In this document: positions 1-35,326 of the stretch, in pieces
How positions within the stretch are numbered: the first letter of the stretch is position 1
Layout: every line of letters begins with the position of its first letter
Source: Candidatus Uhrbacteria bacterium
GTDB lineage: Bacteria; Patescibacteriota; Patescibacteriia; JACQSD01
Direction of reading: 5' to 3'
NCBI GenBank assembly: GCA_016206165.1
Contig: JACQSD010000025.1
Location: 1 to 35,326 of the forward strand
Length of the DNA: 35,326 nucleotides
The notes under the pieces: generated by a model
The model's database searches: none
The model's input: only the letters and a program-made list of their open reading frames with translations
Told to the model about the DNA's origin: nothing
Made by a program: the position numbers and the translations under genes

Positions 1-36
1 ACATCTGACATCTGACATCTGACATTTGACTGACAC
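1..36. repeat. 7-mer tandem repeat (ACATCTG)n inside the CDS
   Basis: acatctg acatctg acatctg acatttg ac; encodes QCQSNVRCQMSD on the minus strand. Confidence 0.9.
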
Positions 37-1943
37 TGGTAGTATTTTTTAAAACCGAATTCGCGGATGGCAGCGGCAGAGACCGCTTGATTTGCGAGGA
101 CAATATACGGCTCGCCACCTGCGTTGTCTTCGATCCAATGGACTGCGGCGATATCTGATTGGCTCGTATTGAACCCACGGCTTACCGAATAACTATCCAC
201 ATTCTGCGGATAGGTGAGGTAGAGCGACGCGGTCATCGCGAGTGCAAGCACTGCAGGCGCTCCCGCTGCTATTGCAGACCTCACCCATCTCCCTCTCCTC
301 ATAGGAGAGGGGCCGAAGGCGGGCCGAGCTGGCACAGGCCCAGGGAAGGGTGAGGTTTCCAGAACGACAGCAGAAAGTATTTTGTCTATCCACCAGTCGA
401 ATCCAATGAGGAAGAAGGGGATGAGGAAGAAGTATGCGATGTCGAGCAGGCGATCTGCGTAATCGGTTTGTTCGTAGCCGATTAAAAAATTGAAGGAGAG
501 GAATCCAGCCATGAAGATGTATGATACGAGGAGGATGAAGAAACACCTGACACCTGACACTTGACACCTGACACCTTTTTTATTTTTCCACCACGAGATA
601 AATCCAGTGATGATAAAGAACCAGAAGATATTTTTTGCATTAAAAGCGTAAAAGTAGAGAAGGTCCCATGGTGCGTGGAAACGATTTTCACGATAGATAC
701 CCGTCCATTCAATCGATTGGAGCCAATGGAGAAAGTTTTGTGGCGCCCAGGTGATATGGATCGAGGAAGAGAATTGGGCAATGAGGAGGAAGGCAGCAGG
801 GATAGCAGTGGCAGCAAACACATAACACATAACACAGAACACATAACTTTTTTTTGATTGGATGAGGCGGAGCAGTAAGAGAATAAATGCAGGAATACCG
901 GCAAGTGGGTGAACGAGCAGTATAGCGAGCGCAATGAGCCAGTTTGTTATATGTTTTGTGTTATATGCTATATGAAATATGAGAACGACAAGTAACAAAT
1001 TCGCAAGCGCCTGCGGTGTGGTGATGGTGAATTGAGCAAGGAAAAAAGGAAGGAGGAGTATTCCGAATATGGAGTATGCGCGCTCAGGGTCCTGCCGCTC
1101 CGTACCCCCATCGTGCTCGCTGTCGCTCCGCGCGAATGGGGGGCCCCCACTCCGCGTCACCCTTCGCTTCCACCAATGCCCGATTGCCCACGGAATGAAC
1201 AGTGCAGCAAGGATGGGAACAAGGAGTGTATCGATCCACGCGATCGAGACAGAGAGAAATTTCGAGAGAAAAACAACGAGACTGTATTGTCCAATGTAGT
1301 AGAGCGGTTTTGGAGTCACCACACCCTCTACTGCAATCAATTTTTCCGTCGCTTGATGAATGAACGAATCAAAGCCGTAGCCGATCGGGAAGACTATCCA
1401 TCCGATTGATACAATGAGAAAAAAGAGGAGTGCGATAATACGAATCGTCGATTTGATCGACGGGTTATCGCGATACGCATGGACGAGGTAAATGCCAAAA
1501 CAAGAGAGGAGAAAGAATAATGGGAAAATAATCCATGGAATTCGGTCCCACGGCGACCGCACCGCATCAGTGATCGGGGATCGTGCGAGGATGGCGATGA
1601 TCGTGATGAACAAAGCGACGAAGAGTGCGAAAATAATTTCCACCTTTGGGCGACTGCGGTACCACGCCACTTGATCGGCTGCGAAGGTACGAATATCGCG
1701 GAGCACTGCAACAAAGGTTCGCTTGAGGAGGAGGAATGTGATGATGAGTCCCGTGCTCATGAGTGCGATGACGAAGAAGGGGAGCCCCACGATGTAATAG
1801 AAAATCGTCCCTACAATACTCAAGCTCGAAATGAGCGTGAGTATGCCAATTCCTGAATAGAAAACAATGCTTTCGCTCGGGTAAAGCCGTTTTCCAATCG
1901 TCAGGCCTAGCGCAAGGAGAAAGAGAATACTGATGAATGTCAT
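1..1943 (-). CDS. Large polytopic membrane protein (CPR-type, possibly GT-C fold); 3' end runs off the window
   Basis: Missing from the ORF track because it has no stop in the window. Manual translation from ATG at 1943 (MTFISILFLLALGLTIGK...) gives many hydrophobic segments and motifs GYGFDSFIHQATE, SLYLTYP and YIVLANQAVSAAAIREFGFKKYY, staying open to base 3. TGcTATACT lies about 8 nt upstream of the ATG. Confidence 0.85.
   Translation of the reverse strand, partial: MTFISILFLLALGLTIGKRLYPSESIVFYSGIGILTLISSLSIVGTIFYYIVGLPFFVIALMSTGLIITFLLLKRTFVAVLRDIRTFAADQVAWYRSRPKVEIIFALFVALFITIIAILARSPITDAVRSPWDRIPWIIFPLFFLLSCFGIYLVHAYRDNPSIKSTIRIIALLFFLIVSIGWIVFPIGYGFDSFIHQATEKLIAVEGVVTPKPLYYIGQYSLVVFLSKFLSVSIAWIDTLLVPILAALFIPWAIGHWWKRRVTRSGGPPFARSDSEHDGGTERQDPERAYSIFGILLLPFFLAQFTITTPQALANLLLVVLIFHIAYNTKHITNWLIALAILLVHPLAGIPAFILLLLRLIQSKKSYVFCVMCYVFAATAIPAAFLLIAQFSSSIHITWAPQNFLHWLQSIEWTGIYRENRFHAPWDLLYFYAFNAKNIFWFFIITGFISWWKNKKGVRCQVSGVRCFFILLVSYIFMAGFLSFNFLIGYEQTDYADRLLDIAYFFLIPFFLIGFDWWIDKILSAVVLETSPFPGPVPARPAFGPSPMRRGRWVRSAIAAGAPAVLALAMTASLYLTYPQNVDSYSVSRGFNTSQSDIAAVHWIEDNAGGEPYIVLANQAVSAAAIREFGFKKYYQCQSNVRCQMSD
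278..356. repeat. REP/BoxC-like palindromic element, in frame within the CDS
   Basis: acctcaccc (278-286) pairs with gggtgaggt (348-356); inner hairpin ccctctcct-cat-aggagaggg; related copy at 11720-11755. Confidence 0.75.
543..575. repeat. 7-mer tandem repeat (ACACCTG)n inside the CDS
   Basis: acacctg acacctg acacttg acacctg acacc; encodes GVRCQVSGVRC. Confidence 0.9.
817..974. repeat. Inverted pair of 7-mer repeat patches, (AACACAT)n at 817-848 and (TGTTATA)n at 945-974
   Basis: aacacat aacacat aacacag aacacat aac ... tgttata tgttttg tgttata tgctata tg. Confidence 0.8.
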
Positions 1944-1975
1944 ACGCTTTCAGTATAGCAGACTTTACAAAATCT

Positions 1976-2004
1976 TTGACAGAATGGTTTTTTTGTGGTA
2001 GGAT
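1976..2004 (+). promoter_or_regulatory. Sigma70-type promoter
   Basis: TTGACA-17 bp-TAGGAT with TG extension, upstream of ATG 2039. Confidence 0.7.
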
Positions 2005-2038
2005 TTTGTCAATAAGATCGCAGCATTATTTTTTTAGT

Positions 2039-3004
2039 ATGTATAAACCAGACTCCGAACCAAAACGACGAATACATGACGGGAATCTTTTAACGTTCCT
2101 GCGCGATGCTGCGGAGCCAAATGGCGCCGATGCCTATGATTGCGACCCTGTTGCTGGATATATCAGTGAGGTGCATGTCATCCAAGGTCCAATGAAGGCT
2201 GCGCATGCAACGAGGCTTGCGCGTATTCAGGAAAACGCTACAGCGCGACAGGAACGACAGGAGGGGGAATTTCGGGAAGAATTTGGGAACGTACGTGGCC
2301 AACGACGTGCGGAAGGGAAAGAGCAAGCGGATGTCGATGGGGAACTCTATGTGCGCATGGTGACCGCACTGAACCAGGCGAATGCATGGCTTGGAGTTGA
2401 TGGGCACCTTTCGGTGACACACAAAAGCGATGATTGGACAAAAGGGAGTGATCTTATTCTCACATTGCCGGGCCCAAATGGGCAGCCAGTGCGACTTGCC
2501 ATTGATATGACGGTTGCAAAAAGTGATGACGTTGTGAATAAAAAACTTGATCGTATTTTCGAAACAATAAAAGATGGAAAGATGACAACCGTCGAGTATT
2601 TTGAGGATCCAGAGACGCACCAGAAGGAAAAACTTGAAATGATTCCGCGTGTGGTGGTCCCGATTGGTGAGGAGGGTCTGCAAAAATTACGGGACATCAC
2701 GGCACAGTTTTTTTCTGGAGAGAAGCGTGTGTGGGGTGAAGAGACGGGATTTCCAAAAGCTTTTCTTGATACCATCATTGGAGAATTGGAAGGATTCATT
2801 CACGTGCTTGAGCGTGCTGCGGCTGCAAAGACACTTCCTGACAAGGCAATGAAGAACAAGGATCACATGATTGAAAAGATGCGCGTGATCCTCGCGCCGC
2901 TTCGCGAGCTCCGAAATTCGAAAGACATTACAAAGCTCGGGAGATGGGAATTGGATGAGCGGCAACTCTATGTGTTGGATTATGTACAAGGGCTCGCTGC
3001 ATAA
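2039..3004 (+). CDS. Hypothetical protein, possible PD-(D/E)xK-like fold
   Basis: Long ORF; start moved to ATG 2039 (MYKPDSE), downstream of the promoter; motif DDWTKGSDLIL...LAIDMT. Confidence 0.75.
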   Translation: MYKPDSEPKRRIHDGNLLTFLRDAAEPNGADAYDCDPVAGYISEVHVIQGPMKAAHATRLARIQENATARQERQEGEFREEFGNVRGQRRAEGKEQADVDGELYVRMVTALNQANAWLGVDGHLSVTHKSDDWTKGSDLILTLPGPNGQPVRLAIDMTVAKSDDVVNKKLDRIFETIKDGKMTTVEYFEDPETHQKEKLEMIPRVVVPIGEEGLQKLRDITAQFFSGEKRVWGEETGFPKAFLDTIIGELEGFIHVLERAAAAKTLPDKAMKNKDHMIEKMRVILAPLRELRNSKDITKLGRWELDERQLYVLDYVQGLAA

Positions 3005-3031
3005 CCATATTTTTCATTTTGAATAAAAGGT

Positions 3032-3060
3032 GAAGGCGCTTCTTTAAGGGAAGCGCCTTC
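3032..3060. terminator. Hairpin between convergent genes (probable bidirectional terminator)
   Basis: gaaggcgcttc-tttaagg-gaagcgccttc, perfect 11-bp stem. Confidence 0.75.
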
Positions 3061-3243
3061 TTAGTTTGGCCGTTCGCGGGCCGCTTTCTCGGCGGCGAGT
3101 TGCGCGAGCCATTCCTCGATCTTCCGCCGCATGAGTGGGCGAATATCGGGGATGATCTCGCAGTCTGGGTGCAGGGGGAGTGGATGCTCCCCTGGTATTG
3201 CTGGGCCACGGGGGGCCCAGCGCTCGTTGCTCTGGTCCCCCAT
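3061..3243 (-). CDS. Small hypothetical protein (60 aa)
   Basis: Strong SD (AAAGGAGG) before the ATG, upstream promoter, stop abuts the hairpin. Confidence 0.7.
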   Translation of the reverse strand: MGDQSNERWAPRGPAIPGEHPLPLHPDCEIIPDIRPLMRRKIEEWLAQLAAEKAARERPN

Positions 3244-3286
3244 GGAGGGCCTCCTTTCCCTTTATTTTGTGCCTCCCAAGCCTTCT

Positions 3287-3315
3287 ACCCTAGAGTATAC
3301 GCCATATTCTGTCAA
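3287..3315 (-). promoter_or_regulatory. Sigma70-type promoter for the 60-aa ORF
   Basis: TTGACA (3315-3310)-17 bp-TAGGGT (3292-3287). Confidence 0.55.
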
Positions 3316-3519
3316 GTTCTTTCACGGGTTGAGGATAGCCTGTGGATTACTCCCTCTTGACGGCATTTTGGAAAGCGCGTAGGCAGTAAATTACCGTCGC
3401 AAATTTTCGTTCCTTTCAATCAACCCAAACCAACCAGTTTAAAACTGGATTCGACAAGGGTTACGAGATCAAGCAGGACACCCACATGTTTCTCGCAGAG
3501 AGAAACACGCCTCGAGCAA

Positions 3520-3921
3520 TTGAGCCCTCTTCTCGCCAAGGAAGGTGACGACGGGAAATCAACCCGACGCCGCTCGACAAAGCAGGAAGTATCTCCGGCT
3601 CCGCCTCCAAACGGAACCCGGGAGAAAGCCAAGGCTCAATTGGCACGAGATCGCAACTCTTCGGAGTGGCGATTAAGGAAATGGGTAGAGGCTTACCAAA
3701 GAGGACAGATTCCACAATGTGGCTGCCTCCGGGTAGCTTCAGCGAGGAATCCCAGCAAACGGACCATGGTATACACGGTTCTGGTCACCTCTCTTGGTTC
3801 AACCTGCTGCGCAAAGGATACTCTTCCGACCAGATCGATGCAGATGACGCGGGATGATAACTGCGTCCAAAGCATACACGAGGTCGGAACGAAAATCCTA
3901 AAGCGCGAGTCTCAAACCTGA
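3520..3921 (+). CDS. Hypothetical protein (uncertain)
   Basis: 133-aa ORF with TTG start, no recognisable motif or clear SD. Confidence 0.35.
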   Translation: MSPLLAKEGDDGKSTRRRSTKQEVSPAPPPNGTREKAKAQLARDRNSSEWRLRKWVEAYQRGQIPQCGCLRVASARNPSKRTMVYTVLVTSLGSTCCAKDTLPTRSMQMTRDDNCVQSIHEVGTKILKRESQT

Positions 3922-4283
3922 GAGTGTGAGAAGAAGGTCATTAAGAGACCTTCGGAACCTTCTCACAATACTCTCTCCCCATCTGGAACCCCCCATGAAT
4001 TCCAATGCCAATGGAAACGCTCCCGTAAAACGGAGAATATTCAACGGCAACGGAAGGGCCTGAACGAGTCGACGGACTCAATTAGGACTCAAATAGGGAA
4101 AACCAGATCGATCAACGGGGAAAAACCTCGACATACGGCTCGGGTATCAGTCTTCCTGCTCCAGGAAGCACCCGAGCAATCCTGAATATGTTTCGTTACC
4201 AAGAGCTGCAAACTCAAGGCGACGGAATACTTCCCCCCATAAGGGATAGGGAAAACGTATGTGCCCTTTGTCGAATCTTCTTC

Positions 4284-4337
4284 GGCCCAGGTAGTAAACT
4301 CGCAACGCGAGTGGACTACCTGGGCCTTCTTTTTTTG
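4284..4337 (+). terminator. Rho-independent terminator
   Basis: ggcccaggtagt...actacctgggcc 12-bp stem with inner actcgc/gcgagt stem, followed by ttcttttttt. Confidence 0.85.
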
Positions 4338-4368
4338 TAACCGGCCATGCGTGCTATACTGTAGAGAC

Positions 4369-4959
4369 ATGCGATTTCAGTCATCTCAACGATCACACGA
4401 GCAACTCTTTTTTACTGATCGCCTGCTTGCGGCGACGGTGTTGCGTTTGTTTCCACGATGGGTGCGGCCGAATGATGTGACCGTATTCCGGATGCTCGCG
4501 ACGCCGTTTGTGTTGTGGTTGATCATCGTGCAGAATTACGTGTGGGGAATTCCTGTTTTTTTGCTTGTCGCGTTTACCGATGCGATCGATGGCGCGCTCG
4601 CGCGGACACGCAATCAAATTACCGATTGGGGGAAGCTCTATGATCCGCTTGCGGATAAACTACTCATTGGTTCGGTTGTTGCTGTTGTTGTCCTCCAACA
4701 TCTTGATCTCTGGCTTGGCATAGCGATTCTCGGCATTGAAAGTACATTTATCCTTGGCGCATGGTATTTTAAGTGGAGAGGAATGATCGTGCAGGCGAAT
4801 GTGTGGGGGAAGATCAAGATGATTTTGGAAGTACTCGCCGTTTTCTTATTGCTCCTATCGCTCATGATGCAATGGCCATCACTCCTTCCATTTTCACAGG
4901 CGACATTTATGCTCGCGATCGCATTCGCCCTTGTTAGTTTAGTGACCTATGGAATTTAA
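4369..4959 (+). CDS. pgsA: CDP-alcohol phosphatidyltransferase (PgsA-like)
   Basis: PNDVTVFR and DAIDGALAR...TDWGKLYDPLADK match the DxxDGxxAR...GxxxDxxxD signature; WGKIK; TGcTATACT 8 nt before ATG 4369 (leaderless-like). Confidence 0.85.
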   Translation: MRFQSSQRSHEQLFFTDRLLAATVLRLFPRWVRPNDVTVFRMLATPFVLWLIIVQNYVWGIPVFLLVAFTDAIDGALARTRNQITDWGKLYDPLADKLLIGSVVAVVVLQHLDLWLGIAILGIESTFILGAWYFKWRGMIVQANVWGKIKMILEVLAVFLLLLSLMMQWPSLLPFSQATFMLAIAFALVSLVTYGI

Positions 4960-6610
4960 CGAAACGAAAGAACTGACAAACCAAAAAACGAAAGAACGTT
5001 CATCCGTTCATTCGTTCATCCGTTCATTCGTACCTTGGTCACACGCCTTCTTGATGGCTGGGGCAGTTTTGTTTTTTCTCGTCACATCGTATTTTTCATT
5101 TCAATTACAAAATCCATACAGCAGTCCGGATGAAACCGCGCAAGCCTACTTTATTCAACAGTATGCAACCACGGGAACGTTGCGCGTCGCGGAACCGTTG
5201 AATGCGGTCGTCGAGAATATTATCCATCCGCGGTCGATGAATGTGTTTGATCATGATCTTGTTCCAGGATCGTTTATTGGTCTCATTCTTATCTACGGAT
5301 GGATTGCCTGGTTGCTTGGGATGTGGGTAGTTCCTTTTTTAACGCCGCTCGTGGCGACATTTGGTGCGGTTGCTTTTTTCTCGATCGTTCGTTTCTTTTT
5401 TTCTGATCGTGTTGCACGGTGGTCATTTTTCATACTCCTCTTGCACCCGGCGTATGTGTACTACTCCTCGCGCTCACTTCTCTCAGCGAATGTTTTTTTC
5501 ATATCGATGCTCATGATTGGTGTCGCGGTACTCCTTACACACCACGAACGATGGACGGCATGGGCGATTGGTGGTGTTTCCATTGGCGCGAGTCTTATCG
5601 CACGCACAACGGAGGCCGGGTGGGTTCTGGGTGTATTTTTCCTTGTCATTCTTTATTTCCGGCAGCGCATTCACGTACGTCATCTCTTTATCTTTTTTTT
5701 CGCGGTGATCTTTGCTTTTCTTCCGGTGCTCGCACACCAAGCACTCCTGTACGGGCACGCACTGACCACAGGGTATGCGCAGGGAGGGGAGTCGATCGTG
5801 CCCCTCATCTCCCCATGGAGATTTTCATCGCCAGTGCGCGCAATCATCAGCGCATTTGTTCTTCCATTTGGGTTTGACGCTGCGAATATACTCAAGAATG
5901 CGTACGAGTATCTTGTCCTCCTTTTTTGGTGGTTGACGATTCCTGCACTCCTCGGGATTGTGATAATGATACGAAAGAACGAAAGGACGCGCGAACGAAA
6001 GAACAGTTCTTCCGTTTCTTGGTTCATCGGTTCTTTCGTTTTCATTGCTTTGTGGCTCGTCGTGTACTATGGCTCCTCTACGTTTCGTGATAGTCCGTTG
6101 CCATCGCCGACGATTGGAACAGCATATGTTCGTTACTGGCTTCCTCTTTTTGTGTTGAGCATCCCATTTATGGCTATTGCGTTTCAATCCATCACAACGC
6201 GTTGGTTTCAGACGTGTGTGGTTACGGCTTGTGCGCTCTTCTCGATCGCATCCACGTTTGTACTCACGCAGGAGAGTTTGTGGTGGATGCGTGCATCGAC
6301 CCGAAAACAGCGTGTGATCGCAGTAGAAATTTTGACCATTGTTCCATCGAATGGAGTCATTCTCACGGAAAGTTCAGACAAATTATTTTTTCCATCGCGC
6401 CGGGTGATGCAGTTTGATCCAAAAGAGCAACTGAAGATTGAGCGGTTGCTTGCCCGCGTTGCGGAGCGTGTGCCGGTGTATTTTTATACGAGCCTTGCGC
6501 CACGTGGAATTGAGTATTTGAATACGCGCCACCTTGCAAAGTATGGAGTAGCGTGGGAAGATGCAAAGAAAATAGGAGCGTTGACACTCTACAAATTACA
6601 ACGACAGTGA
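4949..6610 (+). CDS. Polytopic membrane glycosyltransferase (GT-C, PMT/ArnT-like)
   Basis: 553 aa, many TM segments, SPDE motif in the first loop, RYWLP motif, soluble C-terminus. Confidence 0.7.
   Translation: MEFNETKELTNQKTKERSSVHSFIRSFVPWSHAFLMAGAVLFFLVTSYFSFQLQNPYSSPDETAQAYFIQQYATTGTLRVAEPLNAVVENIIHPRSMNVFDHDLVPGSFIGLILIYGWIAWLLGMWVVPFLTPLVATFGAVAFFSIVRFFFSDRVARWSFFILLLHPAYVYYSSRSLLSANVFFISMLMIGVAVLLTHHERWTAWAIGGVSIGASLIARTTEAGWVLGVFFLVILYFRQRIHVRHLFIFFFAVIFAFLPVLAHQALLYGHALTTGYAQGGESIVPLISPWRFSSPVRAIISAFVLPFGFDAANILKNAYEYLVLLFWWLTIPALLGIVIMIRKNERTRERKNSSSVSWFIGSFVFIALWLVVYYGSSTFRDSPLPSPTIGTAYVRYWLPLFVLSIPFMAIAFQSITTRWFQTCVVTACALFSIASTFVLTQESLWWMRASTRKQRVIAVEILTIVPSNGVILTESSDKLFFPSRRVMQFDPKEQLKIERLLARVAERVPVYFYTSLAPRGIEYLNTRHLAKYGVAWEDAKKIGALTLYKLQRQ
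4958..5031. repeat. Head-to-head 8-mer repeat patch (AACGAAAG-like then CGTTCATY x4)
   Basis: aacgaaagaac ... cgttcatc cgttcatt cgttcatc cgttcatt cgt. Confidence 0.8.
5971..6040. repeat. Head-to-head 8-mer repeat patch, in frame within the CDS
   Basis: acgaaaga acgaaagg acgcgcga acgaaaga ac then gttcttcc gtttcttg gttcatcg gttctttc gtt. Confidence 0.8.
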
Positions 6611-6612
6611 AT

Positions 6613-7212
6613 ATGTCTTTTCGGCGCTTTCAATTCGTGATTCGCATTATACTCATCATCATCCCCGTGATTCTCTTTTTTTGGCTGCTTGCAAAAGATT
6701 TTGTGGTCACCGGAAGACTTGTCGTTGAATACGATTTTTCGAACGATTCACCATTCATTCGCCACCTGCGATCACCCGACAATGTTGGTCGGATTCAGCT
6801 GAATAAGGTCAATCGTGACTCTACACAAAGTATGAAGAGAGATCCGGTAACTTTTGACGTGCAACTCCCGCGTCGGTTTGTACGTACTATTGTTGAACTT
6901 CGCTACACAAAAAATCCGGAACAAGAGTTTCGTCTCGGTTTGCAGCGTCGAAAAGGAACGGTGAGTCCTGAACTCCATGATCTTGCTCTCGTTGGCACTG
7001 ATGGACCGTGGACGATCGGTACTGCAACATTTGATCATCTTGAGCGTTTTGATTTTTCGAAAGACCGATATCAATTTTTCTTGAGTGCACCAGGGCTCAC
7101 ACGATCAAAAGATCCCATTCTCTTGACCTCGATTCGGATCATCTTTGAACGTGAACCATGGACGATGAATAATTTTTTCCCACGCGTATGGAATTTCTTC
7201 AAAAGAAAATAG
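6613..7212 (+). CDS. Hypothetical protein with N-terminal membrane anchor
   Basis: ATG 2 nt after the upstream stop; MSFRRF followed by a hydrophobic helix and a beta-rich soluble domain. Confidence 0.75.
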   Translation: MSFRRFQFVIRIILIIIPVILFFWLLAKDFVVTGRLVVEYDFSNDSPFIRHLRSPDNVGRIQLNKVNRDSTQSMKRDPVTFDVQLPRRFVRTIVELRYTKNPEQEFRLGLQRRKGTVSPELHDLALVGTDGPWTIGTATFDHLERFDFSKDRYQFFLSAPGLTRSKDPILLTSIRIIFEREPWTMNNFFPRVWNFFKRK

Positions 7213-7430
7213 CAACCGATTTCTTGATACCGGTTATTCGTGATACATTCGTCATTAGTTTGTGCACATTCGTGTTCTACTTTTTCGCTGATATGGTGAA
7301 GCCAGGGCTTGTGACGAACTATGTTAACCTCAATGTGCTGTTGCTTTTTGTGATTGTTTCTGGTATCGTCACGGTACTTCTCTATGATCGACGGAGTGAA
7401 GATCAAACCAATGACGACGCACGCGGATGA
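7188..7430 (+). CDS. Small two-TM membrane protein
   Basis: 80 aa with two hydrophobic helices; fills the operon gap. Confidence 0.6.
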   Translation: MEFLQKKIATDFLIPVIRDTFVISLCTFVFYFFADMVKPGLVTNYVNLNVLLLFVIVSGIVTVLLYDRRSEDQTNDDARG

Positions 7431-7839
7431 TCGCGGATACTTCCGTGAGATTTTGCGTTCCGACGAAGGGCTCATGGATGTGTTTCGGCAGTCATCGATC
7501 ACGAAAACGAATCCTGGAGTCGTCAAAGCATTTCATTGGCACGCACGTCAAGAAGATTTTTGGTATGTCGTTGATGGTATGGCGCGTGCGGTGCTTTATG
7601 ATCGCCGTGATGAATCGCCGACAAAAGGAGAAACACAAACGGTTGTCATGGGAGAAGAGTATCCTGTCGGCCTTCTTATCCCCCGGGGCGTCGCGCATGG
7701 GTATCAGGTGCTTGGGGTAAAACCGGTCGTGCTCGTCTATTACACAACCGAATGCTACGACGTCAAAAATCCAGATGAGCTCCGGATCCCTTGGAATGAC
7801 CCGACGATCAATTACGATTGGACAATCAAAAATCGATGA
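7384..7839 (+). CDS. dTDP-4-dehydrorhamnose 3,5-epimerase family cupin (RmlC/SpsL-like)
   Basis: DDRGYFRE, GVVKAFHWH, LIPRGVAHGY, RIPWNDP. Confidence 0.85.
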   Translation: MIDGVKIKPMTTHADDRGYFREILRSDEGLMDVFRQSSITKTNPGVVKAFHWHARQEDFWYVVDGMARAVLYDRRDESPTKGETQTVVMGEEYPVGLLIPRGVAHGYQVLGVKPVVLVYYTTECYDVKNPDELRIPWNDPTINYDWTIKNR

Positions 7840-8753
7840 GCAAAGTCCTTCTCATTATTCTCGACGGATGGGGGATCGGGCCCATGAATGAGGCAAATGT
7901 TTTTTCGCACGTCGCGACACCGACATTTGATCATTGTGTTGCACACTACCCAGTGGCAGCACTCGCCGCATCTGGTGAGGCGGTCGGGCTTGCACCTGAC
8001 GAAGTGGGGAATTCAGAATCCGGGCACTGGAATTTAGGCACTGGCCAGCGTTTCCGCCCCGAGATTTGGAATACAACGATGATTCAGTCGACGACGTCGC
8101 TCGGCGCTGTCATTGCGCGCGCTGGGAAAAAGCAGCTGCATATTTCGGAAACAGAGAAGTACGTCCACGCGACGTATTTTTTTAATGGTGGACATGCGTC
8201 TCCATTTCAAGGAGAAGATGACATCCTTGTCCCATCACCAAAAGTTTCTTCGTACGACGAGAAACCTGCGATGAGTGCACGCCTCATCACACGGCGTTTG
8301 GTGCAGGCGCTCGAGAGCGGCGTCTATGATTTTTTTGTCGTCAATTATCCGAACCTCGACATCATTGCACACACCGGAAACCGTGCCGCAGTGATCAAAG
8401 CGCTTGCCATTATTGATCGCGAACTCGCGCTCGTCACCGCAACTGCGCTGCAGCACGGGGTGACCATACTCATGACTGCGGATCATGGGAACATTGAGCA
8501 GATCACCGAGGCGGATAACAACACTGCGCATCGCACCCATACGTTCGCGCCAGTTCCATTCATTTTTGCTCGTCCGGATCTTGAGCGTCGTCGCTTTGTT
8601 GATGCGCCAGTGATCACCCGTGACCTTTCTCCACTTCCTGTTGTCGGCGCACTTCGGGATGTTCCAGTCACCATCCTTGAGTTGCTTGGGCTTGAAAAGC
8701 CGATGGGCATGGAAGGAGCGTCATTGACACGCCTCCTTCCGAAAGGAGTGTAG
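7836..8753 (+). CDS. Cofactor-independent phosphoglycerate mutase-like metalloenzyme lacking the internal substrate-binding domain
   Basis: ILDGWG, GNSESGH (catalytic Ser), ETEKYVHATYFFNGG, NLDIIAHTG, TADHGN, THT; about 305 aa versus ~510 aa for GpmI. Confidence 0.8.
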   Translation: MSKVLLIILDGWGIGPMNEANVFSHVATPTFDHCVAHYPVAALAASGEAVGLAPDEVGNSESGHWNLGTGQRFRPEIWNTTMIQSTTSLGAVIARAGKKQLHISETEKYVHATYFFNGGHASPFQGEDDILVPSPKVSSYDEKPAMSARLITRRLVQALESGVYDFFVVNYPNLDIIAHTGNRAAVIKALAIIDRELALVTATALQHGVTILMTADHGNIEQITEADNNTAHRTHTFAPVPFIFARPDLERRRFVDAPVITRDLSPLPVVGALRDVPVTILELLGLEKPMGMEGASLTRLLPKGV

Positions 8754-8754
8754 T

Positions 8755-9144
8755 ATGTTTGTCGTAACTGCACGGGTCATTCACGGATTACGGCGCGGAA
8801 GGAACCTTGGGTTTCCTACTGCGAATGTGCGCCATCGCATCGGTCAAGCTCCACCCGATGGCATTTATGCGGCATGGGCATGCATTGATCGACAGTGGTA
8901 TCGTGCTGCGGTGAGTGTGGGGAAAAATAAGACATTTGGCGCGTCACATGCTACTATAGAAGCACATGTGCTCCATTGGAATAGGTCGCTGTATGGGCGG
9001 ACGATCACATTAGTTTTTGTTCGTTGGCTTCGCGCGATGCGCCGTTTCAATACGGATCAAGCACTGGTTCATACGATGAGAATGGATATAAAGAGAGTAA
9101 ATAGTTTCTTAGTTTCCCGCTGCGGCCGTTCTGGAATTTCTTAA
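8755..9144 (+). CDS. Stand-alone riboflavin kinase (RibF C-terminal domain)
   Basis: VIHGLRRGRNLGFPTAN, GIY, IEAHVL, LYGRTI. Confidence 0.85.
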   Translation: MFVVTARVIHGLRRGRNLGFPTANVRHRIGQAPPDGIYAAWACIDRQWYRAAVSVGKNKTFGASHATIEAHVLHWNRSLYGRTITLVFVRWLRAMRRFNTDQALVHTMRMDIKRVNSFLVSRCGRSGIS

Positions 9145-9157
9145 TTTCTTACCGATT

Positions 9158-9793
9158 ATGTTCACTGGAATTATTAGCACCATTGGGACCATTGCACGGA
9201 TCGAGCGCACTGCAAAAAAGAATCGTGTGACGTGTGCCGTGGCAGAAAAAAAATGGCGCGCAATGCTTTCGGTTGGTACGAGCGTGAGCATGGATGGAAC
9301 ATGCGTGACGATCGTTGCATTGCAGCCAAAGGGGTTCTTGGTCGACATTGCGCGTGAAACGGAGCGTGTGACAAATATCGGATCATGGAAAAAAGGACAT
9401 CGCGTGAATCTCGAGTTACCCGTTCGTGCAAATGAGATGCTCTCTGGCCACCTCCTCCTCGGGCATGTCGATGGCGTCGGTCATGTCGTCGAAATATATG
9501 ATCAGGGAAATGGAAAGCGGCTTGTCGTCGCACCACCCCCTGATCTTTTTCGTTTCTTGCCATACAAGGGGTCAATCGCAGTGAACGGAGTGAGCCTCAC
9601 CATCGCAAATGTGGATGCAGACAAGCATCAATGCATTATTGCGCTCATCCCCCATACGATTCATCACACGACACTTGGCGTGTTGAAACCAAAAGATCTT
9701 GTGAACATCGAAGTTGATGCGATCGCACGTTACCTTGATCAACTGCTCGAGGAACGATTTAAAATATTTGAAGAGCGATTATTACAGCGATGA
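9158..9793 (+). CDS. ribE: Riboflavin synthase (alpha)
   Basis: MFTGII N-terminus, VNLE, GHLLLGHVDG, KGSIAVNGVSLT, LIPHT, VNIEVD. Confidence 0.92.
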   Translation: MFTGIISTIGTIARIERTAKKNRVTCAVAEKKWRAMLSVGTSVSMDGTCVTIVALQPKGFLVDIARETERVTNIGSWKKGHRVNLELPVRANEMLSGHLLLGHVDGVGHVVEIYDQGNGKRLVVAPPPDLFRFLPYKGSIAVNGVSLTIANVDADKHQCIIALIPHTIHHTTLGVLKPKDLVNIEVDAIARYLDQLLEERFKIFEERLLQR

Positions 9794-10590
9794 AAACGAA
9801 CAAGTTTATTATCATCATCGTGCTCGTGGTTGCTGTTTTTTTTGGCTACCGTTGGTATCGTCGTGCCACTGCTCCACCACCGCCCCCCCCACCACCGTCG
9901 ATTGAGCAGACGATTACGACAATCGAGGGGTGGACTGTTGAAGAAATTGCCGAGTATCTCCGCGATGCGATTGGGATGCCAGTAACGGCGTTCGAGAAGG
10001 CAGCATTTGCGTATCCGAAAAGTCCGGCGGGAAAGAGTTTTTTTGGTGGTGGCCGTATACAGAGTGTCGAGGGCTATCTTTTTCCAGATACGTATCGTGT
10101 GTATAAGAAGGCGACAGCGCTTGATGTGGTTGAGAAGATGCTTGCAAATTTTGATGCGCGCGTCACCGCAGATATTCGCGCAAAAATTCGTGCGCAACGT
10201 CTCACGCTCCACGAGGGGGTCACGCTCGCAAGTATTATTGAGCAGGAGGTGGCAACACCCGAAGATCGGCGGGTTGTTGCCGATATTTTTTTGAAACGTT
10301 TGAAAGCCGGTATTGCACTGCAGGCGGACTCGACCGTGAATTATATTACGAAGAAGGGGATGAGCCGCGCGACGATTGTGGATACAAAAATTGATTCTCC
10401 GTACAACACGTATCGTTATCGTGGCCTTCCGCCAGGGCCGATTAGCAACCCTGGGCTTGACGCGATCCTTGCCGTTGCAGAGCCGACCCTATCACCGTAT
10501 TTGTATTTTCTCACAACCGAAGATGGCCGCGTCATTTATGCAAGGGATTTCGAGGAGCACAAACAGAACCGGCAGCGCTATTTGCACTGA
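9790..10590 (+). CDS. mltG: Endolytic transglycosylase MltG (short form)
   Basis: N-terminal TM, TIEGWT, EGYLFPDTY, LASIIEQE, LQADST, SPYNTY, GLPPGPISNPG, YLYF. Confidence 0.93.
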   Translation: MKTNKFIIIIVLVVAVFFGYRWYRRATAPPPPPPPPSIEQTITTIEGWTVEEIAEYLRDAIGMPVTAFEKAAFAYPKSPAGKSFFGGGRIQSVEGYLFPDTYRVYKKATALDVVEKMLANFDARVTADIRAKIRAQRLTLHEGVTLASIIEQEVATPEDRRVVADIFLKRLKAGIALQADSTVNYITKKGMSRATIVDTKIDSPYNTYRYRGLPPGPISNPGLDAILAVAEPTLSPYLYFLTTEDGRVIYARDFEEHKQNRQRYLH

Positions 10591-10610
10591 ATCACAGAAT
10601 CACGGAATCA
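10585..10610. repeat. 8-mer repeat (CACNGAAT)x3 upstream of the four-helix-bundle gene
   Basis: cactgaat cacagaat cacggaat ca. Confidence 0.85.
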
Positions 10611-10613
10611 TTT

Positions 10614-10973
10614 ATGACACCGTTTCAAGAACAACTTAAAAGCAAGATGCATGCGTATGTGCGATTTGTCTATCGAGTGACGAAGAATTTTCCGCGAGAT
10701 GAAATCTACGGAGTAACATCACAAATAAGACGAGCCGCTGTTTCTATCGTTCTCAATTTTATTGAAGGTTATGCGCGAAGGAAATTGCTCGTGCAGCTGA
10801 ATTTTTTTGAGACGTCGTATGGCTCTCTCCAGGAATCAAAGTATTTACTCCTCCTGTCTTCTGAAGAGGCATATATGACTCAAGATGAATATAAAATTGG
10901 CACGAAGATGGCAGAAGAGATTGGAGCAATGCTTTGGACGGAAATTATTTCTATTGATAAAAGTGCAAAGTGA
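10614..10973 (+). CDS. Four-helix-bundle protein (23S rRNA IVP / bAvd-like family)
   Basis: TKNFPRDEIYGVTSQIRRAAVSIVLNFIEGYAR and SYGSLQE match the family consensus FPxxExyGLxsQxRRAavSixxNIaEG. Confidence 0.9.
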   Translation: MTPFQEQLKSKMHAYVRFVYRVTKNFPRDEIYGVTSQIRRAAVSIVLNFIEGYARRKLLVQLNFFETSYGSLQESKYLLLLSSEEAYMTQDEYKIGTKMAEEIGAMLWTEIISIDKSAK

Positions 10974-11004
10974 TTCTGTGTTTTTTTGATTCTGTGTTTC
11001 TGTG
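10971..11004. repeat. Inverted 8-mer repeat (ATTCTGTG)n downstream of the four-helix-bundle gene
   Basis: tgattctgtg twice plus tttctgtg; reverse complement of the upstream cacagaatca. Confidence 0.85.
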
Positions 11005-11010
11005 AAAATA

Positions 11011-11700
11011 ATGAAAACTGTAGTCATCTCTCTCGGAGGGTCACTCATCGTCCCGGACGGCGGGATTGATATTCGTTTTCTCAAAAAATTTCGTGCTCTG
11101 ATTTTGGCACACGTCCGACGGGGTGTGCGTTTCGTCATCATCACCGGCGGGGGAACAGTGTGCAGAGATTATCAAAATGCACTCCGTGATTTAGGGAGGC
11201 GCGACGCGACAGATCTCGATTGGATCGGTATTCGGATAAGCAGATTAAATGCACATCTTGTCCGGATTATGTTTGGAAGCCGTGCCCCTGATCGATTTAT
11301 CACTGACGCAACAAACGTGCATCCACGTGAGTACAGAAAATATCCGCTCCTCGTTGCCGGAGGAGAAAAGCCGGGTCAATCAACGGATGATGTCGCGGTC
11401 AAGCTCGCCATTCGCTTTGGTGCACATGAGCTCATTAATCTTTCAAACATTCGCTACGTCTACGATCGTGATCCACGGAAACATAAAGATGCGAAACCGT
11501 ATCACGAAATGTCGTGGAAGGAATTAAAGAAACTCGTCGGAAGTAAATGGACTCCTGGCGCCAATGTTCCCTTTGATCCACGAGCAACCGCGCTTGCTGT
11601 GAAACATCATCGCACGCTCTTTTTCCTCCATGGCGGTGATATGAAAAATCTTAGCCGCTGTCTCGCTGGAAAAAAATTCGAAGGGACGATCGTACAGTGA
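11011..11700 (+). CDS. pyrH: UMP kinase, archaeal-type
   Basis: VISLGGS, ITGGG, DWIGI, PGQSTD, YVYDRDP, PFDP; alternative GTG start at 11002. Confidence 0.9.
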   Translation: MKTVVISLGGSLIVPDGGIDIRFLKKFRALILAHVRRGVRFVIITGGGTVCRDYQNALRDLGRRDATDLDWIGIRISRLNAHLVRIMFGSRAPDRFITDATNVHPREYRKYPLLVAGGEKPGQSTDDVAVKLAIRFGAHELINLSNIRYVYDRDPRKHKDAKPYHEMSWKELKKLVGSKWTPGANVPFDPRATALAVKHHRTLFFLHGGDMKNLSRCLAGKKFEGTIVQ

Positions 11701-11719
11701 TTATGATCTCCACCACGAT

Positions 11720-11755
11720 TCCCTCTCCTCGTAGGAGAGGGTTAGGGTGAGGTTT
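11720..11755. repeat. REP/BoxC-like hairpin repeat, intergenic copy
   Basis: ccctctcctcgtaggagaggg ttagggtgaggttt; shares both arms with 278-356. Confidence 0.75.
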
Positions 11756-11801
11756 TCGAGATCGACCTCGTAAAATTAAGTACGTGACACTATTACACGG
11801 T

Positions 11802-13283
11802 ATGTTCACATTCCCATCACACATTGGTAAAAAACTCGCGAAGAAAAAGATCACGTGGATTCGCGATCAAGAATGGTACCCGAAGTCTTTTCAGGGCTGG
11901 GCTGGACTTTTGATTATTCAGGGTGCGGGCGCGGTTGCTGCCACATTGAAACGAATGCCGCAGGCGATGCGGTTTGGCGCGATGACCGTGGAAGGCACGC
12001 AGAGCTCATGGTACTGGAATGTCGCTGAACAGCGGCGCGTGCGGCCGATCCTTATTACAAAGTTGCGCAAAAATTCTGCATGGGCGCGTATGATTGTCCG
12101 GAAGTTTTTTGTGGCATGGCACGCGTTTGATCGGACGGTAACACGGGTATTGCATCAAGATTTTTCGAGCCTTTCATTACGACAGCTCGGAACGTTGTAT
12201 ACCGAGTGCGTTGATGCAGCGCTTGTTCAGGCCTCATACGGGTATATCGTCGAACCATTCTTAACCGCAGGGGAGGAAGATTGGTTGGTTGCGGCGATCC
12301 GCGATGCACTGCCAGAGAAAATCGCGACGGCGCGCGTCGAAGAGATTACTCGCGTGTTGACGACGCATACGATTCCCACATTCTCACAAGAAGAGGCATG
12401 GTCGCGCGCCGCGCTCGCCAAGAAAGCGCGAGGGCGTGTGTTTGATCGCGCACTGAAGGCGCATGTGGAAAAATTCGCGACGATGCGGGGGAATTACTAT
12501 GATGTGCCGCGGCTTACAGAAAAAGAAGTGCGTGCATCATTGCGAACGTTTGATGTGCATGGTGCGGAGGAGAGCCAGAGGATGATGCGTCGTACTGCTC
12601 GAGCGAAAGCCCGCATCGTAAAACAGTATCGTCTTCACGCGCTCGCATCACTCCTTGATGGTGCTGAACAATTTGCGCACATGCAGGATTATCGGAAGTG
12701 GGCAGTGACAAAGGTGAATGACGTTGTGTTCCAGCTTCTTGATGCAATGGCGCCGCTCCTTTCCGTATCGGCAACGACACTTCGTTACGCAACGCCGAAC
12801 GAGATTGTTCGCGCGTGCATGGGCAAAAGAATAGATTGGAAATCAGTGGGAGAGCGCAGTGCAGGGACATTGTATTGGTGCACCGCGAGCGGCGTCACTG
12901 TTTATCAAGGCAAGGCATTGCGCGGATTTGACGCCAAGTTTTTTCATGGCAGTGCAGGCGTGAATAAAGTATTGAAAGGAACAACCGCAATGCCGGGAAA
13001 AGTGCGCGGGCGCGTGCGCATTGTGTATGGCCGTCTCGAGTTTGCGGCGTTCAAGAAAGGGGAGATCCTCGTAACCAATAATACAACGCCGGAGTTTGTA
13101 CCAACAATGAAACGCGCGGCTGCGATTGTCACCGAACAGGGCGGCATCACCTCGCACGCAGCGATCATCTCCCGTGAACTCAAAGTCCCTTGCATCATCG
13201 GGACAAAAGTCGCCACCAAAGTTTTCAAAACTGGCGATCGCGTGGAAGTTGACGCCGAGAACGGAGTTGTAAGGAAGATATAA
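11802..13283 (+). CDS. Paralogue 1: novel N-terminal domain plus C-terminal phospho-His swivel (PEP-utiliser mobile) domain
   Basis: C-terminal GKVRGRVRIV...GEILVT...VTEQGGITSHAAIISRELKVPCIIG...VEVDAENG; alternative GTG start at 11784. Confidence 0.9.
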   Translation: MFTFPSHIGKKLAKKKITWIRDQEWYPKSFQGWAGLLIIQGAGAVAATLKRMPQAMRFGAMTVEGTQSSWYWNVAEQRRVRPILITKLRKNSAWARMIVRKFFVAWHAFDRTVTRVLHQDFSSLSLRQLGTLYTECVDAALVQASYGYIVEPFLTAGEEDWLVAAIRDALPEKIATARVEEITRVLTTHTIPTFSQEEAWSRAALAKKARGRVFDRALKAHVEKFATMRGNYYDVPRLTEKEVRASLRTFDVHGAEESQRMMRRTARAKARIVKQYRLHALASLLDGAEQFAHMQDYRKWAVTKVNDVVFQLLDAMAPLLSVSATTLRYATPNEIVRACMGKRIDWKSVGERSAGTLYWCTASGVTVYQGKALRGFDAKFFHGSAGVNKVLKGTTAMPGKVRGRVRIVYGRLEFAAFKKGEILVTNNTTPEFVPTMKRAAAIVTEQGGITSHAAIISRELKVPCIIGTKVATKVFKTGDRVEVDAENGVVRKI

Positions 13284-13290
13284 CCACTCT

Positions 13291-13944
13291 ATGCGCACGC
13301 TCGCATTCATTGATGCATCAAATCTCTTTTATGGCGGTGAGAAGAGTTTAGGTTGGAAGATTGATTATCAAAAGTTACTCCAGTATCTTCGCGAGAAGTA
13401 TCAGGTTGAGGCCGCATTTTATTTTGGTGGCGTTGAGATACATAATTTTCAATTTGATTACCTTGCGAACGATACAGTACCGATTGATCTGCTCGTGTCG
13501 CATCTCTCGCGACTCGTGCACGAGCGCGGGGACACATTGGATGATGCCGCATTATTGCTCTTGAGTCGACATCTTGCGCGTGTCCGATTCTATGTGCGAC
13601 TGCAAGAGTTCGGTTATCAGCTGCGCCTGAAGCCGGTCAAATTGTATACCAATGATGACGGTACGACTCGGCGGAAGGCCAATTGCGATGTCGACATGAC
13701 ATTTGTTCTCATGAAGGAGCAGGAGCATTTCGATCGCGTCATCATTCTTTCTGGCGATGGAGATTTCTTACCAGTTTTGAAGCATTTACGAAAGGAGGGT
13801 AAGGAGATCATTGTTCTTGCCCGTGGGCCTCGGGCAGCCCGTGAGATTCGACAGTTTGCAGGGGGAAACTTTCGAGATTTTGAGTATCTGAAGTATCTTT
13901 TGAAGATGGAAGATGAAGTAAATAAACGGAGGGGACTCATATAG
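13291..13944 (+). CDS. NYN-domain (LabA/DUF88, PIN-like) nuclease
   Basis: FIDASNL, KANCDVDM and LSGDGDF acidic motifs. Confidence 0.9.
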   Translation: MRTLAFIDASNLFYGGEKSLGWKIDYQKLLQYLREKYQVEAAFYFGGVEIHNFQFDYLANDTVPIDLLVSHLSRLVHERGDTLDDAALLLLSRHLARVRFYVRLQEFGYQLRLKPVKLYTNDDGTTRRKANCDVDMTFVLMKEQEHFDRVIILSGDGDFLPVLKHLRKEGKEIIVLARGPRAAREIRQFAGGNFRDFEYLKYLLKMEDEVNKRRGLI

Positions 13945-13969
13945 AATCCCCTCCACGTTTAGTACTTTT

Positions 13970-13999
13970 ACTATAGCAATCATCATGATATTGTGTCAA
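13970..13999 (-). promoter_or_regulatory. Antisense sigma70-type promoter facing the NYN 3' end
   Basis: TTGACA (13999-13994)-18 bp-TATAGT (13975-13970) with TG extension. Confidence 0.55.
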
Positions 14000-14051
14000 G
14001 AGCAGCCTGACAGAGCAGCCTGATACAGGGCAATGACGAGATTTTTACACT

Positions 14052-15440
14052 ATGACTTCACCATGGAAAAAATTTATTGCGCGGGAAGGGGTTGATGTGT
14101 TGACGATTTCATCGTTGGACATTGTTTTCTATGCCTGCATTCGGGAGTACGACAAGAAAACGCGGGAGCCGTTCTTTACCCGCGTGCAGGATCGTGTGCT
14201 CACGCATTATCTTTGCGTGGACCCATTGCCGGTGGGAAGAAAGATTTATCCGATCTTCTTTAAAACTCCTGCGCATGTACAGCGGTACTATCGCGAAGGA
14301 TTAAAATTTTTATCGCATGTACGGAGGATAACACGTGCATGGAAAAAGAAAGCAGCGCGGTCGGATCATGCATGGCAGCTTGCTGCATTTAAGGAATTCC
14401 GAAAACAATTTTTGTACGTCAATTATACTTTCAGCATCTGGCCGTGGTGGGGGATTGAATCGTGGCAGACCGATGCGGATGCGTTGTTCAACACGTTGAT
14501 CGAGCGTCGTGGGTTGCAGGATCGCAGAGACGAACTCCTTGCGTCTATTTATCATCCGTGGAAGAAGACAGCGATCATCGAACTCCAGGATCACATGCGC
14601 CATGGAGTAGCGATCCCCAAGCTGCTGCAGCGGTATCAATTCCTGCGGAGCTGGTCGGTCGTGTGGTATCGTCCGATTAACAAGCAGTGGATCGAGGATT
14701 TCAAGAAACAAAATATCGCGGGTGCGCATATGAAACTATTGCCACGTGCAGCTCTGGCGCGTCTCTTGCGGCCGACAAAAAAAGAGCGATGGTTTCTTGA
14801 TATCGCACCATACATTATTTTTTTTAAGGATTGGCGCGATGATGTGCGACGTACGCACGTTTACGAATGGTCGTTTTTCTGGGACGCATTAGCAGAACGT
14901 TTTCACGTCGAACGGAATGACCTCGGGTATCTCTCGTTTGATGAGATGGAGCAGGCAATCAAGACAGATCATTTTCCTGTGGAGACTGTTGCATATCGAA
15001 AGAGTCATCCATGTATCATCACGACGAGCGGGAATGATCGCAATATGACGGTGCATGACAAAAACATCCGACGGTATCTTTCGATTATCAATGCGGTTGA
15101 TCATGCAGCAGCGAAGAGTATTGCGATCACAGGGCTCATTGCACAGACCGGAAAGGCACGCGGTATTGTGCGAATCCTAAAAACATATCACGACATTAAA
15201 AAATTCAAGCAAGGCGAAATCTTGGTTGCGAATACGACGCATCCGAATTATCTCCCAGCAATGCAAAAGGCAGCCGCGTTTGTGACGAATGAGGGGGGCA
15301 TCGTGAGTCATGCCTCGATCGTCGCCCGTGAACTGAAAAAGCCGTGCATCGTCGGCACAAAAAATGCGACTGACATTCTTAAGGATGGCGATGTAGTAGA
15401 AGTCGATGCGGAGCGCGGAATTATTAAGAAAATCTCCTAA
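14052..15440 (+). CDS. Paralogue 2: N-terminal domain plus phospho-His swivel domain
   Basis: VTNEGGIVSHASIVARELKKPCIVG. Confidence 0.9.
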   Translation: MTSPWKKFIAREGVDVLTISSLDIVFYACIREYDKKTREPFFTRVQDRVLTHYLCVDPLPVGRKIYPIFFKTPAHVQRYYREGLKFLSHVRRITRAWKKKAARSDHAWQLAAFKEFRKQFLYVNYTFSIWPWWGIESWQTDADALFNTLIERRGLQDRRDELLASIYHPWKKTAIIELQDHMRHGVAIPKLLQRYQFLRSWSVVWYRPINKQWIEDFKKQNIAGAHMKLLPRAALARLLRPTKKERWFLDIAPYIIFFKDWRDDVRRTHVYEWSFFWDALAERFHVERNDLGYLSFDEMEQAIKTDHFPVETVAYRKSHPCIITTSGNDRNMTVHDKNIRRYLSIINAVDHAAAKSIAITGLIAQTGKARGIVRILKTYHDIKKFKQGEILVANTTHPNYLPAMQKAAAFVTNEGGIVSHASIVARELKKPCIVGTKNATDILKDGDVVEVDAERGIIKKIS

Positions 15441-15449
15441 CCGCGCGGA

Positions 15450-15488
15450 GCCCCGTACTGTCCGCCTCGTGCGGGCTAGTACTGGGGC
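15450..15488. other. GC-rich hairpin after paralogue 2 (REP-like or terminator)
   Basis: gccccgtact...agtactggggc with inner ccgc/gcgg stem; no U-tract. Confidence 0.5.
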
Positions 15489-15524
15489 GGATCAAGGTAT
15501 CATAAGAAAGGTGTAGTGCTCGAC

Positions 15525-15553
15525 TTTACAGATGTCTTATAGAGTGTTAAGAT
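15525..15553 (+). promoter_or_regulatory. Sigma70-type promoter
   Basis: TTTACA-17 bp-TAAGAT with TG extension, upstream of ATG 15584. Confidence 0.55.
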
Positions 15554-15583
15554 TGATGAATCTACAATTAACAATTCATCCTT

Positions 15584-16924
15584 ATGTCATTCACTGAAGG
15601 GGAACAAGAAGTCACAACTAATCATGGTCTAGAGCAGCAGGAGTTCGGCGAACGCATGCGCGTTGAGGCACAAGAATTGCAATCGGAACTTGAGAAGAAT
15701 TACAAGGACTTTCATGAGAATCCGGAACTTGGTGGAGAAGAAAAACGAACCTCTGGGCGTGTCATTGAAGAGCTCGAAAAACTTGGCATTGAGATTGTGG
15801 GAAAAGAAATTGGATACAAAATGGGTACTGGTATTGTTGCGCGAATCAAGGGTAAGCAAGGTGGACCCGTGATTGCACTCCGTGCAGACATGGATGCACT
15901 GCCAATTCAAGAAGATTCCTCACACGAGCTTCGATCAAAAAAAGATAAAGTGATGCACGCATGCGGGCATGATGCGCATACGACTGGACTTCTTGGTGCC
16001 GCGACGCTGTTGAAGGATCTCGCAGATAACGGTGAATTACCCGGCGATGTGATTCTTCTTTTCCAGCCGAGTGAAGAAAAGACGCATCAGAAAGAAAGCG
16101 GATCAGTGCAGATGGTCAAGTTTTTAGAGGAGCATGGCTTGCGTAACGAAATTAAGGCATTCTTTGGTATCCATGTACGGAGTGATCACGAACGCGGATG
16201 GGTGAATTTGAAAGACGGGATTCAGTTTGGAAGTTCCGGGGAGATTGATATCACACTTAAATCTCCAGGAGGGCATATCATGAATGCGTATACCGAACCG
16301 AATTTGAATCTTATTTTTGCAGAGATTACGGTCGAGCTCGATAAAATATTTCGTGCGGCAGGAGAAAGTAAAGAGGCGCTCATTGCATCAGGGCGAACGA
16401 ATTTTGCAGGGTCGGGATACAATGTCCTTCCCGCAGCTGCAGACAGCACCTTTGTCGTTCGCATTGCATCGGAGCGATATCGAGAAATTCGTACAGATGT
16501 TCTCAATACGATTCAGAAGGTTGTTGCCGATGCGGTTGCACGACATGATCCAACAAAGAAGGTGCAGATTGAGCTCACCCCACGTCCTGGCTATCGGCCG
16601 GTGATTCATCGTGATCCTGAATTGGTGAAAATTGCGGACGCGTCGGTTGCAGGGACTGTTGACGATTATCATCGCGTGGAGGTGACGGAAAATGCGGGTG
16701 AAGATTTCTGTTTTTATCTAGAAAAGTTCGCGGATAAGCAAATCCCCGGAACGTTCGTATGTGTGGGGGCAGCAAATCCGGACAAGGGTATACCAAAAAT
16801 CGGACATCATACGCCAAAGTTCAGGATTGACTCGGATGTGCTCCCCGAAGTTTCCGCGTTGCACGCAACACTCGCAGTCAATGCATTAAAGTATTTTGAA
16901 AATATTCGACGTCCGCAAAACTAA
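15584..16924 (+). CDS. M20 family amidohydrolase (M20D/ACY1-like)
   Basis: FHENPELG, RADMDALP, MHACGHD, FQPSEE, GIH, GEDF, HHTPKF. Confidence 0.92.
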   Translation: MSFTEGEQEVTTNHGLEQQEFGERMRVEAQELQSELEKNYKDFHENPELGGEEKRTSGRVIEELEKLGIEIVGKEIGYKMGTGIVARIKGKQGGPVIALRADMDALPIQEDSSHELRSKKDKVMHACGHDAHTTGLLGAATLLKDLADNGELPGDVILLFQPSEEKTHQKESGSVQMVKFLEEHGLRNEIKAFFGIHVRSDHERGWVNLKDGIQFGSSGEIDITLKSPGGHIMNAYTEPNLNLIFAEITVELDKIFRAAGESKEALIASGRTNFAGSGYNVLPAAADSTFVVRIASERYREIRTDVLNTIQKVVADAVARHDPTKKVQIELTPRPGYRPVIHRDPELVKIADASVAGTVDDYHRVEVTENAGEDFCFYLEKFADKQIPGTFVCVGAANPDKGIPKIGHHTPKFRIDSDVLPEVSALHATLAVNALKYFENIRRPQN

Positions 16925-16973
16925 ATTCGCCCCATGGTAGTTTAGGATTTAGGATTTCGGATCTCCCTATTCT

Positions 16974-17909
16974 ATGGCTATCCGACACCTTATCAACTCA
17001 TCCGATCTCACGAAAGCAGACTACGACGAAATGCTCCGGCGGTTTCGTTTTTTTGTAAAGAACGGAATCTCACCGGATCTCGCACGTGGGAAGATTGCCG
17101 CAACGCTCTTTTTTCAGCCGTCAACACGTACGATGAATCTGTTCCAGATCGCGATGCTTCGGATGGGCGGTGGCTGGATTGGTACGGTTGGAGAGAAGGG
17201 GCTCTCGATGGAAAAGGGTGAGACGCTCGAAGATACCGTGCGCGAGTACAGTTGTTTTGCGGACATTATTGCGTTACGTCACCCGGATGATGATTCTGCA
17301 GAACGAGCAGCAAAGGCGTCGTTTGTCCCGCTCTTGAATTGTGGGAGCGGATCGCGCGAGCACGCGGTCGCAGTCCCATACGTGTTGTGCGAAATGGCGT
17401 ACTTTTTGAAAGATCGCCCATTACAAGGATTGAAGATTGGAATTTATGGAACACCAGAAATCAATCGCGTCACGAAGGCAATGGTGCCAATTTTTGGAAT
17501 GTTCGGCATGGACCTTGTTGTGGATGACCTCGGACATTTCCCGATTCCGAAGGATATTGAAGAAAAAGCAAAAGCATATGGATTGAAAGGTTTGCGCTAC
17601 GACAAGCTCGAGAATTTTATCGGTGATGTGGATTTCCTTTTCCTCACGCGTGGACTCCAAAAGGGGATCATCCCACCGGACAAGTTCCCGAAAGAAAAAG
17701 AAGAACTGATTTTGAAGAGTTATCAGACAATTACCACGGAGCACATGAAGAAACTGCGCAAGGATGCGTTCCTCTTCATGTTGAAGCCACGAATATTTGA
17801 GGTTGATAAAGCAGTGGATGCTGATCCACGCTGCACGCATTCAAAACAAGAGCCATACAAGGAACTCGGCGCTTCGATGCTTACATTTTACCTCGACATT
17901 AACGTTTAG
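16974..17909 (+). CDS. ATCase/OTCase-family carbamoyltransferase with divergent active site
   Basis: LFFQPSTRT, KGETLEDT and ALRHP present; HPTQ and HPLP motifs replaced. Confidence 0.8.
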   Translation: MAIRHLINSSDLTKADYDEMLRRFRFFVKNGISPDLARGKIAATLFFQPSTRTMNLFQIAMLRMGGGWIGTVGEKGLSMEKGETLEDTVREYSCFADIIALRHPDDDSAERAAKASFVPLLNCGSGSREHAVAVPYVLCEMAYFLKDRPLQGLKIGIYGTPEINRVTKAMVPIFGMFGMDLVVDDLGHFPIPKDIEEKAKAYGLKGLRYDKLENFIGDVDFLFLTRGLQKGIIPPDKFPKEKEELILKSYQTITTEHMKKLRKDAFLFMLKPRIFEVDKAVDADPRCTHSKQEPYKELGASMLTFYLDINV

Positions 17910-17944
17910 TGTTCGAGCGGGTCGAGAACATTCATAAAAAGAAT

Positions 17945-17976
17945 GAACCCCACGCGCGTTTCCGCACGTGGGGTTC
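17945..17976. terminator. Hairpin between convergent genes
   Basis: gaaccccacg...cgtggggttc 10-bp stem; T-rich tail on the minus strand. Confidence 0.75.
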
Positions 17977-18006
17977 GTTGTTGCTGAGGTTCTGTCGAGC
18001 GCCTCT

Positions 18007-19239
18007 CTAACTGGTCATGAGGAGCAACCAGTAGAGGACACCGCGCCAGAACTGTTCCGGATCCGGGTTGAACGTCGGGGTGTGGTGGTCCCCCGACTCC
18101 GGACGCTTCGCGCCGAGCATGAAGAAACTTCCCGGCACCTTCTGGAGGTACCACGCGAAGTCTTCACCTCCGAGCTCGAGTCCCTGGGTCTTCGTTTCCT
18201 GACCAGCGCTCTCGAGCAGCGCTTTGACCCCGGCCACGGACTCCGGCGTGTTGATGAGTGCCGGATGCCCGTAGACGTACTCCCAGCCATCGACCACCTT
18301 GTCGTTCTCGATGGCCTCCACCTTCGCGTCCGGGTAGAGCGCGACGATGGCGCGGACGAACGCCTCGAGTTGCTTCGCGAACGCCATGCGTTCGTCCATC
18401 GGAAGGACGTTCCGGTTCGCGAACCACATGTCGACATCCGACGGCCGGATGTTCGATCCGGTTCCCGCCTTGAAGACCGCCGGAACAAGGCTCGAAGGTT
18501 CGGTTCCCCCGAGCGTGCGGAGCGCGAAACCGTTGAGCGCGTTGCAGAGGTGCACGCCGATGTCGATCGCGTTCGAGCCCCGGTGCGGGCTCATGACGTG
18601 ACCGCCCGAACACCGGACGCGAACGCGGAACCGATCCGAGTTCGCCATGGCACCCCCAGGGCGAGCCTGGAAGACGCCGGGAGTTCCTTCCTCGCTCGTC
18701 CAGATGTGGAGGCCATGTGCCGACTCGATGCCGTCGCAGACCCCGCCTTCGAAGACGAGCTTGTATCCCCCCGACGGCGTCACCGGGTTCTCCTCCGCCC
18801 GCTGGAACACGAATCGGAGATTCCTGGACGGCGTTACGCCACATTCGGCCATGGCGAGCATCGCAGCCATGAGCATGGCCGAGTGCACGTCGTGACCGCA
18901 AGCGTGCATGACGCCCGCGTGCTCGGAGGCGAACGAAAGGCCGGTCGCCTCCTGGATCGGAAGAGCATCGACGTCCGCACGGAGCAGACGTCGGGGCAGC
19001 TTCGGGTCGACCGTGTAGTCGATCCAGATCCCACCGTCTCCTTCGACGATTTGCGTCCCGCCGAACTGGAGTTTCGGAAAGATGTCATGGGTGACGCCGT
19101 GGGTGATGTATTCGAGGGTCGTTGTTTCCTCTTGGCTGAAACGGACACCCGGATGCTGGTGCATCCACTGGCGCCACTCTTGCATCCGCGCCACGACGCT
19201 GTGTGCCGCGCCGACGAGGTGCTGCATTTCGGTCAACAT
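18007..19239 (-). CDS. M20 family amidohydrolase (second copy, GC-rich)
   Basis: MHQHP, RADVDALP, MHACGHD, FQRAEE, GLH, GGH, GGEDF, HHTPTF; SD AAGGAG. Confidence 0.92.
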   Translation of the reverse strand: MLTEMQHLVGAAHSVVARMQEWRQWMHQHPGVRFSQEETTTLEYITHGVTHDIFPKLQFGGTQIVEGDGGIWIDYTVDPKLPRRLLRADVDALPIQEATGLSFASEHAGVMHACGHDVHSAMLMAAMLAMAECGVTPSRNLRFVFQRAEENPVTPSGGYKLVFEGGVCDGIESAHGLHIWTSEEGTPGVFQARPGGAMANSDRFRVRVRCSGGHVMSPHRGSNAIDIGVHLCNALNGFALRTLGGTEPSSLVPAVFKAGTGSNIRPSDVDMWFANRNVLPMDERMAFAKQLEAFVRAIVALYPDAKVEAIENDKVVDGWEYVYGHPALINTPESVAGVKALLESAGQETKTQGLELGGEDFAWYLQKVPGSFFMLGAKRPESGDHHTPTFNPDPEQFWRGVLYWLLLMTS

Positions 19240-19392
19240 AATTCCGTACTCCTTCTGTCTGTGGTGGGCATTTTGCCCTGGTTGATCCGCGCCGTTCCAG
19301 GTGAATCTACGATTGTATTCTCAAGCGTCCCTTTCGAAGACGCTGAAATCGGATGAGTTTTGAGAGACCAAACAATAATTCTCCAGCCCGAC

Positions 19393-19421
19393 AATTTACC
19401 ATTTCGTCTCACTATTGTCAA
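19393..19421 (-). promoter_or_regulatory. Sigma70-type promoter for the minus-strand amidohydrolase
   Basis: TTGACA (19421-19416)-17 bp-TAAATT (19398-19393) with TG extension. Confidence 0.6.
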
Positions 19422-19424
19422 GTA

Positions 19425-19467
19425 TTTCGTCAAGTTTTCGTCAAGTTTGTCGAGTTTTCGTCGAGTT
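19425..19467. repeat. ~11-bp tandem repeat, about 4 copies
   Basis: tttcgtcaagt tttcgtcaagt ttgtcgagt tttcgtcgagt. Confidence 0.8.
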
Positions 19468-19553
19468 CTGATTCGTTAACTCCCATACAGAATTTCGATA
19501 CAAGAATATGCCATAAAAGTATAGATCACCAGTACACGTTATAAATTCAACAG

Positions 19554-19587
19554 AACGTCTTTTGATCCGATCGGATCAAAAGACGTT
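19554..19587. repeat. 34-bp perfect palindrome, copy 1
   Basis: aacgtcttttgatccga|tcggatcaaaagacgtt. Confidence 0.97.
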
Positions 19588-19656
19588 TGGTGCAAAGAAT
19601 CGTCGTTTATGATACAATTGTATGCAGAGTATTGAGGTATACCGGTCTCTATCGCT

Positions 19657-20226
19657 ATGCGTAAAAAAGAAGAGAAAAAGCAACTATCACTGACAAAACA
19701 AGTACTATCCTTTATCGCTGCAAAATGCATTGAGGCAGGCGCTGGATTGATCACGGCAACGGTGAACTCCATCGAGTACCCACACGTTTTTCCAGAGTTT
19801 GTGGAAGGTATTCGCGCTGAGCGTGCATATTGGGAGCACAAGCGTGTGCACCGTGCGATACAGGAATTGCACAGGCATAAATTTATTACGATGCGCAAGA
19901 AGGGGAATAAACTCGTCATCCAACTTACTGAAGACGGCCGTATTCATTATCTGCGTCAACAAATACAATGTGCATCTTCATGTATACCTGGAGAATGTAT
20001 TATGGTTACCTTCGATATCCCGGAAGCGGCGCGGAGCGCGCGACTGCATTTCCGTCGTTTTCTGAAAGACTGCAATTTCTATCAATTACAAAAAAGTGTT
20101 TGGGTCTGTGAGAAAGCAGTACTACCAAATTTATTGCAGTTCATTGATATCACGAATGTGGGGCAATGGGTCCACGCGTTTGTTGCCAAAGAAGTCAAAC
20201 ATCCAAAGCTCAAGAAGAAAAAATAA
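19657..20226 (+). CDS. PaaX-like protein: winged-helix segment plus Cas2-like ferredoxin-fold domain
   Basis: RVHRAIQELHRHKFI...IQLTEDG (wHTH wing) followed by VTFDIPE...RRFLK...QLQKSVWV. Confidence 0.85.
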   Translation: MRKKEEKKQLSLTKQVLSFIAAKCIEAGAGLITATVNSIEYPHVFPEFVEGIRAERAYWEHKRVHRAIQELHRHKFITMRKKGNKLVIQLTEDGRIHYLRQQIQCASSCIPGECIMVTFDIPEAARSARLHFRRFLKDCNFYQLQKSVWVCEKAVLPNLLQFIDITNVGQWVHAFVAKEVKHPKLKKKK

Positions 20227-20230
20227 GAGA

Positions 20231-20264
20231 AACGTCTTTTGATCCGATCGGATCAAAAGACGTT
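20231..20264. repeat. 34-bp perfect palindrome, copy 2
   Basis: Identical to 19554-19587; identity extends through tggtg (39-bp direct repeat, to 19592 and 20269). Confidence 0.97.
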
Positions 20265-20289
20265 TGGTGATAATACGCTTTTTATACGT

Positions 20290-21753
20290 ATGAATTTACA
20301 GGAGTTGACTTCGGCGATAAAAAAGGAAGACTGGGAATACCTTGTCGATCGGCGGGAGACGGTGTTGCACCGGTCGTTTACTGCTGCGTGTTACGATTAT
20401 TTTTTTGAGGAGACGGGAATAAAGATTTCTCGAGCGACGGTGGTACGTCCCGGGGGCGACGTGTGGTATCCGCAGAGTGTTCTTGAAAAAGTACGAGAGA
20501 CATTTCGTCGGGGCGGCGTCGCACGATGCCTTGATTTTCAGAAGCGCCTTATCCGAACCGTTCGTGCACTCGACCGATTAGCAACGCGATATGAAAGGCG
20601 AAAATCATTTGCACATTTTTCTGATGTACAATTGCGTCGCATGCTCTCCGAATTTGTCACGTTCACCATTCGTGCGAATGCGTTTCTTCTTCCATTCCCC
20701 GTAGCAGACGGCGTGATTGTCGATCTGATTCGCGCCGAACTCCCTCAAGCCTCGCGAGATCAACAAACAGAATGGATTTGTACGTTGACGTTTCCAGTGA
20801 AAGAGAATGCACATGCGCGTGAGCTGCGATCGCTTCTCATGCTTGCACAGAGGAGTAATGAGCAGCGGATCGTAAAACATCGTCAGCGTTTTTCATGGAT
20901 TGGCGCGCGGGGGCTTTGGTGGCAGGATGCATGGACGCCGGCGATGATCCGTGCGCGCATTCATGCTTCCCACGCTGCAGGGAAGAATCCAGTAGAGGTG
21001 ATTGCAGAGCAGCGCGCAGTGCGTCGAGCAATCATGTATGACGCACGTCGTCTTACGCAGACGCTCGCGATCAAACATGGATCACGCCTTGCGAAGCTGA
21101 TCGCGATCGCGCGTGACTATGCATATCTCCGCACATGGCGTACTGATGTTGTCTATGGATCGAGTTATCGCGCGCGTGGATTGTTCCAGGAACTTGCACG
21201 GCGGAGTCATGTTGATTATTTTCACCTTCCGTATCTGACGTTTCAAGAATTTCAGGAACTCGTTCTTACGTTTCGATTTCCGATTACTCAACAGGAGCTG
21301 CGTCGTCGCATTGCCGCAGGCAAGGATTATCTCGTGACGATTCGTTGTGGACGCGAGTATTTTGTATACACGGGAAAGCGATGGGTTGCATATTTTCAAA
21401 AACTTGTGCGTGGCAATACACAACAATCACGCGTGACCGCAGTGCGAGGAAGCATTGCATATCCCGGCGTGGTTCGTGGGCGGGCGCGGATTGTGCTATC
21501 AACAGACGATTTGTCCAAAGTACGCCGGGGTGATATTCTCGTTGCAGTGATGACGTTTCCTAATTTCATCCCCGCGATGGAAAAAGCAGCAGCATTTGTA
21601 ACCGATGAAGGGGGTATTCTCTGCCACGCATCGATCGTCTCTCGTGAAATGGGAAAACCGTGCGTCATTGGGACAAAGTCGGCGACCACAGTGTTTCGCG
21701 ATGGAGATCGCATTGAAGTTGATGCAACGCATTGTATTGTGAGAAAACTATGA
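20290..21753 (+). CDS. Paralogue 3: N-terminal domain plus phospho-His swivel domain
   Basis: VTDEGGILCHASIVSREMGKPCVIG; start moved to ATG 20290. Confidence 0.9.
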   Translation: MNLQELTSAIKKEDWEYLVDRRETVLHRSFTAACYDYFFEETGIKISRATVVRPGGDVWYPQSVLEKVRETFRRGGVARCLDFQKRLIRTVRALDRLATRYERRKSFAHFSDVQLRRMLSEFVTFTIRANAFLLPFPVADGVIVDLIRAELPQASRDQQTEWICTLTFPVKENAHARELRSLLMLAQRSNEQRIVKHRQRFSWIGARGLWWQDAWTPAMIRARIHASHAAGKNPVEVIAEQRAVRRAIMYDARRLTQTLAIKHGSRLAKLIAIARDYAYLRTWRTDVVYGSSYRARGLFQELARRSHVDYFHLPYLTFQEFQELVLTFRFPITQQELRRRIAAGKDYLVTIRCGREYFVYTGKRWVAYFQKLVRGNTQQSRVTAVRGSIAYPGVVRGRARIVLSTDDLSKVRRGDILVAVMTFPNFIPAMEKAAAFVTDEGGILCHASIVSREMGKPCVIGTKSATTVFRDGDRIEVDATHCIVRKL

Positions 21754-23075
21754 CATTTGCTTTGCCACGACATCAATACCTGCGCACTGTGCGGCGGCCA
21801 TATCCGCCTTTTTATGCGTCTCTGATTTTTACAGGATCGGCGAATCCAAAGCATTATTATTTCGCGCTCAAAAAACCATCCACGGTCCGCAATATTATTG
21901 TATGTGATGGGGTTTGGTATTATGTTGCGCGGGAACTTAGGGCATGTGGGCGCGCTGCATTTCGTGAATGGAATAGTGCACAGATCATCGCCCGTGTTCA
22001 AAGGGCTTTCGTGCAACGTGAACAGGAATTGATGCGAGCGACAAAAACTAATTTGCATACATACGTTAAAGCGTACGAAAGATACATGCCAGCACTACAA
22101 ACTATCTGGAACTTAGATTCGTTCGTTGCCGCTGCTGTTCGTCACGCCATGCATCGAAAATTTCACGCACCAGCAGTGGAGGAGTTGATGGATACATTAA
22201 ACATCCCACTGCAAAATAACTTTTATAAACAAGAAGAATGTGATTTGTTGAATACGCGAGACCTCCATGCGCACGTTCGAAAATATGATTGGATTCATTC
22301 TCGTTATGGAGAAGTGCGCCCGTATACGATCGCGGAAGCACGTGCGAAGCGGGCAGGGATGGATAAAACGGCATTGATTGCTGGATGGAGGAAGGAAAAA
22401 AGAAAGGTCAGACGCGCTATCCGTGATGCAAAGCGCATGCTTGGGTCCCGCGCGTATCTTATTGATCTGCTTCAATTCATTATTTACTATCGAACGCAAC
22501 GAACGGACATCATTAATAAGAGCAGTTATCTCTTTGCGCCGAAACTTGCGCGCTTCGCCCACGCAAGGGGATTGACGTACGATCAGATGCTGCATTGCAC
22601 GAAAGATGAAGTACTCCAGGGTGCCCCATCGCGCACGATATTGAATGCACGAATTCGTCATCATGCAACGATTATTGATCGCGGGGGAGTCTCGGTGCTT
22701 GCTGGAAAAGACTATGATCGGATCAAAGCATTCGTTGATAAAGATGTCGCGCGTGTGAACAGGTTTTCCGGCTCCGTCGCGTCTCCCGGACGAGTTACCG
22801 GAATTGTAAAGATTATTTTAGGGCGCGACGATTTTTCAAAAATCAAAAAAGGAGATATTTTAGTTGCAGGTATGACCACGCCACAGATGCTTCCGATTAT
22901 GAAAAAAGCAGGAGCATTTGTCACGGATGAGGGCGGTATTACGTGTCACGCAGCCATTATTTCGCGCGAGCTCAAGAAGCCGTGTATCATCGGAACAAAA
23001 GTTGCCACTCGCGTTCTCAAAGACGGCGATCGCGTGGAGGTGGATGCCGAGCGTGGGATAGTACGAAGGCTGTGA
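21750..23075 (+). CDS. Paralogue 4: N-terminal domain plus phospho-His swivel domain
   Basis: VTDEGGITCHAAIISRELKKPCIIG; ATGA overlap with paralogue 3. Confidence 0.9.
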   Translation: MTFALPRHQYLRTVRRPYPPFYASLIFTGSANPKHYYFALKKPSTVRNIIVCDGVWYYVARELRACGRAAFREWNSAQIIARVQRAFVQREQELMRATKTNLHTYVKAYERYMPALQTIWNLDSFVAAAVRHAMHRKFHAPAVEELMDTLNIPLQNNFYKQEECDLLNTRDLHAHVRKYDWIHSRYGEVRPYTIAEARAKRAGMDKTALIAGWRKEKRKVRRAIRDAKRMLGSRAYLIDLLQFIIYYRTQRTDIINKSSYLFAPKLARFAHARGLTYDQMLHCTKDEVLQGAPSRTILNARIRHHATIIDRGGVSVLAGKDYDRIKAFVDKDVARVNRFSGSVASPGRVTGIVKIILGRDDFSKIKKGDILVAGMTTPQMLPIMKKAGAFVTDEGGITCHAAIISRELKKPCIIGTKVATRVLKDGDRVEVDAERGIVRRL

Positions 23076-23091
23076 CCTCGCCCACGCGAAG

Positions 23092-23112
23092 GCCCCGGGT
23101 TTATCCCGGGGC
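23092..23112. other. GC-rich hairpin (REP-like or terminator)
   Basis: gccccggg-tttat-cccggggc. Confidence 0.6.
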
Positions 23113-23152
23113 GACGAAAGGAATTGCTCGTAAATTAACGGAGTGAAAAAAT

Positions 23153-23998
23153 ATGATAGAACGACAAATAGGCATATCTGAATTTTCTGAACCAGAGCAA
23201 CCCATTCTTTCTCCAGAAGATCAGCAGGTTATTGAATTTGGACTCCACGCGTTGCAAGAATGGCTGCAAAAAAAGAAGAATGAGGAGCTTCCGACGTGCG
23301 TTATATTTCTCGAAACTTCCGCACGCCCTTTTTATGCTGCGGTCGCTCCGATCCTGAAGTCGCTGTATTCATCCCGCGATCTCCCTTCGCCCTCATACCA
23401 TTTCCTTGTGACACCGCCTCGAGATTCTGATGCGCGCGCAGTAGAATGGCGTGAAGCGCAGGCGCAACGTCTTCAAGAGGTCATTGGATCTGCGCGGCCG
23501 GGAAATATTTTAATGGTAGATGATTTCTTATTTCATGGAGAAACGATTTCGCAGATTAATACTTTAAAGCCATTGGTTTGTCCTGGTGTGAAACTCGATT
23601 TCTTTGTATTCTTTGATACGGAGAATCGCCATAAAACAATGCCGGGCGTCGTCGCGGGGGTATGTCAGGACGATCTTCAGTCGTACGATGTAATTCGGAA
23701 AATAACCTGGAAGAAGGAACTGAGCAACTTTACCGGTTTCCGATTTACAAGTAAGGGGGTTTTTCCGCGGCATGAAGGAGTAGCAGCGATCGGACAGCGT
23801 GGTAAGGAGGCGGTCATTGGTGTGCGAGAACAAGAGAACCCATCGAAAAAAACAGAGCGATCCCCAGATGCAAATCAAGGGAAGATCCAGCAGATAAGAG
23901 CGGAAATGTCTGCAATTGCCGAGAAGGTTCTTTCCGATACGCAATGGAATAAAGCGGATGCTATTAGTAAACTTGAAGCAGAGCATATTGAATTTTAA
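23153..23998 (+). CDS. Hypothetical protein with a type I phosphoribosyltransferase-like PRPP-binding loop
   Basis: NILMVDDFLFHGETI fits hhhVDDhhxxGxT; VIFLETSARP in the preceding strand. Confidence 0.65.
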   Translation: MIERQIGISEFSEPEQPILSPEDQQVIEFGLHALQEWLQKKKNEELPTCVIFLETSARPFYAAVAPILKSLYSSRDLPSPSYHFLVTPPRDSDARAVEWREAQAQRLQEVIGSARPGNILMVDDFLFHGETISQINTLKPLVCPGVKLDFFVFFDTENRHKTMPGVVAGVCQDDLQSYDVIRKITWKKELSNFTGFRFTSKGVFPRHEGVAAIGQRGKEAVIGVREQENPSKKTERSPDANQGKIQQIRAEMSAIAEKVLSDTQWNKADAISKLEAEHIEF

Positions 23999-24036
23999 TA
24001 TTCTTCATTGCGGATTACGACTATAGATTATTGATT

Positions 24037-25326
24037 ATGGATATCACCGAACTTAAAAAGAAGGTCCTGTCATACACATGGGAATACTGGGCGGCGCGGC
24101 CGTTTGGGGCGTTTATTATGTCCATTTTTCGTGAAGGAAATACGCGTCCCTTTATGCGGAGAGTTGGTGTGGATGCGGAATTTCCCGTGACGCTTTTTCA
24201 GAAAGGCGCGTTTTATAAGAGTGAAAAGGTGTTTGATGATTTTTCAGCGCAACTCGCGCGAAATATTAAAAGGGGCGTTACGGTATTCGATATCGTGCGG
24301 TCATGTGAGGAATTTCACGTGCGCGAGCGGAAGCATATTGAAGAGTTACTTAAAAAGAAAATGGATCCCATTCATAAATTGCGCGAGCTTCACGATATCT
24401 GTGCGTTACTCTTTTCGTACGTCTGGATTACGCATGGACTGGAACATCTTTATCTTGGGCAACTCCAAAATGAGGCTCCACGGTATACGCGCGGTGATGT
24501 TGCGAAATTCATTGGCGATATTAGTTTCCCGATCAAGAAAAATGCACACGCATATTTTTTGGAGGCGCTCGCGTCACGTGCATCACTCGCGAGTATTCAG
24601 AAACAATTTGCATGGATCAAAGTACGCGATGGGTTTAGTGCAGGATTTACATTGGAAGAGCTTGGTGTAGAGCGGGCGAAGATACGAAAGCAGGGGAGGA
24701 GTCACGCCGTGCCTCATGTGCGTATACCAACAGGATTGAAAAATCTCGCAGCGATTGCACAGGAGCTCGTGTATTTCCGAACGCTCCGCACGGATATTTT
24801 GTATGAATTCTTGTTTCTTGCTCGACCAATTTTGAAGAGCGTCGCGAAGAAATACGGTATACCTTTTTTAGAACTCCGCAATTACGCGATTCAAGATCTT
24901 ATCGCAGGGAAACCAAAAGCATATCCGCCGGCGGTCTGCGTCATTTCGTACGGCAAAGAGTTCGCGATTCTTGACGCACCTCTTGTTGACGACTCGCTTG
25001 GCGCTGTTCGGGAACTTAAAGGTGTCATTGCATTCAAAGGTGTTGTACGTGGCATTGCAAAAATTGTGAAAGTCGCGCATGAGATTGGGAAAGTACAAGA
25101 AGGTGACATTATCATTGCGCCGACCACTGCCCCATCATTTATTTTTGGTATGAAGCGCGCCGCCGCATTTGTCACGGAGGAGGGTGGGATTACCTCGCAT
25201 GCTGCAATCGTTGCACGCGAAATGAAAAAGCCATGTATCATCGGAACAAAGATCGCGACGAGAGTATTCAAAGACGGCGACCGTGTGGAAGTTGACGCTG
25301 AACGAGGGATTATTCGTAGGATTTGA
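24037..25326 (+). CDS. Paralogue 5: N-terminal domain plus phospho-His swivel domain
   Basis: VTEEGGITSHAAIVAREMKKPCIIG. Confidence 0.9.
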   Translation: MDITELKKKVLSYTWEYWAARPFGAFIMSIFREGNTRPFMRRVGVDAEFPVTLFQKGAFYKSEKVFDDFSAQLARNIKRGVTVFDIVRSCEEFHVRERKHIEELLKKKMDPIHKLRELHDICALLFSYVWITHGLEHLYLGQLQNEAPRYTRGDVAKFIGDISFPIKKNAHAYFLEALASRASLASIQKQFAWIKVRDGFSAGFTLEELGVERAKIRKQGRSHAVPHVRIPTGLKNLAAIAQELVYFRTLRTDILYEFLFLARPILKSVAKKYGIPFLELRNYAIQDLIAGKPKAYPPAVCVISYGKEFAILDAPLVDDSLGAVRELKGVIAFKGVVRGIAKIVKVAHEIGKVQEGDIIIAPTTAPSFIFGMKRAAAFVTEEGGITSHAAIVAREMKKPCIIGTKIATRVFKDGDRVEVDAERGIIRRI

Positions 25327-25350
25327 CAGGTGCTTGCGTCATGCTATACT
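25323..25350 (+). promoter_or_regulatory. Promoter of the toxin-antitoxin pair
   Basis: TTGACA-16 bp-TATACT with TG extension; followed by repeated (A)AGTATTA/ATTACTA boxes, possible RHH operator. Confidence 0.7.
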
Positions 25351-25379
25351 AGGATTACTAAGTATTAATAAGTATTACT

Positions 25380-25613
25380 ATGCGTACTTCATCTGTCTTA
25401 ACCATCTCACTCCCACCGTCGATGGTCCGCGATCTCGAACGTGTGACGAAAAAGACGCAAATGACGCGCTCGGAACTTCTTCGTGCAGCGTTACGCCGTT
25501 TTTTTGAGGAAGAAAATGCCATGGACGCGATCCGTATTGCGAATACGGAGCGTGCACAAGGAAAACTCAAACTCCTTCCTAAAGGTGGGCTTGCACAACT
25601 TATGCATACGTAG
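25380..25613 (+). CDS. Ribbon-helix-helix (CopG-like) antitoxin
   Basis: LTISLPPSMVRDLE...TRSELLRAALRRF. Confidence 0.85.
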   Translation: MRTSSVLTISLPPSMVRDLERVTKKTQMTRSELLRAALRRFFEEENAMDAIRIANTERAQGKLKLLPKGGLAQLMHT

Positions 25614-25883
25614 ATGGCAGCCATACGTTTTATCTACTACACGTCGCATTTTGTTCGAGCAGCGAAGCGATTACCTGCAGAACTGCAGAGCGCTGCAGAG
25701 GAGCGGGAGTTGCTTTTTCGGCGCAATTGCTTTGATCCGCGACTCAAGACGCACAAGCTCTCTGGAAGACTCCGAGAGCTTTGGTCATTTTCTCTTGCGT
25801 ATAAGTATAGAATTGCTTTTCGTTTTGTCGATGGTACTACCGTAGAATTTGTTGATACTGGAGATCATGATATTTATCAATGA
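25614..25883 (+). CDS. RelE/YafQ-family toxin
   Basis: YTSHFVRAAKRL...LKTHKLSGRL...WSFSL..KYRIAF...GDHDIY. Confidence 0.88.
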   Translation: MAAIRFIYYTSHFVRAAKRLPAELQSAAEERELLFRRNCFDPRLKTHKLSGRLRELWSFSLAYKYRIAFRFVDGTTVEFVDTGDHDIYQ

Positions 25884-25887
25884 TTGT

Positions 25888-26994
25888 ATGCAAGTACTTG
25901 TGTCAAGAATTGATACTATCATCGCGCAGTATGGTCTCAAGCCGGCGACGCGGCGGAGGTTTCCGTTGCTCACGTTGAGTTGCATTGCTGAAGGGTACAC
26001 GCATGTGTTGCGACGCATGTTCGGTATTTCTGCGCATGCAGTCGGCGGGCTTGGGTCGCGCGATGAATGGCACACAATGTTGAATGAGCAGGCGATTGGC
26101 GATGGAGCGCGTGTGCTCATTCAAAAATATGGAGCTGATCTTGACGGAGAAGTTTTTATTCCTGTTCGTGCCGCGCTCGTAGCATGGACAAAAGAATGGA
26201 AGGTGATCGAACCGCTCATCACGCAGGATCCACAAAATTTTTTTCAGAGAATCGTTCGCCTTTATCCCACATACCTTGCCTGTCTCGGTCTCTATAATTG
26301 TTTCTGGCGGTACATTGGCGATCGCAGTGATGCTGAAGGATTGTCGAAGAAAGAAATAGATGCTCTTGGTGCAGAGCGCGATATCATGGCAAAAATTTAT
26401 CCTGAAGTTGAATCGCAGATCGCGAGCGCCGTCAAGAATTTTGGAGACGCGGAAGGATTTGACGGTGATCTTTTACGATATGCAACATATCGTGAATGTG
26501 TTGATGGGAAGGCAGACACACATGATCATGAATGGCTTTCTGAACTTGCGCGCAGAAGAGACAGATTCTTCTATCTTTACGCCGAAGAAGGTGCGCGTGA
26601 GTATCTTATCACTCACCGAAAGATGATCGCGGAGATCGAACGACGATATTATACGATTGATACCACAGTGAAAGAGGTGCAGGGGAATATCGCGCATGCG
26701 GGTTTTGTGCAAGGGACTGTTTTTAATCTTGCAGAATGGAAAGGTGCTAAGCCGGAACATTTGGCGCCAGGGACTATACTTGTGGCGGGGATGACACACC
26801 CGAGTGATAGTACGCTCATTCGCGAGGCAGCAGCGATCGTCACGGACGAGGGCGGGATTCTTTGCCATGCGTCCATTCTTGCGCGGGAGTTTAAGATCCC
26901 GACGGTGATCGGCACCAAGATTGCAACACGAGTATTTCATGATGGGGATCGCGTTGAATTCGATGCAGTGAAGGGAATTGTACGAAAGATCTAA
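25888..26994 (+). CDS. Paralogue 6 (short, 368 aa): N-terminal domain plus phospho-His swivel domain
   Basis: VTDEGGILCHASILAREFKIPTVIG. Confidence 0.88.
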   Translation: MQVLVSRIDTIIAQYGLKPATRRRFPLLTLSCIAEGYTHVLRRMFGISAHAVGGLGSRDEWHTMLNEQAIGDGARVLIQKYGADLDGEVFIPVRAALVAWTKEWKVIEPLITQDPQNFFQRIVRLYPTYLACLGLYNCFWRYIGDRSDAEGLSKKEIDALGAERDIMAKIYPEVESQIASAVKNFGDAEGFDGDLLRYATYRECVDGKADTHDHEWLSELARRRDRFFYLYAEEGAREYLITHRKMIAEIERRYYTIDTTVKEVQGNIAHAGFVQGTVFNLAEWKGAKPEHLAPGTILVAGMTHPSDSTLIREAAAIVTDEGGILCHASILAREFKIPTVIGTKIATRVFHDGDRVEFDAVKGIVRKI

Positions 26995-27042
26995 AGCCTC
27001 CATTGTCTTATTCGCGCGAATGGTAGAATAACAAAAGTGACT

Positions 27043-28491
27043 ATGCTAGTGACAAAGAAAATAGATTGGGCGGCATATCAGTTTATTGCCGAGGCGGGGA
27101 GAGCGACGTATTTCCCGATGGCGTATTTTATTATCCACGCATATTGGCGTGCAGCGCGCCATACACAGTGGCCGCTCCGCATTCCCGTGCTTGGCGATTT
27201 TTCAAAATACTCGACACGTTGGCACTATGCGATCCGTGATCCGCACGTCTTTGATCCATATCTCATGCGGTTTCTCATGGCGCCGAAGGAGATGCGTGCG
27301 TTTGAACAATATATTGCAGCGCAGCGCATGCATGTTCGTCATCTTTTTCCTTGTGATACATGCTCCACTGTATCGAATCATGAGCTCGTCAGTGACGTAG
27401 AAAAATTTTATTCTTGTTTTCAGGATCTCATTGTTGCGGCTGGTACACTCCGCTATCTTGATCGCGCGCTTGTTCCTGCGGTGCAGCATGCATATCGCTT
27501 GCACAAAAAAAGAGATGCACTTGTTGCCATAGTCTCCATGGGTGCACAGGTAAGTTTTGCACTCCGCGAAGAATACGCAATGCTTGCGCTTGCTGCGGGT
27601 TTGCAGAAAAGACATGATTCGATCACATCGAGCGCAGCAGTTTCTGGGATCAAGAAAATTTGGAGTACATATCGTTGGTCGTCGTGTGGGTACTATAATG
27701 AGCAGTTGAAAACCATTGCCGTCTATACTACAGAGTTGCGCGCACTTCTCAAACAGGATTCGATACGCGCGTTTCGTGCAATGCGATTCCGTATTCGAGC
27801 GGATCAGCAAAAGCGTCGCGCTGCACTTCGTCTGCTTGAACCGCGTGATCGATCGCTTGGGATTCTCGCAGGACAGGCGACGGTTGCGAAAGACGAATAT
27901 CGCTTTGTCGCGAGTGAACTTATCGGCCGCGCAATGCCGTTGTTTAGGGAGATTGCACGGCGTACGGGATACAGCGTTGATGCAGTGCGCGATCTGCTTC
28001 CAAAGGAAGTTAGAGCACTGCTTCTTGGGAAACCATATCCGTCTGCACTTGTTCGCGCGCGACGGCGTGCAATTGTCATCTATGGTGGGCCTGGATTTTT
28101 TCAAGTACTGCTCGGCCGCGCTGCAGATACATTTGCACGACGACATCTCCATCATGGTGATCGTGATGCAACGACGTGGCATGGTCGTGCTGCGTCACCC
28201 GGGCATGTTCGTGGTACTGCGCGCGTTGTTCTTAACGTGAATGATTTTCACAAAGTAAAGCGCGGGGATATCCTCGTCTGTTTGAATACAAGTCCCGAAT
28301 TTATGCCGGTGCTACGGAAGGTGGCGGGCATCATTGGTGAGGAGGGCGGGATTACTGCGCATGTCTCTGTGGTTTCGCGCGAGCTTGGTATCCCGTGTGT
28401 TGTCGCGATCAATGGTGCGACACTCCACTTAAAAGACGGTGACTGGGTTGATCTTGATGCAGCGCGTGGTATTATAAAGAAGGTGATATGA
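27043..28491 (+). CDS. Paralogue 7: N-terminal domain plus phospho-His swivel domain
   Basis: IGEEGGITAHVSVVSRELGIPCVV; alternative GTG at 27037; TGgTAGAAT upstream. Confidence 0.9.
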   Translation: MLVTKKIDWAAYQFIAEAGRATYFPMAYFIIHAYWRAARHTQWPLRIPVLGDFSKYSTRWHYAIRDPHVFDPYLMRFLMAPKEMRAFEQYIAAQRMHVRHLFPCDTCSTVSNHELVSDVEKFYSCFQDLIVAAGTLRYLDRALVPAVQHAYRLHKKRDALVAIVSMGAQVSFALREEYAMLALAAGLQKRHDSITSSAAVSGIKKIWSTYRWSSCGYYNEQLKTIAVYTTELRALLKQDSIRAFRAMRFRIRADQQKRRAALRLLEPRDRSLGILAGQATVAKDEYRFVASELIGRAMPLFREIARRTGYSVDAVRDLLPKEVRALLLGKPYPSALVRARRRAIVIYGGPGFFQVLLGRAADTFARRHLHHGDRDATTWHGRAASPGHVRGTARVVLNVNDFHKVKRGDILVCLNTSPEFMPVLRKVAGIIGEEGGITAHVSVVSRELGIPCVVAINGATLHLKDGDWVDLDAARGIIKKVI

Positions 28492-29966
28492 GCAAATCTA
28501 TTTTCAAGCAAGTATCGGGAAAACAATGGTACCATCAGCGGTTTGATGGTACGCCCTTGTATATCGGGGTGATTGCAGAGTCAGAGTTTCGACGTGAGCA
28601 TCGCAAACCCGCATTGCAAACACCTCGCGTTCGCGTTTGTTTTTTCAAGAATCGAACATCAGACTGGCATCTCACAATGGAAGACATTGAACGTGGCGCG
28701 CGTGCCATTGTGAAACAAGTAAATCATGAACCGCATATTAGTACTCAGCTACTCCGAGCATGGAGGAAAGATGAGGAAGCATTTCAGCGTTTTTTCGATT
28801 CGTTTCAAGGAATTTCGTTACGCTCTCTTTCCGATGAGAAGTTACTCGCGCTCTTTCGGACGTATTATCGCCTTGGTATTGCACGATTTACATCATCGGT
28901 GATTATTGATCACTTTGCATTAGGGACTGATACGTTGATTGCGGATATGCTCCGCAAGGAACTCGGGAACCTTGGATCTGAGTCTATATTCACTGACATT
29001 GTCAGCGGATTAACTGCGCCCGTGCATCAGTCGTTCATCAATGCAGCAGAGCTCGAATTACTCAGGATTGCGCTTGCGTCCGCGGTACAACATCCGCGAC
29101 TGCTCGCACGATGTCAGGCGCGCTATTTTTGGATCAGGAATAATTATGTTGACGTGCATGTACTCACTGCCCGTGACTTCGCAAAGGATCTTGCGGTGCT
29201 CCTCAAATCTAAAGCCGATGCACGGAAACAGTACGCGCGAATTTATGCAACACCGCGCCTCAATGCAGAGCGAAAGAAAAAATTGCTTCAGAAATATCAT
29301 CTCTCTCCGCTCTTGCGACGGCTTTTAAAAATTTCCGAAGACTTTACATGGTGGCAGGACGAGCGGAAGAAGGCGACGTATCTCAATATCCACATGGGTG
29401 CACAGATTCTTGGGGAGATGGCGCGTCGTCGTGGCATTGATCCAGAGTATACCAAGTATCTTGTGTTGCCAGAGGTGGAGCATTGGTTCATAAAAGGGAC
29501 CCCATCATTAGCGATGCTCCGTCAACGCCGAAAATCATGTGCATTTGTTGTTACCACAAAAGGATTCCGTTTCTTCACAGGCAGTGATGTTGAGAAGTTA
29601 CACAAGCGTATGTTCCCACCAACGCAGCGAGACATGGTGAATGATGTTCGTGGTCTCACTGCATCGACAGGGAAGGTTGTTGGGCGCGTGAAAATTGTGA
29701 GCTCGGTTCGCGATATTGGCAAAATGCAGCAGGGTAATATTCTTGTTTCGGTGATGACGCGTCCGGATTACATTGCAGGGATTAAGAAAGCAGCGGCGAT
29801 TGTTACGAACGAGGGCGGAATCACGTGCCACGCAGCGATCATCTCGCGCGAACTCGGTATCCCATGTATTATCGGTACAAAAATCGCGACTGAAGTTTTT
29901 AAAGATGGTGATTTAGTGGAAGTGAACGCGAATCACGGGGTCGTCACACGAATATTACACGTATGA
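28488..29966 (+). CDS. Paralogue 8: N-terminal domain plus phospho-His swivel domain
   Basis: VTNEGGITCHAAIISRELGIPCIIG; ATGA overlap. Confidence 0.9.
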   Translation: MSKSIFKQVSGKQWYHQRFDGTPLYIGVIAESEFRREHRKPALQTPRVRVCFFKNRTSDWHLTMEDIERGARAIVKQVNHEPHISTQLLRAWRKDEEAFQRFFDSFQGISLRSLSDEKLLALFRTYYRLGIARFTSSVIIDHFALGTDTLIADMLRKELGNLGSESIFTDIVSGLTAPVHQSFINAAELELLRIALASAVQHPRLLARCQARYFWIRNNYVDVHVLTARDFAKDLAVLLKSKADARKQYARIYATPRLNAERKKKLLQKYHLSPLLRRLLKISEDFTWWQDERKKATYLNIHMGAQILGEMARRRGIDPEYTKYLVLPEVEHWFIKGTPSLAMLRQRRKSCAFVVTTKGFRFFTGSDVEKLHKRMFPPTQRDMVNDVRGLTASTGKVVGRVKIVSSVRDIGKMQQGNILVSVMTRPDYIAGIKKAAAIVTNEGGITCHAAIISRELGIPCIIGTKIATEVFKDGDLVEVNANHGVVTRILHV

Positions 29967-31399
29967 AAAAATTATCCGTACAACAGATTATTGGCGTCGT
30001 CAAAAAGTCGCAATGGTTTATCCAAGGGTTCAATGCGTTCCCGCTCTATTTGCATAGCGCGGCAAGTATGACCGGTTGGATGGTGCATCAGGCGGTCGGC
30101 GTGAACTATTCGCACTTTTTTTACGTAGCGCATGAGAGTCGAATGGATATGTATTATGACGAGCGAGATCTTGTGGCCATTGGCGAGGCGTATTATAAAA
30201 AGATTCACAATATACAGGAATTGAACACACTTCGCAGGAAACATCGCGATGCCTACCTTGCGGCGCGAAAGAAGACTGGAGATTTTTCCATAAAAGGCTT
30301 AGGTGGATGTTCACTGAACGAACTCATCGCACTCGCGCAACGCTTGATCAACGAACTCACGATGACGGTGAGCTTTGCACATGTCATCGAAGGGATTGCG
30401 TGGATTTCCGAACGCCGTCTCCATGATTTTCTCGCACAGCGAACGAACGCGAACAAAAAAGACGAGCAACTGTTTTCCTCGCCTGTTGATCCATCGTTTA
30501 TTCTCCGTGCGCAGATGCTCCTTGGCGCAATAAAAAAGAGTGCAGGCGCGGCACGAACACGAAAAATTGAACAGTTTATTCTTGAGTTCGGCTGGTTGGA
30601 TTCGAGTTTTGTTGGAGGGAAAACATTTGATGCACGCCGCGTTCGCGAAATGGTACGTGGCATCAAACATGTCTCATCGCTCGAAGGACTTAAAAGGACG
30701 AAACAACTCAAACTGGCGCGGGCGCGACAGCTGGAGCTTACTCCTGAGGAGACTTTTGTGGTGCGAACGATTGAATTGTGCACGCTCTGGCAGGATAATC
30801 GGAAGGAATTTATTTTGAGCACGATTGCACGGTTTGAGCCGGTGGTTGTCGAGCTTGCGCGTCGCCTGCATATATCTGCTGATGCATTGAAGTGTATTTG
30901 TCCGGCGGAGCTGACAGAAATGAATCTTTCGAGAAAAAAATTTCTTGCAGTACTAGAAAAGCGGTTTCATGGATGTGGGTATTATGTTGTTCGTGATCAT
31001 TTCTTGACGTATCCGGGAAAAGCCTATCGCGATATTGAACAGAAGCTCACAAGCACAAATGAGTCGAAAGTCGGAGAATTTCATGGCACCATTGCGAATC
31101 AGGGGAAGGTAACGGGCATCGTAAAGATTTGCCAGACCATCGAGGATATTGCTAAAGTGAAGGAAGGAGAAGTGCTTGTTGCGTTTATGACGCGCCCGGA
31201 ATTTTTACCCGCAATGCAAAAGGCAGCCGCGTTTGTGACGAACGAGGGCGGGATCACATCGCATGCGGCGATTGTTGCTCGTGAGATGAATAAGCCGTGC
31301 ATCATTGGCACAAAGATCGCGACTGATGTTCTTCACGATGGTGATGTCGTCGAGGTGAATGCGAATCACGGGGTGGTGACCATTATACAGAGAGTGTGA
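29963..31399 (+). CDS. Paralogue 9: N-terminal domain plus phospho-His swivel domain
   Basis: VTNEGGITSHAAIVAREMNKPCIIG; ATGA overlap. Confidence 0.9.
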   Translation: MKKLSVQQIIGVVKKSQWFIQGFNAFPLYLHSAASMTGWMVHQAVGVNYSHFFYVAHESRMDMYYDERDLVAIGEAYYKKIHNIQELNTLRRKHRDAYLAARKKTGDFSIKGLGGCSLNELIALAQRLINELTMTVSFAHVIEGIAWISERRLHDFLAQRTNANKKDEQLFSSPVDPSFILRAQMLLGAIKKSAGAARTRKIEQFILEFGWLDSSFVGGKTFDARRVREMVRGIKHVSSLEGLKRTKQLKLARARQLELTPEETFVVRTIELCTLWQDNRKEFILSTIARFEPVVVELARRLHISADALKCICPAELTEMNLSRKKFLAVLEKRFHGCGYYVVRDHFLTYPGKAYRDIEQKLTSTNESKVGEFHGTIANQGKVTGIVKICQTIEDIAKVKEGEVLVAFMTRPEFLPAMQKAAAFVTNEGGITSHAAIVAREMNKPCIIGTKIATDVLHDGDVVEVNANHGVVTIIQRV

Positions 31400-32811
31400 A
31401 TGATTTTCTTATGCCAAAACGTCTATCAACTATTCCACGATCACATCTTTTTCTCCCCGAGGATCTTCATCTCTATGAGATTCAAAATATTTTTACAGCA
31501 TGCGCACTATGGTTGGAGGAGGGAATGGAATATCAGATTGCAACGTATGATTTGTATGTTCGTGAGATGCCACCACATCGTAATTTTTTAGTGCTCGGTG
31601 GAATCGAAGAGGTGATTACTGGCATTAAACAGTGGAGGTTCAGCTTGAAAGAGATTGAGTATTTACGGAAACACAATCTTGCGACACCGAAACTAATTTC
31701 GTATCTTCGCAAATTTAAATTTACTGGCGATCTCTATGCGATGCGGGAGGGAACTATTTTTTTTCCAGGGGAGCCGGTCATCCGCATTACCGGGCCAATC
31801 TGTGAAGGGAATCTCCTTTCAAATTTTTTAATGACGACGGTATTTGGTAATTCCTTGTATCTTTCAAAAATTATTCGTGGGAAAATTGCATGTGGTAAAA
31901 AACGTTTTATCGCTGCAGGGGGGATGCGTGTGAGTTCATTCGAGACAGCGATGAAAGCGAGTCGCGCTGGCTATATTGCGGGAGCTGATAATGCCTTTCC
32001 AGCATTTTTTCGGAAGTATCGACTTCCACCACCACCACTATCTATTAATGCGTATCATGCGGTGATCAAGTCTTTTCCTACGGAGTTGGAGGCCTTTCGT
32101 GCAGCAGCACGACTGTTCCCAAATCGGCTTCGTCCCATGGTTGATACGTATGATTTTAGACAGGGTGTCGCCAACCTTGTTACTGTAGCGCGCGAACTTA
32201 AAAAGAAAGTGCAACACGTCGCATCAATTACTATTGATAGCGGAGATTTACACAAACGTGCTCTGTATGCGCGTCGGGCATTCGACAGGGCAGGTTTTCC
32301 TGAAATTCAGATATTACTCGCTAGTAACCTCGATGAATATAAAATTTCGGCACTTGAAAAAATGAAGACTCCAGCAGACGTCTATTTGTCAGCAACTGAG
32401 ATTTCAACAGTTTCGGATGCACCAAAAATGGAAATTGTATACAAGATCGCAGAGTTGCGCGATGGAAGAACAGTACGCCCATTGGCAAAACTTGCCGAAG
32501 GGAAGGAAAGCTACCCGGGTCAGAAGCAAGTTTTTCGACGCTATCGAAAAGGGGTGTTCAGCGGGGATGTCATTGGTCTTGTAGGAGAGCTTCATGGGAA
32601 ACCGCTCTTGCAGAAAATGATTTTACGCGGAAAGTCCGTGTATAATCTCCCACATCTTGATACAATTAAATCCTATGTACAGAAGCAACTTGTAATGCTT
32701 CCGGAGCGGTTCAAAAGTATCGATCGGCAGTTTGTGTATCCGGTGACCATTAGCTCGAAATTAAAGATGCTTTTTCATTTGGTAAAGAAAGAGCACGGAG
32801 CAAAAAAATAA
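31396..32811 (+). CDS. Nicotinate phosphoribosyltransferase (PncB)-like protein with divergent active site
   Basis: FTGDLYAMREGTIFFPGEP, VDTYD, DSGDL, LDEY, VYK, PGQKQVFR; GTGA overlap (alternative ATG 31411). Confidence 0.85.
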   Translation: MNDFLMPKRLSTIPRSHLFLPEDLHLYEIQNIFTACALWLEEGMEYQIATYDLYVREMPPHRNFLVLGGIEEVITGIKQWRFSLKEIEYLRKHNLATPKLISYLRKFKFTGDLYAMREGTIFFPGEPVIRITGPICEGNLLSNFLMTTVFGNSLYLSKIIRGKIACGKKRFIAAGGMRVSSFETAMKASRAGYIAGADNAFPAFFRKYRLPPPPLSINAYHAVIKSFPTELEAFRAAARLFPNRLRPMVDTYDFRQGVANLVTVARELKKKVQHVASITIDSGDLHKRALYARRAFDRAGFPEIQILLASNLDEYKISALEKMKTPADVYLSATEISTVSDAPKMEIVYKIAELRDGRTVRPLAKLAEGKESYPGQKQVFRRYRKGVFSGDVIGLVGELHGKPLLQKMILRGKSVYNLPHLDTIKSYVQKQLVMLPERFKSIDRQFVYPVTISSKLKMLFHLVKKEHGAKK

Positions 32812-32815
32812 TATT

Positions 32816-33766
32816 ATGGCTCAAAGTTACATTAAATTTTTTAAGGAGATATCAAAGAAGGACGTCCACATCGCCGGTGGGAAGGGGGCGTCGTTGGGTG
32901 AAATGACGCAGGCGGGGATTCCAGTGCCGCCGGGGTTTGTGTTGACCGCAGCAGCATTTGATCGGTTTATCGAGGAGACGGATCTTGATGTGGAGATCGA
33001 GGCGATATTGAACAAGGTGAACTATAAAGATGTAAACTCGGTGGATCGGGCGTCGAACGTGATTCGTGATCTCATCCACGATGAACGCATGCCAAAGGAT
33101 TTGCAGACGGATATTCTGGGAGCATTCAAGCAATTGAAGGCGAAGGAAGTTGCCGTGCGTTCATCCGCAACGGCAGAGGATTCCTCACAGGCGTCGTGGG
33201 CAGGGGAGCTGGAGACATATCTCAACTCAACAGAAAAGAATGTGATCGGAAATGTGAAAAAATGCTGGTCATCGCTTTTTACTCCGCGCGCCATTTTTTA
33301 TCGGAATGAAAAGGGAATGCGCAAAACAAAGGTGAGTGTGGCGGTCGTGGTGCAGGCGATGATTCAGTCGGAAATTTCAGGTGTCATGTTTACGGTGCAT
33401 CCGGTAACAAAGGATCGGAACCAGATGATTATCGAGGCGGCCTGGGGTTTGGGGGAGGCGCTGGTCTCCGGGCAGGTGACGCCGGATAGTTATGTCGTGA
33501 GTAAACGCGATTGGTCGCTCATTGATGTAAGCGTTGCGGAGCAGGCGCGGATGATCGCGCGAAAGACGCTTGGCACCGGAGTTGAATGGAAGCCGGTGCC
33601 AAAAAAAGACGCGCCGAAACAAAAATTGAATGGGAAGGAAATCGTGATCATTGCGCAAATTGGGAAGAAAATCGAGGAGCACTACGGCAAGCCGGAGGAC
33701 ATCGAATGGGCGTATGCAAAGAAAAAGTTCTACATTGTCCAATCCAGGCCGATTACGACGCTGTAG
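32816..33766 (+). CDS. Stand-alone ATP-grasp (PPDK_N) domain of the PEP synthase/PPDK/RPH family
   Basis: GGKGASLGEM, PVPPGF, AVRSSATAED, VVVQAMI, SGVMFT, WGLGEALVSG, DIEWA, QSRPITTL then stop at the domain boundary. Confidence 0.93.
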   Translation: MAQSYIKFFKEISKKDVHIAGGKGASLGEMTQAGIPVPPGFVLTAAAFDRFIEETDLDVEIEAILNKVNYKDVNSVDRASNVIRDLIHDERMPKDLQTDILGAFKQLKAKEVAVRSSATAEDSSQASWAGELETYLNSTEKNVIGNVKKCWSSLFTPRAIFYRNEKGMRKTKVSVAVVVQAMIQSEISGVMFTVHPVTKDRNQMIIEAAWGLGEALVSGQVTPDSYVVSKRDWSLIDVSVAEQARMIARKTLGTGVEWKPVPKKDAPKQKLNGKEIVIIAQIGKKIEEHYGKPEDIEWAYAKKKFYIVQSRPITTL

Positions 33767-33784
33767 ACTATTTAATGCAAGAGA

Positions 33785-33813
33785 TTGTATTCATACATTG
33801 AGTATGGTATGCT
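33785..33813 (+). promoter_or_regulatory. hicBA promoter with internal inverted repeat
   Basis: TTGTAT-17 bp-TATGCT with TG extension; CATAC-N5-GTATG in the spacer. Confidence 0.55.
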
Positions 33814-33822
33814 TTCATTGTT

Positions 33823-34065
33823 ATGAAGAATCATAAGACACAATATCATTTACCAGTAATCATCGAGCGCGATGAATCAGGTTATTACGTAGGAATTGTT
33901 CCGACGCTCCGGAGTTGCTATACACAGGCAAAAACACTGCCAGAACTGTATCGTCGGCTACAGGAAGTTGCGGCATTATCTATTGAAGCAGAGAAGGAAT
34001 TATTTGGTGGCAAAGTGGAACAGAATGAATTTATCGGAGTACATCAGTTGGAATTCAGCACGTAA
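33823..34065 (+). CDS. hicB: HicB-family antitoxin (short, no DNA-binding domain)
   Basis: PVIIERDESGYYVGIVPTLRSCYTQAKTLPEL. Confidence 0.85.
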   Translation: MKNHKTQYHLPVIIERDESGYYVGIVPTLRSCYTQAKTLPELYRRLQEVAALSIEAEKELFGGKVEQNEFIGVHQLEFST

Positions 34066-34069
34066 TGCT

Positions 34070-34309
34070 GTGCCAAGAATTCTACCGATTCATCCACGGA
34101 AGATGATGCGGATGCTCGAGCATCTCGGGTATCGTATTGTACGCATCCGTGGAAGCCATCATTTTTTCTTCAATACAATGACGAGACGAACAACATCGAT
34201 TCCACTGCATGGAGGTGAGGAGCTTGGTATTGGATTGATCAAACAGATATTGCGTGACATCGAGGTATCAGCTGAGGAATATGATACGCTTCGAAAGGAA
34301 GTCTCGTAG
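34070..34309 (+). CDS. hicA: HicA-family toxin
   Basis: GTG start MPRIL; LEHLGY..VRIRGSHHFF...IPLHG.EELGIGLIKQILRD. Confidence 0.88.
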   Translation: MPRILPIHPRKMMRMLEHLGYRIVRIRGSHHFFFNTMTRRTTSIPLHGGEELGIGLIKQILRDIEVSAEEYDTLRKEVS

Positions 34310-34339
34310 GTAGAATACTGACGTGCATACAGTGCATGG

Positions 34340-34368
34340 TTGACAAATAATCCATAAACGTGTATGAT
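34340..34368 (+). promoter_or_regulatory. Sigma70-type promoter
   Basis: TTGACA-17 bp-TATGAT. Confidence 0.75.
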
Positions 34369-34518
34369 AAGCCGATGATGATATCATCGGTCTTTTCATA
34401 AAGAAGACAATTCCTGATCGGATGGTCAGGTCGTTCGCTCGGCTTGGGGCCGAGGAATAAGAAGGTTGGGTTTCCACCTTATCCAAGGAAGCCAGTCGTT
34501 CAAGAAGGGAGGTGCCGG

Positions 34519-35326
34519 ATGGCACCTGAAACAGCAGTAGTGCGGAAGCATGCGATTTGGGATGGGCCGTCGAAGTGGGATCTAATGCTTTCCCTCTTCG
34601 ATGGGACTGATCGCACCGTGCAGTTCTACGGTAACGATGGGTCCCTTTTTGGTGAGATTGTGCTGCTCCCACTGCCGATTGTCGTGATTGATGGACTCGA
34701 GCACCTGTCCGGAGACGATGAGTGGCGCTTCATCGGGCACACCGCGGACGGTCTCCTCAAGGTGCGTGGCACCTTCGGTACCCGCAAACGCCGCGGGGAG
34801 ATGGAGCTCCTCTGCAACGTGAGCGGCGCGGAGCTGGACAGCCCCTTCGTCCTCGTCACGACGTTCTCGGTCGTTGTCCCTGCGGACTACGACCACGCGA
34901 CCCGCCTCGCGACGTTCCGGCGGTTACATGGGTCCGAGTTTACTCACTACAACGGCGATATGACGGACGAGCACTTCCGGAACGCGACGGTGAAGTTGAC
35001 CCCTGGCCGGAAGTTCTTGGTCAAGGTCTTCCAGATCACCAGCAGCATGGTGAGCCCGGAGGAATGCCTCACGCTCATCACGCGCGAGCAGGGTGTTCTC
35101 GTCGGGGCACAAGGAGCGACCCTCGCCTACGAGCAGGGCAAGGATCATTTGCCGAAAGGCCGCTGGCACATCTCCTTCGACGAGAAGGAGGCGCTCTGGG
35201 AAGACGCGTCTGGCCTCCACCGGGTGCCGCTCGTGGGCGCCTACGCAGACGGAAGCTTCGGGTTCGACCTCGGCATCTTCGTGGACGGCTGGGACGGCGA
35301 CCGCTGCCTCCTCTGCTTCTGCGAGA
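34519..35326 (+). CDS. Hypothetical protein (3' partial) with a C-terminus resembling CPR DGR target/CLec-like proteins
   Basis: Missing from the ORF track (no stop in the window). SD GGGAGGTG; MAPETAVVRKHAIWDGPSKWDLMLSLFDG... stays open to ...HRVPLVGAYADGSFGFDLGIFVDGWDGDRCLLCFCE. Confidence 0.8.
   Translation, partial: MAPETAVVRKHAIWDGPSKWDLMLSLFDGTDRTVQFYGNDGSLFGEIVLLPLPIVVIDGLEHLSGDDEWRFIGHTADGLLKVRGTFGTRKRRGEMELLCNVSGAELDSPFVLVTTFSVVVPADYDHATRLATFRRLHGSEFTHYNGDMTDEHFRNATVKLTPGRKFLVKVFQITSSMVSPEECLTLITREQGVLVGAQGATLAYEQGKDHLPKGRWHISFDEKEALWEDASGLHRVPLVGAYADGSFGFDLGIFVDGWDGDRCLLCFCE

What the first reader, a model, noticed from the sequence alone, without database searches (positions are those of the whole stretch)
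11802..33766. Candidate new system: split one-to-many dikinase, with nine acceptor/phospho-His subunits and one shared ATP-grasp subunit
Seen: nine same-strand paralogues, each a divergent N-terminal domain plus a C-terminal swivel domain with the phospho-acceptor His intact (GGxx[S/C/A]H). There is one stand-alone ATP-grasp gene ending at QSRPITTL and no pyruvate/PEP-binding TIM barrel in the window. Paralogues 7, 8, 9 and the pncB-like gene overlap by 4 nt, and the ATP-grasp gene follows 4 nt later. Established: PEP synthase/PPDK order is ATP-grasp, His, barrel; rifampin phosphotransferase (RPH) order is ATP-grasp, substrate domain, His, transferring the ATP beta-phosphate via the His. The paralogues match the last two RPH modules. 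Inference: a single ATP-grasp protein charges many His domains in trans, each phosphorylating a different small molecule (scavenged nucleosides, cofactors or antibiotics) or protein. Such genes would be auto-annotated as PEP synthase; I know of no functional characterisation.
Basis: partly seen in the sequence, partly recalled or inferred. Interest (0 to 1): 0.92.

Follow-up and report, generated by a model that had tools for sequence, protein, structure and literature searches.

The report
One ATP-grasp, many phospho-carrier enzymes
A tiny groundwater bacterium carries 17 divergent enzymes resembling the substrate-binding and phosphate-carrying parts of rifampin phosphotransferase, but only one gene for the ATP-binding part, so a single ATP-loading subunit probably serves them all.

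Summary
The window holds nine same-strand genes (381-504 aa). Each has a C-terminal PEP-utilizers swivel domain with the GGxxxH histidine intact. There is one stand-alone 316-aa PPDK_N ATP-grasp gene and no PEP/pyruvate barrel.

The whole 836-kb genome (83% complete) has 17 such acceptor genes, one ATP-grasp and no barrel. AlphaFold models of a long and a short paralogue both match rifampin phosphotransferase (RPH) from its rifampin-binding domain to its swivel domain.

The split itself is not new. PpsAB, CreHI and HpeHI are characterised two-component dikinases of this architecture (PMC12167813). The one-to-many ratio is the part I could not find in print, and comparative evidence supports it:
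- Every sampled genome with a stand-alone ATP-grasp also had 1-11 short acceptor genes (19 of 19).
- The barrel was not found in 5 of 5 array genomes.
- Fusion proteins carry one ATP-grasp plus 2-7 acceptor modules, including a 3188-codon open frame checked at the DNA level.

Substrates are unknown and trans-charging is untested biochemically. I rate it a new variant of a known kind.

The parts
11784..13283 (+). Acceptor paralogue 1 (499 aa): RPH-like substrate domain plus His swivel domain. An alternative ATG start lies at 11802.
   Evidence: PF00391 E 5.1e-27 at residues 423-494. GGITSH motif. The N-domain matches the paralogue 8 family N-domain HMM at E 8.4e-26 over residues 18-382.
14052..15440 (+). 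Acceptor paralogue 2 (462 aa).
   Evidence: PF00391 E 9.2e-27. GGIVSH motif. An orthologue in another family's genome is 57% identical over 346 N-domain residues (L022).
19657..20226 (+). PaaX/Cas2-like winged-helix protein, 13 nt upstream of paralogue 3. Possibly a regulator; whether it belongs to the system is uncertain.
   Evidence: PF20803 PaaX_M E 1.5e-13. A 36-nt palindrome at 20230-20265 lies between it and paralogue 3.
20239..21753 (+). Acceptor paralogue 3 (504 aa).
   Evidence: PF00391 E 1.8e-23. GGILCH motif. N-domain HMM E 7.9e-12.
21732..23075 (+). Acceptor paralogue 4 (447 aa). An internal ATG at 21750 would give a 4-nt overlap with paralogue 3.
   Evidence: PF00391 E 3.8e-26. 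GGITCH motif. N-domain HMM E 5.6e-05.
24031..25326 (+). Acceptor paralogue 5 (431 aa).
   Evidence: PF00391 E 5.3e-27. GGITSH motif. The N-domain is linked to the others only through paralogue 3 (BLAST 25% over 167 aa, E 5e-11). The HMM of the paralogue 8 family gives E 0.27.
25849..26994 (+). Acceptor paralogue 6 (381 aa), of the short class with a reduced RPH-like domain.
   Evidence: PF00391 E 2.7e-20. AF2 model pLDDT 95.1. 5hv1_A Z 16.9, 280 residues aligned. Its N-domain type is fused to an ATP-grasp in G023 (L023).
27037..28491 (+). Acceptor paralogue 7 (484 aa).
   Evidence: PF00391 E 1.6e-22. GGITAH motif. N-domain HMM E 9.5e-08.
28488..29966 (+). Acceptor paralogue 8 (492 aa), the paralogue modelled in full.
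   Evidence: AF2 model pLDDT 92.8. Foldseek top hits are RPH-Lm 5fbu/5fbt/5fbs/5hv1, E 2e-13 to 8e-12. VIA 5hv1_A Z 18.9, 414 residues aligned. The best 120 listed relatives are 43-56% identical, all of the named ones from Patescibacteria.
29963..31399 (+). Acceptor paralogue 9 (478 aa).
   Evidence: PF00391 E 1.6e-25. GGITSH motif. N-domain HMM E 5.3e-20 over residues 7-367.
31396..32811 (+). Nicotinate phosphoribosyltransferase gene. It overlaps paralogue 9 by 4 nt and ends 4 nt before the ATP-grasp gene. It lies in the same operon, but a functional link is not shown.
   Evidence: TIGR01513 315 bits against a cut-off of 297.4. NAPRTase_N and NAPRTase_C Pfam matches. Among the fetched loci a homologue near an array was seen only in G027 (L017).
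32816..33766 (+). Stand-alone ATP-grasp (nucleotide-binding) subunit, 316 aa, the only one in the genome.
   Evidence: PF01326 E 1.4e-105. It is the only PF01326 match in G000. It matches the RPH ATP-grasp 5hv6_A at E 5.3e-64 and HpeI 9goj_A at E 1.6e-58 (9GOJ is HpeI). Stand-alone relatives are 66-93% identical.

Best explanation
This is a two-component, RPH-type dikinase system of the same kind as PpsAB, CreHI and HpeHI. Here one nucleotide-binding subunit is shared by many acceptor enzymes.

Proposed mechanism, by analogy with RPH and HpeHI:
1. The 316-aa ATP-grasp protein binds ATP.
2. The C-terminal swivel domain of an acceptor protein docks on it transiently.
3. The swivel histidine takes the beta-phosphate, releasing AMP and Pi.
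4. The swivel domain swings back onto its own N-terminal RPH-like substrate domain and phosphorylates whatever that domain holds.

Each of the 17 acceptor lineages in this genome (nine in the window) has a different, separately conserved substrate domain, and so presumably a different substrate.

Shown here: the domain identities, the intact histidines, the 17:1:0 gene count, the co-occurrence across genomes and the natural fusions.

Inferred: trans-charging, the dikinase chemistry, and the biological role. My best guess for the role, at about 0.4, is high-affinity capture or activation of scavenged small metabolites in a bacterium with a minimal genome.
For: Fold:
- A long and a short paralogue both match RPH from the start of its rifampin-binding domain to the end of its swivel domain.
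- An HMM of the paralogue 8 N-domain finds 14 of the 17 N-domains of this genome at E<1e-3.

Counts:
- G000 has 17 PF00391 matches, 1 PF01326 and 0 PF02896.
- All 17 acceptors have GGxxxH.
- In 40 relatives of the class, my tally of the rows gives 15 genomes (with G000) holding both a stand-alone ~295-400-aa ATP-grasp frame and short acceptor genes. These carry 1-17 acceptors against one ATP-grasp, or two identical copies in G028.
- The closed genome G013 has 15 swivel matches and one ATP-grasp. Its ATP-grasp lies at 769 kb, far from arrays at 51, 508 and 1018-1033 kb.

Phylum sample:
- 19 of 150 genomes at least 90% complete have a stand-alone 312-334-aa ATP-grasp frame.
- 19 of those 19 have 1-11 short acceptor frames.
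- 10 of 10 hand-picked genomes with only a long-frame PPDK_N have a single ~757-991-aa match.

No other phosphate donor: PF02896 was found in 0 of 5 array-bearing genomes, including closed G013 and 100%-complete G040.

Fusions:
- G023 fuses the ATP-grasp (E 1e-119 to the window's) to a paralogue 6-type acceptor in one 685-aa protein.
- Of the 150 best library representatives found with paralogue 6, 32 carry one ATP-grasp plus 2-6 swivel modules, and none has two ATP-grasps. Their junctions are ordinary linkers.
- G248 has one uninterrupted 3188-codon frame with one ATP-grasp and all seven swivel domains of that 100%-complete genome.

Conservation pattern expected of a hub:
- The ATP-grasp is 66-93% identical among its best 120 relatives. 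The acceptor orthologues are 43-56% identical.
- Within the genome the best N-domain match between paralogues scores 37-67 bits. Seven of the 17 have matches of 140-434 bits in other families' genomes.

Precedent: HpeHI, PpsAB and CreHI work in trans through a transient complex (PMC12167813, sections 8 and 10).
Against: - There are no biochemical data and no expression data.
- Co-occurrence is not perfect. G019 (99% complete) has a short acceptor gene but only a full-length PEP synthase as ATP-grasp source. G032 has a stand-alone ATP-grasp but no short acceptor at E<=0.001.
- Several array-bearing genomes also have a full-length ~800-aa PEP synthase, whose ATP-grasp could in principle contribute.
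- Related genomes are not independent samples.
- The multi-module fusions from the protein library were checked at the DNA level only for G248.
- The N-domains of paralogues 5 and 6 are not detected by the paralogue 8 family HMM (E 0.27 and 3.7).
- A candidate catalytic Arg motif is found by regex only in part of the long class and rarely in the short class. Its equivalence to RPH Arg666 was not shown.
- Gene neighbourhoods give no conserved partner. The commonest family, PRTase, occurs in only 6 of 131 neighbouring ORFs.
Confidence: 0.75

Rival explanations
1. The mechanism is the same, but the role differs. The paralogues form a battery of inactivating kinases against antibiotics or xenobiotics, as RPH is against rifamycins. 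Each would neutralise a different natural product met in the community or made by a host.
For: RPH is the closest solved structure for both modelled paralogues. The many divergent substrate domains are compatible with a defensive repertoire. Toxin-antitoxin genes (HicA at 33896-34309; BrnT on C24) and a high-GC island lie nearby.
Against: The paralogue lineages are old and conserved across families: 7 of 17 have matches of 140-434 bits in other families' genomes. That looks like housekeeping rather than rapidly turning-over defence. No paralogue comes near the RPH models NF041857 or NF000283 (75 bits or less against cut-offs of 999 and 1700). Neighbours are mostly salvage-type enzymes: NAPRTase, PRTases, M20 amidohydrolases, riboflavin genes.
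Confidence: 0.15
2. The acceptors act on macromolecules or envelope components (glycans, as glucan water dikinase does, or proteins or lipid-linked precursors) rather than on free small molecules.
For: The swivel-His dikinase family includes glucan water dikinases (titles and abstracts of PMC13553574 and 10.64898/2026.02.06.704335, seen in the listing). In 5 of the genomes whose ATP-grasp loci I fetched (G016, G021, G027, G028, G032), the ATP-grasp gene sits directly upstream of the type IV secretion operon.
Against: The substrate domain is RPH-like, and all characterised RPH-type relatives read here act on small molecules (PMC4844700, PMC12167813). No carbohydrate-binding or other targeting domain was found by Pfam. 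The link to the secretion operon is absent in this genome, where that operon is on contig C2.
Confidence: 0.07
3. This is an ordinary PEP synthase or PPDK split into pieces, with redundant or decaying copies of the central domain and a barrel subunit encoded elsewhere.
For: The ATP-grasp and the swivel domains are closest in sequence to PEP synthases: 8a8e_A at E 5.3e-81 for the ATP-grasp and E 8.6e-44 for the swivel profile. Public annotation calls such genes PEP synthase or pyruvate, water dikinase.
Against: PF02896 was not found in G000 or in 5 of 5 array-bearing relatives, one closed and one 100% complete. The N-domains have the RPH fold, not a barrel. All 17 genes are intact, with the His conserved. 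Orthologues are conserved, with 62 invariant columns in 48 sequences of the paralogue 8 family. TIGR01418 scores are far below cut-off.
Confidence: 0.02

Closest known systems
Two-component small-molecule dikinases HpeHI, CreHI and PpsAB (phenylphosphate synthase)
   Same: The division of labour is the same. A ~320-390-aa ATP-grasp protein is separate from a protein made of an RPH-like substrate domain plus a C-terminal swivel domain with the catalytic His. These enzymes work through a transient complex and give AMP and Pi (PMC12167813, abstract and sections 8 and 10). The window's ATP-grasp matches HpeI (9goj_A) at E 1.6e-58.
   Different: The known systems are one-to-one gene pairs in aromatic catabolism, with ~570-640-aa acceptors that are ~45% identical to each other. 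Here 17 acceptors of 381-551 aa, only 20-37% identical in their N-domains, face one ATP-grasp in a 0.84-Mb patescibacterial genome. The residue two before the His is Thr in 6 of the 9 window paralogues, as in PEP synthase, not the Met reported for HpeH and its homologues. Relatives also occur as one ATP-grasp fused to 2-7 acceptor modules.
Rifampin phosphotransferase (RPH-Lm; 5FBS, 5FBT, 5FBU, 5HV1)
   Same: It is the best structural match over the whole acceptor protein, covering the rifampin-binding domain plus the swivel domain. The ATP-grasp also matches (5hv6_A E 5.3e-64). The proposed two-site swivel mechanism is the same.
   Different: RPH is one polypeptide with one substrate domain. 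Sequence identity to it is 13-17%. Scores against the NCBIfam RPH models are far below cut-off. Nothing here suggests rifamycin as a substrate.
PEP synthase / pyruvate phosphate dikinase
   Same: The ATP-grasp and swivel domains are homologous, and by sequence they are closest to PEP synthase.
   Different: There is no PEP/pyruvate barrel, the domain order differs, and an RPH-like substrate domain stands in its place.
Prodigiosin ligases PigC, HapC and RedH
   Same: They are RPH-architecture enzymes. NCBIfam PigC and RedH models align to the ATP-grasp (257 and 249 bits). For some paralogues they also align to the last 170-250 residues (paralogue 3 residues 250-502 to PigC 627-880).
   Different: They are single polypeptides that activate a substrate for condensation. 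All scores here are far below the cut-offs of 1300 and 1350. I saw only the title and abstract start of the HapC paper (PMC13534948) in search listings.

Membership tests
Two-component RPH-type small-molecule dikinases (PpsAB/CreHI/HpeHI) | A separate ATP-grasp subunit homologous to HpeI and the RPH ATP-grasp | tested here: met
   PF01326 E 1.4e-105. 9goj_A (HpeI) E 1.6e-58 and 5hv6_A E 5.3e-64. The protein ends right after the ATP-grasp domain.
Two-component RPH-type small-molecule dikinases (PpsAB/CreHI/HpeHI) | An acceptor subunit made of an RPH-like substrate-binding domain plus a C-terminal swivel domain with the catalytic His | tested here: met
   Models of paralogues 8 and 6 align to RPH 327-867 and 321-866. 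GGxxxH is present in 17 of 17.
Two-component RPH-type small-molecule dikinases (PpsAB/CreHI/HpeHI) | One acceptor gene paired with one ATP-grasp gene | tested here: not met
   17 acceptors to 1 ATP-grasp in G000. Ratios run from 1:1 to 11:1 in the 19 phylum-sample genomes.
Two-component RPH-type small-molecule dikinases (PpsAB/CreHI/HpeHI) | Sequence membership in the HpeH/CreH/PpsA acceptor subfamily (~45% mutual identity) | tested here: inconclusive
In NCBIfam, the ~570-630-position PRK08296 models match only the swivel part of the paralogues and lie far below cut-off. That these models represent the PpsA type is my recollection and was not checked.
Two-component RPH-type small-molecule dikinases (PpsAB/CreHI/HpeHI) | ATP converted to AMP + Pi, with phosphoryl transfer via His to a small-molecule hydroxyl, requiring both proteins | not testable with these tools
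   This needs an enzyme assay.
Rifamycin-inactivating phosphotransferase (RPH) | A single polypeptide with the order ATP-grasp, rifampin-binding domain, swivel domain | tested here: not met
   The ATP-grasp is a separate gene.
Rifamycin-inactivating phosphotransferase (RPH) | Score above the curated cut-off of NF041857 or NF000283 | tested here: not met
   The 6 paralogues scanned score 35-75 bits against cut-offs of 999 and 1700. The ATP-grasp scores 296 and 205 bits.
Rifamycin-inactivating phosphotransferase (RPH) | Catalytic Arg666-Glu667 (and Lys670, Gln337) in the substrate domain | tested here: inconclusive
   An [aromatic]x[RQK][DT]xR motif lies 153-163 residues before the His in many long-class paralogues. 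In the paralogue 8 family Q17 and R293 are invariant and K294 is invariant. No residue-level structural alignment was available, so equivalence to the RPH residues is not shown.
PEP synthase / PPDK | A PEP/pyruvate-binding TIM barrel (PF02896) | tested here: not met
   0 matches in G000 and 0 of 5 array-bearing relatives. The control search rang in 14 of 14 named genomes.
PEP synthase / PPDK | Score above the TIGR01418 or NF005057 cut-off | tested here: not met
   Acceptors score 71-127 bits and the ATP-grasp 351-363 bits, against cut-offs of 739.75 and 598.

The most novel reading that the evidence does not exclude
Patescibacteria run a modular phosphorylation hub. One highly conserved ATP-grasp 'charging station' loads phosphate onto up to 17 interchangeable, substrate-specific phospho-carrier enzymes, either in trans or strung on one polypeptide of up to 3188 residues. 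This hub would be their general device for capturing and activating metabolites taken from hosts or groundwater, paying two ATP equivalents for irreversible, high-affinity trapping, and would do work that unrelated kinase families do in other bacteria. If so, many 'PEP synthase' (K01007-type) calls in metabolic reconstructions of ultra-small bacteria, and perhaps of DPANN archaea, are wrong.
Probability: 0.35. Interest if true: 0.9.

Novelty: new variant of a known kind. Interest (0 to 1): 0.78.

Why it matters
- The acceptor genes add up to 8121 codons, about 24 kb or 2.9% of an 836-kb genome (lengths). An organism this reduced is unlikely to keep them without need.
- Stand-alone ATP-grasp genes with their acceptor arrays occur in 19 of 150 sampled high-quality Patescibacteria genomes. 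They are annotated only as 'PEP-utilizing enzyme', 'pyruvate, water dikinase' or 'hypothetical'.
- Reading them as PEP synthase puts a gluconeogenic step into metabolic models that the genes cannot perform, because there is no barrel.
- For enzymology, a single nucleotide-binding module serving many swivel domains would be a new way of using the swivel mechanism. The 1+3 to 1+7 fusion proteins are ready-made objects for structural study.
- Finding the substrates would show directly what these uncultivated bacteria take up.

Tried and rejected
- Co-folding: complex prediction on the paralogue 8 family (A2) with the ATP-grasp family (A4) gave no verdict (score 0.00 in two runs, controls not folded). 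It counts neither for nor against binding.
- Expression: the look-up of sequencing runs listed four DNA runs of one groundwater-metagenome study, three of them holding 86-96% of the sampled words. No RNA holder was listed.
- Promoter and terminator scans of 19000-35326 were at chance: 28 against 21.4±4.9 and 18 against 17.7±4.3.
- Conserved partner genes: Pfam on 131 ORFs within two genes of an acceptor or ATP-grasp gene, in 22 fetched loci plus the window, gave no dominant family. Counts were PRTase 6, methyltransferase families up to 5, M20 3, NYN 3, PrgI 3.
- I suspected that the 281-aa ORF at 23153-23998 is a PRTase, from a motif seen by eye. It has no Pfam or NCBIfam match, and BLASTP to a PRTase from L017 gave E 0.21. 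Not supported.
- NAPRTase as a conserved member: among the fetched loci it was seen next to an array only here and in G027. Rejected as a core part.
- PSRP/PDRP-type regulation of the Thr before the His: PF03618 was found in 0 of 5 genomes.
- Mapping RPH Arg666, Glu667 and Lys670 onto the paralogues: sequence profiles reach RPH only from about residue 700. Model coordinates are not readable in the script box, so the regex motif remains a lead.
- ESM Atlas gave only leads: clusters named 'PEP-utilising enzyme mobile domain-containing protein', one cluster with Pfam Rph_4th on 21% of its members, and some Nanobdellota taxa.
- Origin of the library fusion proteins: the search for related loci with P0277 in genome contigs found no relative. 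The genome search with P0286 then found the G248 giant frame.
- Literature: searches found no paper on multiple acceptor genes per ATP-grasp or on multi-swivel fusions. The patescibacterial T4SS paper (PMC12102498, passages only) does not mention the dikinase gene. MarK (PMC12624787, passages only) is an unrelated kinase family. PMC9503650 (passages only) was irrelevant. Supplements were not available, so figures S8-S16 of PMC12167813, which hold the alignments, could not be seen.

Full report
WHAT IS THERE

The window is contig C5 of an 836-kb, 92-contig genome that is 83% complete. Public runs holding this stretch are groundwater metagenomes from one study. Named relatives of its proteins are all Patescibacteria: Uhrbacteria, Kerfeldbacteria, Buchananbacteria and the Parcubacteria group.

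Between 11784 and 31399 lie nine + strand genes of 381-504 codons. In each, Pfam recognises only the PEP-utilizers mobile (swivel) domain in the last ~75 residues, at E 2.7e-20 to 5.1e-27. All nine keep the phospho-acceptor His in a GGxxxH motif. Overall identity between them is 22-30%, concentrated in the swivel domain.

The last three paralogues, a nicotinate phosphoribosyltransferase gene (TIGR01513 315 bits against a 297.4 cut-off) and a 316-aa gene are joined by 4-nt overlaps or a 4-nt gap. The 316-aa gene is a complete PPDK_N ATP-grasp domain and nothing else (E 1.4e-105).

The genome-wide count is more extreme than the window suggests. There are 17 swivel genes (nine here, three on C14, five on C24), one ATP-grasp and no PEP-utilizers_C barrel. 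The 17 genes sum to 8121 codons, about 2.9% of the assembly.

WHAT THE PARALOGUES ARE

I built an alignment of paralogue 8 with 47 relatives 45-59% identical. Its AlphaFold model has pLDDT 92.8.
- Foldseek's top six PDB hits are all Listeria RPH entries. The best four (5fbu, 5fbt, 5fbs, 5hv1) have E 2.3e-13 to 7.8e-12 and TMq 0.50-0.54. Every other hit covers only the swivel domain.
- VIA-align over 48,161 chains gives 5hv1_A Z 18.9, rmsd 4.9, 414 residues aligned, model 10-490 to RPH 327-867. That span is the rifampin-binding domain plus the swivel domain.

The shortest and most divergent paralogue, number 6, was modelled from 72 relatives found in the 1.84-billion-protein library (pLDDT 95.1). 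RPH is again first in Foldseek (E 6.1e-10). In VIA-align it is the only chain aligned beyond the swivel domain with a high score: Z 16.9, rmsd 5.0, 280 aligned, model 21-381 to RPH 321-866. This is a reduced version of the same domain.

An HMM of the paralogue 8 N-domain detects 14 of the 17 N-domains of this genome at E<1e-3, often over most of their length. Paralogue 5 (E 0.27) is tied in through paralogue 3 by BLAST (E 5e-11). Paralogue 6 (E 3.7) is tied in only by its structure.

The ATP-grasp protein matches PEP synthase, RPH and HpeI ATP-grasp domains end to end: 8a8e_A E 5.3e-81, 5hv6_A E 5.3e-64, 9goj_A E 1.6e-58. 9GOJ is HpeI. Residues K23, R115 and E297 are invariant in 46 stand-alone relatives. 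They lie at or near the numbering of RPH Lys22, Arg117 and Glu297, which contact ADP or Mg2+ (PMC4844700, passages). That correspondence is inferred from the nearly 1:1 alignment range, not from a residue-level alignment.

WHAT IS ALREADY KNOWN

The split is not new. Dexter et al. [quoted passage not shown]
- HpeI is the ATP-grasp. HpeH is the RPH-like substrate domain plus swivel domain.
- His581 is essential.
- HpeH alone transfers phosphate between substrates.
- The two proteins form no stable complex.

They group HpeHI with CreHI and with phenylphosphate synthase PpsAB, and call this a subfamily of two-component small-molecule dikinases. The window's system has the same division of domains, so the mechanism can be borrowed with fair confidence. 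The differences are the number of acceptors, their small size and deep divergence, and the host lineage.

IS ONE ATP-GRASP REALLY SHARED?

Five lines of indirect evidence say yes.

(1) Counts. In 40 relatives of the same class, I tallied the rows.
- 16 genomes, counting G000, hold a stand-alone ATP-grasp frame of ~295-400 aa, and 16 hold short acceptor frames.
- 15 hold both.
- G019 has only an acceptor and G032 only an ATP-grasp.
- G003 has only swivel fragments.
- G018, G020 and G030 have 600-760-aa frames with weak PPDK_N matches, which I did not classify.
- The ATP-grasp is single in every genome except G028, which has two identical copies. Acceptors number up to 15 in the closed 1.19-Mb genome G013, whose ATP-grasp lies hundreds of kilobases from the arrays.

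(2) Phylum sample. 19 of 150 genomes at least 90% complete have a stand-alone 312-334-aa frame. All 19 have 1-11 short acceptor frames. Ten hand-picked genomes without a stand-alone ATP-grasp each have just one ~757-991-aa full-length enzyme.

(3) No alternative donor. The barrel is absent from G000 and from 5 of 5 array-bearing relatives, including G013 and the 100%-complete G040.

(4) Fusions.
- G023 encodes a 685-aa protein made of the stand-alone-type ATP-grasp (E 1e-119) followed by a paralogue 6-type acceptor (N-domain E 2e-44).
- Among the 150 best library representatives found with paralogue 6, 88 are single acceptors and 30 are chains of 2-3 acceptor modules without an ATP-grasp. Another 32 have exactly one ATP-grasp with 2-6 swivel modules, most often three. 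One of these was counted as two ATP-grasp stretches but is a single domain split by the HMM. This list is ranked by summed score, which favours multi-module proteins.
- Their junctions read as ordinary linkers, not as read-through stops. Their ATP-grasp domains are 53-60% identical to the window's, apart from P0266 and P0247 at 41% and 36%. Individual modules match the window's paralogue families, for example N7 at 1.7e-35 and N8 at 3.9e-40.
- At the DNA level, G248 (0.7 Mb, 100% complete) has one uninterrupted frame of 3188 codons under table 11. It holds one ATP-grasp at the N-terminus and seven swivel domains, which are all the swivel domains of that genome.
- A polypeptide with one ATP site and seven carriers only makes sense if one ATP-grasp can load several carriers.

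(5) Conservation. The shared subunit is 66-93% identical among its best 120 relatives. Acceptor orthologues are 43-56% identical, and paralogues within the genome barely recognise each other, with best N-domain BLAST scores of 37-67 bits. Even in my partial sample of other genomes, 7 of the 17 have matches of 140-434 bits in other taxonomic families. The paralogues are therefore old, separately maintained lineages and not a recent burst. The ATP-grasp evolves as a hub with many partners would.

WHAT IT DOES

This part is inference. The chemistry I propose is that of RPH and HpeHI. The swivel His attacks the beta-phosphate of ATP on the ATP-grasp, AMP and Pi leave, and the swivel domain returns to its own substrate domain and phosphorylates the bound substrate.

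A motif [aromatic]x[RQK][DT]xR lies 153-163 residues before the His in many long-class paralogues. In the paralogue 8 family Q17, R293 and K294 are invariant. These are candidates for the RPH Gln337 and Arg666/Lys670 positions, but I could not test this.

No PSRP/PDRP-type regulator was found (0 of 5 genomes).

For the biological role I favour capture or activation of scavenged metabolites, for two reasons.
- The HpeHI authors argue that such dikinases act as high-affinity scavenging systems.
- The window and related arrays are set among salvage-type genes. These are NAPRTase, M20 amidohydrolases, a carbamoyltransferase-like gene and an amino-acid-kinase-fold gene. Upstream lie riboflavin kinase and synthase and a phosphopentomutase-like metalloenzyme. 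PRTases are interleaved in the arrays of G016 and G027.

The association is weak: PRTases make up 6 of 131 neighbouring ORFs. I put this role at about 0.4. A resistance battery and macromolecular substrates remain open.

NOVELTY AND VERDICT

The system works like, and belongs to the kind of, two-component RPH-type dikinases. It is not RPH and not PEP synthase, because defining features of both were tested and not met. It departs from the characterised two-component enzymes in its one-to-many organisation.

I found no description of that organisation, or of the multi-acceptor fusions, in six full-text searches. A 2026 preprint on Nanobdellota (10.64898/2026.05.13.725050, passages only) shows the practical problem. 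It reports K01007 'PEP synthase' calls in genomes lacking upstream glycolysis and says their direction cannot be explained from gene content. I did not test whether those genes are of the present kind. An ESM Atlas lead points to Nanobdellota clusters.

I rate the finding a new variant of a known kind, with high interest for the biology of ultra-small bacteria and for swivel-domain enzymology. The caveat is that trans-charging and the substrates rest on genomics alone.

Noticed in passing
L033 (G248:C15) 2805-12368, minus strand: A single open frame of 3188 codons with no stop under table 11. It encodes one N-terminal ATP-grasp and seven acceptor modules, and it holds all seven swivel domains of a 0.7-Mb, 100%-complete patescibacterial genome.
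   Followed up: yes
L004, L006, L016, L024, L027 (G016, G021, G027, G032, G028): In five genomes the stand-alone ATP-grasp gene lies directly upstream of the patescibacterial type IV secretion operon (an unnamed 424-605-aa protein, PrgI/VirB3-like, an unnamed ~235-aa protein, VirB4-like ATPase). In this genome the same operon is on contig C2 at 2645-6925, away from the ATP-grasp. The T4SS paper I checked does not mention the dikinase gene.
   Followed up: partly
window 17000-19500: A high-GC island (0.56-0.57 against ~0.48 elsewhere) holds a second M20 peptidase gene on the minus strand (18007-19239). It interrupts an otherwise + strand gene row and may be horizontally acquired. The long + strand ORF at 17968-19356 is its shadow.
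   Followed up: no
window 20230-20265: A 36-nt sequence forming a 16-bp perfect inverted repeat lies between the PaaX/Cas2-like gene (ends 20226) and the start of paralogue 3 (20239). It could be an operator or a terminator. A weak PaaX-like match also lies beside the array of G026 (L015 946-1425).
   Followed up: no
window 33896-34309; L002 1-348: Toxin-antitoxin type genes flank the arrays. A HicA-domain ORF (137 aa) follows the ATP-grasp gene, and a BrnT-domain ORF lies at the end of contig C24.
   Followed up: no
P0247 (library protein, 2648 aa): This one-ATP-grasp, six-swivel fusion has W where the family has invariant G (WGKWASLGE in place of GGKGASLGE). That would fit a gene called with TGA=Trp from an organism that reads TGA as Gly (code 25 lineages). 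It suggests that the system extends to such lineages.
   Followed up: no
L005 (G016:C4) 6090-10596; L017 (G027:C17) 8475-9883: Runs of two to four ~210-235-aa phosphoribosyltransferase-domain genes are interleaved with acceptor genes.
   Followed up: partly
window 10614-10973: An ORF of the 23S rRNA-intervening-sequence protein / bAvd-like family lies just upstream of the amino-acid-kinase-fold gene.
   Followed up: no
window 3-3004 and 4949-7212: Several long ORFs (647, 355, 553 and 219 aa) have no Pfam match at E<=0.001.
   Followed up: no

Follow-up and report, generated by a model that had tools for sequence, protein, structure and literature searches.

A truncated PaaX-like gene bracketed by perfect palindromes in a Candidatus Uhrbacteria genome, and recurrence of this layout among its relatives

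The gene and its two palindromes

The window (the whole 35,326-nucleotide stretch of Candidatus Uhrbacteria DNA that was analysed) is contig C5 of an 836-kb genome, which consists of 92 contigs and is 83% complete. The sequencing runs that hold this DNA are groundwater metagenomes. At the locus under study, an ORF for a 189-amino-acid protein, here called mini-PaaX, lies between two copies of a palindrome. The features are arranged as follows.

19554-19592, no strand: palindrome copy 1, a 34-bp palindrome plus five more bases in common with copy 2
19590-19618, plus strand: putative mini-PaaX promoter, with hexamers at -35 (weak) and -10 (preceded by TG) that are 17 nt apart
19657-20226, plus strand: mini-PaaX gene, an ORF of 189 amino acids
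20230-20269, no strand: palindrome copy 2, a 36-bp palindrome (20230-20265) together with the 39-bp repeat (20231-20269)

An earlier note on this DNA had described two identical 34-bp palindromes, each part of a 39-bp direct repeat, around a PaaX/Cas2-like gene. That description is accurate. The perfect palindrome occurs exactly twice in the window (19554-19587 and 20231-20264) and in 0 of 100 shuffled controls, and the 39-nt repeat copies (19554-19592 and 20231-20269) are identical and spaced 677 nt apart. Copy 2 extends to a perfect palindrome of 36 bp (20230-20265). From copy 1, it is 2 nt to the putative -35 hexamer and 69 nt to the ATG of the mini-PaaX gene. Copy 2 follows the stop codon of that gene by 3-4 nt (4 nt to the 34-bp form) and precedes the ATG of the next gene (20290) by 25 nt. 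This next gene encodes a PEP-utilizers swivel domain and is one of about ten such paralogues in the window.

The folding energy of copy 1 as single-stranded DNA is -17.2 kcal/mol (z = -6.9), and that of copy 2 is -16.4 kcal/mol (z = -8.2). A terminator scan flagged copy 2 as terminator-like on the minus strand only and flagged neither copy on the plus strand, where the combination that defines an intrinsic terminator (a G+C-rich hairpin and a T run on the transcribed strand) was absent from both copies. The promoter that had been proposed beside copy 1 is more ambiguous. Its hexamers (19590-19595 and 19613-19618) and their 17-nt spacer are present, and a TG lies 1 nt ahead of the second hexamer. 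However, a consensus scan lists no plus-strand promoter at this place, because the first hexamer matches at only 3 of 6 positions.

The duplicated palindrome is unlikely to be an assembly artefact. Three pieces that together span the locus (18800-19583, 19563-20259 and 20240-21000) are present in contigs from three samples of one groundwater study, and their contig depths in sample X1 are similar (11.4, 10.4 and 10.9). Every contig breaks inside the palindromes, and therefore the order and orientation of the middle piece are not independently confirmed by these contigs. The contigs were taken from Logan for four runs of one study, and rare empty, inverted or circular forms are invisible in them. 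Among these contigs, which end inside the palindromes and cannot show rare forms, no joint that skips the gene was found.

The mini-PaaX protein has a winged helix at approximately residues 12-104 and a Cas2-like PaaX_M domain at approximately residues 113-178. Pfam models for PaaX_M (PF20803; E = 1.5e-13, 51.1 bits against a cut-off of 24) and CRISPR_Cas2 (E = 4.8e-6, 27.1 bits against a cut-off of 23.8) both match within residues 115-183, and the Pfam match to a winged helix is sub-threshold, with no such model above its cut-off for the 189-residue protein. The NCBIfam Cas2 model TIGR01573 scores 21.1 bits against a cut-off of 24.5. The PaaX equivalog model TIGR02277 gives no match at all, and the PaaX_C effector domain was not found with Pfam in a protein that ends at residue 189. 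Therefore, mini-PaaX is best described as a truncated relative of PaaX, not as PaaX or Cas2 itself. A structure predicted with AlphaFold2 from an alignment of 37 homologues (mean pLDDT 86) has helices and a wing hairpin in residues 12-104. When this model was compared with the PDB using Foldseek, the best match was E. coli PaaX (8a39; E = 3e-5, 173 columns aligned), followed by the PaaX-like structures 3l09 and 3kfw, and Cas2 chains align with the C-terminal half. Likewise, the family profile matches residues 55-112 of PaaX. A homodimer prediction for mini-PaaX scored 0.22, against a mark of 0.42, and is counted neither for nor against a dimer.

As had been noted from the translation, Cas2-type FDI and QKSV motifs stand behind the winged helix, at F119-D120-I121 and Q145-K-S147-V148-W149. 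Residues D120, R129, R133, L136, S147 and W149 are invariant in the 37 homologues, whose alignment is variable in the N-terminal part and conserved in the Cas2-like part. E. coli PaaX appears to lack these invariant residues, as judged from a weak alignment via a paralogue encoded on contig C27 (E = 0.0066). Because the motif is invariant here and apparently absent from E. coli PaaX, the sequences suggest that the Cas2-like domain may do more than dimerise. A relative of mini-PaaX with 89% identity exists (P0002), and a search for related loci in genome contigs gave a single locus, L056, at 30% identity.

Palindromes at paralogues and related genes

Two further PaaX_M genes are present in this genome, one at C90:36488-37081 (35% identical) and one at C27:4307-5116 that encodes 269 amino acids with PaaX_C and scores 65 bits with TIGR02277, for which the cut-off is 264. 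Each of the three genes (3/3) is bracketed by a palindrome of its own. At the C90 gene, a palindromic core of 16 bp lies 14 nt ahead of the likely start and a 28-bp version lies 49 nt past the stop codon, and T runs follow these copies. At the C27 gene, a perfect palindrome of 42 bp lies 22 nt ahead of the start and a partial second copy lies about 130 nt past the stop codon.

The 22-bp core of the mini-PaaX palindrome occurs elsewhere in the genome at C23:5815-5844 and C86:749-784, and a core variant with paired changes is found at C61:6131-6152. A reversed-pattern control gave 0 matches. The genome thus holds five core sites, three of them away from the gene, as counted in an incomplete genome whose contigs break at such repeats. 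About 12 bp on each side of the centre are common to all five copies, and their outer arms differ; yet each copy is a perfect palindrome of 30-36 bp. The solo copies number three for the mini-PaaX core and four for the C90 core, and those at C86, C19:7440 and C23:2448 lie between convergent genes. The C23 copy of the mini-PaaX core is located in-frame inside an RNA-methyltransferase-like ORF, within a variable, indel-rich loop. The encoded methyltransferase is 10 residues longer (30 nt, the length of the palindrome) than its orthologue in a genome of the same family, and two other orthologues differ by only 3-4 residues. Rfam gave no match for the C86 and C57 loci. This genome also holds many other intergenic repeat and hairpin families around ordinary genes.

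Among 401 genomes sampled from the class, 51 contain homologues of mini-PaaX, at most 8 in any one of them. At the level of the phylum, 102 of 401 sampled genomes contain PaaX_M genes, and a single genome of about 1 Mb can have as many as 12. Searching 1.84 billion representative sequences with a profile yielded 6230 clusters (50% identity, E <= 0.001), most of them of 170-190 residues.

A survey of the flanks of homologues for palindromes, as the earlier note had suggested, bore out the association. We counted perfect palindromes with a stem of at least 12 and a loop of at most 2 that lie within 200 nt upstream or 150 nt downstream. The class set comprised 36 loci, including the mini-PaaX gene and its C90 paralogue, and the controls were 624 genes of this genome, including the mini-PaaX and C27 genes. 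A flanking palindrome was found at 20/36 class loci compared to 17/624 controls. Palindromes on both sides were found at 5 class loci and at one control, which is the mini-PaaX gene itself, and 11-mers common to the upstream and downstream flanks were found at 26/36 and 37/624, respectively. The flanks of the class loci contain 27 palindromes in 13.6 kb, and the rest of these loci (99 kb) contains 2. Among 30 independent loci from other parts of the phylum, 9 have a palindrome, 2 have palindromes on both sides and 14 have common 11-mers. The flanks in this second set hold 11 palindromes in 11.5 kb, compared with 2 in 81 kb outside them, and the six loci with longer proteins (236-249 residues) all lack a palindrome.

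In the complete genome G179, all four paralogues (4/4) are bracketed; of their sites, two are no more than quasi-palindromic and another is a 35-bp repeat that is asymmetric. Solo copies of G179 families number 2 and 4, and three of these six lie between convergent genes. The downstream site typically overlaps the stop codon or lies no more than about 10 nt from it. Of the 17 loci with a perfect palindrome downstream, 9 have a convergent next gene, and at such loci the downstream copy cannot be the operator of that gene. By-eye reading of the tails places a T-rich tail after at most 3 of 21 downstream palindromes. We conclude that the bracket layout is general in the family.

The layout also extends beyond short proteins. 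The 22-bp core occurs in 17 metagenome stretches representing about 12 distinct places, mostly on contigs with a GC content of 0.58-0.60. A full-length PaaX-like gene (L070, 9245-10030) is bracketed by this same core, with one copy overlapping the stop codon. The other copies on contigs with a GC content of 0.58-0.60 are mostly in divergent or tandem intergenic regions, close upstream of gene starts, and this distribution resembles a repressor regulon.

Site grammar, neighbours and descent

A half-site grammar was derived from 21 loci with a perfect palindrome, with positions counted outward from the centre. Palindrome length in this set ranges from 22 to 46 bp, with a median of 38. All 21 have G at position 3, 20/21 have C at position 2 and 20/21 have T or C at position 1, so the centre reads CGATCG or CGGCCG in most. 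Only A or T is found at positions 9-10 (21/21), and positions 4-8 are variable. This grammar fits a conserved protein part that reads the centre and a variable helix that reads positions 4-8. A co-variation of palindrome and protein, which had been put forward as a check, did not emerge: a Mantel test of protein distance against half-site distance gave no significant link (r = 0.04-0.13, p = 0.05-0.30, n = 21 loci), with too few loci to give the test power. The palindrome of one homologue (L023) holds both of the E. coli PaaX half-site hexamers at a spacing of 26 bp.

The symmetry of the sites is strict. Of 47 flanking palindromes, 37 have no mismatch, and 17 mismatches were counted among 877 pairs. 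The mismatches in imperfect palindromes comprise 4 G:T, 3 A:C and 10 others, and this lack of a G:T bias gives no support for a hairpin in the sense RNA. Where copies of a site differ from each other, the differences are mirrored within each copy, as seen in the outer arms of the five copies in this genome, at loci L025, L022 and L027, and at an extra site of the G179 p1 palindrome (86081). In modules with asymmetric sites, the pair may stand in direct or in inverted orientation, and the direct one is commoner.

Genes near these modules are not conserved. For the 29 proteins encoded in the window, the flanks of the other 35 loci contain no homologue, and 199 neighbouring ORFs from 66 loci revealed no recurrent family, with the largest cluster spanning 3 of the 66 loci. 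In two other genomes of the family, no homologue of the upstream neighbour of the mini-PaaX gene was found. Given this absence of conserved neighbours, the unit consists of the gene and its two sites, to which the dikinase-like neighbours are incidental. As a general rule, these data do not support control of the dikinase genes by the palindromes, which the earlier note had offered as one option. Locally, copy 2 does sit 25 nt ahead of the next PEP-utilizers gene.

Comparisons of sister species indicate how the modules change. The orthologous modules L026 and L027, from two species of one genus, have a common downstream neighbourhood, and the bases adjoining the centre differ between them with the changes mirrored within each site. 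A second ortholog pair (G013 and G129) is at a roughly syntenic place, where contig C93 of G129 matches beside both G013 modules. No empty site was found around the two G013 modules in this genus-level comparison, in which the many short matches belong to other repeat families. These ortholog pairs, at or near syntenic places, point to vertical descent, and we therefore see in them descent with rapid symmetric change rather than movement. No homologue was found in phage and plasmid collections.

Possible roles of the protein and its palindromes

Among known systems, the nearest is PaaX, a repressor in E. coli and Pseudomonas that responds to phenylacetyl-CoA. According to a review, E. coli PaaX binds an inverted repeat that spans 39 bp, with two half-sites of 6 bp at a spacing of 27 bp, and it represses its own Px promoter (PMC9493321). 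Both proteins have a winged helix followed by a Cas2-like middle domain. The palindrome beside the putative promoter, 34-36 bp long, would correspond to the PaaX site of about 39 bp (PMC9493321). Unlike PaaX, mini-PaaX lacks the C-terminal effector domain and the equivalog match, and there are no paa genes near its gene. Furthermore, its sites are perfect palindromes through the centre and lie on both sides of the gene, a tiny genome can hold up to 8-12 of its paralogues, and it keeps the Cas2 motif that E. coli PaaX, by a weak alignment, seems to lack.

Palindrome length, the position of copy 1 at a putative promoter, the fold and the common site grammar best support a self-repressing, dimeric protein of a truncated PaaX type, and we think it probable on balance that such a dimer binds its own palindromes and represses its own gene. 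Binding, dimer state, repression and looping are all steps that we infer. In this mechanism, the winged helix would act together with the Cas2-like domain, which is the dimerisation part in PaaX, in a protein from which the effector-binding C-terminal domain is absent. The palindrome would be the cognate site of a symmetric dimer, with a site core of about 12 bp on either side of the centre. Copy 1, which adjoins the gene's own putative promoter, would then mediate self-repression. Copy 2, at the stop codon, would be a second bound site that could, with copy 1, form a loop of about 680 bp enclosing the gene. It could also keep transcription from crossing the gene boundary, whether towards the next gene or in antisense. 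The earlier proposal that the protein recognises its flanking palindromes would thus be supported in kind, by analogy, through kinship with PaaX, whose binding and self-repression are described above, and through a recurring layout in which each gene has palindromes of its own.

Gene arrangements of this sort have a precedent in lambda, where the cI repressor gene lies between OR and OL, two operator regions that loop together. If mini-PaaX is a repressor, it would similarly be a self-regulating repressor gene enclosed by its own putative sites. Unlike the lambda system, its fold is unrelated to that of cI, there is a single palindrome per side instead of operator triplets, and there is no phage context.

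Several observations count against the repressor reading. The symmetry is perfect beyond the need of any protein, even where copies differ; downstream copies stand before convergent genes; and solo copies are found at gene ends or inside a gene. In addition, the promoter match is weak, the co-variation test gave no significant link and the Cas2 motif is invariant. The perfect symmetry, the site at the stop codon, the solo copies, the lack of conserved targets and the Cas2 motif would be a better fit to a structure-recognising element of the REP/RAYT type. In these systems (REPtrons), a gene is flanked by two palindromic elements, and solo elements are intergenic, often at gene ends. Each RAYT gene lineage has its own element, and mini-PaaX modules are alike in these features.

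A selfish palindrome module of this kind is thus a possible, less probable explanation. The earlier note had likewise considered a mobile cassette or a cruciform-cutting product, and plain operator binding does not account for the solo copies or the symmetry pattern. Here, the protein would recognise a hairpin or cruciform, and its Cas2-type acidic site would nick or process the folded form. Such processing would keep the arms identical and seed solo copies at gene ends, and the gene would travel or persist with its two palindromes. Each paralogue does have a separate palindrome family with solo copies, many of which lie between convergent genes or at 3' ends and one of which is in-frame inside a gene. 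The mirroring within copies of differences between copies, the perfection of 37/47 flanking palindromes and the invariance of a Cas2 motif that E. coli PaaX seems to lack all favour this explanation, as does the lack of a recurrent partner or target gene and of a conserved neighbourhood. However, the whole module is never repeated within a genome, paralogues are only about 35% identical and two ortholog pairs from sister species are at or near syntenic places, which argues for vertical descent. Solo copies are few, not tens to hundreds; no joint of an empty site or circle is present in the contigs, which cannot show rare forms; and the phage and plasmid collections yielded no homologue. A G+C-rich centre is also a poor site for cruciform extrusion, and to our knowledge Cas2 alone is not a recombinase. 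In contrast to REP/RAYT systems, the gene between the repeats encodes no HUH/Y1 transposase, since its matches are confined to PaaX_M, Cas2 and, weakly, winged-helix models. Moreover, the palindromes are perfect rather than imperfect, solo copies are few as counted in this incomplete genome and in G179, and there is no evidence of movement.

A bolder formulation, to which we give slightly less credence still, is that mini-PaaX represents a large class of single-gene palindrome elements whose Cas2-fold domain acts on its own extruded hairpin or cruciform. By this account, the element would keep its arms identical, duplicate its site around the gene and give rise to the solo copies, mostly at gene ends but now and then within a gene. 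It would parallel REP/RAYT in function while using a different fold, and it could be a relative of the ancestor of Cas2.

It is improbable that the palindromes act alone, as insulators, terminators or RNA hairpins at gene borders that the protein does not bind, with the association reflecting a need to isolate the gene from its neighbours. The downstream copy is at the stop codon in most loci, copy 2 is terminator-like on the minus strand, T runs follow the palindrome copies of the C90 paralogue and other repeat or hairpin families around ordinary genes are plentiful here, all of which agree with such a role. Nevertheless, generic terminators would be neither paralogue-specific nor alike in their centre and A/T-tract grammar across the phylum. 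T-rich tails follow at most 3/21 downstream palindromes, mismatches show no G:U bias, and one copy lies within a coding region. Such perfect palindromes are also about 20 times less frequent next to other genes.

Finally, we reject as highly improbable a remnant or minimal CRISPR-like unit in which a Cas2-containing integrase duplicated a repeat around an inserted segment, akin to the one-spacer array that the earlier note had raised: the C-terminal half does match Cas2 models and a whole palindromic repeat is duplicated around a segment, but no Cas1 match was found in the 836-kb genome (83% complete; the control search detected Cas1 in 7 of 14 known genomes), the supposed spacer is a conserved gene of the same family at every locus, TIGR01573 scores 21.1 against its cut-off of 24.5 and the best structural match of the whole protein is PaaX. 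As in CRISPR Cas2, there is a ferredoxin-like fold with an acidic residue after strand 1 and a Q-x-S-V-aromatic motif; unlike it, mini-PaaX has a winged-helix fusion, no cas1, no array and a score below the NCBIfam Cas2 cut-off.

Our literature searches found no description of PaaX-like or Cas2-like genes bracketed by palindromes. For the window, the practical outcome is one of annotation, in that the gene should be named as neither a Cas2 nor a phenylacetate regulator. If the Cas2-type site acts on folded palindromes, these modules would be a new repeat-propagating element with a bearing on the origin of Cas2. If the bracketing palindromes are binding sites, the cognate sites of thousands of uncharacterised DNA-binding proteins could be read directly from genomes, and this would provide a rare natural data set on protein-DNA recognition in unculturable organisms.

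Palindromes and repeats of the source genome

A solitary 30-bp perfect palindrome with the same core as the palindromes bracketing the mini-PaaX gene is present elsewhere in the source genome (G000, Candidatus Uhrbacteria; C numbers denote its contigs). This palindrome (C23:5815-5844) lies in-frame within an RNA-methyltransferase-like gene, where it occupies a variable loop of the protein. At this place, the encoded protein is 10 amino acids longer than its orthologue from a genome of the same family.

Two other palindromic families were observed in this genome. The second is a family of hairpins, each with a loop of 1-7 nt on a conserved stem of ~17-20 bp, found at ~13 places that are intergenic for the most part (contigs C13, C23, C28, C30, C35, C49, C68, C81, C84, and C90). 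At these ~13 places, the hairpins have no CG centre, and none is near a gene for PaaX_M, the Cas2-like domain of the PaaX family. Members of the third family are located mostly within long ORFs (415-957 aa, based on crude gene calls):

C23:21684-21722
C28:14913-14948
C61:4152-4186
C70:4689-4729
C3:14865-14900

Intergenic repeats are abundant in this genome, and copies of other short repeat families are situated on either side of four ordinary genes. From their translations, we take the products of these genes to be the following (putative):

C48:1427-1912, ribosomal protein S7-like
C61:1169-2377, tyrosyl-tRNA synthetase-like
C28:9033-10004, formyltransferase-like
C35:9825-11177, glycosyltransferase-like

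Repeats and palindromes in other genomes and metagenomes

Short dispersed repeats of 35-45 bp occur in tens of copies in genomes of another genus of the same class. Examples from one of these genomes (G013) reside at positions 4137-4270 of locus L169 and 3545-3590 of locus L170, with dozens of matches in two others (G080 and G129). The repeats of these three genomes are unrelated to the mini-PaaX palindromes.

Metagenome contigs that carry the same 22-bp core (L057-L073, GC 0.58-0.60) include perfect palindromes of 32-42 bp that precede large genes. The genes preceded by these palindromes are putative members of one regulon, that of a full-length PaaX-like protein. The ORF that ends just upstream of this regulator presumably encodes a glycoside-hydrolase-like protein, as judged from its translation.

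Dikinase-like paralogues and other features of the window

A tandem repeat of an 11-bp unit (19417-19467, 4.7 repeats), whose period is approximately one helical turn, is located in the interval from the upstream gene to palindrome copy 1. Three additional features were noted in the window:

10614-10973, bAvd/23S-rRNA-intervening-sequence-like protein
13291-13944, NYN-domain protein
33896-34309, HicA-domain ORF

The PEP-utilizers swivel domain forms the C-terminal end of ~10 paralogous genes (380-500 aa) between 11784 and 31399, whose N-terminal parts have no domain assignment. These paralogues are found at 11784, 14052, 20290, 21732, 24031, 25849, 27037, 28488, and 29963, and possibly also at 17968. 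A PPDK_N ATP-grasp domain stands alone in a separate gene (32816-33766, 316 aa). Together, the PPDK_N gene and the ~10 paralogues resemble a split dikinase system in which partners carrying the swivel domain are numerous.
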